The translations under genes and the position numbers were made by a program. Shown piece by piece: positions 1-64,000 of a stretch of DNA of 64,000 nucleotides. The notes under the pieces are model-generated. The model made no database searches. It saw only the letters and a program-made list of their open reading frames with translations, and was not told the DNA's origin. Source of the stretch: Lytechinus pictus (lineage: Eukaryota); NCBI RefSeq assembly GCF_037042905.1, contig NC_087245.1, positions 19,470,001-19,534,000 of the forward strand. Direction: 5' to 3'. Numbering within the stretch: position 1 is the stretch's first letter; each line of letters begins with the position of its first letter.

Positions 1-894
1 GGGGAGTGACTTCTGCAACAGTTACGACAGGTGTCTCATCAGGAACGGCCTCCTCAACTGGAACTTCCTTTGATTCGGGAGTGATTGCGGAGATACCAAC
101 ATCAGGAACATCCTCGATGGGTTCTTGGGCTGGGAGAGTAACTTCTTCAGGCTTCTTGGTCACAGGTGCAATGGTTGCTTCCTGATCCTCTGAGACCTGA
201 GGAGCCTTCTCCACATCGATGACTGCACTATCATCAGTGACAGGTTTCTTCCTCTTCAGGATGGCTCTACCTCTTTTTGGTGACTTGATCTCTTCATCCT
301 CTTCCTCCACCGTGTCAAGGAATACACGCCTTTTATATTCAATATCAGGCTGATCCAGAGGTCGAACCTGAACTTTCAACTTTTTCTCTTTATCTTTCTT
401 CTTCTTCTTCTTCTTTTTTTTCTCTTTCTTCTCTGGTTCAGACTCCTTTTCATCATCATGAGGCAATTCTGGTTCCAAAATTGGCTCTCCCTCTAAATCT
501 TCCTCTGTAAGATCTTCATCTTCTTCTTCATCATCATCGTCATCAAACGGAGCACTTTCAGAAGGACCTTCATCAATTGTCACTGATACAGGCTCCTCTT
601 CTGGCCTATCTTCATCATCAGGAGTGTCTTCAGGTCTGGGAGCTTCCACCGGAACCTCAGCAGCTGGTGGGATATCATGAGGGCGCTTCTCTTGAACATC
701 TGGTCTTGCTTCCTCTGGAAGTGTTTTAGGAACCTCTGGTGCTTCAGGAGCTGGGATTTCAACTGTTACTTCAGGTAATTCCTCTGGTAGGGCTTCTTCA
801 GTTGGAACTTCAGATTTGGGTACTTCTTCCTTAGGCGCAACAACAACCTCCACAGCTTCAACTGTTACAACTTCTTCAGCCGCTGGAGTTGTCT
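1..894 (-). CDS. Titin-like exon (3'-truncated by window): acidic PEVK-like spacer with a poly-Lys tract
   Basis: CCTTACAG|AG (ETTPAAEEVVTVEAVEVVVAPKEEVP...), phase 1. The E/P/V-rich frame appears open to the window edge and is not in the ORF track. Confidence 0.88.
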
Positions 895-1670
895 CTGTAA
901 GGTTGAAGAAAGTTGGTAGGCCCAAGAAGAGTGAAAATGAACATCCAGCAGTAGAATGAAGATGAACATTCAATGCCGTGCATCAATGCTTTGATGGCAG
1001 ACTTGGCAGGCAAAATGCGACTCTTCTAATGATCATGCAACTGTTCCGTGATGATGCAATGGAATGATACTAAAACTAAAACAAGGTGCTTCATGCCGGA
1101 AAAAAATCTTGACAGTCCTCTGTCACAAGCACAAATGATTTGACATTGATTTAACATTCTTGTTGAGAATTACCCTAGTCGCCTGGTCTTGATCATACTT
1201 GGAATGCAGATCATTTCGAGCTGTAGTGAGGTCTGTGATCAATACTATCTTTAAAATATCTCGGGAGTCCTCTTTCATCTTTCTGGAGATACTGCTGCCC
1301 CCTACTTCTCCCGTTTATAATCTCATTATGAGTCCTTTTAATATTTTGGTTTTTGTTCTTTACTTTGGAATATTGGATGCTGTCAAAATAGTTTGTTTAA
1401 TGTTAGTGGTATGTATCAAACATGTTTTTTTATATTTTAATGTATTGAAATATCTGACTTCAAAATTGAGAATTGAAATATTCGTGTTTATCATCGCCGT
1501 TTATGCTTAACTTTTTGGTGTCCTTGCATAAACTTGTTCGATCTTTGTTTTGTTATTATAATTTCATTTAATTACAATGGTTTTGTTTAACTTTTGTTTA
1601 ATAGATTCAGACAATTAAAAAAAAAATGGGACAATTTTTAAGATCTATTCACAAATAAAAATTCTGCTGT

Positions 1671-1965
1671 AATAATAATAATAGTCGGTTCTTGTGTAGC
1701 GCATAACACATTATAAATAACGTCTCTATGCGCTTCCAAAGGACTTGGATATTATTACCCTGGCTTTAGCCCCGCAGCCCTTTATAGCGCTGTGGCATTT
1801 CAAAGAATAAATTCCTGCCAGGTACCCATTCACCTCACCTGGGTTGAGTGCAGCACAATGTGGATAAATTTCTTGCTGAAGGAAACTACGCCATGGCTGG
1901 GATTTGAACCCACGACCCTCTGTTTCAAAGTCTGGAGACTAATCCACTGGGCCACAACGCTCCAC
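1671..1965 (-). mobile_element. tRNA-derived SINE
   Basis: Minus strand: A box TGGCCCAGTGG, B box GGTTCAAATCC, central AACCCAGGTG...AATGGGTACC core, and a 3' AAGCGC...GCGCTA segment with a (TAT)n tail. Confidence 0.85.
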
Positions 1966-2319
1966 AGTAAAGGCAAAATATCACACTTGGGGGAGTAATC
2001 AACCCTGTCATACTGGAAAATTTGTTTTGAATGAGAAATGTATTTTTAAAAATGATTTTGAAAATCCCAACCGCCATTGTTTGTTGTCCCCTAAACGACA
2101 CACAACCATCACGAAGGACAACATGCACACTGCACAATATCTTTACCAACTTCATCAATTTCACATTATGTAACTTCTGGGGGAGCATATTGTCATAGAG
2201 GGTTCACAGTATATCATGCATTCTTTCTTGGGGACTGTACTCCATGGGAAACTTTCGTTTCCAGATGGAACCTGGGAGATAGTAATAGAAAAACAATGAC
2301 AATCCATGCACACATTTGA

Positions 2320-2825
2320 ATGCCATCGCTCTAGACAACATTGTACAACGCCTACTCAGCCTATTGTACGCGAGCAAATGGAAGGTTAAATGTCAAACAT
2401 TTGTGCCGTTGCACACGTACCGTCCATAATGTACCATTGCATGATCAGGAACAAGGTGACGTCACAATTAAAAATTATGATTCAATGCATTGCGCTTAGT
2501 AAGTGCAATACGCGTAGGTCTTACTGGCAAAATGCACATTGCTGTTGCAGATCAGATGTGCATTTGAAAAGATTTTCCTTTTGCTTTCAAAATTTTCTTT
2601 CTTGAAAAAATGATTATTGTTCGTATTTTCTCTAAATTCCGAGGCGTTGTACAACACAAATAGCGAATATTCTTATTCGTGCAATGGTGCAACATTTTGC
2701 ATTCAGTGAAAGAAAGAGACACTCTATTCAACTCGGCTAACGCATCGTTGAATAAAGCCTCTTTCTTTCACCTTTTGCCAAATCTTGAACCATCGCACTC
2801 ATGCCTCTTCGCTATCTGTATACTA
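2320..2825. repeat. CpG-rich interspersed repeat with hairpins (probable non-autonomous DNA element)
   Basis: TTGTACAACGCCT (2341) is inverted at 2642. A long imperfect stem 2679-2732 / 2747-2798 is centred on ATTCAACTCGGCTAACGCATCGTTGAAT. Confidence 0.55.
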
Positions 2826-2840
2826 TACCCTGAGACACAG

Positions 2841-3127
2841 AGGGCGGTATTCTAAAGACAGATTTAACTAAGACCACGGTCTAACTCTGTGCTATAATTA
2901 TGGGAAGCCAAAATTTAAAAAAAAAAAATTTTATATGTCATATTTCTTATATTTACTATTTTGTTTCCTAATGAGGAGAATACTTCAGTTATCATTCTCA
3001 GGCAATTATGAACAATTTGAGAGTCAAATGAGTTAATAAAGTGGATTTGTGCCCCAATTGGCCATCCATAGTTAAACCACAACTTAAAACCAGGATTTAA
3101 TTTAAACCATAGTACAGAATACGGGGT
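2841..3127. mobile_element. MITE-like element
   Basis: Ends GGGCGGTATTCT...TTTAA and TTAAA...AGAATACGGGG are imperfect inverted repeats around an AT-rich interior. Confidence 0.5.
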
Positions 3128-6100
3128 AGAGTACCCTTCTTGGGATCTCCATAGAATGGATGCCCTGTTTTAATAATGTCATGAAAAACATGAACACAGA
3201 TTGTGCTCATGTTCCCTCATGGGAAGAGGGACTATTTGCATGGATTGGCACTGTTCTTTTAGCTACTGTCCACCAAGTTACTATCAGGTAAAATTCCCCT
3301 TTCTCCAAAGGACAGACAGAAAGTACTCATTGAGTACATGACATCAAAAGTCAAGTTTGAGTTGATATTTCCTTTTCAGGTCCCGCCATCTTTAAGAAAG
3401 AGTTGACACGGTACTGTGAACTGTCAATGACAAACAGGTACATATGCTACATGATCAGACAAACACACACAATCACATTGTTGCATGCATAACAATCATA
3501 CACAGAAAACATCAAATGAACATTCACCATGCGCTATTCCCCAGACTAAACTCATTAACTTATTTTCTAATTACGGTCATGCATGAGAAGAAAAATGCTC
3601 TTTTTACTATCTATATCTATAAGAATAAATTAAAATCAACATGGATGGAGCTTTCTATTCAGATGCACCATAAAACAGAATAGACTACCGGTAGCTTTTC
3701 ATAGTCTATTTCTACTGTTTTACAAAAAGGGGAAGTATATGCGTGTAAGTAGAGGGTTGGCATGGGTGCTTTTTAGATCTTTTGGGGATTTACCAAAGAC
3801 GAAAACGAAGTAAACTTGATATAACAGAACTGCTCACCAAATACCCTTTTTTTGCAATTTTAAGAGCAAATAATCTTATTTTGGGGAGAATTTTGCTTTT
3901 TATTTCATTTTACAAGAGGATGCAGATCAGGGGAAATACCAGGGTGGTGCAGGAATGAAGATCAGAAATATGTGATAGACTTTACATAAAGGGAAAACTA
4001 GGCATTATAATGACTACATAGATACACACAAACAACAGAAAGCAGGCAAATTACAATGAAAATTGAAGTAAACAGTGTTTTTGTTATTTGTATAAAAGGA
4101 TATGAAAGAATACAAAATTTATACAAACAGTGGTCTTGGTAGACTGTTTTTTGATACAGTATGCATTATAAAATCCAGTAGAAACATACCTGGTTGTGAC
4201 TTTATATGAATACAATATTTTGAAATTTTAGAAAGAAATATTTGCATGTGAAAATTAAGCCAAAATTAAAGACCAAGCTTTATATGCAATACATAATCCA
4301 TTTTTCTCTTCCCAATACACCAACAAATATTTTGGTTTAGTAAACCTTTCCCAATCTTATTAATTACAATATTTGAAGCACCTATTTACAATAAAATTTT
4401 CAAATTAAATATCAAATTGAATTATATTTAGTCTATTGTTTGCAACATACCTATCTAACAAAAAGATATATATTCTATTGTATATGAATGCAGGAAGTAA
4501 TATGTGCAGTCTAGCTATAAGGCAAGTATTGCATGACCTATTGTCAATCGTAATTAATATCGATTTCATTTACCTCTTAGAAAATATAGACTGTTATACA
4601 ACTGATAGTACTATAGCATTCTAATTTTAGATAAGTAGTTCAGATTATATTTACAATCACCCTAAAATAAAAAAGAAGATTTGGAGTTGCATATCATTTT
4701 AAAATCATTATTTAATGTTTTGGGGTAAAATCTTCATATAAGCTGTGGTTATGAATTTTGAGTTGAAAAACAAAATTCAACATATCCTTTTATTTTCTTT
4801 TGGTTAGGCTTTATATAGTCTAGACTTCATTTTACATGTAGAACATAACGTAACATAAAAAAACAGTAACTAATTTTGAAATAAAATAAAAATAAGTCAG
4901 AACAGCAATGTGGTGAAAATGTAAAATGAATAACTAGTTACTCTTTCCATGATGATTCTCCCCTAATAATATAAAAACAAGACAACAGTTTTGGAAAGAA
5001 CAATACATAGACTTTGGAATGTAAATTACTTGGATGAGTAAAAGAATGGAAAGTTGTCATGTTAACATGAAAGTGATTGTGTACTAATGACTACTTGACT
5101 TCTAAATCAACTTGCCCAACAATAAATCTATTTAAAAACAAATACTGAGAACTAAAATGCACAGACGATCATAACAAAACGAGGATACATGCAGTGTAAA
5201 ACAAACTTTTAACATTCAGATTAACAAAGTATTGTTTCGCCAAGAAATATACCACAAATGCAAAACTTCTACATTTATGCAAACAAACACTAAACTGGAT
5301 ATATTGAAAAATTAAATTGAGATGTACATCATTAATATTTCACACATATTCTTTCTAAATATACAAAGTATATTGGTTACAAAAAGACATCTTATAATCC
5401 ATTAAAAAGTGCAATAAATCCTTGGATTATGTCCTGAATGATAATAATAATTTCTGGAAATGCACAATTTACAAGCTAAGTACATGCCATAAAAGCCACT
5501 AAACACTAACAACTGCAAGATATCACAATACAATATTCACTGTGTAAATACCCCTCACATAATTTCTTTCAAAAATGCATAGGATGATTTGGTCTGAATA
5601 TTACTTGTTTTGAGAAGGAAATGAAAAACATCACACGTTTTATCCATTAAAGTGGAAAAACACAACCAGTAACATTAAACTCATTAAACGCATAAAATAC
5701 ATGCAAGTAAAACTTCCTTATATGACTCCTTGATGAAGTTCATTATGTCAATTGAAAGAGAATTGTTAAATGCACAACTATTTTTATTCCTCAACAGGGA
5801 TGAGGTGCATTGACTGATATCATTCATCTATTGAGAACTTGATTCTTTCACATGCAAACAAGCAGAAATTTGAAAAATATAATTTCTCAAAAACATAAAA
5901 TAGATATGAAAAAAAAACCAATCAATTGATATGAGAAAATCCATGCACAAGTAGACGAAAGCATGCTAACTCATTCGTGCATCATATACAATAAAATATA
6001 TACTACGTATAATTTCTAATTCAAATTTAGAAAAAAAATATTTTCTTAAAAAAAAAATGTTACAAATTATTCAATTTGCCTCATAAATTAAGAAAAGTAT

Positions 6101-6879
6101 TTTTAAATATCCTACTCTCGGCACCAAAGGAATATGAATTAATGTAAAGGTACATGCATTTCTTGAGATACAAATCAATGTGCAATATTTTCAGGAAAGT
6201 TGAATACAAAACTGATGTATAAAAATGCAGCACTTTTGATACAGATTATTATGAATCTATAGTCCATCATTTCAGATGCATAAAAAAAGAAATAAATCCA
6301 AGTACAAAAGGTATTGGGTGTTAATACTGAATCTGTAAGTAATGCTTTGAGAGTCTTTTACAGACTAAATACTTAATTTTTACTTGACCCATATTTCATC
6401 AAGACTGAAAGAGAATTTTAAATGCTGTAAATAATTTTTTTTTTAATTATCTGAATACAGGTACTGGTACTTCTTAGGATACTACTTCAAGAGAAAAAGG
6501 GCACACTAACTTGCAAGAACATACAAAAACATTTCTCCTTTCTAAGAAATAAAAATGTTAAAATTCATCTCTTTTGACTGGTCCCGCTAAAATCTATTGC
6601 ACTTACATGCCCTCCTTGACAATGGAGTAGCACACATCAAGGCTCTTCAATTCATTAAGTCTTTATCTGCCTTGATCCACAAGATTGACAAAAATAACCA
6701 CTTTTGACATTAAAACAAGTACATGCAAACAGCACCCATCCATTGCAAAGTCAGCTGTTTAGAGCTAGAAGGATAGCATTGTATGCCCAAACAGTGAAAC
6801 AAGCCTTCTAGTTCCAAACCAAGTGACACAATATCGGGTTTTAATCCGTTACAAGAATCAACCAATTTAGTGCAGAAGG

Positions 6880-7010
6880 CTGAAGAGCATTTCATGAAGC
6901 AATCTGTAATGATTTCACTGATAATTGATGTAAGCTCATGAATTTGATCGGCTAAGAGAAAATTTGTCAGTGATATCACTCTCAGGGTGCTTCATGAAAC
7001 AGTCCCCTGG
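6880..7010. mobile_element. Short degenerate MITE-like element
   Basis: TTTCATGAAGCA (about 6890) is inverted as TGCTTCATGAAA (about 6988), with an inner TCACTGA/TCAGTGA pair. Confidence 0.4.
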
Positions 7011-7075
7011 TAATCCCCATATAAAGCCTATTGGAAACAGGGTTAAGCATTCCACATAACAAAAAGGTGGATGGA

Positions 7076-7239
7076 CTACAAGAACAAGACCACGTAACAC
7101 ATAGCAATGAATATAACGATGAAAGCTACGATGTCCCATTCCAGTATGTGTGCCAGGGATGCCATACCTTCTGGTTTCATTGCCTTGGTTTCTGGGGTAA
7201 CCTGGTCCTCTGCAACCTCCTGGGGTACAGCTTCAACCT
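7076..7239 (-). CDS. Composite exon: 72-nt internal exon (7168-7239) or read-through terminal exon ending in a transmembrane tail
   Basis: Strong acceptor CCCCTCTTACAG|AG and internal donor GAAG|GTATGG at 7168/7167. Read-through gives GMASLAHILEWDIVAFIVIFIAMCYVVLFL*. Confidence 0.8.
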
Positions 7240-7818
7240 CTGTAAGAGGGGAGGTTGAGAAAGAGAGGAAAAGAGTAAGGGGGTAGGAGGGAGACAAAGA
7301 AAATGAGTGGTAAAAAGAAATAGATGAAAGGGAGTGTTAAAGCAGAGAGATCCAAGACAGGACAAAGAAAGGGGTAGAATATTAAAATGTACAATGGAAG
7401 TCAGGAATCTTGAATCATCTTACAAATAACTATCATTCATCTATTATAGTTTCAGATTTAATGGAATATTTTATTCATAGATATTTACAATTTCCATGGT
7501 TAAATCAAATTTGCAGTTTGGGTAAGATCCTGCAATATGTTAGTCATTAATGGATACATAATCAGGGATAAGAATACATTTTGTCATTGACAGTGACTTA
7601 CTAACTATGACACAACTGTAAAGTCTGTGTCTAGTCTACAAAGCTGAAAAGTTGAATATCAGCAATACCTGCATGTGAGCTACAGTACTACCTTAAGGAT
7701 CTAGCAAAAAATAGAACATCTTGGGCTTTGCCAAACATTCAACATGATTGACAAGAGAGGAGACCCCCCAAAAAAAATATTATCATACCACTCACAAAAT
7801 TCTTTGAAACACACTCAC

Positions 7819-8118
7819 CCTTTTCTGTTGGTAGATGAACCACCACCTTCTCAGTGGGTTCACCGACACCAAACTGGTTGGAGGCACTGACCCGGAAGGC
7901 ATACTCCTCCCCAGGAGTCAGATCAGCGATGGTAAAGACGGGTGCCTTGAGGGTCTCGGCTATCCTCTGCCATGACTTGGTGGCACTGTCCAGCATCTCA
8001 ACGATGTAGGAGGACACCTCCTGGCCTTTGTCCTCCATGATAGGTGTCTGCCAGGTGATGGTGGTGGAGGTGGGAGTTACCTGGGTTGGTTCCAGCTTCC
8101 GAGGTTTGTCTGGGATGT
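7819..8118 (-). CDS. Fibronectin type III domain exon
   Basis: TTGACAG|AC (DIPDKPRKL...TITWQTP...SYIVEM...W...IADLTPGEEYAFRVSASNQFGVGEP), donor G|GTGAGT. Titin-type Fn3 signature. Confidence 0.93.
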
Positions 8119-9257
8119 CTGTCAAGGAGGGTGAGGGGAGGGGATGAAAGAAAGTGATAATGTCAAAAGTTCAGAACATAAAATTTATATTATTGATATA
8201 CCTAGGGTGCAAGGAAGCATGCTGCCAAAGTGAAACTGCAAGGTGGTTGCAAAGAAGCAACAGTTTGAAAATTAAGATAATTTAATAAATGAATGATAAC
8301 GGAAGCACCAAGCTTTAGGAGGTGGAAGGGGCATGGTTTCAGAGCTTGGATCGCCATCAGAATTTGGAAATGGAGCAGTTTTAGTACCTTGTCCTGGCAT
8401 CTGATGTTGAATGGATGTGATATCAGCACTTGCCAGGATATTTTCCAAGAAATGCTGCTGGTTCATATACTGGTCATAAAACTGTTAATACTGGGAATCG
8501 TTACACCCACCTCATTTCTTCTCATCAATTTGAACCATACACAGCATATGAATTAAAACAAGTGTCCTACCTAATTTCAAATCAATAAATATAATTCCAT
8601 ATGAAAGAGGAAATCAATGCATATTTGACAACAATACTCATGTGATTAATAGTCTAAACTCCCACTAAGGAGAAAATGTTAACATTAACCATAGCGTATT
8701 AAAGACCCCTACACTTGAATAACTACATAGAATAACATATAATTTAATTATTTGAGATTCTAATAACCCCCAATGTTGCAAGTAATGGCGAATGATGGCA
8801 AATATAAATTCATTTGTACAGTATGTATTCTTTTAATTTTTGTTTTGTTTTTAAAGAGAGAAATACAGAATCTGTTTAAAGAAAAATAACAAGTACATTG
8901 TTGCATCATGACTAACATAGATCGAAAAAGAGTTTCTCTTACCTGCTGAGTTTTATGGAAAAGGAAAGTAAATATGGTGCAAAGTTCATGACAGAAGCAA
9001 ATTGAAAAAGAAATTGTAATTTGGCATTAAAAGCAATTAATTTTGGAACCTTGTGCTGAATTCATTGCAGTGAAAGCAATTCAGGTTTAGCTTTGTTGAA
9101 TGACCACTCTTTAGCATAAAAAACAAGCTGGAGGAAAGTTTTGAGAAAAGGAATGAACCAAACTCTTCATAAATGTCAGATCTTGATTCTTAAGGGATAT
9201 GAATGCAAAACAATCAAGCTTCTATTTTTTTTTTTTGGGGGGGGTCAAGTCATGTAC

Positions 9258-9536
9258 CTATAACTGTAATGCTGACTTGGAGTTCATCTCGAGCAAGCTC
9301 GTTCTCAACGACAACCACATAGTCACCAGCGTCCTCCATCTGGGCTTTAGAGATGACCAGCTGGGTCGTTTCTCGGGTTGTTTCAGTGGTGATTCTTTCA
9401 GTGGTTTCCACGACGACTGAGTTTTTGTACCAGGTGACAGATGGCTGAGGGAACCCCTCGATACGGATATCAACAGTGATTGATTCACCACGCTTGACAG
9501 ACACACTCTTGGGCCCCTCCATAATTCGGGCGGGGA
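9258..9536 (-). CDS. Titin-like exon: Ig domain
   Basis: TCAACAG|TC (VPARIMEGPKSVSVKRGESITVDIRIEGFPQPSVTWYKN...DAGDYVVVVENELA), donor G|GTACAT. Confidence 0.92.
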   Translation of the reverse strand, partial: SPPELWRGPRVCLSSVVNQSLLISVSRGSLSHLSPGTKTQSSWKPLKESPLKQPEKRPSWSSLKPRWRTLVTMWLSLRTSLLEMNSKSALQL

Positions 9537-12500
9537 CTGTTGATTCGAGTTGATCGGGAGGGAATTGTGTTTGGGCGTGTGGGGAGAGGATAAAAAAGGA
9601 TGAGGGAGAAATACAATGGATTATGAATGTGCAGCTGATTACATGAGGCCTTTTAGAAGTAATGATTTCCAATGCTTGATAGGACTTTGGGAATGAAGCA
9701 AGTATGCTGTTGGGTTGTGCGTAAGCACTATTAGTCAGCTTTTTTTCCCCTATGAACTTTTGCAAAAGGCATTTTCAGCTTCAGGACATAACTAATTAAA
9801 GAAAAGGGTTGCTAAACTTAAAGTACAGATTTCAACTACTAGCCATGATCTGAGGATGAAGGTTGAAGCATCAGACACCTTGTCAATAGAGAGAGAGCCA
9901 TGTCTTTTTTCCAGAAATCTGGCAAGCGGCTTTTCATTACCAATCCTCACACTTCTTCATAGACAAAACAATGAGGAATACAGGAAAGCCGCTATGCAAA
10001 GATGCAGAGCCTTTTTATAGAGGGATTCCTTTAAAAAAACCTGACACAAAATTTTGACATGAGACCTAAGAACATTTAGCCAACAACCTTTTTTTTCTAT
10101 TTTTAACTATGCAAGGGCATTTTTTATTTTTGGACACAGCAATTATTTAAGGAGAAAGCAATTTAAATAAATTCAACAATTTTATAGAGCCAATTACAAA
10201 AGTTCGAGTGATTTTTACCATGTTTTTGTACAACAGAGCTTTCGTGGAAATATAATGGAGAAGCAAGTTAAGATAGGAGAGTCCTAGCTTTTTCAGATGA
10301 AAATTGGAAATGCTTCAGCTATTTGATTGCATATAATCTTTCAGGTAATTTGTCAAACACATCTCATGTCAGCTCTGCGACATAACATGATGGGCTTATT
10401 TTGAACATGAAAAACTATATTTGTCAATAAATGCACAACTTGGATGTTTAATCAATATGATTATCCAGACTGAATTACATGCCATCTTTCTTTAAAAGGT
10501 GTCATGGTCAAGTACAAGATACTGAATGGAGTAAAACAATAATTATACATGAATAACTTCAATCAATTCTGTATTCAAATTTGTATATTTCAAATTATCA
10601 ATATATGTTAAGTCAAACAAAAATCACTGTCATGAAATAATAAAATGGTATTAATGCAAAATGACTAAAGGACATGATATTACAGGAGTTAAACATGATA
10701 AAACATTGTTAGTAATGAAGCATGGGCAAGCATACAATTTAGCATAACTCATCAGAACATTTGGCACATACATCACATACACATCTCCAATTTACAAACA
10801 TATTAGCGAAAGTTGATTGTTAAAAAATGTACCATGCAGAGTTCTATCCTTTCTCACAACTTGGCAAAAACAGACACAAAACAACATCCAACCAACCAAA
10901 TAAAGAATACATACATATATCCATTAATAGAGTGAAAATCCCAAACAATTCTTTGCAATGAGTTAGTATATTCCATGAATACTTCCAAGGTGTTAAGAAT
11001 GATGAATGAATGAAAGGGACCCTTGCCATAAAAAACAATCAAGATAACATCTAAAATATATTATTAGTCATGATTACTGTAACAAAAACAATATGATTTG
11101 TAACAATTATAGGAGACGACAAATAAAAACAGCCAGGATATTATTAAAGGTATCTGTTTTTCCCTGACAATTATTTATTCACCTATCTCACCACTTTAAT
11201 GTACAACTTTACAGAACTTTTTTATATACAAACTTACAAATAAACCAATATATTGTGATTCCTTAATAAATCATCTTAAATCCAGTTCTACAGAATATAA
11301 TTTTTCTAGATTATATATTTCATTTGCTATATAAAGCAGTACATTCTATAATTTCATATCAGTATAGAAATTGAAAATGTGAATCTTTCTCACATTTAGT
11401 AAAAAAAAGAGTATATAGAAAATGTTTCATGAGCTGTCTTAACTATGAAAGAGATGTATTACATTAACTTTGTCTATTTCAATACTATGACAAATAATTG
11501 TTCTAAATATTATAAAATAACATGCTTGAGTTTGCTTCTGACAGATATGAAAGGTTTACATGGTTATCAAACATGCTAACATAAAATAATTTCTTACCAG
11601 GAATGTGCTTTCGAGAATACAAAACAATTTGTCAAAAGAAATTTGGCAATTTCAAGCATCCATATAAAAAGAAACTAAGACATGTACATGTAAAAAGTAA
11701 ATAAAATGAGTTTAAGATAAGAAAAAACTGGTAGGATCTGTTTATTAATGTACATCACCTTTTGCAAATATGTGCATATTTTCAAATAGCTTCTCCTTTT
11801 AAATCTACATTTCATTAATAACATACAACATAATTTTCCAAATGGTACATGAACTAAAAATGTCAATGATACGCAATCACTTTCAAATACAGTAAAGCTT
11901 TAGAATTTTAATAATTGTATGTATAAATATAAGATAATTCTATGTTTGGAAATCAAGGTCTTTGTATTTGATAAAGCTAGGCATTAAGAAATGAAAGTAC
12001 TAATACTATCAAGCATCTATTCACAATATAGAATTGTTTACCATGGAAATTGTTATGCAACCTTAGAAAATATCAGAAAGATGAACTAAATTAAACCCCA
12101 TTATAAATCAATCCTTCACAATCTTCACAAAGATTCGCAATGGAAAGTTTCCTTTAAATCAATGATCATCAACTGACATGAAGATGAAAGGATAGGCAAT
12201 CAATTAAAAGTTATTCATGCATATCTGGTTCATAGAATAGACCTAAATAGATCATACTGAAATAACATTCAAAGAAATGATATAAACATTACAAATTAAG
12301 AATGATTTGACTATTGATGAGCAAACTAGACAGCTGAAACCTAGGGCAACTGACAATAATCATGCATGTTTAATTATGTTATTAAAAAAAGGAATCTAAA
12401 ACAAATAATTGTGTAGGACAGTAGGATTTCTTTGAAAATATCATTTGTGAAATTTAGAGTTGTGGTATAAGGCCAGTAAAAGTTGTAGAAGTAACAATTT

Positions 12501-12971
12501 CAAGCAATTCCAAGACTATAAGTTCAAATTGGCCTACAGTAAATTCCAAGCATGCAAAAGGAAAAAGCATCATTTAAAAAAAATTGTATTACAATAAATG
12601 AGGTACAACTGTGACAGATATTTCCATAACCCTAGAATGATCATACAATTTTTATTATGGTAGGAAAATGAATTCCTGAACAGAAAAAACAAACAAAAAC
12701 TTTTGCGTGCATTAGGAAAAAAGTTAACAGAATACATCAGATGGAGATTACATTTACAATGAAATGTACAATAATAAAATTTAAACTTTCATTTTTTGCA
12801 CAAAAGTGAGTTTCTCTTTCAGGTAGTTATCAGAAGTCAGTTGTAACAATGGATGAATTATGATTTACTTCCTATGCACACGAAGGCTTTGGTTTGCTTC
12901 AACAATGCTTTAATTTTCATGGTTAGATATTGCTTTAATTTGGAAAAGAGGCATTCCATAGTGCTCTTTCT

Positions 12972-13030
12972 TTAAAGGTAGATGCGATACACGCTGTTCT
13001 TATGTTCCACTATGTGATGATGCAACGTGC
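12972..13030 (-). CDS. Candidate alternative terminal exon (GTLHHHIVEHKNSVYRIYL*)
   Basis: Pyrimidine-rich acceptor TGTTTGCCCCCATCCTGATCCTTAACACAG|GC in phase 1, TAA at 12972-12974, then about 3 kb of UTR-like sequence with minus-strand AATAAA at 12651, 11741 and 11174. Confidence 0.45.
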
Positions 13031-14556
13031 CTGTGTTAAGGATCAGGATGGGGGCAAACAGATTGAAAAAAAATAGGGGAAGGGGTAAAAAACAAAACAT
13101 CAATACAACTATCAAGTGCAACATACAATCGAAAGATCAGTCAAAACATCAGGCAAATGTCTAATACATCTAAGTTGTTGAGAAGTGCTAACAAAGGTCA
13201 GAGGTCAAAAGGAGGAATCTTTTGCTACTTTCACAGCACATGAAATCATTTCACACTACGTAATTCAGAAAATATATTGCACAGCAAAAAGAAATCAAAC
13301 AGTCAACTATAAGCTCCACTAACAGCATTTTCATTTCATTTTTTTCCCACCACGTATAGAATTAGAGCTGTGCTTTGAAATAGTTGTGTGGAGATTGGAG
13401 CTGCAGCTTCATTTGACCTATATTTTTATTTTCTTCCATGCTTTTTTCAGAATATCACATAAAAACTCAAAGAGAACATTAAAGAATTCTTCTCTTCTTA
13501 CTTGGTATTTGAAATCGGATTAATATGTATGCATTTACTTTGATAAAAAGAAGCAAAATCAAGTATATAAAAGGGTTATACGTTTAAGTGAATTCTAAAA
13601 ATACGAGCTGCTGTAATGTACTTGTTTTTCTTTAACAAAAAATGCTTTCAAGTACAGGTTGGATATTGCTTGTGTTGTGCTGTTGTAGCAGCTCTTATTT
13701 AGTGCATTAAAGAACATTAAATGTCAGCTGGGTCAACAACACCACAGTGCCTAGAAACAAAGTATTAGGTGCATTTATAAATGTGATGTGTTATAAATCC
13801 AGTTTGAGCTATGAGATATCAAAATCCTGGTCAACCTTAATCCAGTGTTAGTCACATTGTTGAATATGTAACCTGACACCAAAACCAGCAGAAAGTAAGA
13901 AAATTATAATACTATTCACCAGATTATCATTTAGATAGGTGCATACATGGGTTTGTTAAATTACCAAACTTCACCACAAGAAATAAATTAGATAGTTTAT
14001 AAATCCCTGGCTCATGCAAAGGTAAGAAATATAAAGTTGTCTTTATTCCAAACCCTCATGAAATCAAAAGTATCGGACCAAAAAAAACTTCAAAAAATCA
14101 TATATTTCAATCACAAAACAGGAAAGGGTAAAGGCCCTACCAATCAACCAAATTAATAATTAGTTTGAAACGGAAAATTGTGCTTTCCCTTCATTAACAT
14201 CTCTCTTGTAGTTTCCATCACATTTCATAATTCAAATGAACTCTAAACGTGAGATAAATTATATTTCTAAGGAATGAAATGCTTTATGTGGTATTAATTG
14301 GTAAATTTGATATGTTGAAAGTTTTTTTAAAACCTTTAAGGTGTCATTTTTGTGGCAATCGCAACACATAAATGGTACATATAACCAAGTTTTTTTTTAA
14401 TATGAAAACTTGTTAGTATGCTCAAGCTTAAAAAAAATCTGCAACACTTGCCTTATACAGAATTAAAAAATAATAATTTGTGAGACATAGTTTAAAATTT
14501 ATATATAAATATCCTGTTAGATGTCCATCAAGAGCATACAAAAACATATATGTAAC

Positions 14557-14649
14557 CTCTTGTCTGCCATATAAATTTTTTTTTTAAAGTTTTGGAAAAT
14601 TTTCTCTTGTCTGCCATATAAATTTTTTTTTTAAGTTTTGGAAAATTTT
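14557..14649. repeat. Intronic tandem duplication, about 47-bp unit x2
   Basis: CTCTTGTCTGCCATATAAA-T(n)-AAGTTTTGGAAAATTTT occurs twice head to tail. Confidence 0.85.
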
Positions 14650-15984
14650 CCACTTATTTTTCCATAAAAGCATTGTCAAAATTGACTTCTCTATATTACA
14701 GACATTGCCCCGAAATTCTTAATAGTAAATATGCCAACTACTGAATAAGTTGAAAAAATTGACAGATCATAAGAAAAATCAGTATCCTAAAAAGTATGCT
14801 CATACAGAAAAGAAAGTGCAATCCAGTTTATTGTAAAGAATGACCAATTAAACACAAGGTTATTCAAAGAAATTTAAAATATAATATAAGTACAGTAAAG
14901 CTTGCGCAGATACAAACATCACCAAATTTTATGAATTGAAAAAAAAACATTTAAAAACATAAATGAGAAAGCATATTTGATTGTGAAATTGAGCATTGTA
15001 TGCCAATTTTGATGAGCAAAGTTTTAAGCAGTTTTCAGTATAAAAGGAAGCAAATGCATACAAGTATCTCTGCTGCGAATCCATAAGTCAGCTAACGAAT
15101 CATTGTGCATTTTTTTCAGTTTCAGAACAAAGAACCGAACAAAACCCAAACCAAAAAAGATGGAGAAAACCAGCAGTCTTAAGTAGCTTATGAAATGTCA
15201 GCTGCACAATGAAATGCATCCAAAAGCAAATTTGTTTTATACATTGCTTATAAACCTTATGGTTTGCTCTGGATAACCCTTGGTTACATTCACAATAATA
15301 TAGCATTAAGAGATTTGATACAAGAAGCGAAGAGGTAAAACATTTGTTAAAATGTGCTTAAATAGGAGATCATCCTTTAGCTGAAATGCCTTGCATCATA
15401 TTTTGAATATGGAATATTAATTCATCACTTGATAACCAATTTTTGTATTTTATGTCAATACAATTAAAAAAGGGACTTTTTAAATACTCTTCTGGATATA
15501 AGCATACATTTCAGAAGGAAGCAATTTTCAAACTTGTCCCTCATTGATTAAAATAAATCCAAGCAAATGTACAAAATCAACACATTTCTTTGAGAGTGGG
15601 ATATTGAATTTGTTTGTATAATCTATACCTAGAGTGAATTGTAGATTACATGTCTGGGAAATGTAGCATAGAATAAGCTATTACTACATATAGGAATGGT
15701 GAGAGCTATTAGTTATATTTCAGGAATGAGGATTCGCTAATCGAGGGAATCTAGTATGATGAAAGGCATTTAAGGTCAGGTTGTGTCTCACAAGGTAAGA
15801 CTATTCCACACAAAACCACCAACAGGAAGTGAAACCATGCATGTTAAAGGTGAAAGGTTACAGTCCACAAGGAAAGGTGAGGTGCAACGAGAAACTTTAT
15901 TAGTTTAGTCTTCGATGGGCAAAGCCACAAAGCAGTATGGTAGTGCATGCAGGAGAACAAGTAAGAAGAGAATCAGGGATTTAC

Positions 15985-16779
15985 CTTCCAAGATCAGTTC
16001 TGCCGTTGTTGTTGCTTCGCCGATCTCGTTGATGGCCTTGCAGGTGTAGTTAGCGACGTCATCCATGGTGGTGTTGCGGATGAGGAGTGTGCACATTCCC
16101 TGTTCGTCGTAATCGATAGAAATGCGAGGTCCGAGTTTCAGCTCCACACCATTCTTGAACCACCTAATTTCTGGCATGGGTCTGCCCACTACTTTGCAGA
16201 AGAAGTTGATGCTATCGCCTTCTACTGCTGTGAGTGTCTTCATGTCGATGATGAATTTCGGTGGGTGCTTCTCTGGTCGCTTCTTGTGGGCTGCCTGGAG
16301 GAACAGATCAGCTTTAGACACTGCTGATCCTGCCTTGTTCGATGCCTTGCAGGCATATTCAGCATCATCATCAGCTTTGACTTCATCAATTATCAGGGAA
16401 CCAATTCCTTCATCCTCTGCAAATTCAAATTTCACATGCTTATCGTCTGGCTTGATCTCCTTGCCATTGCGATACCAGTGCAGTGTAGGCATGGGGATGC
16501 CGCTCACCTGGACATCAAACCTGGCAGGATGACCCTTTATAATTTCCAAGTCCACCATGTCTTCAACAAACTTAGGTGCTTCATACACTTCAGTGATTTC
16601 TCTCTGAGTGGGTTCCACTTGGAACTGAGGCATGACTTCAGGTGCAGCTTCGGTTGGTTTCTTCTCTATTGGCACGACTTGTTCCTCAACAACGGCAGCT
16701 TCTTGCTTGGGGACCGTCTCAAGAGGTTTGTCAACCTCCATGGTAGCCTTGGCTTCAACCTTGACTGGAGCCATTTTAC
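15985..16779 (-). CDS. Titin-like exon: spacer plus two Ig domains
   Basis: ATTTAG|GT to GAAG|GTAAAT. APKFVEDM...DDAEYACKASNKAG and PPKFIIDM...DVANYTCKAINEIG. 795 nt, phase 1-1. Confidence 0.93.
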
Positions 16780-17199
16780 CTAAATAATGGGAAAAAATTT
16801 AACAGGTACATCAGACATTGTGTGTACCACCATGTTTCTAAGCTCCAGTGCAGCATCACAAAATAGTTACATGAAAATATCTTAACTGATCAGATATTTC
16901 TCATGGAAATTGGGATCAAATGATGATGAAATTGTACAGAAACCCCACTTCTACCATTGGTCTTATTTACCAAGTGTATTTATATATTTTTGGAGGAGAT
17001 TGTTAATCACCAGCCAAATTCTATATCAGGGTTCTGATTCTAAGCAAGTAAAAAGAAGAATACCATTTTATAAAAAGAGCATAAATTTATTTTTTATCAT
17101 CTTGAACTTAAAGCCCTGTACATAAGTTTAACTAAAAATATGGAATCCAATCTATAATCACTTGTTTCTTGAAAGTCATATTAAGAATATTAATCCTAC

Positions 17200-17500
17200 C
17201 TGGTACTTCCACAAACAGTTCTGATTCTGTGGAGGCAACGCCCACCGGATTGACTGCTCGGACGACATATTGTCCCTCGTCCATACTCTCCACATCATGG
17301 ATGGTCAGTACGCATACTCCGTCCGGCCTGTGTTCAGTCTGGTAGTGAGAGTCTGGCTCAATGACTTTGTCATCTACAAACCATTGGACCTCTGGTCTCG
17401 GTTGACCTTCGACCTTGCATGTGACCTCCGCCGTTTTGCCTGGCTTCAGTTCAGCTGTGGTCAAAGGCTGTGTGAAGACTGGAGCTTTCTGCTCAGGTAA
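17200..17500 (-). CDS. Titin-like exon: Ig domain
   Basis: TTAACAG|TTA (LPEQKAPVFTQPL...VTCKVEGQPRPEVQWFVDD...DEGQYVVRAVNPVG), donor G|GTAGGA. Confidence 0.92.
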
Positions 17501-17914
17501 CTGTTAAAATATAAAAGATAAAAGAAGAGTAATCTTTTGTTCATTGACTGATTGATTAAAAGCAATTTCAAGGATTGCATTTATGTATATCAGAATTTTA
17601 AGATCCCCCCAAAGAAAAAAGGGATAAAAACCATGAGATTATCTTATAAAAAGCTCTCACTTTCAGCAGTATTCCTTCCAAATGATTGAATGCATAATCC
17701 CATATAACTGGAAGGATGACACAAATATTGGTCTAAGAACAAAACAAACTTCTAATAGTAATTCAGCTAGAGCACGATTGATCAGTTCTTCATTGTTCCT
17801 TTAAGAACTCTTGTCAACAAAATGTGGAGGAGATATTTTAATGGCAGTTCTTAGCTTTTAGGAATATCATGAGCAAAGTGAAGAATCTTTCTCAGTAATC
17901 ATGACAATAGCTAC

Positions 17915-18106
17915 CTCTGTTGGCGCAAGTGTGACCTCCACTTTAGTTGGTGTGACCTCGACAGGCATGACCACTTCCTGTTTCAGAGGTTTCTCCTCCA
18001 TCTTCTTGGTGACTTCCACAATGACCTCCTCGGGATGTTTCTCAAGGTCCTCCAGTTGGATCTCAATCTGGACTTCATCATGGACCTCAGGCACAGCAGC
18101 TTCAGC
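17915..18106 (-). CDS. Titin-like exon: PEVK-like spacer
   Basis: TGTGCAG|GCT (AEAAVPEVHDE...VTLAPTE), donor GAG|GTAGCT. Phase 0-0. Confidence 0.83.
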
Positions 18107-18482
18107 CTGCACAAGAGATATTTATAAGTGCGCAAACAGTGAGCTATTGCCAAACTGTCAGAACAGGTTTTTTTTCAATGACACTATGCATGTAAACCTT
18201 GCTTAGGCTTACCCAGTTTCTGAAGCCAATGATGAAGCATTTGTAGCAAAATGTATTGACAAGAAAGGATCAGATTGGAAAATTCAAGATTGATCACATA
18301 ACAAGCAAGGATGTCATTAATCACTTGAACAGCAATGAAGTATGTTAATTGCTGGAAAGGGGTATTTGGGTGAATCTTGTGTAATGGATAAGTTTTAGGA
18401 AATTGGACAAAGTTAAATGGTGAGATTACAAAAACAGGTTTAAATTCTGTGTTCTTTGTCCATATTCTTGTCAACACCTCAC

Positions 18483-18688
18483 CTCATCCAACTCCTTCTC
18501 CTCAACATCTGTTTCCAAGGCTTCCTCTGAGGTAATCGATGGAGCTTCACTGATGCTGGCAATTTCTAAGTCCTTGCCCCGGACCTCTAGGGTAATTTCC
18601 ATCGGTCCTTGGGGTTGGGCCTCCAAGGGTATGCCCTTCTCGGCCTGGACTAGGATTGCTGGCTTGTCCTTCTTCACTTCAGATGGTT
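18483..18688 (-). CDS. Titin-like exon: acidic spacer
   Basis: TGGACAG|AA (EPSEVKKDKPAIL...EKELDE), donor GAG|GTGAGG. Phase 1-0. Confidence 0.85.
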
Positions 18689-19155
18689 CTGTCCAAGGAA
18701 ATTGTAGACAGGTTTAATGGTCCAATGAATTTGGACAATGGGTAGATATACATGTGACATTACGCTGATATAGAAAATACTGAATATCCATTCTATTTGT
18801 TTTTATTACTATTGCTCCTGTATGCACATTAGGTCAACATTAAACCTTACATCAAACCTAAAATTAACCCTATGTCTTATTTTCACCTAATTCTGATCCG
18901 AAAATCCTATTATGAACTTGAAAAACCAAGAGTACAAGTAAAAGGCACAACACTGAAATAAAAGAGGATAGATATATGCCATTAGCACACTGGAAAAGGG
19001 AAAGTGTGTTTCCTCTGTGTTAGCCCTAATGATGAGAACGATAAACTTCAGTTATCTGCTTTAAGCCAGCAGGATTGCATTGAATCCACCTTCCTACAAA
19101 AACCCCTCTCTGTCTATCCCATGATCGAGTCAACTACTTAATAACAAACTCTTAC

Positions 19156-19359
19156 CTTCATCTACAATGACATCAGCACGGCAAGATACAATACCAAAGG
19201 GATTGACAGCCTTGCATAGGTAGTCTGCATCGTCACCAGGTATGGCCTCTGAGATGACAAGAGATGCGTTGCCTTCGGTGTCAGACATAATGGTGTGGCG
19301 AGGACTAGGCTGCAGAACCTTGCCGTCTCTGTACCAGGTGACTTCAGGGGTAGGCTTGC
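19156..19359 (-). CDS. Titin-like exon: C-terminal part of an Ig domain
   Basis: AACCAG|GC (GKPTPEVTWYRDGKVLQPSPRHTIMSDTEGNASLVISEAIPGDDADYLCKAVNPFGIVSCRADVIVDE), donor G|GTAAGA. Absent from the ORF track. Confidence 0.92.
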
Positions 19360-19853
19360 CTGGTTTTTAATGGCAGGTAGAGACAGACATGAATGTTAAG
19401 ATCATATTATAAATGACCATTTACATTATAAGATTTAAAAAAGACTATAAGACCCATTGCTTAAGACATGGCTGGTCAGATCAAAATTCAGTTGAAAGTA
19501 TGTTAACAATTTTTTTTTTTCAACTTTAAATGAACATAGGTTTGTTTTAAATTGTTAGAATGTACAGGTAAACTAAAAGTAGAAGAGATTTAATGTCAAT
19601 TTTAAATTGCAAAGGTTGTCATATTCATATAAACATATACAGTAGTTAACTAAAGTAAGAAGCACCATATCGATATTTCAAGGGAATAATAAAAAGAGTG
19701 AATAATTTTTAAAATTGGAATGAAACAAAGTTTAGAGGTTCCAAAATTATTGCAACACAATCAGAAAGTTACAATTCTAAATTTGTTCAGTAAGATTATG
19801 TATAACGATCTCGGGGAAAGGATGGCAAAGTTCACCCTTTTTAGGGAACCTAC

Positions 19854-20051
19854 CAGCAACTTTGACTCTCAAGTGTGCTGTTTCTCCTGGTTTGACTTCA
19901 ACATCCTGGACAGGCATGACGAAAGTTGGAGGAACACCTTCCTCCTCGAGTTCGTCCACACCTTCAAAGTCAATGCTGACCAGATCGCGACTTTGTGGAC
20001 CTTCGACGATGGCGCTGCTATCAACAGAGACAATGGAAATCTCTTCCGCTT
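19854..20051 (-). CDS. Titin-like exon: spacer plus N-terminal part of an Ig domain
   Basis: GTTTAG|AA (EAEEISIV...PPTFVMPVQDVEVKPGETAHLRVKVA), donor G|GTAGGT. Confidence 0.88.
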
Positions 20052-21529
20052 CTAAACATGCAGGGTTGGGGGAATAAAAGGAAGTAGGGATAGATGAATG
20101 CAGCATACAACTTAAACATAAAAAGGTTCCAAAATTAATAATTGTGTTCATTGGGTCAAAAGGAATAATTGATACATTGTTGCAAAATAATTGGGGAAAT
20201 AAATATTTTTTTTTAAATATTGGGAAAGCAAAAAATTATATTTAAAAGCACCAATTTACTGCAAAGCTCTACAAACCAGATATCCTTATATGCAGATATA
20301 AATATAACCTTACATCATGAATTTCCTTTTCCATAAATCAATCCCAAAAAATTAGCTGTGCTGTAATTATTTGTTAACCATGTTACCTTGTAAAAAGAGT
20401 GTTAGAATTCCCAATGGAAGGAAAGACATATTAAACCAATCGCTGAGAAGTGCTTTTCTATCACTTTAGTAAATAGGTGTAGTGTCACGTATAACTAATT
20501 GAGCGATAGATGACAAGAAATTAGAGGCGTAGAAGGATGAATGATTTTACTTCTGAGAAGAAGCATTGACCCGTGCTAACTCCTAAACTCACACTACATG
20601 ATAAATTAAGCTGAATATGAGAAAATGAAACTGAGGAGTGAAAACAGTGTTGCTTGCAAAATAAACAGTAATGTCTCCTCATAAACATCTCATGATGCCC
20701 CTCCATCACAAACATTTCTATAAAATAATTCCATGACTAATCCTTTCTCCAGTTTAAAGACATAGATGGGCAGGTCTGACAAAACTTTCAAGAAAAGTGA
20801 TAATGAGAGCACCACATGACAATGACCAAATGACAAGCAAGAGAAAAATGTTCATGATAAATCTTTAACATACACGCAACTTTATAAACATTCAAAATCA
20901 ATTCATGAACTAATGAACATATCATTTCACTGCATTGTCATGTAATCATGAAAAGGCCTATTTGGAAAACATCAGTTGATTTAGAAAATGAAACAAATCA
21001 TCCATATGTATTTATTAATGGGACAACAAATTTTCACCTCACAAATGAAATTACCGCACAGCTATAGGAGAGCTGATTGTGTTGCTCCATTTGCGATTGC
21101 TTGGGTTTTCTTTTTGTTATGCAAACTCCTCTACAGTGAACAGATTATGTACATTTTTTCAGATGGAACTCTTTGCCAATTTATTTCACATTTTGTAACC
21201 CCTTGTAATTACTTTATAACTGACATCTTTTTAAAATTTCAAATAACAATATAGCTCCCATCTTTCAATAAAAAATGTGGAATGCACAGAAAATACCAAG
21301 GATATGTTACTTTTGCAGTTTTTAAATTCACAGTTGTTTCAGAGCTACAATAAATGTACAAACATGTTATTATATTTTAGACAATTCAAATTCTAAGCAT
21401 TTATAAACTAACTTGGGAAATGCAGGAGCAATTATAAATTTTAGGAGTTGATTGAATACTACTTTTATTTAGACCTATAGTGGTTCACTGTGGAGGGGTT
21501 TATAGTCCTGGTGTATCCTGATCACTTAC

Positions 21530-21826
21530 CAGACGTTAGAGTCAGCTCGGCACCACACATGGTACGTCCGACCTGATTCTCAGCCCAGCAAGTGTAGGTA
21601 CCTAGGAGTTCGGGCGTGGCCTGACGGACCACGACCCAATTCTTTCCTTCTTTGTCCTGACCGATCTCGATCAGGTTAGACGGCTTGATCATCTTCTCCC
21701 CATGGAACCAAGTGATCTCGGGCATGGGGCGCCCGGTCACCACGCACTCGAAATGCGCCATGTCGCCCTGGGTGACTGTTGCGGTTTGGATGGGTTCAAT
21801 GAACTTTGGAGGTTCTGGCTCCTTGC
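21530..21826 (-). CDS. Titin-like exon: Ig domain
   Basis: CAAATAG|GC (RKEPEPPKFIEPI...FECVVTGRPMPEITWFHG...LGTYTCWAENQVG), donor G|GTAAGT. 297 nt. Confidence 0.92.
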
Positions 21827-22875
21827 CTATTTGCCAACCGAATGAAAATGGAAACTATGTGTAACTATTCAGACCTTTCTGAATATGAGAGGTTTCATGC
21901 ATAACAGAGTATATTCCATATTCTCTTGTAGTCATTGTGCTTCAAACCAATCACTCAAAAACTATGAGTTTGACAACATTGAAACATTAAGAGGATTATC
22001 CAAGAATTGGCTAAAAGTTCATAAAAAACTCTTTTAATTGTCTTTGCATTGCCACAATAATTTTTACCCTCCTTATGATAATCCTGCAGAAAATAATTTA
22101 TTAGACACGTCTTTAATCAATTTAATCCAAAATGAATTCAAATCATATATTTGATTTGGGGTTGTGATTAATTCATGCCCACAATTTTTTTCCTGCTTTG
22201 TGTTTAAAAAATATTTGCCTTCAAATGACAAGATATTGCATATTCCTTTAATAACCATCATAAAATGTGTTCTCAAAAATCTTAATCTTAATAAAAATTG
22301 AGAACTTGTATGAATTACACAATAATGTTTTCAAAGTATGTATCGTTTAGGTATTCAAGTAATGCATATCTTTTGTCTTCAAAGCCCTTGGATATTCCTC
22401 TCATGTTTCTTAGCTTTTTAGAGATGTCATACACAAGTGAAATCAAGCCACATGCAAAATGCTAAATAAATGCTTGTAATAGGTCAGTATATATATTGGA
22501 ATACAAAGCCAAGTGATAAATGTTTTCAAATGGAAAATCACTATTAAACTGAGAAGCATTGTTGTGTTTCCAACATAAAAGAAATGAATGTACCTTTACT
22601 CCACAATTTTTTTTATAATTTTTTTTTAAATAACTGAAAAAGGGTGATATGAGAATTTCAAAGGGAGATATTTTCTATTCAAAGAAAGCTGTGTTTAATC
22701 TTTATCATTTGTGATATTTTTTTTAATATATGTATATTTTAAATCCAATTGAATTCAATCAGTGGATAATTCAAAATATTCATTTTATGAGGTCATTATT
22801 TACGTCAAAAAAATTTGAAGATTCACAAGTTTCCTTACACAGTTCCTTCAGAATACAAGTCAAAGCAACGTCATT

Positions 22876-23180
22876 TCAAATGTGTTTATTCATATTTTTC
22901 AACAAATTTTTCAAATCACCTGCACTGATATGGTCAACGTCTGATGAGTATTCCTCATCTTGTGGCGTTGTGGGTAATATGACATCATTGTGCATGCAAT
23001 TGTTGAAGGAGGGGCGGTTGCAAGCATGCATAAAGGAGGGAGTTGAGATGGTGATGGGGGATCCAGACCAGGTACGAATCTTGTGAACGTGCCAGCCCCC
23101 GCGGTTGCCGGCGGGGGTGAACATGGGTGATGACATCGACACTACAAAACCTGTGATGGGAACAGAGGGGTTGGCTACTT
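22876..23180 (-). CDS. Candidate alternative terminal exon (about 101 aa, QVANPSVPITGF...LLKNMNKHI*)
   Basis: Acceptor CATTTGGTAG|AA in phase 1 matches the upstream donor and enters the open frame of the 124-aa ORF. Locally GC/CpG-rich; no domain recognised. Confidence 0.45.
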
Positions 23181-24519
23181 CTACCAAATGACAAACATAC
23201 ACAGACATGGAAATACATATATTTACAAACACAACTGAATACATAAACATTCTATTTTTTTTTACAACAGAATATCCTTGTTGCTATATAATACTTAAAA
23301 TATTGTGCTATAATAATCATAAATGAAATATATAAATCACAATGAGGTGCAGCACTCATATTAAAATTTAGTTTCCAGTAATATGTTTGGCAAAAATAAA
23401 GCCTTTGAATATTCAAAGAAATTTATGATGAAATAATGAATACAGAGATTAATATCAAACAGTAAAAAAAATCAGTCTCCCTACATTTTGTAGGTATATA
23501 GGAACATATTTCAAGCTTACTTCTGAATCTATTAAAAAACATTTAAATTGTATTCATACTTAGTTTTTAGACAATATATAAAGATTTATTTGTCCCCTGG
23601 CAATTTATTGCCTATTCTTCAGCTGGTATACAATGTACATCAAAAGGCACTTACTGAACATATGATGTTAAATACACAATGTATGACATTAATAAATGTA
23701 CTGGATATTCATGGTGAAGTGCAGTGGTGTTAGATTAAATGCAACTTACTACATATCCATTATAATGAAGATAAGCAGGAAATAAATACAGAAAATAAAC
23801 ACGTTAGTAAACTAGAAAGCATCATTATAACGTTTTGCAAGTACATGTAACAATCTAATACCAGTGGTTAGTCGAGCTAAAGGCTATACAGGAACTTAGT
23901 ATAATAGATGCATGAAACAACGTTTACTGACATATAAGTTACAAACTCATATTCACAACCATACAGATGCATACAACTCAGTGGGGTAACACACATGTGA
24001 TTCAAACACCTCCCATAATCAAACAGTCATGCACATCATCAAAATGAACATTCTCCACAAATCAAACCTTCATCACATTCCTAAATTATTTGAATAAATG
24101 TCATGAGTTTGCACATGTATTATAAAATTCAAATTATATTCCTTAAAATGACAAAGAGTTAGATGCACATGTACAGAAGATGGAAGTTAATTGAATCATA
24201 TACCTACATGTATGGGTAGCAGAGATGGTTTTAAAAGAGTAAAAATCCTCACACATTTGTAAACTTATTGTTTAAGATGGTTCCCACATATGAACATGTG
24301 TAATGCCAACCAATGGATATGAGCAACTCAAATGCATATGTGTGAAATATGAAAGATTAAAATCTGAATTAAAAAGAAATAATAATCTCAGATGGTATAA
24401 GAATAATTGATGTAACCATGAAATTTGGTTGGTAGTGTGGATCCCAAGCCCAATGTCAATGATGAATGATTGAATCCTAAATACTAAGATGGACCAGGAC
24501 CTGGTCCTAGTCTACTCAC

Positions 24520-24842
24520 GTGTGACCTCCAGAGACACAGATGCCACAGCCTTGCCCTCCTTGTTGGTTGCCACGATTCGGTACTTCCCTTCATCGTCGG
24601 GCTCAATATCGGTCAGCTCTAGTGTTAGAATGTAAAGATGGACATCGGCGTACATGCTCATGCGACGGCGAGGCGTCTCTTCGAGGGGTTGGTCATCTTT
24701 GAACCATTGGATCTGAGGTCTGGGTGCAGCAATGAGGCGGAACTCAAAAGTGACTTTCTCCTTGCCGGCACTGACTACCTGGCTCTTGGCGACTGTCATG
24801 AAAGCTGGTTTGATTCCTTCACCTTCTTCAATGGTTGATTCC
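24520..24842 (-). CDS. Titin-like exon: Ig domain
   Basis: ATTTAG|G (RESTIEEGEGIKPAF...QWFKDD...DEGKYRIVATNKEG...LEVT), donor C|GTGAGT. Phase 2-1. Confidence 0.92.
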
Positions 24843-24974
24843 CTAAATAAAAAAGAAGACAGAGGCATTCAAATTACCATTCAAAGAATTAATTTGTTAT
24901 TCTTTCTTTTACTATGGCAATGTGTTAATTTTTATAAGAAATGTTATATCATCAACCCTGCTGGACTGAAAAAC

Positions 24975-25505
24975 CATGCTGAAAATTTTATCAAAATCGG
25001 ATGTAAAATAAGAAAGTTATGACATGAGTTTCGCTTATTTTTCACAAAATAGTTATATGCACAATTTAGTCACATGCAAACGAGAGAATCAATGATGTCT
25101 CTCACTCACTATTTCTTTTGTTTTTTTATTGTTCGAATTATACAATATTTCAATTTTTGCAGATTTGACAATAAGGACCAACTTGACTGAACCATAAAAT
25201 GTTAAGCAATGGTAATTCAACATTTCAGGGAGAAATAAAACTTTGTTTCACATGACAATGAGAAAATTATAATATTTCACATTCTATATAATAAAATACA
25301 AAAGAAAAAGTGAGTGAGTGATGTCATCCAGTTCCCTCATTTGCATACCAACCGGGATGTGCAACTGTTTTGTGAATTTAAGTGAAATTTAAAATGTCAT
25401 AACTTTCTTATTTTACATCCGATTTTGATGAAATTTTCAGTGTTATGCTTGTTGGTTTTTTCTCTTTTTATTCAAATCAAGTTTTTGTTGGGGTGAACTT
25501 GTCCT
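24975..25505. mobile_element. MITE-like non-autonomous DNA transposon with long inverted repeats, left end truncated
   Basis: 24975-25025 (CTGAAAATTTTATCAAAATCGGATGTAAAATAAGAAAGTTATGACAT) is inverted at about 25394-25442, with a second inner pair at about 25072-25132 / 25291-25347. The right end is ...GTCCT-TTAA. Confidence 0.8.
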
Positions 25506-25589
25506 TTAAAGATGGATTGTTGGACACTTAGTACATGTATATTAAATCGTAGGGTTGTGGAGAATAAAATAATTATGAAAGTTTCAAAC

Positions 25590-25644
25590 CTTGACAGACT
25601 TTTCCGGCTTGGAGTTCCATCACTCTCTGCATCAGAAAGAGCAA
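25590..25644 (-). CDS. 55-nt exon (VALSDAESDGTPSRKSLSR)
   Basis: TTTTACAG|TT to AG|GTTTGA. Phase 1-2, required to join the phase-2 acceptor of the next exon. Confidence 0.85.
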
Positions 25645-26029
25645 CTGTAAAACAAAGTGAAGAATTATTTCAATTCAATTTCACTGATGGTAAACATAAA
25701 TGAAAAAGAACTACATGCAGTGGCTACTCCAGATTTGAATTATTCACCAAAGTTCATTCATAAAGTATATACTGATAAATGGTTTGTTAAACATATGAAG
25801 CAAATTAGAATAATATGACAATTGAAGGGCATAAACTGAAGACATTTTTTTTTATAATTTTTTTTACTTTCAACAAGTCTGGAAGATAAGTACCATGTAT
25901 TGCCTCAGTTGTATCAAGTGTGACAATTGGTCAAAATGAGGAAAAAACTAACATATACAGAGAATATAACTGGATGAAACAAAAACAAGGTAATATAATC
26001 TACACATAGGAAAAGGACATTGCATTTAC

Positions 26030-26356
26030 CTTCAACCAACAGTTCGGCACTGGTTGATGCAGTACCACCCTGATTCTTGGCGACGCAGGTATACTTCCCA
26101 GAATCCTCTGGGTAGACCTCTTCGATCGTCAGCGTGACAATGTCACCATCAGTGGCCATCTTGAACTCCTCCGTCGCCGGGATCTGGGTACTCTGACGGA
26201 ACCAAGCGACGGTGGGCATCGGGGTGCCCTTGATCCGGCACTGGAGGGTGACCGGCTTTCCATCCTTGGCTTTGGTGGTCTGGAGAGGCTCAATAATCTC
26301 TGGGGCAATGGCTTTGCCCTTGAATGGTGTTCCTGCATTAGAAGGAGGCACAAGCT
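26030..26356 (-). CDS. Titin-like exon: Ig domain (alternative in-frame acceptor at 26332)
   Basis: APEIIEPL...LQCRIKGTPMPTVAWFRQS...DSGKYTCVAKNQGG. Acceptors ATGTAG|AG (26356) or CTAATGCAG|GA (26332); donor G|GTAAAT. Confidence 0.9.
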
Positions 26357-27262
26357 CTACATATACAAGAACACAGTTTTCCAAGCAGAAAGCATATAGG
26401 ATAGTGCAATACAGAAATGCACCATGAACCGAGTGAGCAAATGAATTTGAAAATTCCAAAGGGAAATGTGCAAAGCAAATATGAAAATTTGTACACATTT
26501 TGAGAAGAGTAGGACAAATAGAAAAAAATGGAAGAAGAAAGTGCATATTGAGAAAAAGTGTAGGATGGATAAAAAGAGTAAAAGTAGAAAGTGCAAGGTA
26601 TATTGCATAGAGTGCATTTTGAAGAAAGAAGTAATATTCAATGATTTGAAAATGCATTTCAAGAAAACCGCATATCCATAGCAAATACAATTTCACAGGG
26701 AAAACCAATGGTAAGAAGCACCACATTTCAAGTTTCAGAGTTGAATTCCATTAAAGCAACAGCATGAGAGTATAAAGACATTTTTAAAAATCGATTGCAA
26801 TGATAGGCCATATCAAGATAGGCAAAGAAGATATTGAAAGGAAAAGAAATAAAAAATAACAAATAAATTCATTTATTCTCATTTACAATGTAAATTCATC
26901 AAACATGTATGTATACGTAGATTTAAATATAAATTTTCACAATCATGACAAGGTAACAAAAAAAACAAGAGATTGTTTTGACATATATTTTTGTCATTCC
27001 CTACATTGGAGTAGTACATGTATGTGTGAATTGACACTAAATGCGCTATATGATTCACAATATTCACGATATATCTCATTGAAATGGATAGAAAATAAAT
27101 CCACTAACCATTGAAGCTTTAAAAAAAATGCTTACATCAATTATATGTTGAAAAAAAACAATCATATGATCATAAATACTTCTTTTTCACTGAAATTGGG
27201 CACATTTTAATAGAGAATTATACTAATATCAATCAACTTGTTTCCCGGTATGCCTTCCTTAC

Positions 27263-27502
27263 CATCAATAGACATCTCCTTCACGACCTCTTCAAGCTGC
27301 TGGCGAAGATGCTCATCATATTGCTCAGGGGTTGCTAGGTAACCCTTGGGCACCCATCCCTCCTCACCAGTTGTCTCACGTCGGGCCATCCACCACTCGC
27401 CGTGTCCATCGTCTAGGATGGTGAGCTGCTCACCTTCGCGCATGGACATGACCTCATCGGACTCAGCAAGGTAGTTTCCAATGGCAATGTATGATTGAGG
27501 TT
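27263..27502 (-). CDS. SH3-domain exon
   Basis: YIAIGNYLAESDEVMSMREGEQLTILDDGHGEWWMARRETTGEEGWVPKGYL shows the SH3 WW and GxxPxxY signatures. CAAATAG|AA to G|GTAAGG. Confidence 0.92.
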
Positions 27503-27925
27503 CTATTTGGTCAGTAGAAAAAATATAAATCACTTAGAGAGTTTCATGAACCTCTAAATATATAAATGTAAAGGATATTGATTTAAAAAAAACTTGAGAG
27601 GAAGAATTTGAAATTTACTTTACAGAACCCTACAACCAAGCAAGAAAAAAAATGTTTACCCTGGATCTAGCATTTGAATAAACAACCAAACTTGCTTCAA
27701 GGTTGTACTTGATAACCTTACTTGGTTATTTTCATCTACTGAATATAAACTACACCAATTCATGAATTCATTATTAGCTCATCTTAACTTGAAAACCACA
27801 AATTATCTATTTTCTTTATCAAAATGATAACAGAGGACCCAGACTAGATTTCTTAGCTTGATCGTATGATAGATATTGCGCACACACAAAAGCCTTCATT
27901 TGCAGTGAGCGAATGTTGTACTTAC

Positions 27926-27968
27926 CAGTCGGCTCAATCACCATAACTGTTTCAAGGGCTTCAGTTTT
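27926..27968 (-). CDS. 43-nt micro-exon (KTEALETVMVIEPT)
   Basis: TATAACAG| ... G|GTAAGT. Its phase 0-1 is needed to restore frame into the SH3 exon. Confidence 0.82.
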
Positions 27969-28395
27969 CTGTTATACAAAAACAAAAAAGTAATAGAACT
28001 TATCTATTGACATTGAATGAGAATGTGTTGTGTATATTTCATTGGCACTAAATATTGGGAGAAAATGGTTATGCCAAAGTTAGATTTATGCAATCAATGA
28101 AACTACTGAGAAAAAGCTAAATGGGGTAAAAGACAAATAACTAAGCTAAAAACTGACAAAAATATATACAATACTAAGTTGTGAATAAAAAGAAACAAAG
28201 GAAAGAGAAAAAACCTCCCAATTCAACCAAGTATGTGGTAATGCACAGCCCCACTCAACTGCATAACTATACAATTTGATATGAATAAAAAATAACAATA
28301 TTGTAAAGAATTACATTTCCTTCATCAAACTTTTGCCATGAGTGTATTTACAGTAAATCTGTTGACTGTAAGGTACGTGTATGTGTTACACTTAC

Positions 28396-28425
28396 CACTT
28401 CAGCGACTGGCATCTCCTCAGTCAC
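28396..28425 (-). CDS. 30-nt micro-exon (VTEEMPVAEV)
   Basis: TTTTCAG| ... |GTAAGT, phase 0-0. A GC-richer island in an AT-rich intron. Confidence 0.8.
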
Positions 28426-28657
28426 CTGAAAAATATAAATATAAAAGGAGATAATTGAAATCCTTGCTGAAGGCCAAGAGATGTTGATGATCAGCTATAG
28501 TGATCAGGCTGCATATGAATCATATTGTCAATGCTAAGGGATTATCTTTAATACATTAAAACTACATTGTCTGAAATTATCACCAACACTGTAATGTAAG
28601 ATATTCCGATGCTGTCAAACATTATTTCATCTCACAAAACAAAACAAAATATTTCAC

Positions 28658-28758
28658 CTCTTCCTCGATGACTGTCTGCTGGACTTCCTTGGTCACTGTG
28701 ACAACCTTTTGAGTCGTAGCAATCTCAACCTCTGTATCGACCTCAGTAGAACTTTCCT
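28658..28758 (-). CDS. Small titin-like exon (EESSTEVDTEVEIATTQKVVTVTKEVQQTVIEEE)
   Basis: TTTTCACAG|AG to GAG|GTGAAA. Phase 1-0 fits its neighbours; not in the ORF track. Confidence 0.8.
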
Positions 28759-29887
28759 CTGTGAAAAAAATGAAGTTTGAAGGATAAGTTTGTGCTCTTC
28801 CTGCATGAACAGTCCAAAATTACAAGTTAAATCAATGCCTAACTATTCATAATTATAGAAAGTTACCTTTCCTCTCAATGCAATATTTATAAAATATTGA
28901 ATTAAGATTCAATTTAGATGGTAAATTCATATCGATGGACGTAAAGAAAATGTAAATAGCAAAATTAAAGGAAAGCTTGATACTGAAGTAATAGACTACA
29001 ACTGGTTATGTAATGTTCCACATGCAATTAAAAAGTTTTTTTTTTCAGTACATGAGTAACACAGTGTAGGTCAATGATATTGGGGAATAAAACACAAAAT
29101 AGAAATAAATGATAGAACACAGTATCCCGTTGTCACATAATGTTGGAATACATAGACAACCTACAATACAAAGAGAGACTCGAAGTCAGGTCTTACTAAT
29201 GAAAATGTAACCTAAGACAATGTGAACAATAACAAGAACATGCTAGGATATTGAATAACAACAGGTACAATTGATCCATGCAAAACTTCCACATGAAATA
29301 CTTCCTTCAATGAAGGGGTACGTTTACCACAATAAAATACTGAAAATCAATATAAATTCTTATACATTCAACTTGATCTGACACAAAAAAATACAAAAAA
29401 AAACTCATGCAGATTATATGATGAAACTTATCACGGTACAATGACCCTCTGAATGTTGGTGCAAAGTCTGCAGGCACACAATCACCATGCAACTGTCTTG
29501 GAAAAATTAAAAATGATCAACCACATGCATGAAAATACATGACAGTGTCAAAAAAAAAAAAATTCATATCAAGACTCATCATGGGAGCTTTGATAATGGA
29601 CAATGTAAAACAACAACAGAATGTTCTTTTCTGGAATGTAAATGGGAGTGTGTCCTGAAAGTCCTGAACAATCCTCAAGGAAGAGTAGACATTGAAACAA
29701 CACACTGATGCACGGTACAAGGGGTGAACGATATTGTGATGCCATAAAGTCTAGGGAATAAATCAATCATGCAACATAAAACAGAAAGGTGGAATTGAAC
29801 CAACCCATCCAGACAAGCTTGAAACACAAAGAAGGCAAGACTATAACTGGTAACAGAACACGTAAGGAGAAGGGATGCTGAACCAAC

Positions 29888-30331
29888 CTACGACAACCAG
29901 CTTAGCCATGCAGGTAGCCTGTCCAGCTGGATTGATGGCCCTGCACTCAAATGGACCAGAGTCCTCAGGGAAGGCTTCCTCAAGGGTCAGGGTACACACC
30001 CCATTCTCAAAGGTGATGGTGAACTCGGGACACTCTTCCGGCACGATCTCCGCACCGCTTCTGAACCACAGGATCTCCGGTGTCGGCGTGCCAGTGACGG
30101 TTGCCGTAAATGTGGCTGGTTGGCCATCCTTGATCATCACAGAGATGATCGTTTGGGTAAACTGCGGTGCTACCATGGTGATAGATATCTCCTGATCCTC
30201 TGGCTTCTTGAACTCTATTTCAATCTCGCGAGGCTCACGAGTGTCATCTATCTCCATGCTCACCGTGGATTTCCCACGAGTCTCTGTATGTCTCTCCAAG
30301 GTGATAGGTTTGTCTTCAGTGGGCTTAGATT
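29888..30331 (-). CDS. Titin-like exon: spacer plus Ig domain
   Basis: TAACAG|AA (ESKPTE...APQFTQ...WFRSG...DSGPFECRAINPAG...LVVV), donor G|GTTGGT. 444 nt. Confidence 0.9.
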
Positions 30332-30679
30332 CTGTTATGATTACCATACAGACATATCAATAACAATGTGTACTATACTCTTTACATAATCTCCTAAAGT
30401 AATTATGGAAATCACAAAAAGTTATAAAACAGATGAATTTCAATACATTTGCCTATAGTAACAGTTTACCAAAGCACAAAAAGGTCAATGGATAATTCAT
30501 ACTGAACTACCACAATAAATCTGCAGACAATATCATATGGCTGGAAATAATTTAGATTTTATAATCATAAGTCTACATATTCAAAAATTCATAATCAATT
30601 ACCAATCTGAATATGTTCACCAGGATAATTCATTATTAGTGAATCATTATTAGTGAATATATGTCCAATGATTACATAC

Positions 30680-31025
30680 CTTCAACAAACAATTCTGCAC
30701 TACAAGTAGCTTCTCCAACCACATTGACAGCTTTGCAAAGATACATCCCTTCATCTTCAGGGATGACTTCTGGAAGGAAGAGCGAAGCAATGCCATCGTC
30801 AGTGAAAGCAACCTCGTACTCAGGTTCATCCTTGATTTCGGTGTCGTCAACATACCATGTGACATCAGGGCGTGGCTTGCCAGTCACAGTTGCACTAAAC
30901 TTGACTGCATCGCCATCGCCAGCGACGACAGTCTCGATGGATTTGATGAACTTGGGAGGCATCAGCTCGGGCTGTTCACCCCGAGCAGCTTCCTCTAGCT
31001 CCTCTGCCAGGATTTCCTTTGGTGT
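30680..31025 (-). CDS. Titin-like exon: Ig domain
   Basis: CTCTAG|ACA (TPKEILAEE...PPKFIKSI...WYVDD...DEGMYLCKAVNVVG...LFVE), donor G|GTATGT. Phase 0-1. Confidence 0.92.
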
Positions 31026-31407
31026 CTAGAGGAATTAGAGATGTGAATCATTTTATACACATTGCTTCTTGTAATTAAAAAAGGCTTCAGATATGTACAT
31101 TTATCACAAATACATGTTTTTTACAGTGCACATCACAAAGCAAGAAAGTAGGTTCTCATGCCCAATATTTGTTAAAATGAGAAAAAATGAAGAATGCAAT
31201 ACTAATTATAATTACTAGTCACCTGCACCAGATATCATTTTTATTACTAAACCGAATACCATTAGAAATCTGGTAATCCCTGAACTTTTGACAAGATGCC
31301 TAAATTAAAGAAATTAAAACCAAACATACCAAGTCTACTTGATATACCCCTCCCCTGAACATTGCTAAGCTTTGTGTTATGGGCCCCAGGTTATGCCTGA
31401 TGCATAC

Positions 31408-31562
31408 CTTCTCTACCAAGATCTCTTGCGTGAGGATCTCCGTCTTCTCTTCAACCTCTGGCTTGAGTTCCTTGGTTTCCGGTTTCTTCTCATCTTTGGG
31501 CTTGGAAACATCCTCAACTGGTTTCTCTTCATCTCCCTTCTCACCAGGTGAGGAGGGGAAGG
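31408..31562 (-). CDS. Titin-like exon: PEVK-like spacer
   Basis: TTGACAG|CC (AFPSSPGEKGDEEKP...ILVEK), donor AAG|GTATGC. Phase 1-0. Confidence 0.85.
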
Positions 31563-32493
31563 CTGTCAATTTAGAACAGGACAAAATAAAATTAACCTTC
31601 ACAATAAAATAATATAATCACAGACAATGATCTTAAATGATACATGGTTGATCTCCTGAACACTCTATGAAGGTGGGAATGTGATAAACACTGTCTTACA
31701 AGAAACTAAAAAAACCATATTCAATATTTGTTTTGTAATTGATTGGTATAGTGAAAGCAACAGGATTGAAAAAAGTGCCATTAAAAATGTACTTGATGTA
31801 ATTGTAAAACAGTTTATGACATTTAATATATATATTCATGATAAGTATAATAACTTGTAACACATGATTTTGAAGATATCTTTGCTCTGATCAGAAAGTA
31901 ATAAGTGCAACATTTTTTAATACTATTTCGTATATCAGAAATCACACCAAAATTTGATTCATTAAATATTTTGCTTAGTAAATAATCAAATTTTAAATAA
32001 GTCAAGAATACAAGCGCATAAGTAAACCTCGTATAAGAGAGATGAAATTTTTTCAAATAATATAAAAAATAATACCTGTATACAAATTTTTAGTTACATT
32101 CACAGCCAATAAGTGCTTTAACTTAAAATTCTTCTTAATATTTGACTTAACATGTCAATGTTATTGATATATGACTAAATATTGAGGTTAAATCATGCAA
32201 CAACACCGATTGGTCATGCTTGATGAAACAAATAATAAAGGGGAGAGATAAATACCATTAATAACTTATTATTAAATATAATAATATGAAAGAAAAACCC
32301 AAAATGCTAAAATACCAAGAATATAACAGGTAACATGCGGTTTCAACTCCCCTTAAAAGGCAAAATACCTACAATACAGCACCTTAAAATGTGGCTACTA
32401 TTACCCCTAGATCCCAAAATATTAGAATATAGGAACTTAACATGCAGTAACTGTTTAAATTGCATATTACATGCATGTGGATATTTTGCCTGC

Positions 32494-32768
32494 TAATAAT
32501 AATAATATGCAACATTTATATAGCGCTTAATACAAATGTTTCTAAGTGCTGCATACTATTACCCCGGCCATAGCAAGGCTACCCTGATCGAGCGCATCAA
32601 GCACTCAAGGAATTCCTTCCTACCGGGTACCCATTTACTACACCTGGGTTGAGAGTGGCAAATGTAGATAAAGACCTTGCCAAAGGACGCTAGTGCTGTG
32701 GTGGGATTTGAACCCCGGACCTTGTAGTTCACAGTCCGGAGACTTATCCACTGAGCCACAACACCTCT
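32494..32768 (-). mobile_element. tRNA-derived SINE, related to the 1671-1965 element
   Basis: A box TGGCTCAGTGG, B box GGTTCAAATCC, the same AACCCAGGTG...AATGGGTACC core, GCGCTATATAAATG and a (TAT)n tail. Confidence 0.85.
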
Positions 32769-33392
32769 ACAATCGAAGATATTATATATTTTAGCAACTT
32801 TTGGGAGTGGGAATGTAATGTACAGATGCCAGAATTACATTGTGTACTGTGAGAAAAACAATGTTTATAGTAGAGCAGGCCACAAATTTTAAATTTTGTT
32901 TTAAGGACAAGATCGCATGACATGACTATAAACTGATGAAATTACAGTTAAGTAAACTTTGGTTTTAAAAAGTAATGAAACACATATCATTCTTTAAAGA
33001 AATACCTAAAACTTGATAACATAAAGGACAAAACAGGAATATGTGGAGAAAGAGATTTCCCAATAGTTATTATTAAAGGCTTTTCTTACCAACATTTTCA
33101 TTAAAAAACAAAAGTTCCTACTGCAAACCTGTATATTCATGAACGACATGATTATATATACTGTATGTTAATAAATTAATAAGTATTATTTTGGAGGTTT
33201 TGTTAGCTGTTTCATGTGTCTTACAAGAAAGAGGTGTAAATTTAGTTAGTATCCAACCCATGAATTTTGATTAGTGCCACCCACAATTTTAGACAAGGTG
33301 AACAAGTGAAAAATGTATACAATTTAAATGTGATGTATTAATTTTGTAGAATATATGGAATGATCAAAACATAAAAGAACCACATATCAAAC

Positions 33393-36300
33393 CTTTTGAC
33401 AAACAACCATGCAACTCCTGTTCTTCAAGAAGGACAGATTCAACAAGATCATCAACAGCATGCAAAGGTGCATCGTCACCACCAGGCTTGCTATCATAGA
33501 CATTATCACCGGCACTCAAGGTTTCCTGTTTCAATTCTTGCTCAGGGTTTTCTCCCAAAGCCCCAGAAAAATTTGTCACAGAGGTTTTAGTGTGAAGTTG
33601 AGAGTTCGGGACAGAATCAGGCTTGGGCATAGACAAGGGTAATTGTGAGGAAGTGATAGAGACAGTGTCTCCTGTTTGTGTTGGAGATTGCCAACTGTCA
33701 TTGCTTTGGGGAGATGACTTATCAGTGTCATCTTCTGTAGAATGAGATTCATCACTGCCGGATTCTGCTGAGTCTTTGGTGGGTACAGCTGCATTTTCCT
33801 CATCTTCTGAACAGTCACTTGCTCTTACTGTAAGGTATGCACTACTGGCAGTGCTTCCATGGATGTTTGTTGCTTCGGCAGTGTACTGCCCTTCATCTTC
33901 TAGGTTTGCAGGGTTGATTACAAGTTCGGCATACCTATCTTTGAAACTTAAAACTTGAAAAGATACATTTTCCTTGGCTTGTAAAGGCTGTCCATCTCTG
34001 TACCAAGTAACATCTGGAGAAGGTTCTCCACCAACGTGACACTGGAAAATGGCCATGTCTCCCACATCTACAACAAGATCACAAAGTTCTTCTGCAAAGA
34101 AGGGGAAATCTTTGCTCATTGATGTAACTTGATCCTCAAATGTTGCTTCACTTTCTGACTTGGTGGGTGTAACAAAAGACGGATATCTCTCGAGAGATCC
34201 TGACACCTCCATGTCATCTTCACTCAACTCTAACACAAGGTCCCTTGAGTGTGCTTCATGTACACTGTAAGACCATTCAGAAGTAACAGTTTCAGTAAAT
34301 GTTTCTCTTGAGTAATGGATAGGAGTTCTGGAGACAGCTTCTATATTTCTGCTCATCACAAGTGTTTCTCTTTCTGTATCGGTAGTAACAGAGTGAGTTG
34401 CATAGAAACCTTCATAAGTCTGTTCTTCAACATCTCCTGAATCAGTGGTGTTTGGTGATATCTGTTCTTCTCTTGCCTCAATAAAGCAACACCTCACTTC
34501 AGATTCTTCAATGACAAATTTAGTCCCTGACAGTATGGGTTCACACACTTCTGTTTCTTTTTCATCGTCTTCATTTTCTGTTTCAAAGTGAAAAACATTG
34601 TGATACTCCTGAAGTAGTTCTTCTAATGGGACTAACTCGGGCGCTCTTTCATCTGCATGAATCAACGAAGGTATGATGGTAATGTCTTCTTCTATAAGTT
34701 TAGATTCCAATGGGAGGTTTGGCTGTTGATCTGACAGTTTGTGAAGGTTGAAAGGCTCCAATTCAACATCTATAGTTAATGCCTGTATTGGTGATTCGGT
34801 ACCTGAGGCTTTAAGCTCTTTGCAAGATGTATTAGGTGCCGAATCACTGCCATTCAAATTGTAAGGTCCAGTATTGAAGCATAAATCTTCACCATAATCT
34901 TGGAGAAGGTCACCCAAGGGTACCTTAGTGGATGATGGGTCATCTGCAGTGACTACATCCCTATGTACAGCATCTTCCACATCTTTGTCCAAATCTTCCA
35001 CCAGGGACAAAGATGAAGGTTCTATAAGAGTTGACTGTACCTCTTCAATCAGAGGTGGGGGCAATTGAAGAGATTCTTCATTACCAATTCTGTTTTCTGC
35101 TTCATTTGTACTAAACTGCAAATCATTCTCAAAGTCTTTCAGGAGATCTACCATGTCTACCTTTTCATGTGATGAAATGCTGGCAGTGGGAAGCAAGAGC
35201 TGAACACAAACCTCCTCATGCTCTCCTACCTCTGGTTTGTTTGTGTGTATGAGGTCCTCTATAGGTGGATGCCGATCAGTAGTTTCCCTTGTGTCTTGTA
35301 AATCAGTATCCTTGAATAAATTGTCACAATCAAGTGTACTTTCTGCAGGTATTACTGTGGAAGCTTCAAATGTCTCCTCAATCTTATCTATATTTTCCCG
35401 ATCTACATCATCATTGCTACATGTAACATTGTCATCTGCATCCATTTGATTGAAATAGATTATATCATCAAATTCTAAAAGTAAACTCTTAAGATCAGCT
35501 CGAACGGGTTCCTCTTGCTTGGCAGTTGCTGCAGCAAGTGGGACTGATTTCATCAAGGGTTCTGATGAAGACAAAAGAGATTCACTGAAAATATCGTCTA
35601 CATCCTCATCTGATTTCTTGCTGTCACCTAGGCTCTCTTGAGGGTCAGTAATATCTAGAATGAACGATGCCCCAAGATGAGCATTCTCTTCATCAGGTGT
35701 AGATGCAAAATGCACATCACCATTTGCAGCAAAAGATGGATAAGACACATCTGAAGCTACACTGCACTCAAGAAAGGAGTCTGGCATGTCACTATCATCC
35801 ATACTGATCTGGGTTCCACTGCTCTTTGGTTTATTCTTCCTTCCTCTCTGTTTTTCCTGATGGACTGCAAACACTTCTCTTTGCTTCTGTGGTTCATCAA
35901 AGAAGACCTGTACACTCCTTGGTTTGGGTGCTTGCACTTTGACTTTGACTGTTACAAAACTTGATTCTGGGTTATCAAGGTCAGAATGGCTTGAAGGCAT
36001 CCTCAATTCCAGCATAACTGGAGATGAAGAACCACTTGAGCTACTTGACTGTCGATCAACAACTTCAATCTCCTCTACAGGAATGTCAACTGCAGAGACG
36101 AATATTTCAGTAGGATCAGATTCTTCTAATTCTGGTACACCTTGATAATTCTCTTCCTGTTCTTCCTTATTAATCGTGGGATGCAAATCTAAATTCCTAT
36201 TTTCTTCATCATCACTTTCTTCGGCATCTCTTAAGCTAAGGACCAAGTACTCTGATCTAGACTGATCATCATCACTGAAAACAGGAGGTACATCAATTTC

Positions 36301-39080
36301 AAGTTCAGCTATGTGCATTACTTTGGGAGCAAGAGAAAATGTGTATTGTTCCACTGGTTCCTTCTCAGATTCAGAGTCAAATTGATCAGAAGTAGACACA
36401 CATTCATCCAAGGCTCGCTCTAGATCACTCTCAGTGAAACTTTTCCCTTCTGAGAACACTGGTGATTGTGAAGGTTCCCTTGGTTCAGTCCACTCTAAGT
36501 AACTGTGTATAGATTGAACTTCTGGGGTTGATGGTGTCACTTCAATAGGTAGAACATATTCTTCTCTGGAGGGAGAAGGTAATTCCACACTTGTTGTATA
36601 CCGAGGGATGTCTTCCACATCCCCGTCATCATCTGTGTCTTCTCCATGATCACTCTTGGGTACAGGGATAGAAAATTCAACAGGTTGGTACAGTGTGTCT
36701 GCAACAGACACCACTCCTAGGCTAAACTCTTCTTCTGTTGTGTCATCATCATCACTCTGATGCAGTGCAGGTGAGAGATTTTCAAGGTTTGAGCCAAGAT
36801 CTATAACTACAACTCGCTCAGCTAAGGAAATACTTGATTCTTGACATTCACTAATGTCCAGCTCACCATCTTCAGGTTTCTGTTCATCAAGTCCAGACTC
36901 TTGATCTCCAATATGAACCACAAATGATGTTTCAATGGGAGTCCGATCTACAGGGATGATAACTTCTGAGTGAAATAGATCTGCTGGTTTCAAGTCAGAA
37001 TGGGGGCTACCAGGTTCCTCTCCCTCATCTGTACTACTTGAATCTTGCCTCTGTCTTGTTTCTCCTGGTCTTGATGCTTCCACAGAAAAACCACTCACAA
37101 GAAGAATGACTTCTTCATCTAATTCTTTACTTGACCCACTGTTTCCATCATTGTCATCATCATCATTATCACCATGATCATCATTACAATTCTCCTCCTC
37201 CAATCTGTCAAGTGCTGATCTATCAGACTCAGACTCAGATTCAGACTCAACCCTCTGTTTCTCCTTGAAGTGGAGAGCAATTGAGTCTATATTTCCCTTT
37301 TCTTCTTCATCTGACTCATCAGATGAGGATCTTTGAACAGAGTCTTTTGATGGGACTGTGGATTCATCTTCTTGTCCTTTGCTAGATAGAGCAATATCAA
37401 GAGGTTTGCTTGGCTTTAAACTACTTGGTAAGATTTCAGCATAGTGGATAGATTCATCATCTGAAGATGAAAGATCTTGTAATGAAGATCTACTAGGCGT
37501 TACTGGGTGGGCAAAGGCATCTCCTACAAATTCACTTTCCTTCAATACATCTGGTGACTCATCCTGGATTTCTGCTATATTCTCCTCCATCTCATATATA
37601 GATTTTGGAATATCTGATTGATTGGAAACTCTGTCACCAGAACTTCTACGAGGCTCCCGCCATTCAAGGACTTGCTCATACACTACAACCTCTTCTTTCC
37701 TGGTTATCTGTACAATACCCGATTTATGTTTAGCCTCAAGAGACATGGTGAAGGACCGCCAATCCTCTTTAGGGCTGACAGCCTGCTGAGGAGTACCATC
37801 ATTTCTTTTTTGCACAGCATTCTTGGTGTCTGATTCGGATTGAGTGTCGTCATGTGATTCATCCTCTTCCAGCATCAACTTAGCTCTTTGGAGAAACTCA
37901 GAGTATGCTATTGCTTTGGTTGGGGAAGTTGCTTTAACATCTTCCTGTACTAGGTTTACGTACTCATCTTTATCATTGACATCATCCTCATCATCGCTGG
38001 GTGGGGACAAGTCCTCTCTCTTAACAGGCTCAGAGGATAGCCTTCGACTCATGACGAGTAACTCATAGTCACTGTCTATAACAGATTCTTTGTGAGATAA
38101 CTCAATGTAGTCATTTTCATCATCATCTGTCAAACTTTGCTGTCTTGGTACCTCTCTTGTTTCATCCACAAAGACATCATCTTCATCATCCTCATAGTGC
38201 TCATCACATGAGGAATGTTTGCCTTCAGTAGAGATTACATCAAGTAAGAGATTCCCAGTCGCAGTAGGAAGCCTCTCTAGAATTGTCTGAGTTTGGCCAT
38301 TTCTCTCAGGTACACTGGCCTTCTCACCATTATCATCTCTGGAAAGTTCTTCTTCATCTGAGCTGGTATTACCGTCTGATGATCTAGAATCAGACTTAGA
38401 TGAGGCATCTGTGAGATCTGAAATATCTTTTGGATCCACTTCATCATCTGATCCCAGTTGTCTCTGATCAGAATCTTTCAAGTCTGGAAAAGAAGCATTT
38501 TCTGTTACTTCTACGGTAACCTTTTCAATATCCTCTCTTAATGGAACTGGTGTGTCTTCGTTCTTGTTCTCAAATTCAGAATTTGTTTGAATGTCATTAT
38601 TGTTCTGTTCTGTGTCTTCAATGATTGGGGCAAGATTTTGGGTCTCAGATTTTGGATCAATGAGATAGTATTCATTGGTGAGGCTGGCTGATGTGTCATA
38701 TTCGCCTGAGGTAGTCGAGTCTTTGTCTGAGTCTTCTAAATCTGATGTGCCTGGGCTCAAACTTGTATGCATTTCTAAGCTATTAAGTGCTCCACGATTA
38801 ACTGGATCAGGAGTATTCGTTTCATTTTCATCAGACTCATCCTCCACATCACCATCATCTGAAAGCTCTTCATCAGATAGAAAAACAGGGACAGCCTTTT
38901 CTAATATGGCATCAATGGCAAATTTCTCTGTTGGCTCTTCCAGAGACTCAGCATCACTGGAGGAACTAGTGTACTCATCATGTTGGTCTGGGCTCAAGGA
39001 AGGTATACTCTGTTCTATTGGATATGTTAAGTCTTTGGTTACTGTTTCATCAAGGGGCAATCTTTGTGGTCTCTCATCTT
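33393..39080 (-). CDS. Giant Ser/Asp/Glu-rich exon (about 5.7 kb) with one Ig domain; probable cassette or terminal exon
   Basis: Lies in the 1950-aa ORF, with Ig FQCHVGGEPSPDVTWYRDG...DEGQYTAEATNIHG near its end. Phase-1 acceptor ATAAAG|AA (EDERPQ). Donor uncertain: AAAG|GTTTGA at 33393 or CATG|GTTGTT at 33408, otherwise read-through to the stop at 33364. Confidence 0.8.
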
Positions 39081-39919
39081 CTTTATCAAAGATTGTTGAA
39101 AAGCATGCAGTGCAAGAAGAATTGACAGATTTTGAAGATACCGAATGGCATGGGAGTGTTAGTTTTGGGGGAAAGGAGAGAAAGGAAAATAATGAAACAA
39201 ATAAAGAGTACAACACAGCATATCAACAAAGAGAATGCAAATCTACATGGAATGGCCAAATCAAGATTGCTGATTGCTTCACTAAGCATGGCGATATGAA
39301 AAACCTCATCTAGGCATTTAAAGAAGATGCCGCTTTGCCAATTTGCGTGTTACTGAAATTAGGATCATTTTAATGCCCCTTGATTTGGCGATTCCAAAAG
39401 GACACAAAAGAAATGGTTGCTAATTTTAACAAGGTGCAAATGTTTACAATAGATCAACAAACAATCATCAGGGAACTTGAGCAAACATTGAAACAAATAA
39501 AATCCATTCAATCTAACATCTATATGTGATCAAAACAGAACAAACTAATTGTGTTCGACTAATGAAAAATGGAGTGCTTTTCTAATCAATGGTATAAGTG
39601 ATGTCTCAATTAACAGTCACCTACTCGTCATGCCTAGTCTCACAGCAAAAAAATAATACAATTTGAAACTGATGTTGTTGCTCATTCTGTAAAATGTGTG
39701 GAAATTCGAAAACATAAAAAATCTATCTCTAAATTGACAATTCATGCATTAGGTACGGTTCATTTTCCTTTTGTTGTTTACATAATCAAAAGAATATCTT
39801 GCATCATTCATTTCTAATTCTAAAAAACACAGAATCATCAAGCAATATCGAAAGAGGAGTCAAATAAAGTGACAGACGATAATTGGTAGGAACATGGCAT
39901 GATGGATTACATGGCTGAC

Positions 39920-40067
39920 CTTTGATAGTAAGAACTGCAGTACTGGTGACTTCTCCTGCAGGGTTGGATGCCTTGCAGGTGTACTTTCCTGCATCTTCAG
40001 GTAAGACCTCGGGCACCTCCAGGGTACAGGTCTTGCCATCGAATGCAACCTTGAACTCGGGAGACTC
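39920..40067 (-). CDS. Titin-like exon: C-terminal half of an Ig domain
   Basis: TTGCAG|GAG (ESPEFKVAFDGKTCTLEVPEVLPEDAGKYTCKASNPAGEVTSTAVLTIK), donor G|GTCAGC. Completes the Ig begun in the previous exon. Confidence 0.92.
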
Positions 40068-40665
40068 CTGCAAAAAAATGTTCAAGTTAATAAACATCTC
40101 AAGTGAATGGCATGGGTTATGAATCCTTTCTAATTTCATCTAGAGATGCTAAAGAAGTTTGTGATATCTGTGATATAACTGAAACTTCAAAGATTGTATT
40201 TGGAAGTCTGATTAGAAGTGTTCTTCATAATAAATAAGATCAAATATATTCATCATGCTAGGTATCCTACTATTTCTCCATAGATATAAAATAATTGGGG
40301 ATCAGGAAAGCCTGGATGCAGGGTTGCTGCAATACGATGAACATGAATAAGTTAAGGTCCCCTACACTTTGTATTCCGTGTACTTTATAACAAAATACAT
40401 GTATCTAAACCTATACTGACATTGTACAAATATATTTCCCATGATCTTAACCAAATTTGGCTAAAATTAATACAATTAGGACAAACTTTTTTTTTCAAAC
40501 TATTACTCTGGCTTACATGACCAAAAAATTATTTACACAATAAATCCAATAAAGCTTATCCTTATGAATAGGTTTATATACCACCTGGCATGGCTTGAGT
40601 GACTAATTTTATTCATTACTATAGCTCAAATTATGATGAGACATTGATAGCAATGTTAATCTTAA

Positions 40666-40749
40666 CCGCTGGAGACTGACCTCGCATATATGTAGGCTGG
40701 AGTGTTTGGACAAAATGTGTTATAGCAAAATCATCCTGTCTCCAACGGG
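40666..40749. mobile_element. 84-bp piggyBac-like MITE with TTAA target-site duplication
   Basis: TTAA|CCGCTGGAGAC ... GTCTCCAACGGG|TTAA: imperfect TIRs starting CC(C), with TTAA on both sides. Confidence 0.7.
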
Positions 40750-40979
40750 TTAAATTTTGCATGAATTATCTGATGTTGGTGTTGTGACAATTTGAGTGGA
40801 GCAGAGGGTAGGGCTGGGACTAAGGTCACTAGTTCATTAAACTATCAGTCATTTGATTGGTATAGTTTTTGTAAGCCCACATTCTATATTGGTGATAGGT
40901 TAGGCAGCCTCATGCAAGTCCCAACTCTACCACTAACACAGAGCTTGAAATCACTGACATCGACACCTTAACTTCATAC

Positions 40980-41194
40980 CTGGATAGGCTTTGTTTCCTG
41001 GTACCATGTAATAGTGATTGGCTGTGACCCGGTGACCTGAGCCAAGAATTTCACATCATCACCTTCGACCACTTCAATGTCAACAATCGGTTGGACAAAC
41101 TCAGGAGGAGATATGATAATCTCAATGTCCTTTGGAGCTTCTTGTTCGACTTGGAGAATGATTTCAGCTTTCTCTCCTGGTTTGGGTACTTCAT
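40980..41194 (-). CDS. Titin-like exon: N-terminal half of an Ig domain
   Basis: TTTAG|AT (DEVPKP...PPEFVQPIVDIEVVEGDDVKFLAQVTGSQPITITWYQETKPIQ), donor CAG|GTATGA. Phase 1-0. Confidence 0.9.
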
Positions 41195-42462
41195 CTAAAT
41201 ATTTATTATGAGTTATGATGAGGATGAAAATGAGTAGCAAAATGAAATTAAAATGTGTTTCTCCAAATGTAAGAACAAAAAAATACTGAAAGAAACTTCT
41301 TTAAATTTAAACATGTAAATCTATCAATAATGTAAATTATTTAATCATCAGACTAAACACTCATTATTGGGTAATAATTTATCTGTAAAGCACTTGAAAG
41401 ATGTTCTTTGTTCAAATTATTATGCACAATCTAAAATAGGGTCATTCTAATTATTCGGTTGATAAAAACGCTTAGAATTTATTTAACTACTCAAAACTCA
41501 GCTATGTTTACTATATTAAAATGTTTAAATTTTCCAGGTAATATTGGATAAATTAAATAAAAAAGTTAATGGCCTTCTTTACTCATCTGAATGTTACAAA
41601 TAATATAACAAATACTCAAAATATGAAGACACAAAGAGCTTTCACTATACAAAGAAAATACACATGCAGAATAGGTGACAAACTTAACATCAACAAAAAT
41701 ACAATACATGCATATATGAACATTCACCGTGCAGCATTTTCACCTTCTTTAAGTCGCACATTTATCTTCAGCATCACTACTTCCTTTACTATATTGTTTG
41801 TATTTTCATATTTACAGGTACATCTATCACTGTCATGCATTAACAAAGAGATTCGACAATGCTCTACACATACACATAGCATTCACATATATATCTCATT
41901 CAATTCAAGGCATCAAGCACCACTCTAAGACATTAAACAATCATTGCATCATAGTTTAAGAAAAGAAGCAAAACAGAAGGAAATGTGCACTATGGTTGAT
42001 TTTATTAGGCTCTCAAATGCTGGAAAGGAAAGACATTATTGTGCATAGGCAGTCATGATAAAAAAAGAATAATAATCATGCTAAACTTTTGAATGTCACA
42101 GAAATATCACAGCAAAACTATAAAGTTGAAATGTAACATAAAGGAACTTAATGAATTTGAATGACTTCTTCGTTCTCATAAATATATAAAGGAAAACTAT
42201 GCTATGCTTATGGGAAAGGGGTAAAGTAGATCATCCAGATAATTCTTTTACAAAAAATTATTGTAAGTTTTATTACAATTAAATCTGATTCATTGTTTCT
42301 ATATCAGACTGTATGATCTCTACAAGAATATTAAAATTGTAATGATCAAAGAATTTGTAAATACATCAATATATCTGTGAAAACAAACTTCAACAACATG
42401 CATTCAAACTAAAGAACATTGGATCAGTTTCATGCCACTGGTAACACAAATGGAACACTTAC

Positions 42463-42942
42463 CGTAGACACGGATTTCTGCAACAGTAGTAGCACTACCG
42501 AATGGGTTTGTAGCTTCACACACAAAGGTACCATGATCATCTTTGGTAACTTCGGTGATGCACAGCTGACTCACCCCATCATTGTAGTTTATAACTACAT
42601 ACCTCTCTCCTTTGAGGCCCTTCCCGTTGTGAAACCACTTGAAGGTGGGCAGCGGTGTGCCTGTGAACCTGCACTCCAAGTACACAATCCCTCCGGGAGT
42701 TGCATCCTGAGACACAAGTTCCTGGACCACTACCGGACCTTGCTTGGTCTCAGTCGTCACCTCCCTGATGATCTCTTCCGTTATCTTGGTGGCAGTGTCT
42801 TTGATCTGCAACTCGATATCCTCTGGTATCTTGGTGACTTCAGTCGTTGTGATTGTAGTAGTCTTTTTGGTGGTGACCTCCTCAATAGATTCTGGAGACT
42901 TCTCCAGGGTGATTTCGACTGGTGCAAACTCCTGAGGGACTT
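42463..42942 (-). CDS. Titin-like exon: spacer plus Ig domain
   Basis: AAATAG|AA (EVPQEFAP...) to ...AEIRVY G|GTAAGT. Ig motif LECRFTGTPLPTFKWFHNG...FVCEATNPFG. 480 nt, phase 1-1. Confidence 0.92.
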
Positions 42943-45186
42943 CTATTTATGTTTGGAAGGAATGAACAAAGAAAACAATGTTAATTGGGTGCTTAATTCC
43001 ATAAAAATCAAATATTCACCTTATTATTGTAAGCATCAACATTATGATGCTTAGCAAAGACACAACAAAACTTTGACAGAATTCATTAAGATCAATAAAT
43101 GATACAGCACAAAGCCTACCATCATTTTGAGTGAGGGCATGTGAATGTAAATGTGTTTACTTCTTTTTTTTTGTTTCTGGAGCTACTTCACTAACATTTA
43201 AGTATTTTATTCCTTACAAACTTTCCACATTATCAGACTTTTAAACAGACACAAAATTTGAAAACAAAACAAGGTGTAATATTATACTGCATTAATATTC
43301 AGACGAATATCTGACAGAGAACTAACTTTAATTAGTTGGTGTGGTTTTTTTATGCTTGAGAATATATCAAATTGAAATATCTTTACCTTCTTGATGCCAG
43401 GAGATGTTTACATTGTTACAAGCAGAAGAAATTATAAGATCAGTATGAAAAATACTAGAGAAAATAAGCTCCGCTTAAGACAAGCAATGTGCAAACAATA
43501 AGAGCCACAATGTGTACAACAATGAAAATAAACATTTCATACAAAATCATAATACATCATGCTTACAGCCATCCTATGGAACCCAAACCAAATCTCAATG
43601 AATAGTCAACCTATTTTGATCCCCTGTATGAATTTTATCTTTTCTTCAATTGACCTGACTAGAAAGGTATTAATGATAAGCATATTCCTAGATCTACCTT
43701 ACAAGCAAAGCCATATGAATAGAATTTTTCCCCAAGTTTATCATGTATAAAAGAAAAAGCCTGTAGACAACTGAGAAGTGAATTTTCTCTAATACCGAAA
43801 TTCAAAGGCAAAACAAGAATTCTGAGATATCAAAATGAGAAATAACTGTAAGTTAAAGTGACTCGCGATATGTAATGCAATGTCCACAAGATTCCAAAAG
43901 GCATTTCCATGTCGATCCATAATGTAATGATTGCAAGACTTATCCTATTTCACACTCAAAGCCAATTTAATTAATAACTGAAGAATAACCATGAGAAGAA
44001 ATCATCTATACAACCAGGAGAAAACTAAAGGATTTATACCCTAAAACTTTCTTCACTTTACTTTTTATCTCTCTCACTCTATCCATCTAAAATTTCATAT
44101 TGTTTATTACCATCACCCTGAGTTTTCCTCTCAGATCACATTTAGATAACTTGATGTCATCTTTTTGTGAATTTTTTATCACTTAGTCTCTCGAAATCCT
44201 GACAAAGATATTTGACTAAACACACAATGCGTCTCCTTCATCAACTCCCTCCTTCATAGAGGGTTTTTCAAACAGAATATGTTGATTTAATTTCCTTGTT
44301 TCAAGACTATTCCCACAAAAACGGAAGCCTGATGTATAACGTTTGCTGGAACATGCGGCAAAAATAATAGTGGGCATAAATATAATACAAACGAGCACAG
44401 GCCAACAAGATGTCTTGACCACAAAGATTCACCGACTTCACAATACAATTCATGGACAAAATAATAATATAACATACAAGACTATTCAAATATGTTTGAT
44501 GAGCACCAGCTCTGATTCAAACACATGAACAAGGCATAGAACATCTATAGGCAAGTCATAGATGAGGATCCATATAAAGTGCTGAAGCTTTAATTTTAAA
44601 TCATTCTGATGCTTTTCTGGATTCATGAATTTTTAAGAAAGAAAATGATCACCCTATTTTAAAAAGATCCATCTCCCCATATTTCTTTCACAAAACAGCC
44701 CTGTAAAACCTCTGGTTCATGCTGTGCTCTCTAGCATTGGGCAAAATCATGCATTTTATCATTCATATTGACGATTATAGGTCATATCAAGCTTCGTTTT
44801 ACTTGGACATGTACATGCCAATGAAGAGCTTTGGCTCTTTTTTTCTGCTCCAGCATCTCATCTGACCTAGTTGGTCAATCGCCTTCATTCAGAGCAGATT
44901 TCACAAAATAATGAAAAAGGGTAATAACATTTTCTTTACACTTCTATTCTTTTTAACAATAAAGAATCAAGGAATATCCCTTCTGTAGTAGTACACCTGT
45001 TATTTGCTGATTCCACTTCCATGAGTCAAAAGTGACCAGTAGAGCATAATGCCTATAACAGGCTCAGAAGCTTTCACTGAATTTAACGTTGAACGTTGAA
45101 CAATTTTTCCTTCACACAGCTGCACAGATCGTGTGTGAACAAGCTTGCCATGCAGCATGCTTACTACCAAACATGCCTCTACTCAC

Positions 45187-48100
45187 CCCCTTTCTCAATC
45201 TCAAGTGTAATCTCAGGGTATTCTGTAATGTCAGCAACATCAAGAGCCACCTCTTCACGGTGCTTTTCCTGTGGGGTAACTTTCTGTATGTCAACACTTT
45301 CCTTCTCCACAGAAGTCACATCTAAAGAAATTTCTTCCCTCTGCATTGGTAGAATTTCAAGTGATATGTCAGGGACACTCTCATCTGTTGTGTGAATGGC
45401 CATTTCTGTTTTCTCAATTGGCTTCTGTTTCTGTTCAATGTCAATAGAAACAGTCTGTGTTTCTTGAGGTATTTCCTTGGATGTGACAATAATGCCCACT
45501 TCCTTCTTTTCTTCTAGTTCAATTTCCATCATCTCAGGACCTTTTCCTCCAATTGTAATTTCAGTTGTTTCCCGTATCTCCTTGGGTTCTGGTGCGATAA
45601 TGATATCAATTTGATCTCTCTGTGCTGGACCAACATCTACCACATCTAAAGGCACTTCTCTCACGTCCTGAGGCTGCATATCAAGTACAGCAACCTCCTG
45701 AGCAGCAAATTCCTCACCTTCTTCAGACTTGATTGGAGTAACATCTGTTGGTTTTTCATATATCTTTTCCTCTTTGAACTCAATTGAGACAACTTCACTA
45801 GTCTGGTCAAACAATTGTTTTTCTTCTACTTCTGGAAGTTCAACAGTAGATGTAGGTAACGCTTCAACCGTACTGAGTTTTAATTCACTTGGAATGAGTT
45901 GTTCAGAAACTTGATCAGATGATTTCTCATTTGTTTCAGGAACCTGAGCTCCTGCAGAGGGAAGCACTTTAGCTTCTTCTTTTGATTCATCAATCACTTC
46001 AATCTCAGTCAGATGTTCTAGAGGAATTTGCTCTTCACGTTGTGTTACTTGGACAGTAGTAGTGATTTCTTCAGGTTGAGTACTTTCAATTTCTAGAATA
46101 GTAATTGGTTCTGGGACTTCTTCAACTGATTTTTCAACAGAAATGCTAACATCAGGTTGTTCAAAGTCTTCTTGTACTTCAGTAACCTGCTCTTTTGTAA
46201 CCTCAACAGTTGTTGTTTCAATTTTCTTCTCTATTACATCAACGCCCTTAGTAACGTCTATCTTAAAAGTGGTAGTAACAGATCCATACTCATTGGTACC
46301 AACACATTCAAATTCCTTGTCTGTTTCTTCAAGAGGACTAATAACAAGAACAGTATTACCATCTCTTTCAAAGAGGGTTGTAAACCTAGGACCTTGAATT
46401 TGTCCACCATTGTGAAACCATCGAATAACAGGCCGAGGAGTGCCTCCTATTTGGCATCTCAATAAAACTGTTTCGCCAAGATTTTCTCCTGTACTAGTTA
46501 GAGGCTGTACAATGTGAGGAACTTCGAAAACCTCTTCCTCTACTGGCATAACAACTTCAATGGTCTCCCTTTTCTCAGCAACATCTGCTGTTTCTGTTTT
46601 CTTTATCTCAAGAGTAATTTCTCCATAGTCAGGTTGCTTACCTTCAAAGTCTAGAGACACCTCCGATACTTCAGTCCTAACTGGTTGTTCCTCTTGTTCT
46701 AACTCAACAGATGTAATTTCTGTTGATGTGATGTCCAATTTGAGTTCAGTCTTCTCATCTTTGTCTTGTGGCTGGACTTGGAGAGAAATTTCAGCTTTTT
46801 CTGGCTGACTTAATTCCATTGATATTTTTTCTGTTTCAGATTTGACCTTGATGGACATAACATCTACCTCAAGTTGTTCAACAGTTATTGGTTGAACCTC
46901 CTTAACTTCCTCAGTCTTTATTTCAACTGTTGTTACTTCAGATGGTGTTTCTTCGGGTCCTCTCTCCTCTTTGCTAGGTATTTCAACTAATGCAGTTGGA
47001 AGCTCTTGCATTTCTTCAGGCTTTATCTCAATAGAGACAACTTCACCAGGAGCTGTATATTGCTGTGTCTCTGAAAATTCAGGGAGTTCCACAGTCATGG
47101 CAGGAACTTCTTCAACTTCCTGAGGTTTTATTTCAATTGCTGTAACATCAGATGGTGTTTCTTGAGGTACTGCCTCTTCTTTGTGAGGTATTTCAACTAC
47201 TGCGGTAGGAAGTTCTTGAATTTCTTCAGGCTTTATATCAATTGAAATAACTTCACTAGGTGCTGTATATTTATATGTCTCTTCAATTTGAGGAAGTTCA
47301 ATTGTCATGGCTGGCATCTCTCCAACTTCCTCAGGCTTTATTTTAACTGCTGTTACTTCAGAGGGTGTTTCTTGAGGTACTGCCTCTTCTTTGTGAGGTA
47401 TTTCAACTACTGCAGTTGGAAGCTCTTGAATTTCTTCAGGCTTTATCTCAATTGAAACAACTTCACTAGGTGCAGTATATTTGTGGGTCTCTTCAATTTC
47501 AGGAAGTTCAATTGTCATGGCTTGCATCTCTCCAACTTCCTCGGGTTTTATTTCAATTGCTGTAACTTCAGATGGTGTTTCTTGAGGTACTGCCTCTTCT
47601 TTGTGAGGTATTTCAACAGCAACAGTTGGAAGCTCTTGAATTTCTTCAGGCTTTATATCCATTGAAATAACTTCACTAGGTGCTGTATATTTGTGGGTCT
47701 CTTCAATTTCAGGAAGTTCAATTGTCATGGCTGGTATCTCTTCAACTTCCTCAGGCTTTATTTCAATTGCTGTAACTTCAGATGGTGTTTCTTGAGGTAC
47801 TGCCTCTTTTTTGTGAGGTATTTCAACTACTGCGGTAGGAAGTTCTTGAATTTCTTCAGGCTTTATATCAATTGAAATAACTTCACTAGGTGCTGTATAT
47901 TTATATGTCTCTTCAATTTCAGGAAGTTCAATTGTCATGGCTGAGACCTCTTCAACTTCTTCAGGTTTTATTTCAATTGCTGTTACTTCAGACGGTGTTT
48001 CTTGAGGTACTGCCTCTTCTTTGTGAGGTATTTCAACATCAACAGTTGGAAGCTCTTGAATTTCTTCAGGCTTTATATCAATTGAAATAACTTCACTAGG

Positions 48101-51100
48101 TGCTGTATATTTGTGGGTCTCTTCAATTTCAGGAAGTTCAATTGTCATGGCTGGTATCTCTTCAACTTCCTCAGGCTTTATTTCAATTGCTGTAACTTCA
48201 GATGGTGTTTCTTGAGGTACTGCCTCTTCTTTGTGAGGTATTTCAACTACTGCGGTAGGAAGTTCTTGAATTTCTTCAGGCTTTATATCAATTGAAATAA
48301 CTTCACTAGGTGCTGTATATTTATATGTCTCTTCAATTTCAGGAAGTTCAATTGTCATGGCTGAGACCTCTTCAACTTCTTCAGGTTTTATTTCAATTGC
48401 TGTTACTTCAGACGGTGTTTCTTGAGGTACTGTCTCTTCTTTGTGAGGTATTTCAACAACAGCAGTTGGAAGCTCTTGAATTTCCTCAGGCTTTATCTCA
48501 ATTGAAATAACTTCACTAGGTGCTGTATATTTGTGAGTCTCTTCAATTTCAGGAAGTTCAATTGTCATGGCTGGCATCTCTCCAACTTCCTCAGGTTTTA
48601 TTTCAATTGCTGTAACTTGAGATGTTGTTTCTTGAGGTACTGCCTCTTCTTTGTGAGGTATTTCAACTACTGCAGTAGGAAGTTCTTGAATTTCTTCAGG
48701 CTTAATCTCAATAGAGACAACTTCACCAGGAGCTGTATATTGCTGTGTCTCTGAAACTTCAGGGAGTTCAACAGTCATGGCAGGAAATTCTTCAACTTCC
48801 TGAGGTTTTATTTCAATTGCTGTAATTTCAGATGGTACTTCTTGGGGTGCTTTCTCCTCTTTGCTAGGTATTTCAACTACTGCAGTTGGAAGCTCTTGAA
48901 TTTCTTCAGGCTTTATTTGAATTGAAACTACTTCATCAGAAGTTGCATAGATAATCGCCTCTTCTAGACCAGGAACTTCAACTGTTGCTGATGAAAGCTC
49001 TATTACTTCTTCATGTATCACATCGCTTGGCGCTTTATCAGAGGTTGTTTGTTCTGTGAAAACTATTTCTGTTTTCGTGGCCTCCATTGTTATTGTAGTC
49101 AATTCATCCACTTTCTCAGTTTCTTGCATCACTGGCTTGATATCTTTTTGTGAAACTTCTGAAACAGTTTCTTCAATTTCTGGAACTTCAGCTCCCGCTG
49201 AGGGAAGCTCTAAGGCCTTGTCGGGTTGTTCATCAATAACAAAGTCAATCTCTATTGGATATTCCAGAGGAATTTGCTCTTCACGTTGTGTTACTTGGAC
49301 AGTAGTAGTTATTTCTTCAGGTTGGGTACTTTCAAATTCTACAATTGTGATTGATTCTGGAATTTCTTCAACTGATTTTTCAACAGAAACACTGACCTCA
49401 GGTTGTTCGAAGTCTTCTTGAACTTCAATAACCTGCTCTTTTGTAACCTCAACCGTGGTTGTTTCAATTTTCTTCTCTATTACATCAACACCCTTAGTAA
49501 CATCTATCTTAAAAGTGGTAGTAACAGATCCATACTCATTGGTACCAACACATTCAAATTCCTTGTCTGTTTCTTCAAGAGGACTAATAACAAGAACAGT
49601 ATTACCATCTCTTTCAAAGAGGGTTGTAAACCTAGGACCTTGAATTTGTCCACCATTGTGAAACCATCGAATAACAGGCCGAGGAGTGCCTCCTATTTGG
49701 CATCTCAATAAAACTGTTTCGCCAAGAGTTTCTCCTGTACTAGTTAGAGGCTGTACAATGTGAGGAGCTTCGAAAACCTCTTCCTCTACTGGCATAACAA
49801 CTTCAATTGTCTCCCTTTTCTTAGCAACATCTGCTGTTTCTGTTTTCTTTATCTCAAGAGTAATTTCTCCATAGTCAGGTTGCTTACCTTCAAAGTCTAG
49901 AGACACCTCCGATACTTCAGTCCCAACAGGTTGTTCCACTTGTTCTAACTCAACAGATGTAATTTCTGTTGATGTGATGTCCAATTTGAGTTCAGTCTTC
50001 TCATCTTTGTCTTGTGGCTGGACTTGGAGACAAATTTCGGCCTTTTCTGGCTGACCTAATTCTAGTGATATTGTTTCTGTTTCAGATTTGACCTTGGTGG
50101 ACATAACATCTACCTCAAGGCGTTCAACAGTCGTTGGTTGAACCTCCTTAACTTCCTTGGTCTTTATTTCAACTGTTGTTACTTCAGATGGTGTTTCTTC
50201 GGGTACTCTCTCCTCTTTGGTAGGTATTTCAACTAATGCAGTTGGAAGCTCTTGAATTTCTTCAGGCTTTACTTCAATTGTAACAACTTCGCTAGGTGCT
50301 GTATATTTGAGGGTCTCTTCAATTTCAGGAAGTTCAATTGTCATGGCTGGCATCTCTCCAACTTCCTGAGGCTTTATTTCAATTGCTGTAACATCAGATG
50401 GTGTTTCTTGAGGTACTGCCTCTTCTTTGTGAGGTATTTCAACTACTGCGGTAGGAAGTTCTTGAATTTCTTCAGGCTTTATATCAATTGAAATAACTTC
50501 ACTAGGTGCTATATATTTGTGGGTCTCTTCAATTTCAGGAAGTTCAATTGTCATGGCTTGCATCTCTTCAACTTCCTCAGGCTTTATTTCAATTGCTGTA
50601 ACTTCAGATGGTGTTTCTTGAGGTACTGCCTCTTCTTTGTGAGGTATTTCAACAACAGCAGTTGGAAGCTCTTGAATTTCTTCAGGCTTGATTTCAATTG
50701 AAATAACTTCACTAGGTGCTGTATATTTGTGGGTCTCTCCAATTTCAGGAAGTTCAATTGTCATGGCCTGCATCTCTCCAACTTCCTCAGGCTTTATTTC
50801 AATTGCTGTAACTTCAGATGGTGTTTCTTGAGGTACTGCCTCTTCTTTGTGAGGTATTTCAACAACAGCAGTTGGAAGCTCTTGAATTTCTTCAGGCTTG
50901 ATTTCAATTGAAATAACTTCACTAGGTGCTGTATATTTGTGGGTCTCTTCAATTTCAGGAAGTTCAATTGTCATGGCTGAGACCTCTTCAACTTCTTCAG
51001 GCTTTATTTCAATTGATGTAACTTCAGACGGTGTTTCTTGAGGTACTGCCTCTTCTTTGTAAGGTATTTCAACAACAACAGTTGGAAGCTCTTGAATTTC

Positions 51101-54100
51101 TTCAGGCTTGATTTCAATTGAAATAACTTCACTAGGTGCTGTATATTTGTGGGTCTCTTCAATTTCAGGAAGTTCAATTGTCATGGCTGGTATCTCTTCA
51201 ACTTCCTCAGGCTTTATTTCAATTGCTGTAACTTCAGATGGTGTTTCTTGAGGTACTGCCTCTTCTTTGTGAGGTATTTCAACTACTGCAGTAGGAAGTT
51301 CTTGAATTTCTTCAGGCTTTATTTCAATTGAAATAACTTCACTAGGTGCTGTATATTTATAAGTCTCTTCAATTTCAGGAAGTTCAATTGTCATGGCTGA
51401 GACCTCTTCAACTTCTTCAGGTTTTATTTCAATTGCTGTTACTTCAGATGGTGTTTCTTGAGGTACTGCCTCTTCTTTGTGAGGTATTTCAACTACTGCA
51501 GTGGGAAGTTCTTGGATCTCTTCAGGCTTTATTTCAATAGAAACAACTTCTTCTGGAGTAGCGTACATTCTAGTTTCTTCAACAACTGGAAGTTCAACCA
51601 TTTGTGACGTAATCTCTTCTACTTCACTGGGTTTTAAATCACTTGGTGCAACCTCAGACGTTGTTTCCTCAGTCAGTATGATCTCCCTCTGTGTTGTCTC
51701 CATTATCACTTCCGTCAAGACCTCCACTTTATCAGTTTCTTGGACTATGGGAAGCAGATCTTCTTGCAAAGTTTCTGGTACTCTTTCTTCAACACCAGGT
51801 ACTTCTGCTCCTGCTGCATGAATTTTCTCGGCCCTCTCAGGTTGGTCTGCAGTACCTATTTCAACCTCTGATGGGTATTCTAGAGGGATTTGCTCTTCAT
51901 GTTGTGTTATTTCAATTGTAGAATATATTTCCTCAGGCATGGTGCTCTCTATTTCTATTGCACTTATCGTTTCAGTTACTTCATCCCCCTCAACATGTTT
52001 AATGGTAGATATACTAATCTCAATAGGTTCAGAAACAGTAGTTTCTTCCACTTCAGTTACCTGATCTTTGGTCACTTCAACTCTTGTGGTTTCAATTGTT
52101 TTCTCTTCTGAATCAAGACCTTTTGTCAAATCAATCTTGAAGGTAGTAGAAACTCTCCCATATTCATTGGTACCTACACACTCAAATTCCCTGTCAGTCT
52201 CCTCAAGAGGGTTGATGACGAGGACGGTCTTACCATCCTTCTCAAAAAGTGTAGTAAATCTTGGGCCTTGTACTGGTCCACCATTGTGGAACCATCTTAT
52301 AATTGGCTGGGGGGTTCCAATAATCTGACACTTCAATATAACTGTATCTCCTATATTCTGGCCAATGTTTGTCAATGGTTCAATGATTGATGGTGCTTCA
52401 AAGACCAATTCTTGTTCAGAGGGCTTTTCTACAGGAATATTAATATCCCCTACACCAGAAATTTCTTTCTCTTCTTCAATTTTTTGAACTTCGATGGTAA
52501 TATCAGGATATTCAGGTTCCTGCTTCTCAACAGTCAAAGATACTTCAGTAATTTCAGTGACCTCTTTATCGGGTGCTCTCTCTATTTCTATCGCAACACT
52601 TTCCTTTTCCATCTCTTGTGAAGTGACCTCTATTTCGATATCTTTACCTGGAATTTCCTGCTGAGTAAGGAGAACTTCAAGAGCAACACCTTCCTTGGTC
52701 TCTTGTGTTCTGGCTCCCAAGATAGCATCAGTTATTTCATGTGGTTCCTCTGATTTGATCTCGAGTGAGACAAGTTCACTTGGAGCTGAGAATGTAGTTT
52801 TTTCCTCAACCCGAGATATTTCACCTGCTGCAGCTGGAAAATCTTCAACACTTTCTGGTTTAACTTCAAAAGCTGTGACATCAGCTGGACTTTCATATAA
52901 TGGTGTCTCTTCCTTCTGAGTAATATCAAGGAGCACAGTCGGCAATTGTTTGGCTTCATCTGTTTTAATATCGTCCACTGGTACTTCTACGGAGACTGAG
53001 TAAGGTATCTCCTCTTGCACCTGTGGAACTTTCACTACTTCTTCTGGTAATTGTTCGCTGGCTTTACTTGGTATTTCTGTGAGAGTCAGTTCAGATGGAG
53101 CTTCATAAGGTAATTGTTCTTCTTGTTGAGCAAGTTCCACAACAGTAGTTTCAACGTCTTCTACATCTTCTGGTTTCATCTCGATCACTGCCAATTCACT
53201 CGGCATATCATATATGGTCTTTTCTTCTCTATGAGATATCTCAACAACAGTTGTGCTTACATCCTCCACCTGCTGCGGTTTGATCTCTACAGATATTTCA
53301 CCAGTAGCTCCATACATTGTCTGTTGCTCTACTTCAGAAATTTCTGGCACAACAGTTGAAATTTGCTCCACTGACTGAACTGGTACCTCAATTGAGACTA
53401 CTTCACCTGGAATAGATTGGGAAGTTTGTTCATCCCTCTGAGGGAGCTGAATGTCATCTACTCTGATTATTGCTTGTGTAGAACTAACAGGTGTATCAAC
53501 TTGATCTGTGGTGACTGAAACCTCTACTATCTCGGTCTTCATTTCTGCAGTGACCTCAGAGGTGGTGGTGTCAATGTCTTCTTGAACAGTTTCAATAATT
53601 TCTCTACCAATACATAGCTCTGCTTTGCTTGACACAGTCCCAATAGGACTTGTGCCAATGCATTCAAAAGTGGTATTGTCTTCTTCTTCCGCAGGACTTA
53701 TTACCAGCACTGTGCTGCCATCTTTCTCAATAAGAGTGATGTATCTTTCACCCTGGAGAGGCTGATTATTTTGGTGCCAAACAATATCTGGCATTGGTGT
53801 TCCAGTAATTTGACAAGTAAGACGGACAGTATCTCCAATCTCTGCAGTCTGACTTTCCACATTATGAAGAATGTATGGCTGCTCCTCTTTCACAACTTCT
53901 ACAGCTTCGGGTAAATCTTCTGCAGCAGCATGGACAGCTAATTCAGTGCTGATATCTATTTCTTTTGTCTCCTCTGGTTGGAGCCCTGATATTTCCAGAG
54001 AAATGTCAGGCATCTCAGCACCTTCTATATCAATGCTTGCAAGGGTGGTTTCACGTGGTTCTCCAAAATTTAAAACAGTTTCAACTTCAGTGATAAGACT

Positions 54101-56151
54101 AGCCGGTCCACGCTGTGCAATTTCAAGTTCATCTGTGTACAATTCACTGGGTGTCTCACCTGGCATAAGTTCAGCCTCATCCACATTCTTTGTAATTTCC
54201 TGTTGAATAACATCTGTTTTAATGGCAACTTCGACAGTAGCGATTGGCTTTTCCTCTACTCTTGATGGTTTGACATCCATAGGAGCAAGATCTTCAGGTA
54301 CTTGCTCTAGAACTTGCTCCTCTCTTTGTGGAATTTCAGTTACTGCTGTTGGAATCTCTTCAACCTCTGATGGCTTTACTTCAACAGGTGCAAATTCTTG
54401 TGGTACTTGTTCAGGAACTCTCTCTTCTTTCTGTGGTGTTTCAAGAACTGCAGCAGGCATTTCTTCAACTTCAGAAGGCTTGACCTCAGTAGGAACAAGT
54501 TCTTCAGGTATTTGCTCCGTTCTTTGTTCTTCTCTTTGTGGAATTTCACTTACTGCTGCTGGAATCTCTTCAACCTCTGATGGCTTTACTTCGACAGGAG
54601 AAAATTCTTGTGGTACTTGTTCAGGAACTTTTTCTTCTTTCTGTGGCGTTTCAAAAACTGCAGCAGGCATCTCTTCAACTTCAGAAGGCTTGACCTCAGT
54701 AGGAGCAAGTTCTTCCGGTCTTTGCTCCAGTACTTGTTCTTCTCTTTGTGGAATTTCACTTACTACTGCTGGAATCTCTTCAACCTCTGATGGCTTTACT
54801 TCGACAGGAGAAAATTCTTTTGGCACTTGTTCAGGAACTTTTTCTTCTTTATGTGGTGTTTCAAGAACTGCAGCAGGCATTTCTTCAACTTCAGAAGGCT
54901 TGACCTCAGTAGGAGCAAGTTCTTCCGGTCTTTGCTCCAGTACTTGTTCCTCTCTTTGTGGAATTTCACTCACTGCTGCTGGAATCTCTTCAACCTCTGA
55001 TGGCTTTACTTCAACAGGAGCAAATTCTTGTGGTACTTGTTCAGGAACTTGTTCTTCTTTATGTGGTGTTTCAAGAACTGCAGCGGGCATCTCTTCAACT
55101 TCAGAAGGCTTGACCTCAGTAGGAGCAAGTTCTTCCGGTCTTTGCTCCAGTACTTGTTCTTCTCTTTGTGGAATTTCACTCACTGCTGCTGGAACCTCTT
55201 CAACCTCTGATGGCTTTACTTCAACAGGAGCAAATTCTTGTGGTACTTGTTCAGGAACTTTTTCTTCTTTCTGTGGTGTTTCAAAAACTGCAGCGGGCAT
55301 TTCTTCAACTTCAGAAGGCTTGACCTTCATAGGAGCAAGTTCTTCAGGTATTTGCTCTGTCATTTGTTCTTCTCTTTGTGGAATTTCACTCACTGCGGCT
55401 GGAAACTCTTCAACCTCTGATGGCTTTACTTCGACAGGAGCAAATTCTTGTGGTACTTGTTCAAGAACTTTCTCTTCTTTATGTGGTGTTTCAAGAACTA
55501 CAGCAGGCATCTCTTCAACTTCAGAAGGCTTGACTTCAGTAGGAGCAAGTTCTTCAGGTATTTGCTCTGTCATTTGTTCTTCTCTTTGTGGAATTTCACT
55601 CACTGCTGCTGGAATCTCTTCAACCTCTGAAGGCTTTATCTCAATAGGAGCAAATTCTTGTGGTACTTGTTCATGAACTTTTTCTTCCTTCTGTGGTGTT
55701 TCAAGAACTGCAGCAGGCATTTCTTCAACTTCAGAAGGCTTGACCTCAGTAGGAGCAAGCTCTTCAATTTCTTCAGCAGTTTGTACATGCTGCTCAGGAA
55801 GGGAATCCATGAACTTCAAGAGTATATTTTCATGAGGTAGTCCTAGATCACGATCTTCCTCGGGTGCTCCTTCTTCTTCCTCTTCTTCAACCTCTTCTTC
55901 TACAACCTCAGTCACCTTTTGTGTCTTGGTAGTTGTGGTTACTTTCCTCTTCACTATTTCCACCTCACCATTTTCAGTTGGTCTTGTGATGATTTCTTCC
56001 ACAACATCCACCTTTTCTTCTGGCTCTTGAGGGATTACAGTAACAGGTACTATTTCCTCATCTGGTTCTCTTTCAGCATCAATGACCTCTTTCACTACCT
56101 TGGTGGTGGTTGTTGTTGTTACTGTTACTTCTTTGGTCTGCTCCACTTCCA
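45187..56151 (-). CDS. Giant titin-like exon (10,965 nt): 35/70-aa repeat arrays and 4 Ig domains
   Basis: Lies in the 3662-aa ORF. Acceptor CTTATAG|TG gives G+TG = V-EVEQ; donor GGGG|GTGAGT. Phase 1-1, length divisible by 3. Confidence 0.93.
46910..48935 (-). repeat. 210-bp (70-aa) coding tandem repeat, family 2, array 2 (about 9.5 units)
   Basis: Same unit as 50150-51560, with 420-bp sub-periodicity (identical antisense ORFs at 47693 and 48113). Confidence 0.93.
50150..51560 (-). repeat. 210-bp (70-aa) coding tandem repeat, family 2, array 1 (about 6.5 units)
   Basis: Unit APSEVISIEIKPEEIQELPTAVVEIPHKEEAVPQETPSEVTAIEIKPEEVEEIPAMTIELPEIEETHKYT. Confidence 0.93.
54250..55765 (-). repeat. 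210-bp (70-aa = 2x35-aa) coding tandem repeat, family 1, about 7 units
   Basis: Unit PEELAPTEVKPSEVEEMPAAVLETPHKEEKVPEQVPQEFAPVEVKPSEVEEIPAAVSEIPQREEQVLEQR. Antisense ORFs recur at 210-bp spacing. Confidence 0.95.
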
Positions 56152-56897
56152 CTATAAGATGTATCAAGAAGAAACAGTAAACATGACATCAGAGCTATAC
56201 AGAAATGGTTTCTGGAAGCATGCACTGTGAGGCCATTGATCAATACTTACAAGGTAAATGCAAGGCATGCACTCTCCCAGATGCAGACAGAGGAGAAAGC
56301 ATGATCCCATTCTTGTATGGAAACAATGCAAGCGCCATGCATAAGAGATCAATGAAATATACTAAATAAAAAAAACATCAGAATCCAAAGTCCTTCCTCT
56401 AGCATATCAAATCTGATATTCTAGGTAATACTCTACCAAAATCAGCAGATGCAATGATTCATGCAATCACGTTGATGTAAAACATGTCTTGAAATCAAGG
56501 TACATGCTAAAAGAAATTTCAATGAGCAAATAAAAAGGAGGCTAGCATGCATATAAGTACCATGCCAATGCAAATGCAAGGCTTTTTCTGATAACATTTA
56601 CCAGAAGCAAACGAAGTCAGAAATCAAGACAGCCAAAACATTAAAATATCTAGATATAAATTATAGATGTGACAACAGATGAATCTCAAACAACCTCCAG
56701 ACACCATAAGAAACCCTCAAATACTTGGGTCAAGTAAATCAATAATTCCTTTTTGCCAAACAAATAAAATAAAAAAATGACAAGCTTGTCATTGTTCAAA
56801 ACTCACCTACACCTGGCAAAGAAAAATTTAATTGGTGGTGTCAAGAATCTGTTTATCTGACGGTTAATCGGATCGGGGTCATCTTAGCCACTAACTC

Positions 56898-56969
56898 GTC
56901 TCTGTGGTCTAGTGGTTAAGGCACTGGCGTTCAAAGCTGGGGGCCCAGGTTTGATTCCCGGCAGAGATG
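56898..56969 (+). pseudogene. tRNA-like sequence (tRNA-Glu-like body, UCA in the anticodon position); tRNA pseudogene or SINE head
   Basis: 72 nt. Acceptor stem GTCTCTG/CAGAGAT, A box TGGTCTAGTGG, anticodon arm CTGGC-GTTCAAA-GCTGG, T arm CCAGG-TTTGATT-CCCGG (one mismatch, C56>T), followed by T6. Confidence 0.65.
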
Positions 56970-57068
56970 TTTTTTGGCATCACCAATATTTCCAAAGGGC
57001 AGATAGCTCTGGGGAACCATGATTTAAGCAACGCCTACCGTTGTTCTTGTCATTCATTTCTTTCACAA

Positions 57069-57118
57069 TATACATATATATATATATATATATGTAATTT
57101 TTTGTGGGGGGGGGGGGG
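57069..57118. repeat. (TA)n microsatellite and poly-G run
   Basis: Directly visible in the sequence. Confidence 0.8.
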
Positions 57119-59196
57119 CTTGTAAATTGATACTTAATCAAAAAGTCCTTGCATGCTTTGTTTCTCCTATAGTTACAAAGTATATATGAGACAAGCAGGC
57201 AAAATAAACACAAAGCAGAAAAGGAAATCATTGATGAAAGATGCAAACATATGCGTGGAAATGCAGGAATTGACTGATGATAATATAAGACACCAATAAA
57301 ATCATATTAGCAGTTCTACTAAAAAATCTTTTTACTACTAGTACTACTATATCTGTATAATTCAAAATTAAATCAAGGGCACTTTTCCCATCCCCTGCCA
57401 TCTTGCACTTTTAAATTACATTCTTACTAACCGGTCTGTTGAGTATGAATGTTGATATTTTTTGTACTAGGAAGCAGACCAAAAATATGTGGGTAAAAGG
57501 GTACTTCTTTTTAATGTGTGAAAGATAGACTTCATAAGTTGTGATAGAGCCCCCAGTTAATCCCTATTAGGGCAATATGTATTATATTTGGCTATGATAA
57601 AAGAAAAATGCATAATGCCTTTAATGTAATGGGCTAAAAAATGGAAGCTGCTTCAATAGTGGTCTCCAGGATATTCACCAAGGTAAGGAAATGGAATAAC
57701 ATCATTATTAATATCTTCAGCGAGACAATGACCTAGATAGAGTCACTCTGTGACTTACCTTAAAAGCAATATCTCATATGAAAAAAGAAGAATTCACATT
57801 TGTTTTACAAAAGAAAATAACTCCCCTTGTAGAAGTGATCCATGGAATTCAAAGGTTTTTTTTGTTGGAGATCTAAACCAATATAAATATGCAAATAAAT
57901 CAATAATTTATTTCTTTTAGGTCTAATTCATAAATGAGAGTGATCATGTTGACAGAAGAAATGTCACACATGCATAGCATACCATGGAAGGATAGATAGT
58001 GGTCATGCAAGGATTTTTTGCATCTAGCATGGTAAAAATTGGTACTCCAGGCTGAAGATATTATGATTGAATCAATAGAGTAAAAGTACAGAAGCAAACC
58101 ACTGACAAATTTCATGAATATCAGAACTGAAATATCAAGTATTTGATTTTTAAGTTTTATCTTTTCAGTGAAATGGTTTCCAGGAATATGCAATGAGTGA
58201 ACTGATGATGTCATATTCCAAGTCTTCGCTTTACTATATTCTTTTATAAAATCTTAATTAAAAAAGATGTATGAAAAATGTATCCCTTGAAACAAATTAT
58301 GTTACAGCAATGATAATTTTACATATTATAAAGCGAATTAATCCTATCCTCCAATTCTTGGAGCAAAAATCAAATTGAAAATAATTTCATATGATAAAAT
58401 ATAACATATATATTTGGGACATGGTATCAGCTCACTTACTGCATATTTATATCATGGCATGCAAAAGCTGTTTAACAGAGGTATTACAAATCAACAAAAA
58501 AAAGACACAATGTCATTATTTTTCACCCTTTCCTGTGGAAATTTCAAATGTTTTGCTTATTCATTATCATTGTATTCACTCATATCACATCATTTACAGC
58601 CTGGAGTACCACTTTAAATGTGAATCCATAATTAAATAAATGAAAAAAAACAAGCAAGCCTGAAATAGATTCATTTCTAATCCAACTAAGCAAATTATAT
58701 ATTTCATATAGAATTGCAAACTAAATTACTGATTTTGATCCCTAACAATTATCACATTTGCTCAAACTGATGCAATGCATGTGTGTGGAATAAGTCGCTG
58801 TTATAAAAGTATATTAAAGGATAGAACAATCTATACAGCAATGTTTATATTCACATAGCTATTTAAAAAATGAAAATGTACTGAAAATTAAGAAAGGGAA
58901 ACAAACAAAGTGATTTGATGAAAATCATTTAAGGAGTTTTTTCTAAATATTTTTTTTATTTCCTGTAAAACTAAAAAACAAAAATGAATAAATGAGATTA
59001 GATTAAAATGTCTTTCAAAGATGTTTAACTTTACTGTTAATTACTACTTTTTAAAGTCATTAGCCATCTTTCGGTTGTTAACTTCTTTCAATCATCTGGT
59101 ATACACATACAGGAAGCACAGGCTCAAACTTAGAAACCAAATATAAATTTTCTTTCATAAAAATTTCAAGAAAAAGAAATAAGACTGTAAACTTAC

Positions 59197-62100
59197 CTGT
59201 ACCAGTACCAGGAATGATTAGCTCTGCCTCAGTGGTGACAACTCCAGCAGGGTTTTCAGCACGGCACACATACACAGTCTCATCTTCTTCCTGTACCTCA
59301 GTGATGATTAGCTCACACGTTCCATCAAGATTGAAGATGGAGATGAACCGGTCACCCTGGAGTGGCCTGCCATTGGCAAACCACTGGAAAGTTGGCCTTG
59401 GGCTTCCGAGTATCAAGCAAGTGAATTGTGCTCGACCACCAATTTCTACTTTGATATCAGTAACATGTCGAATGATTTCAATAAATATTTTGTCCTTAGG
59501 TTCCTCTTTTTCTTCCGAGATATCCAGAATGAGCTCAACATCTTGCAATTCTTCTGGTCCCTTCTCCATTATCACTTTTGAAACTTCTCTTTGTTCCTCA
59601 GGTTCACGTGGAATCTCAATTTCCATCACAACCTCTGTTGGTTCTGGGGCAAAGTCCATTCTTGTTTCAACAACTTCTGATACTGATTCTGTTACTGTTG
59701 TTGAGACCTCTTCTGTTGTTAGTGGCTGCTGGGGAGCCTCAAAGACAATTTCTATGGGTTTTTGCTCATCCTCCCCTTTCTCAATCACCACTTCAGTTCT
59801 CTCTATTTTTTGTGGAATTTCTTCACTAGGTATAACTAATTCTTCAAACTCTGGCATCTTTGGAATTTCTTCTTCTTCTCTCACGTCCAATACGAGTTCG
59901 ATCGGCTGCAAGGGCTGTTGCTCTTGGTCGATCACGACCTCAGCTCTCTGCGGGCCTTTGTCTTGTTCGATAGTCACTGTCTCAGTGACACTTGTCGCAG
60001 ACTGTGTGATAATTGTTGTAGAGGTTTCTTCTGGTTTTTCTTGAGGCAACTCAAATTCGATCTGAACACCCTCAGGTTTCTTCTCTATAAGTACATCAGT
60101 AACTTCACGAGTAGTTATTTCAATTTCTTCTGTTACTTCCTCTTCTGGCATTACAATTTCCTCCTCATATTCTGGTTCTTCACCAGCCATAAGTATGATT
60201 TCAGCAGACACCATTTCTTCACTGATTGCAACAACCTCTTCATATTCAGGTTCTTCTGGTAAGTCTGCAGGGCCTCTTGGGCGTTCCTGCTCTACCTTTT
60301 GAGGCATTACAACCTCTTCTGTGACAGGAAGCTCCTCAGGCTTTTCTGGTAGTTCTGAAGGGCCTGTTGGTTTCTCCTGCTCTACTACTTGAGGTGTTAC
60401 CTCTTCACTGACAGGAATGTGCTCCAATGGACTTTCTGTCTCTGGTTCTGGTTTCTTGACAGATTTTTCTTCAGGCTTAAGGGGTGATGGTTCAGTAGGC
60501 TTTTCATGTGGTTTCTTTGGACCTAGGAATATTTCAGATTTTGATGAAACAGTTCCTTTCTCATTAGTACCAATGCACTCAAAATCTGTTTCATCTTCGT
60601 GCTTGACTGGTGAAATTAACAGGACAGTATTGCCATCTCTTTCAATAAGGGTTACATATCTCTCTCCGGTGATGGGCTTACCATGTTTAAGCCACTGGAT
60701 GGTAGGCTGAGGATGACCTACAATCTGTGATGTTAACCTGACAGTCTTCCCAACATCAGTAACAATATCTTCAAGAGGTCTAATAACCTGGGGAGGTTCC
60801 TGCTTGACAATAACTTGAACACCTGGCTCATCATGTGAAACAGCTTCAGATCTTTCTGGTATATCTTCAGCAAGTGTTTGAATAGCTTCTTCTTGAAATG
60901 GTTGCACCACTCCAACTTCAGGCTGTTCGCCTGGAGACAATTCAAGTGTTAATTCTACTTCACCGAGACTATGTTTTTGATCTATTACCATCTGACTAAT
61001 CTCTTTAGTTTCTGGTATTTTTTCTGATTCTATGACCGTTGTCAGTGTTTCTGTTACTATCGTAGTTGTAGTTTTCTCCTCCTCTTCCAATGGCATAACT
61101 AAAATCTCATATTCCTCATGCATTGGTACATCTTTGATCCCTGTTTTTTCCTCCTCTGGAATCTCAAATGTAAGTTCTATGGGAGCATGAGGCTGTTCTT
61201 GATCAATAATGACTTCACTAGTCTCAATGGTACTTGGAACCTCTTCAGTTCTGACTATTTCTTTTACAGTTGTAACAGTCTCAGTTGTGACTTCTTCATC
61301 CACTGGTTGCTCCATTGGTTGTACAATTATTTCATATTCAGGCTGCTCCTGTGGTTGCTCCATGGGCATTACTAACACTTCATATTCTGGTTTTTCATCT
61401 TTTGGCATTTCAAGGGTTAATTCGACTGGAGCAAGTGGTTGTTTTTGTTGATCAATTTTAACTTGTGTTGTTTGTCTCAAGTCTGGCTGTTGTTCTGATT
61501 CAACAACAGTTGTAACAGTTTCGGTAACAGTAGTGATGGTTTCAATTTCAGATTCTGGTTCCATAGGTATGACCACAACTTCATATTCAGGTTGATGGGG
61601 CACCTCCTCCTCATACTCTGGCTGCTCATCTCTTGGAACCTCTAAAGTCAACTCAACTGGTTCAAGGGGCTTCTTCTCCTTTTCGAATAGCACCTGAGTG
61701 GTTTCTCGTGTTTCTGGGACCTCAACAACAGTTGTAACAGTTTTTTCAATGGTTGTGATAGTCTTTTCCTCTGGTTGTTCTTCCTGAGGAATGACAAGAA
61801 CCTCATATTCTGGTTGTTCTTCTTTGGGAATATCAAAGGTCAATTCAACTGGTGCAAGTGGCTGTTTGCCTTTTTCAACAAACACTTGTGTAGTTTCTCG
61901 TGTGTCTGGGACCTCTTGTGTCTCAACAACAGTTGTAACAGTCTCTTCAATAGTTGTGACAGTTTCCTCCTCTGGTTGTGGTTCTTGAGGAATGACAAGA
62001 ACCTCATATTCTGGCTGTTCCTCTTTGGAAATACCGAAGGTCAGTTCAACTGGTGCAAGTGGCTTTTTATCCTTTTCCAGTAACACTTGTGTGGTTTCTT

Positions 62101-64000
62101 GTGTTTCAGGAATGTCTTGTGTCTCAACAACAGTTGTAACAGTTTTTTCAATGGTTGTGATAGTCTCTTCCTCTGGTTGTTCTTCCTGAGGAATGACAAG
62201 AACCTCATATTCTGGTTGTTCTTCTTTGGGAATATCAAAGGTCAATTCAACTGGTGCAAGTGGCTGTTTTCCTTTTTCAACAAACACTTGTGTAGTTTCT
62301 CGTGTGTCTGGGACCTCTCGTGTCTCAACAACAGTTGTAACAGTCTCTTCAATAGTTGTGACAGTTTCCTCCTCTGGTTGTGGTTCTTGAGGAATGACAA
62401 GAACCTCATATTCTGGCTGTTCCTCTTTGGGAATACCGAAGGTCAGTTCAACTGGTGCAAGTGGCTTTTTATCCTTTTCCAGTAACACTTGTGTGGTTTC
62501 TTGTGTTTCAGGAATGTCTTGTGTCTCAACAACAGTTGTAACAGTCTCTTCAATAGTTGTGACAGTTTCCTCCTCTGGTTGGGCTTCCTGAGGAATGACA
62601 AGAACCTCATATTCTGGTTGTTCTTTTTTGGGAATATCAAAGGTCAGTTCAACTGGTGCAAGTGGCTGTTTGCCTTTTTCAACAAACACTTGTGTAGTTT
62701 CTCGTGTGTCTGGAACCTCTTGTGTCTCAACAACAGTTGTAACAGTCTCTTCAATAGTTGTGACAGTTTCCTCCTCTGGTTGTGGTTCTTGAGGAATGAC
62801 AAGAACCTCATATTCTGGCTGTTCCTCTTTAGGAATATCGAAGGTCAGTTCAACTGGTGCAAGTGGCCTTTTATCCTTTTCCAGTAACACTTGTGTAGTT
62901 TCTCGTGTGTCTGGGACATCTTGTGTCTCAACAACAGTTGTAATAGTCTCTTCAATAGTTGTGACAGTTTCCTCCTCTGGTTGTGGTTCTTGAGGAATGA
63001 CAAGAACCTCATATTCTGGCTGTTCCTCTTTGGGAATATCGAAGGTCAGTTCAACTGGTGCAAGTGGTTTTTTATCTTTTTCCAGTAACACTTGTGTGGT
63101 TTCTCGTGTTTCAGGAATGTCCCGTGTCTCAACAACAGTTGTAACAGTCTCTTCAATAGTTGTGACAGTTTCCTCCTCTGGTTGTGCTTCCTGAGGAATG
63201 ACAAGAACCTCATATTCTGGTTGTTCTTCTTTGGGAATATCAAAGGTCAATTCAACTGGTGCAAGTGGCTGTTTGCCTTTTTCAACAAACACTTGTGTAG
63301 TTTCTCGTGTGTCTGGAACCTCTTGTGTCTCAACAACAGTTGTAACAGTCTCTTCAATAGTTGTGACAGTTTCCTCCTCTGGTTGTGGTTCTTGAGGAAT
63401 GACAAGAACCTCATATTCTGGCTGTTCCTCTTTGGGAATATCGAAGGTCAGTTCAACTGGTGCAAGTGGCTTTTTATCCTTTTCCAGTAACACTTGTGTA
63501 GTTTCTCGTGTGTCTGGGACCTCTTGTGTCTCAACAACAGTTGTAACAGTCTCTTCAATAGTTGTGACAGTTTCCTCCTCTGGTTGGGCTTCCTGAGGAA
63601 TGACAAGAACCTCATATTCTGGTTGTTCTTTTTTGGGAATATCAAAGGTCAGTTCAACTGGTGCAAGTGGCTGTTTGCCTTTTTCAACAAACACTTGTGT
63701 AGTTTCTCGTGTGTCTGGAACCTCTTGTGTCTCAACAACAGTTGTAACAGTCTCTTCAATAGTTGTGACAGTTTCCTCCTCTGGTTGTGGTTCTTGAGGA
63801 ATGACAAGAACCTCATATTCTGGCTGTTCCTCTTTAGGAATATCGAAGGTCAGTTCAACTGGTGCAAGTGGCCTTTTATCCTTTTCCAGTAACACTTGTG
63901 TAGTTTCTCGTGTGTCTGGGACATCTTGTGTCTCAACAACAGTTGTAATAGTCTCTTCAATAGTTGTGACAGTTTCCTCCTCTGGTTGTGGTTCTTGAGG
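59197..64000 (-). CDS. Titin-like exon (5'-truncated by window): 67-aa tandem repeats, acidic spacer, 2 Ig domains
   Basis: Lies in the 1605-aa ORF. Ig motifs VRLTSQIVGHPQPTIQWLKHG and AQFTCLILGSPRPTFQWFANG...YVCRAENPAG. Donor ACAG|GTAAGT at 59197/59196, phase 1. Confidence 0.93.
61690..64000 (-). repeat. 201-bp (67-aa) coding tandem repeat, at least 11 units
   Basis: Near-identical antisense ORFs recur every 201 bp (61791, 61992 ... 63801). Unit: ETQEVPDTRETTQV(LLEKDK/FVEKGK)xPLAPVELTFDIPKEEQPEYEVLVIPQE(P/A)QPEEETVTTIEETVTTVV. Confidence 0.95.

Follow-up and report, generated by a model that had tools for sequence, protein, structure and literature searches.

Alternative C-terminal endings of a sea urchin titin/connectin gene: two short forms, one with a conserved tail that is a likely membrane anchor, and a likely full-length form

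Titin-family giants are known as soluble proteins of the filaments, and it is partner proteins that connect them to membranes. Early stops are already known among them, as in Novex-3 and kettin. In Drosophila, Sallimus yields the short isoform kettin through an early alternative stop and shares with the urchin system described here an Ig-PEVK spring with Fn3 at its end (PMC9886281). It differs in its five C-terminal Fn domains and in a C-terminus placed at the myosin filament; the excerpted account mentions no membrane tail, and the gene, unlike the urchin locus, lacks an Fn3/kinase half (PMC9886281). Vertebrate titin resembles the urchin gene in that one gene gives a full-length protein together with short forms, Novex-3 (N-terminal, with its own last exon) and Cronos (internal start), and no membrane anchor is described in the excerpt of the source (PMC4720518). 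In the obscurin-ank1.5 system a giant Ig protein likewise links myofibrils to the sarcoplasmic reticulum, but obscurin needs a separate membrane protein, whereas the urchin anchor would be built into the giant protein itself (PMC2172649). SLMAP shares with the urchin gene a tail anchor selected by alternative splicing, its hydrophobicity deciding the target membrane; SLMAP, however, is not an Ig/PEVK spring and picks between two anchors, not between an anchor and a filament-binding half (PMC2712456). A built-in tail anchor has not been reported for titins in the literature searched. If true, contractile filaments would be tied to a membrane by a novel type of elastic connection, a conserved isoform that carries the tail anchor itself.

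The gene studied here is the titin/connectin gene on the minus strand of Lytechinus pictus NC_087245.1. All coordinates are positions in the window, the whole 64,000-nt stretch analysed, in which the gene runs from high to low numbers. From 5' to 3' the domain order is a putative spectrin-like part, Ig, PEVK-like, SH3, Ig, Fn3 and, in the likely continuation, a series of about 86 further Fn3 and a kinase, and multi-kb exons of E/P/V/K-rich repeats are present. Some 50 Ig matches lie upstream of 7.2 kb, the six Ig ORFs examined are all I-set by Pfam, and Pfam also finds SH3, Ig and terminal Fn3 domains, some of the parts expected of a Connectitin/Sls-type N-terminal half. Spectrin repeats gave only sub-threshold Pfam matches, in three of four upstream ORFs, one of which has DUF7799 above cut-off. 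A second candidate tail anchor lies upstream, beyond the window at about +79.9 kb, where it would close a spectrin-Ig form. To our knowledge, TTN itself has neither an SH3 nor a spectrin part. The vertebrate spectrin repeats sit in the neighbouring SESTD1/CCDC141 (PMC12198301).

Transcript evidence was drawn from six of 21 listed runs, covering six studies and two species, and the splice joints carry the CT..AC ends of the minus strand. Five of the six are contigs labelled 'RNA?' or '?', from which ends, strand and level are not readable; no listed source is annotated as RNA, and RNA origin was taken from the spliced joints and from one raw, stranded RNA run (X19). The latter is shallow, with one or two reads per joint and no cover of the distal anchor UTR or the 13 kb UTR, and X9 has no cover at 7002-7668; these uncovered parts were not scored as absence.

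The exons can be followed from the SH3 exon (27260..27509; Pfam SH3_1, E 6e-13), the query that retrieved the crinoid orthologue XP_033111500.1 (P0152), a titin-like RefSeq protein of 7754 aa from the feather star Anneissia japonica, to which the exon is 58% identical. The two genes are colinear exon by exon, at 42-67% on Ig, SH3 and Fn3, and the first exon of the crinoid model corresponds to the one close to +74.3 kb in window coordinates. The next Ig exon (24520..24842; I-set, joints, 61% to crinoid residues 6894-7000) has a phase-1 donor that either takes or skips a 231-nt exon at 22920..23150. A sequence-only reading of this DNA had proposed a ladder of at least four alternative C-termini and counted this exon as a novel tail. 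It is an internal, in-frame cassette, spliced on both sides in four of four runs, and its GT donor at 22919, with the onward splice to 21826, rules out a terminal exon. The skipping joint 24519->21826 occurs in one of the four (X15), and the exon is optional in transcripts. It has no Pfam match and no usable Atlas match. The ladder here has three rungs, not four.

Beyond the cassette lie an Ig exon (21530..21826; I-set, joints, a match in the crinoid protein) and five exons within 17200..20051 (20051-19854, 19359-19156, 18688-18483, 18106-17915 and 17500-17200), linked by joints and encoding two Ig domains and acidic linkers. Two of their junctions (18483/18106 and 17915/17500) are phase 0, so phase 1 does not hold for all junctions within 1-24842. 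The two-Ig exon (15985..16779; Pfam, joints, 47% to crinoid residues 7254-7515) is a branch point, its donor at 15984 joining either 13030 or 9536. The onward path runs through an Ig exon (9258..9536; 42% to the crinoid protein; joint 15985->9536 in four of six runs) and an Fn3 exon (7819..8118; Pfam fn3; joint 7819->7239 in five of six), the only Fn3 detected 5' of the long PEVK-like/Fn3 half, to a 72-nt linker exon (7168..7239) with a dual-use donor, AG|GTATG; an X5 contig ends exactly at 7168. Other parts of the proposed ladder held: each of the four candidate sites shows AG at its acceptor or GT at its donor, and all are entered in phase 1. Among the window exons mapped, no gaps exceed the two introns singled out for their length, 895-7167 (6273 nt) and 9537-15984 (6448 nt), and both have long transcribed cover, in keeping with UTR-like DNA. 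Among the joints listed, none belongs to a candidate 90-nt cassette near 8480-8390 or to a hydrophobic read-through past donor 15984.

Two short endings are seen in the transcripts, and the outcome that would have overturned the sequence-only proposal, a single C-terminal path in transcript data, did not occur. Joint 15985->13030, present in all six runs and two species (in X19 by one read), leads to a genuine alternative last exon whose coding part (12972..13030) adds TLHHHIVEHKNSVYRIYL and a stop, a soluble tail of 18 residues. Its likely 3' UTR, 11200..12971 with an approximate end, is placed by contigs (X1 covers 11227-13029), by X15 depth (44-84 in 11340-13340 vs 2-9 in 13341-15341) and by hexamers near its end (ATTAAA at 11200, AATAAA at 11179). 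The second ending reads through donor 7167 into MASLAHILEWDIVAFIVIFIAMCYVVLFL and a stop (7076..7167), a predicted tail anchor. Spliced contigs cross the donor into this tail in two of six runs, from both species (X1 to 7082, X6 to 6570), and a variant at 7081 in X15 is synonymous. The likely 3' UTR of this form (4140..7075, end approximate) is covered in X6 and X9 as well and closes with contig ends from two studies at 4137 (X1) and 4182 (X15), neither of which is preceded by an AATAAA in the last 40 nt; depth drops to 0-3 in 3336-4002. In X19, sense depth is 1.3-2.5 at 6004-7337 and at most 0.45 in the flanks (3336-6003 and 7338-9338).

The crinoid protein ends, after the same SH3-Ig-Fn3 series, in a homologous tail (14/33 identical, E 2e-10). 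The alignment score of 85 compares with a maximum of 56 in shuffles, none of 100,000 reaching 85, and among 4626 ORF ends across 464 kb the urchin tail ranks first (91 vs 37 for the runner-up). Positions kept in both tails include G-M, L-A, L-E-W-D and A-x-C-Y. No other segment of the crinoid protein is as strongly hydrophobic as its tail (hydropathy 2.67; next segment 1.69), which lies at the very end with no basic residue after it. The urchin gene and the crinoid protein share SH3, seven Ig, Fn3 and the hydrophobic tail; the crinoid model has no counterpart of the cassette, of one Ig (17500) or of the 13 kb tail. Conservation here means one crinoid gene model, an automatic one whose record carries no comment on the tail, and none of 282 other proteins compared has such a tail. 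With read-through contigs in both species and the same tail in a crinoid, the membrane ending drawn from the letters proves real as an ending.

How is the ending chosen? The account we favour, and hold to be probable, is a titin/connectin gene with two short endings, one soluble and one with the conserved hydrophobic likely anchor, together with a likely full-length Fn3/kinase form. For the endings at 13 kb and 7.1 kb the evidence supports a choice made through alternative 3' end processing, which probably extends to the long form. Splicing would compete with transcript cleavage and poly(A) addition near 11.2 kb and near 4.1 kb, and use of donor 7167 to reach the acidic/poly-Lys exon at 1..894, where the long part would start, would give the long form. 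Past 894 this spans about 140 kb, with PEVK-like exons, Ig, the Fn3 series and the kinase near -130 kb. The onward splice is likely, and with it the upstream half and the Fn3/kinase half would share one transcript. In X15, the linker depth of 145 roughly equals the sum of anchor UTR (~88) and exon 894 (~46).

Alternatively, the locus may hold tandem transcription units, one that ends at 13 or 7.1 kb and, downstream, an Fn3/kinase half with a Cronos-like promoter of its own, in which case the continuation would be no alternative C-terminus. An internal promoter is described for vertebrate TTN in the excerpted source (PMC4720518), nothing follows the tail in the crinoid model, and joint 7168->894 is absent among the joints listed. 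In X5, moreover, depth is 89 on the linker exon, about 6 on exon 894 and almost nil on the read-through, a mismatch that leaves the main onward path from the linker in that run unexplained. Exon 894, however, is entered through a phase-1 acceptor and none of its 297 window codons encodes Met, an X15 contig begins at 896, the branch-in point for an upstream exon ending AAG, the linker donor is canonical, and it is precisely there that the X5 contig breaks. Promoter and splice routes could also coexist, and we regard separate units as unlikely.

The hydropathy of the L. pictus tail averages 2.84 over 19 aa, a value reached by none of 148 control read-through ends of Ig/Fn3 ORFs (highest 2.64); seven of these reach at least 2.0, and hydrophobicity by itself is therefore weak evidence. 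By sequence, the tail has the form of a tail-anchored protein, a lone hydrophobic segment at the extreme C-terminus with the stop immediately after the helix. The KASH peptide of nesprins comprises some 30 lumenal residues after the membrane helix. A nesprin/KASH identity was rejected on the position of the stop and on the lack of a KASH match in a Pfam search that admitted E values as high as 10. A resemblance to SERCA-regulating micropeptides gained no support, since Pfam and PDB return only chance-level matches at that cut-off, and in the Atlas there were only hits at 0.77. We know of no sequence relation between SLMAP and the urchin tail. Among proteins of at most 5000 aa, a size limit that weakens both blanks, the tail as query found none (three candidates, none scored) and homologue searches found no echinoderm orthologue (best identity 41%). 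From the high hydrophobicity and the lack of tail charge, an ER/SR-type membrane is the predicted target under mammalian rules (PMC5450235). Under tail-anchor rules, insertion would be post-translational; the Ig-PEVK chain would stay cytosolic and tether filaments to that membrane.

It is conceivable, if distinctly improbable, that the tail bears no load. It would then be a helix for oligomerisation or for partnering within the membrane, or would only localise an SH3 signalling scaffold. Polar and small residues are kept before and within the helix beyond an anchor's needs, and a single helix without a lumenal part may hold poorly under pull. Yet, chance-level hits aside, the Pfam and PDB searches point to no known membrane-peptide family, and the G-M may be conserved because it encodes the splice donor.

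The sequence-only reading in full, with four true ends and the 13 kb tail as a PDZ ligand docking the spring on a scaffold, is very unlikely. The 13 kb tail is a transcribed ending spliced in two species, as it had claimed, and its last three residues, I-Y-L, fit what we take to be the class II PDZ pattern; but 348 of 2230 (16%) minus-strand ORF ends of the locus fit it too, which leaves the PDZ label unsupported, the tail is missing from the crinoid model, and the 22.9 kb exon is internal. Beyond this common three-residue pattern nothing supports scaffold docking, and what sets the 13 kb form apart is most likely just its length, as with kettin or Novex-3. That the short ends are functionless leaky intronic polyadenylation or pre-mRNA is scarcely credible and largely refuted by the tail kept in the crinoid: X15 does have intronic contigs (depth 6-13) and AT-rich introns yield hydrophobic read-through by chance, but the UTRs are covered 5-10 times more deeply than background introns and acceptor 13030 is spliced in two species.

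Whether the I-band and A-band halves of titin were split or joined has been left open among three scenarios (PMC12198301), a question that the urchin locus informs. One deuterostome locus gives Sls-like short forms and, probably, also a long form of the titin type, and 11.6 Mb away the genome keeps a separate twitchin-like gene with N-terminal Ig, Ig-Fn-Fn repeats and a kinase, which together argue against a simple fusion of sls with that twitchin. A fusion in which an sls gene was joined to the genome's twitchin as downstream half was considered and rejected, as the Ig-Fn-Fn pattern sits in a separate locus (C1:31.02-31.14 Mb). Judged by domain layout, the studied gene does not qualify as the twitchin orthologue; it has no regular Ig-Fn3 super-repeats, Fn3 alone being detected between roughly -57.6 and -109 kb. 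More tentatively, and with somewhat less than even confidence, echinoderm titin may be a modular gene for self-anchoring tethers, with two separate tail anchors (at 7.1 kb and the +79.9 kb candidate), an internal restart between them and an Fn3/kinase form, so that cells choose a membrane or a thick-filament end, the 7.1 kb switch predating the split of crinoids from other echinoderms and marking where Sls-type titins end. The kinase exon has twitchin as its top PDB match (E 1e-18), with MLCK4 and DAPK almost equal.

The locus is titin/connectin, and the window covers the middle part of one very large minus-strand gene (contig of 44.3 Mb, genome of 812 Mb). Its colinearity with a crinoid protein indicates an echinoderm source. 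Exons at 1-27.5 kb encode one SH3, eight I-set Ig and one Fn3 domain. Upstream, PEVK-like repeat exons, further Ig domains and ORFs with weak spectrin-repeat matches continue for ~155 kb past the window, and the Ig matches above 7.2 kb total about 50. The ~140 kb downstream hold further PEVK-like exons, ~28 Ig and ~86 Fn3 matches and one kinase, whose top PDB match, twitchin, is only narrowly ahead of MLCK4 and DAPK. At 11.6 Mb from the locus there is a separate, twitchin-like gene carrying Ig-Fn-Fn repeats (contig G000:C1, 31.02-31.145 Mb; DNA pieces L041-L053); its kinase exon is without the usual APE context and has YASPE after DFG. Giant exons of ~1900, 3650 and 3570 codons (33367-39222, 45182-56188 and 59081-64000) contain 105-, 201- and 210-nt tandem units with embedded Ig domains. 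No Ig was detected in the long Fn3 series of the downstream pieces L006-L011 (-57.6 to -109 kb), inside which near-identical three-exon repeats occur at -60.8 to -67 kb. An ORF past the kinase (L016, -151.5 to -151.9 kb) ends in a hydrophobic stretch that may be another tail or chance.

Where can the product of such a gene end? The sequence-only reading proposed a ladder of four C-termini: a novel tail at 22.9 kb, a PDZ-like tail at 13 kb, a membrane anchor at 7.1 kb and continuation into the acidic/poly-Lys exon 894. Three of these paths stand, two of them shown and one likely, but the 22.9 kb element is a cassette exon. Six of 21 listed runs, from six studies, were compared with the window: X19 (raw stranded RNA), X1 and X15 from organism A, and X5, X6 and X9 from its close relative, organism B. 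Among the indexed holders, none is on record as RNA. X1, X15, X5, X6 and X9 are contigs, which are uninformative on transcript ends or levels; because joints with CT..AC ends sit at predicted introns, these five sets contain spliced cDNA. Short interspersed repeats at 1700-3100 have very high RNA depth in 4/4 runs examined there, and an element at ~32550-32770 resembles them. Acceptor choice near 17500 differs by 12 nt, X9 lying further in (joint 17488-17915) and X15 at 17500.

The cassette (23150-22920, minus strand, 231 nt, in phase 1 at both ends) is spliced on both sides, with joints 24519->23150 and 22920->21826 present in 4/4 runs. Its GT donor lies 41 nt ahead of the stop previously taken as the terminus, and the exon is an optional 77-residue insert separating two Ig domains. 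It has no match in Pfam or Atlas and is absent from P0152 (XP_033111500.1), a titin-like protein model of the crinoid Anneissia japonica. X15 also has a cassette-skipping joint (contig depth 50 vs 2.4). The insert is mostly left out in X15 (organism A) and retained in X5, X6 and X9 (organism B), a pattern that may reflect either tissue or species.

At 13 kb, the alternative last exon is real, but the PDZ role assigned to it is unsupported, the pattern being common to 348 of 2230 control ORF ends. Donor 15984 is spliced to acceptor 13030 in 6/6 runs (in X19 by a single read) and to acceptor 9536 in 4/6. Contigs run from 13029 down to ~11.2-11.4 kb, where ATTAAA (11200) and AATAAA (11179) are found, and X15 depth is 44-84 in this downstream cover vs 2-9 in the preceding intron. 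The exon codes TLHHHIVEHKNSVYRIYL and then a stop, with loss of the last Ig and Fn3. The crinoid model P0152 has no counterpart of this tail, and the form is read, by analogy, as a truncation of the kettin/Novex-3 type.

The main result is a conserved, expressed and predicted tail-anchored titin isoform, generated at 7.1 kb. The 72-nt linker exon (7239-7168, minus strand) ends at an AG|GTATG donor; when this is unused, the frame extends into MASLAHILEWDIVAFIVIFIAMCYVVLFL and then a stop. One X1 contig has the Fn3 exon spliced to 7239-7082 and one X6 contig has it spliced to 7239-6570, so that splicing and read-through are real in both species. Read-through cover extends to 4137 (X1) or 4182 (X15) and then falls to 0-3. 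Sense reads of X19 in the tail/UTR region are confined to 6004-7337, X9 has UTR cover at 5010-5883 and none at the tail itself, and X5 read-through is near zero. A poly(A) site near 4.1 kb is only weakly hinted at, since the 40 nt upstream of each contig end (4137 and 4182) contain no AATAAA; TATAAA occurs at 4206. A possible 90-nt phase-1 cassette at ~8390-8480, between Ig and Fn3 exons, has no joint among those listed.

Among 148 control Ig/Fn3 ORF ends of the locus, none reaches the tail's hydropathy of 2.84, and hydrophobicity by itself is not decisive because seven reach 2.0 or more. Conservation at the sequence level settles the tail as real. A search with the SH3 exon found P0152, which is colinear with the window exon by exon (42-67% across SH3, Ig and Fn3) and closes, past its Fn3, in a tail with 14/33 identities to that at 7.1 kb (E 2e-10). 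No shuffle out of 100,000 matched the alignment score of 85 (the highest gave 56), and among 4626 ORF ends the 7.1 kb tail is the top match to the crinoid tail. The donor sequence encodes Gly-Met, and this pair is conserved in the crinoid tail, suggesting an old, shared dual-use donor. P0152 alone of 283 proteins fetched has such a tail; the hemichordate models end too early to judge. In the crinoid protein, the anchor is the sole strongly hydrophobic segment (hydropathy 2.67, next 1.69). Since it lacks a basic tail, an ER/SR-type membrane is the predicted target under mammalian rules (PMC5450235); nuclear envelope or plasma membrane are other possible targets.

Published work describes early alternative stops in Sls/kettin (PMC9886281), the Novex-3 early stop and Cronos internal start of titin (PMC4720518), alternative tail anchors in SLMAP (PMC2712456) and the connection of obscurin to the SR via ank1.5 (PMC2172649). 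PMC12198301 leaves the split-or-fusion history open, and a word search of its main text finds zero occurrences of "transmembrane", "membrane" or "echinoderm". Literature searches, with most subscription journals outside their coverage, listed no report of a membrane-anchored titin; the crinoid tail sequence already sits in RefSeq without comment.

A second candidate tail-anchor last exon lies upstream on the minus strand (piece L022:5762-5893, ~window +79.8-79.9 kb), within a 7.3-kb intron. It has a phase-1 acceptor and 43 codons, with a hydrophobic stretch (hydropathy 2.48) at the end and one lysine near the end, and would end a spectrin-Ig short form. An acceptor-plus-tail scan of 365 kb gives four sense-strand matches, including those at +79.9 and 7.1 kb, and one on the opposite strand, so chance matches do arise. 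P0152 starts in the exon that follows the 7.3-kb intron, which fits an internal start or a mere model break. A candidate Met-only first exon is seen at L022:~2455 and L022:~362, the P0152 start lying in the next exon.

Continuation into exon 894 (1-894) is likely on indirect signs. An X15 contig begins at 896, where an upstream exon with AAG at its end would join the acceptor, the end of one X5 contig falls exactly at 7168, and exon 894 is in phase 1 with no Met within the window. The joint 7168->894 is not among the 15 joints listed for the four runs compared over exon 894 (78 others; repeats at 1.7-3.1 kb crowd the listing). It is possible that the downstream half begins from a separate start. 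X5 depth drops from 89 on the linker exon to about 6 on exon 894, which counts against the long form. As X5 read-through is almost none as well, the bulk of its transcripts is unaccounted for, and its donor at 7168 may have another acceptor.

Most likely, cleavage/polyadenylation and splicing would compete in the two long introns. The products would be a soluble short spring, a spring closing in Ig-Fn3-anchor, and a long form carrying an Fn3 rod plus kinase, which by analogy would bind thick filaments. The Rbfox motif TGCATG has 57 sense-strand copies vs 22 on the opposite strand, an excess that hints at muscle-type splicing control.

Follow-up and report, generated by a model that had tools for sequence, protein, structure and literature searches.

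A probable composite alternative last exon in a titin/connectin-like gene of Lytechinus pictus, conserved and predicted to end a truncated protein in a tail anchor

Introduction

Titin-family proteins are, to our knowledge, regarded as soluble cytoskeletal springs. Kettin, the short Sls isoform of Drosophila, and the vertebrate titin Novex-3, a truncated isoform made via an internal alternative 3′ end, keep the Z-disc/I-band part without the rest, and we know of no description of either with a terminal hydrophobic membrane segment. In vertebrates, the link between sarcomere and sarcoplasmic reticulum (SR) is provided by obscurin and small ankyrin 1, in which a giant sarcomeric Ig protein is tied to the SR membrane by an anchor that sits on a separate small obscurin-binding protein. 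Other giants of the cytoskeleton, the KASH proteins (nesprins, Msp300), carry a C-terminal transmembrane segment that some of their isoforms lack, and a KASH domain requires a lumenal stretch of about 30 residues that closes with PPPX. At the RNA level, the secreted/membrane switch of IgM is set by competition between a 5′ splice site within a composite exon and the poly(A) site of the next intron. Outside vertebrates, little is understood of how the SR, the endoplasmic reticulum (ER) and the nuclear envelope are kept aligned with the contractile lattice.

Here we analysed a 64,000-nucleotide stretch of Lytechinus pictus DNA (the window; NC_087245.1, positions 19,470,001 to 19,534,000) and describe, in a giant titin/connectin-like gene, an exon that is conserved and probably acts as a composite alternative last exon, yielding a predicted tail-anchored truncated protein. 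As in kettin and Novex-3, the truncation comes from an alternative 3′ end inside the giant gene; unlike the obscurin system, the predicted anchor lies in the giant protein itself. Alternative last exons and tail-anchored proteins are known kinds that are combined here, and the variant itself appears to be new: a literature search found no report of such a membrane-tailed titin-like isoform, and the terms 'transmembrane' and 'membrane' are both absent from PMC12198301, which surveyed connectin/titin evolution in 2025 with the sea urchin included.

Results

The window lies within a giant titin/connectin-like gene

Pfam searches of the gene returned I-set (E 1e-19 to 1e-45), SH3_1 (6.4e-13) and fn3 domains, and the window itself contains giant repeat exons encoding 3669 aa and >1640 aa. 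The Ig exons extend at least 115 kb upstream, and downstream there are further fn3 and I-set matches, with dozens of Fn3 exons on the same strand at a distance of 60–100 kb; no N-terminal end was found in the 120 kb upstream, and three upstream ORFs that look spectrin-like by eye gave nothing above the Pfam cut-off. Long one-strand arrays of I-set Ig domains thus occur together with PEVK-like repeats rich in E, P, V and K, as in the titin/connectin-Sallimus class, and the SH3_1 domain together with this architecture would argue for a cytosolic protein. The features around the alternative ending, all on the minus strand, are as follows.

8118..7819, minus strand: Fn3 exon, phase 1-1 (Pfam fn3, E 7.3e-15); joint at 7819 in 4/4 runs
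7818..7240, minus strand: intron of 579 nt, spliced out of the tail-ending mRNA; joint 7239>7819 (skips 579, CT..AC)
7239..7168, minus strand: PEVK-like mini-exon, 72 nt, 24 codons; in X5 contig record 8
7170..7162, minus strand: 5′ splice site AAG/GTATGG, the decision point; the same bases encode the invariant Gly-Met of the tail
7167..7133, minus strand: juxtamembrane part of the read-through extension, GMASLAHILEWD; inside the AF2 helix 24-53
7144..7133, minus strand: invariant LEWD motif; alignment columns L33 E34 W35 D36
7132..7079, minus strand: 18-residue hydrophobic segment IVAFIVIFIAMCYVVLFL, predicted transmembrane tail anchor; mean Kyte-Doolittle (KD) value 3.19, no charged residue
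7078..7076, minus strand: stop codon TAG, directly after the hydrophobic segment
7075..6218, minus strand: 3′ UTR of the tail-ending mRNA, from RNA depth and X6 contig record 15
6447..6442, minus strand: ATTAAA, candidate main poly(A) signal; position agrees with the coverage fall
6250..6245, minus strand: AATAAT, second candidate poly(A) signal, from the sequence
894..2, minus strand: exon that would follow in the long form, rich in E, P and V and still open at the window end; phase-compatible with the mini-exon donor

The Fn3 exon closes with the donor AAG G/GTGAGT (last exon base 7819), and the mini-exon opens after the acceptor ...ctcttacag/AG (first exon base 7239), translates as (E)VEAVPQEVAEDQVTPETKAMKPE and closes with GAAG/GTATGG, a phase 1 donor at 7168/7167; phase 1 is maintained from the Fn3 exon through the mini-exon to the exon at 894. 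Past this donor the frame reads GMASLAHILEWDIVAFIVIFIAMCYVVLFL, i.e. 30 codons followed by the stop TAG. Both the acceptor and the read-through into 18 uncharged hydrophobic residues and a stop, which a preliminary description of this DNA had pointed out, are present, the acceptor being proven in addition by the spliced RNA joint 7239>7819. The same description had called the donor a consensus site, which does not hold for this gene: GTATG occurs in 0/31 of its Fn3-exon GT donors and GTRAG in 25/31, and the 5′ splice site at 7168/7167 is weak and off-consensus here.

Transcripts run past the weak donor and end in the following intron

RNA data comprised two stranded raw-read runs, X19 and X20, from rRNA-depleted total RNA libraries that include pre-mRNA, and two contig sets, X5 and X6, from a related organism (organism B). 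For organism B, 63 mismatches were counted. Depth in X19/X20 was low (about 3–11), and the values below, given as X19/X20, are those of the first mate on the plus strand, the orientation matching the gene; the reverse orientation gave at most 0.39 in these bins.

The spliced joint 7239>7819, GT..AG as read on the minus strand, was carried by 2 reads in X19, 4 reads in X20 and one contig each in X5 and X6. Depths were 0/7.94 and 0.42/3.35 in the Fn3 exon bins, 0/0 in the intron bin 7426–7700 and 0.64/3.34 in the mini-exon bin, and then 2.83/7.56, 4.26/11.3 and 1.11/6.19 in the bins of tail and UTR, with 0.01/0.43 in the next one, bin 6051–6325; bin 5776–6050 did not exceed 1.38, and the remainder of the 6.3-kb intron (3301–5775) was at about 0. 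Tail and UTR were therefore covered at least as deeply as the Fn3 exon, with the upstream intron removed, and the tail-ending mRNA is the dominant form in the two RNA runs X19 and X20. In organism B, a single contig of 1307 nt at depth 90.2, X6 record 15, spans 8101..7819 and 7239..6218 unbroken, so that the Fn3 exon and mini-exon run on into the tail and roughly 860 nt of UTR. Transcription past the 7167 donor, whose absence the preliminary description would have counted against its proposal, is thus borne out by X19/X20 coverage that continues to about 6400 and by the same form in X6, and the mRNA bypasses an internal 5′ splice site and ends in the following intron, as a composite terminal exon does.

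Most X19/X20 coverage stops at about 6450–6300 and a minority reaches about 6218, where X6 record 15 also terminates. Because of this fall, the UTR measures about 0.65–0.86 kb instead of the 3.5 kb suggested earlier; the minus-strand AATAAA at 5788..5783 that had been put forward with it exists, but RNA coverage drops off well before it. No cleavage (poly(A)) site was reported in the read mapping of the four RNA sets, and ATTAAA at 6447..6442 is a candidate for the main poly(A) signal.

Organism B expresses the exon at 894 (490–896 in X5 record 1, 433–877 in X6 record 9); in X19/X20 its bins 551–1100 had depth 0/0. In X5, contig record 8 fuses exactly the 72 nt of the mini-exon to the Fn3 exon and ends exactly at 7168, tail depth is 0 and the downstream exon is present. 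The joint 7168>894 was absent among the 15 of 51 joints listed, so the mini-exon might be used solely as a terminal exon.

The hydrophobic ending is exceptional among intronic read-throughs

An extremely improbable reading is that the tail is a chance ORF in a T-rich intron, its RNA signal coming from unspliced pre-mRNA. Total-RNA libraries do contain pre-mRNA, and 16% of intronic read-throughs stay open for at least 30 codons; the neighbouring intron bin and positions 3301–5775 are, however, at about zero depth while tail and UTR are at exon depth. We read this strand from 33,522 starting points in introns, reaching 676 distinct stops, and asked for last 18 residues free of D/E/K/R/H/N/Q/P with a mean KD of at least 2.5. 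Two stops only gave such an ending, this tail (3.19) and one at 43457 (2.57); the tail ranks first of the 676 intronic stop-anchored ORFs, and none of 306 read-through starts at 'GGT' yielded such a tail. The alternative ending is beyond chance, and, with the peptide also conserved in four diverged lineages (below), the chance-ORF and pre-mRNA readings were rejected on RNA profile, hydrophobicity rank and conservation.

AF2 modelled residues 24–53 as a single helix (block pLDDT 88, 96 and 89; 88–96 over the hydrophobic segment) and the mini-exon as disordered. The layout, one hydrophobic segment at the C-terminus within about 30–40 residues of the end, is the one by which tail-anchored proteins are recognised.

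The tail is conserved and the mini-exon diverges

A homology search gave 5 matches at E ≤1e-3, of which four contain the tail: P0004 (5.6e-17), P0005, P0006 and P0008. The fifth, P0007 (E 8.1e-6), a 1337-aa repeat protein that matches query residues 11–39 only, was left out of the alignment. The same pattern, EGM..LEWD..F..CY..F, recurs in four diverged lineages with the stop within 0–2 codons, and over the relatives' ORFs the frame is kept and the stop lies 0–2 codons from its position in the window in 7/8; the exception is P0009, whose stop is lost and whose ORF extends by 34 residues. A conserved hydrophobic ORF and stop, on which the preliminary description had staked its proposal, are therefore found. 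P0009 (tail ORF) and P0003, an orthologous Fn3 ORF with 81% identity, share one ENA contig of 13,835 nt, the placement of the tail ORF in a titin-like gene having been checked for 1 of the 4 tail-bearing lineages. P0002 and P0003, the two matches of the Fn3-exon search, and the cluster member P0013 were set aside as tail evidence, being genomic ORFs that read into the post-Fn3 intron and uninformative on the tail.

Among the five aligned sequences, 12 columns are invariant and 11 of them fall within residues 24–53, including F44, C48, Y49 and F53 of the hydrophobic segment. Pairwise identity was 14–25/30 for the tail versus 4–13/24–30 for the mini-exon (4/24 to 13/24 between the window and its relatives), which over all 10 pairs amounts to 181/300 (60%) versus 68/263 (26%); by these comparisons the mini-exon is a putative fast-evolving spacer. 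The relatives' hydrophobic segments have 18–20 residues, KD 2.45–2.98 and no charged residue, and substitutions in the tail preserve hydrophobicity (KD 2.45–3.19 over five lineages).

The 812-Mb genome has a single copy of the tail. In a word-indexed protein collection, the 54-residue query of mini-exon plus tail had no match among proteins of 96–2000 aa (21 word candidates, none scored) or of 29–95 aa; the best ESM Atlas score with the tail was 0.77, under the lead threshold, and Pfam assigned the tail (P0001) to 0 families. Likewise no sequence relation was found with the sarcolemmal membrane-associated protein SLMAP, which differs as a coiled-coil/FHA protein of <100 kDa from the Ig/Fn3/PEVK spring here.

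Conservation starts sharply at E-G-M, invariant in 5/5 aligned sequences. This onset is what would be expected if the tail were an independent single-pass micropeptide of 29 residues initiated at the invariant Met, a size comparable with that of the small SERCA regulators, and small SR micropeptides have a similar length and layout. This is nevertheless very unlikely: in the spliced X6 record 15 the giant ORF reads uninterrupted, and in the same frame, into this Met, no coverage in the upstream intron hints at a separate start (bin 7426–7700 = 0), G-M is accounted for equally by the GTATG of the splice site, and Pfam, which includes phospholamban and sarcolipin models, returned 0 families for P0001.

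Nor is the tail at all likely to be a GPI-attachment or other secretory signal, cleaved off an extracellular Ig/Fn3 protein. GPI signals consist of small residues, a spacer and a C-terminal hydrophobic stretch, which G-M-A-S, an 8–9-residue spacer and 18 terminal hydrophobic residues fit superficially, and Fn3 domains followed by a membrane anchor are common in adhesion molecules. The probability of this reading is nonetheless very small, as the SH3 domain and the titin-type PEVK/I-set architecture point to the cytosol, the candidate omega+2 residue is P or L in 3/4 relatives, and cleaved signals do not usually show the position-by-position conservation seen in this tail at the invariant F44, C48, Y49 and F53.

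A KASH domain was rejected on sequence: the stop directly follows the segment, relatives add 0–2 residues in place of about 30 lumenal ones, and the 34-residue extension of P0009 lacks a terminal PPPX. The earlier exclusion of KASH for want of a lumenal tail and PPPX therefore stands.

More serious, and still improbable, is a reading that accepts the alternative ending and its conserved peptide but gives the helix a role other than spanning a membrane: protein docking, a lipid-droplet or monotopic anchor, or a degron limiting the level of the truncated isoform. Eighteen residues are rather few to cross a bilayer, and the invariant polar and aromatic positions (LEWD, C48, Y49) suggest a specific contact beyond greasiness. 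Spanning is favoured by the 18–20 consecutive uncharged residues of KD 2.45–3.19 in all five lineages, by the position of the segment at the extreme C-terminus as one continuous modelled helix, and by the Trp/Asp boundary just ahead of it, typical of a membrane interface; a degron is unlikely as the sole 3′ end in two RNA runs.

Discussion

The preferred reading, a composite alternative last exon with a tail-anchored product, makes the site at 7168/7167 the decision point. If it is used, the mini-exon would be an internal PEVK-like exon and the spliced mRNA would run on for more than 100 kb through the giant repeat exons, then Ig exons and then the long Fn3 series. If it is left unused, translation would continue for 30 codons and polyadenylation would follow about 0.65–0.86 kb past the stop, so that the truncated product would hold only the upstream Ig/PEVK/SH3/Ig/Fn3 part, ending in the conserved juxtamembrane LEWD and a very hydrophobic helix of 18–20 residues with nothing after it. 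Such a choice, if regulated, would follow the logic of the IgM switch, a composite-exon 5′ splice site against an intronic poly(A) site, with the polarity reversed: here read-through and proximal polyadenylation would give the predicted membrane form, and splicing the soluble long form.

This layout would be that of a tail-anchored membrane protein, whose helix leaves the ribosome only at termination and would be captured post-translationally and inserted by the GET/TRC40 or EMC route into an ER-derived membrane, in muscle presumably the SR; tail-anchor hydrophobicity reportedly dictates targeting. The elastic protein would remain cytosolic and might tether the filament lattice to the membrane. 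More tentatively, a megadalton titin-like spring could itself be an integral membrane protein, both in this animal and in four or more diverged relatives, helix-anchored in the ER/SR or the nuclear envelope; it could be what this part of the gene mainly produces in some tissues or stages, and dock to a specific membrane partner through LEWD...CY; we hold this stronger version to be possible and somewhat against expectation.

One weak splice site appears to double as two codons of an alternative protein end. The product would rank among the largest tail-anchored proteins and would put post-translational insertion pathways to a severe test. Being both conserved and expressed, the predicted tail-anchor ending offers a concrete candidate tether for internal membranes and, if the proposal is true, the animal would have a built-in filament-to-membrane tether, in which one polypeptide does the job of vertebrate obscurin and small ankyrin together.

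A tail-ending mRNA is produced by reading through the mini-exon donor

The preliminary description had proposed a choice between splicing and read-through at a donor downstream of the Fn3 exon, and every sequence element of that proposal was found in place. The tail denotes the 30-codon read-through extension, which ends in an 18-residue hydrophobic segment.

Elements of the switch site (slash, splice boundary)
8118..7819, minus: Fn3 exon, ending AAG G/GTGAGT, phase 1
Between Fn3 exon and mini-exon, minus: 579-nt intron
7239..7168, minus: 72-nt mini-exon, acceptor ...cttacag/, encoding (E)VEAVPQEVAEDQVTPETKAMKPE
End of mini-exon, minus: donor GAAG/GTATGG, phase 1
From 894, minus: next exon, phase compatible with the mini-exon donor
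7078..7076, minus: stop of the read-through frame GMASLAHILEWDIVAFIVIFIAMCYVVLFL, donor skipped

Stranded, rRNA-depleted raw reads from two runs carrying the species label of the window (X19 and X20) were mapped on window positions 1-8250 together with contigs from two runs labelled as another organism (X5 and X6).

RNA depth by 275-nt bin (first mate on plus, X19/X20)
7976-8250, Fn3 exon: 0/7.94
7701-7975, Fn3 exon: 0.42/3.35
7426-7700, upstream intron: 0/0
7151-7425, mini-exon: 0.64/3.34
6876-7150, tail and UTR: 2.83/7.56
6601-6875, UTR: 4.26/11.3
6326-6600, UTR: 1.11/6.19
6051-6325, beyond main end: 0.01/0.43
5776-6050, beyond main end: 0.07/1.38
551-1100 (two bins), downstream exon: 0/0

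The transcripts expected past the donor at 7167 are present with the neighbouring intron removed, both in the X19/X20 depths and in the contig X6 record 15, and because the opposite orientation had depths ≤0.39 throughout, the tail and UTR reads are oriented as the Fn3 exon. The joint 7239>7819 (GT..AG, minus strand) was found in 2 reads of X19, 4 reads of X20 and 1 contig each of X5 and X6. Decisive is X6 record 15 (1307 nt, depth 90.2), which runs from 8101..7819 into 7239..6218 uninterrupted and contains the Fn3 exon, the spliced mini-exon, the unspliced donor, the tail, the stop and ∼860 nt of UTR. Since it differs from the window at 6 of 283 Fn3 bases, and by 63 differences plus 14 gaps over the remaining 1022 bases, the X6 organism is related, not identical. 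That the invariant Met of the tail begins a separate micropeptide of 29 residues is improbable, as the spliced contig is in frame without any start of its own for it. The tail-ending mRNA form is almost certainly real; it was the only 3′-end observed for this part of the gene in X19 and X20, and is no minor by-product in these samples (depth 0 in the downstream exon, 3-11 over tail and UTR).

Coverage dropped by half in bin 6326-6600 with almost none below 6326, and was ∼0 over 3301-5775 (top single bin 2.16, X20). A hexamer scan gave the following:

6447..6442, minus: ATTAAA
6250..6245, minus: AATAAT
5788..5783, minus: AATAAA, the sole one in the region

From the coverage fall-off, the X6 contig end at 6218 and the hexamer positions, the UTR measures ∼0.65-0.86 kb, in place of the ∼3.5 kb suggested earlier; no cleavage site was seen in the mapping of the four runs. 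Bin 276-550 (4.4/5) was flagged as a skipped repeat (375-432). Separately, a repeat in the 6.3-kb intron, at 1651-2200 (and 2476-3300), had a huge RNA depth, 4750/4212 (X19/X20) in bin 1651-1925; it resembles tRNA in its GGTTCGAA-type letters, its loose ends number in the thousands, and it is probably a SINE-like family, highly expressed or very abundant.

The mini-exon donor is off-consensus

A regular expression for Fn3-exon ends yielded 33 matches, 31 after removal of 2 mis-hits without GT, with donors GTAAG (19), GTGAG (6), GTAAA (2), GTAGG (2), GTGAT (1) and GTTAG (1). GTATG occurred in 0 of the 31, so GAAG/GTATGG, formerly described as consensus, is off-consensus for this gene. For such a choice to be regulated, the 5′ splice site preceding the poly(A) site would need to be weak. 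The candidate splice 7168>894 is indicated indirectly by its phase fit, by contigs and by conservation: the X5 contig joining the Fn3 exon to the mini-exon ends after exactly 72 mini-exon bases, in X6 the tail form (depth 90.2) occurs alongside the downstream exon (record 9, depth 23.3), and E-G-M, the translation of AG/GTATG, is invariant in 5/5 aligned sequences. No 7168>894 joint was among the 15 listed of the 51 joints from the X19/X20/X5/X6 mapping. In X5 the tail had depth 0, yet the downstream exon was present (record 1, 490-896, depth 8.3); a hole in contigs proves nothing.

The tail is exceptional among intronic frames and conserved in relatives

Translation from all 33,522 intronic positions on the same strand to the next stop showed that 16% of starts open at least 30 codons, so an open frame alone carries little weight. 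Only two stops were preceded by 18 residues devoid of D/E/K/R/H/N/Q/P with a mean Kyte-Doolittle value ≥2.5, namely the tail (3.19) and one at 43457 (2.57); the tail ranked first of 676 distinct stops for a hydrophobic C-terminus, and 0 of 306 'GGT' read-through starts gave such a tail. Because the preliminary description could choose freely across the whole window, this ranking alone is modest evidence, and becomes strong once independent evidence converges on the same donor.

The 54-residue query (mini-exon plus tail) found no match in a word-indexed protein collection, while HMMER, run exhaustively against 1.84 billion representatives, returned 5 at E ≤1e-3. P0007, a 1337-aa repeat protein matching query residues 11-39 only, was left out. 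The other four, P0004 (E 5.6e-17), P0005, P0006 and P0008, are short ORFs on genomic contigs, each with a polypyrimidine-tract 'junk' start, a PEVK-like stretch and the tail at the end (...EGMPSLAQILEWDLVAFLAIFIAMCYVVLFL, ...EGMLSLADYLEWDVVAFLTIFVSVCYVILFLLF, ...EGMLTIASVLEWDIVGFLAMFVAMCYFVLFLIL and ...EGMVKVGSLLEWDLAAVLAFFIASCYIVCFWMI, respectively).

Identical residues, tail and mini-exon
P0004 vs window: 25/30; 13/24
P0005 vs window: 20/30; 6/30
P0006 vs window: 19/30; 4/24
P0008 vs window: 14/30; 8/24
All 10 pairs: 181/300 (60%); 68/263 (26%)

Of the 12 invariant columns in the five-sequence alignment (P6, E24, G25, M26, L33, E34, W35, D36, F44, C48, Y49, F53), 11 fall within residues 24-53, and in all five sequences the hydrophobic segment spans 18-20 residues, contains no charged residue and averages KD 2.45-3.19. 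The tail frame is unshifted at protein identity down to 47% and replacements are conservative (I/L/V, A/G/S/T), which argues for selection on the peptide rather than on an RNA or DNA element; judged from these sequences, the tail peptide is very likely under selection. A chance ORF seen through pre-mRNA is hardly credible, being contradicted by the RNA mapping, the intronic-ORF ranking, the HMMER matches and the identity comparison.

The expected conservation held for the hydrophobic ORF in the four relatives, and for the stop, 0-2 codons from that of the window, in 7 of 8 relatives' ORFs (P0004-P0006, P0008-P0012). It failed in P0009, a close relative of P0004, where W replaces the stop after ...CYVVLFL and 34 further residues follow in frame. 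This counts against strict stop conservation, and may reflect allelic variation, an error, or a lineage whose lumenal tail is short; a transmembrane segment plus 34 residues would still be a tail anchor. P0009 lies on a 13,835-nt ENA contig, equal in length to the contig of P0003, an Fn3 ORF 81% identical to the Fn3 exon of the window, which suggests, without proving it, that the Fn3-then-tail order is kept there. The tail is single-copy in the 812-Mb genome of the window.

The tail-ending isoform belongs to a giant gene

The window covers a portion of a very large gene on the minus strand, with I-set Ig exons, giant E/P/V/K-rich repeat exons, one SH3 exon and one Fn3 exon (Pfam: I-set 1e-19 to 1e-45, SH3_1 6.4e-13, fn3 7.3e-15), the largest ORFs being 3669, 1952 and >1640 aa. 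The 3669-aa ORF is a single exon (45179-56188, minus) of very regular repeat units, with minus-strand AATAAA at 210-nt spacing (46917-48807 and 50163-51213) and 105-nt steps at run ends, indicating a 70-residue PEVK-like unit, with Ig domains interspersed, recently amplified in tandem.

On the 3′ side the 894 exon carries on along the same strand, followed by:

L003:965-10000 and L004:1-6744 (flanking pieces, G000:C1:19440001-19460000), minus: giant single-exon repeat ORFs of 3012 and 2248 aa, presumably same gene

These consist of ...EEIYQLLKNVEPVEYEKVLRKKGIIQYKAIRQHIERV...-type repeats matching Pfam THB (PF18362, tri-helix bundle; E 1.3e-21, 76 bits versus a cut-off of 25). The THB fold is known from the M-domain of myosin-binding protein C, and such an array looks unusual within a titin-like gene. 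Several Ig exons are also on the same strand, as are dozens of Fn3 exons spread across the next 100 kb (fn3 4e-19 and 3e-34; I-set 8e-10). Upstream, same-strand Ig-type exons extend at least 115 kb (G000:C1:19534001-19654000, L012-L023); three ORFs at the far end had no Pfam match above cut-off. If all of this, from 115 kb upstream to 100 kb downstream of the window, forms one gene, the locus may be larger than 280 kb, and the tail-ending isoform would retain the upstream Ig/PEVK/SH3/Ig/Fn3 part but lack a further repeat region and all of the Fn3-rich part.

The tail is predicted to anchor the protein in a membrane

In an AlphaFold2 model from the five-sequence alignment, residues 24-53 form a single helix with block pLDDT values of 88, 96 and 89, compared with 46, 50 and 63 in the mini-exon. 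Invariance of LEWD, C48 and Y49 suggests a specific contact beyond mere greasiness. A helix that does not span, acting as a docking helix or degron, is unlikely. That the protein is secreted and the tail a GPI-type signal is very improbable, given the SH3 domain, omega+2 candidates that are bulky or proline, and the residue-level conservation. A KASH domain, already dismissed in the preliminary description, is ruled out because the hydrophobic segment ends the chain and PPPX is absent.

Tail-anchored segments of such kind typically reach the ER post-translationally by GET/TRC40 or EMC, and mitochondria receive less hydrophobic, basic-flanked tails. The present tail has one very hydrophobic segment, placed right at the C-terminus, and this segment would emerge from the ribosome no earlier than termination; an acidic/aromatic boundary (EWD) precedes it and no basic residues follow it. 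From what is known of tail-anchored proteins, we infer post-translational delivery to the ER via GET/TRC40 or EMC. Taken as a whole, the alternative ending probably yields a tail-anchored giant spring in an ER-derived membrane.

If the locus is one gene, the tail-ending isoform would be comparable to the truncated titin isoform Novex-3. It would likewise resemble kettin, called 'a short isoform of sls' in PMC11081514. The nearest working analogue is SLMAP, presented in PMC6443179 as a tail-anchored muscle protein family made by alternative splicing. Literature searches, which did not extend to subscription journals or genome annotations, turned up no membrane-anchored isoform of titin, Sls or connectin, and 'transmembrane' or 'membrane' had 0 occurrences in a 2025 survey of connectin/titin evolution including sea urchin (PMC12198301). 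Alternative last exons, tail anchors and truncated titin isoforms are each of a known kind; their combination appears to be new, and would yield a giant spring that lies in the cytosol with its C-terminus fixed in an ER-derived membrane, in muscle the SR.
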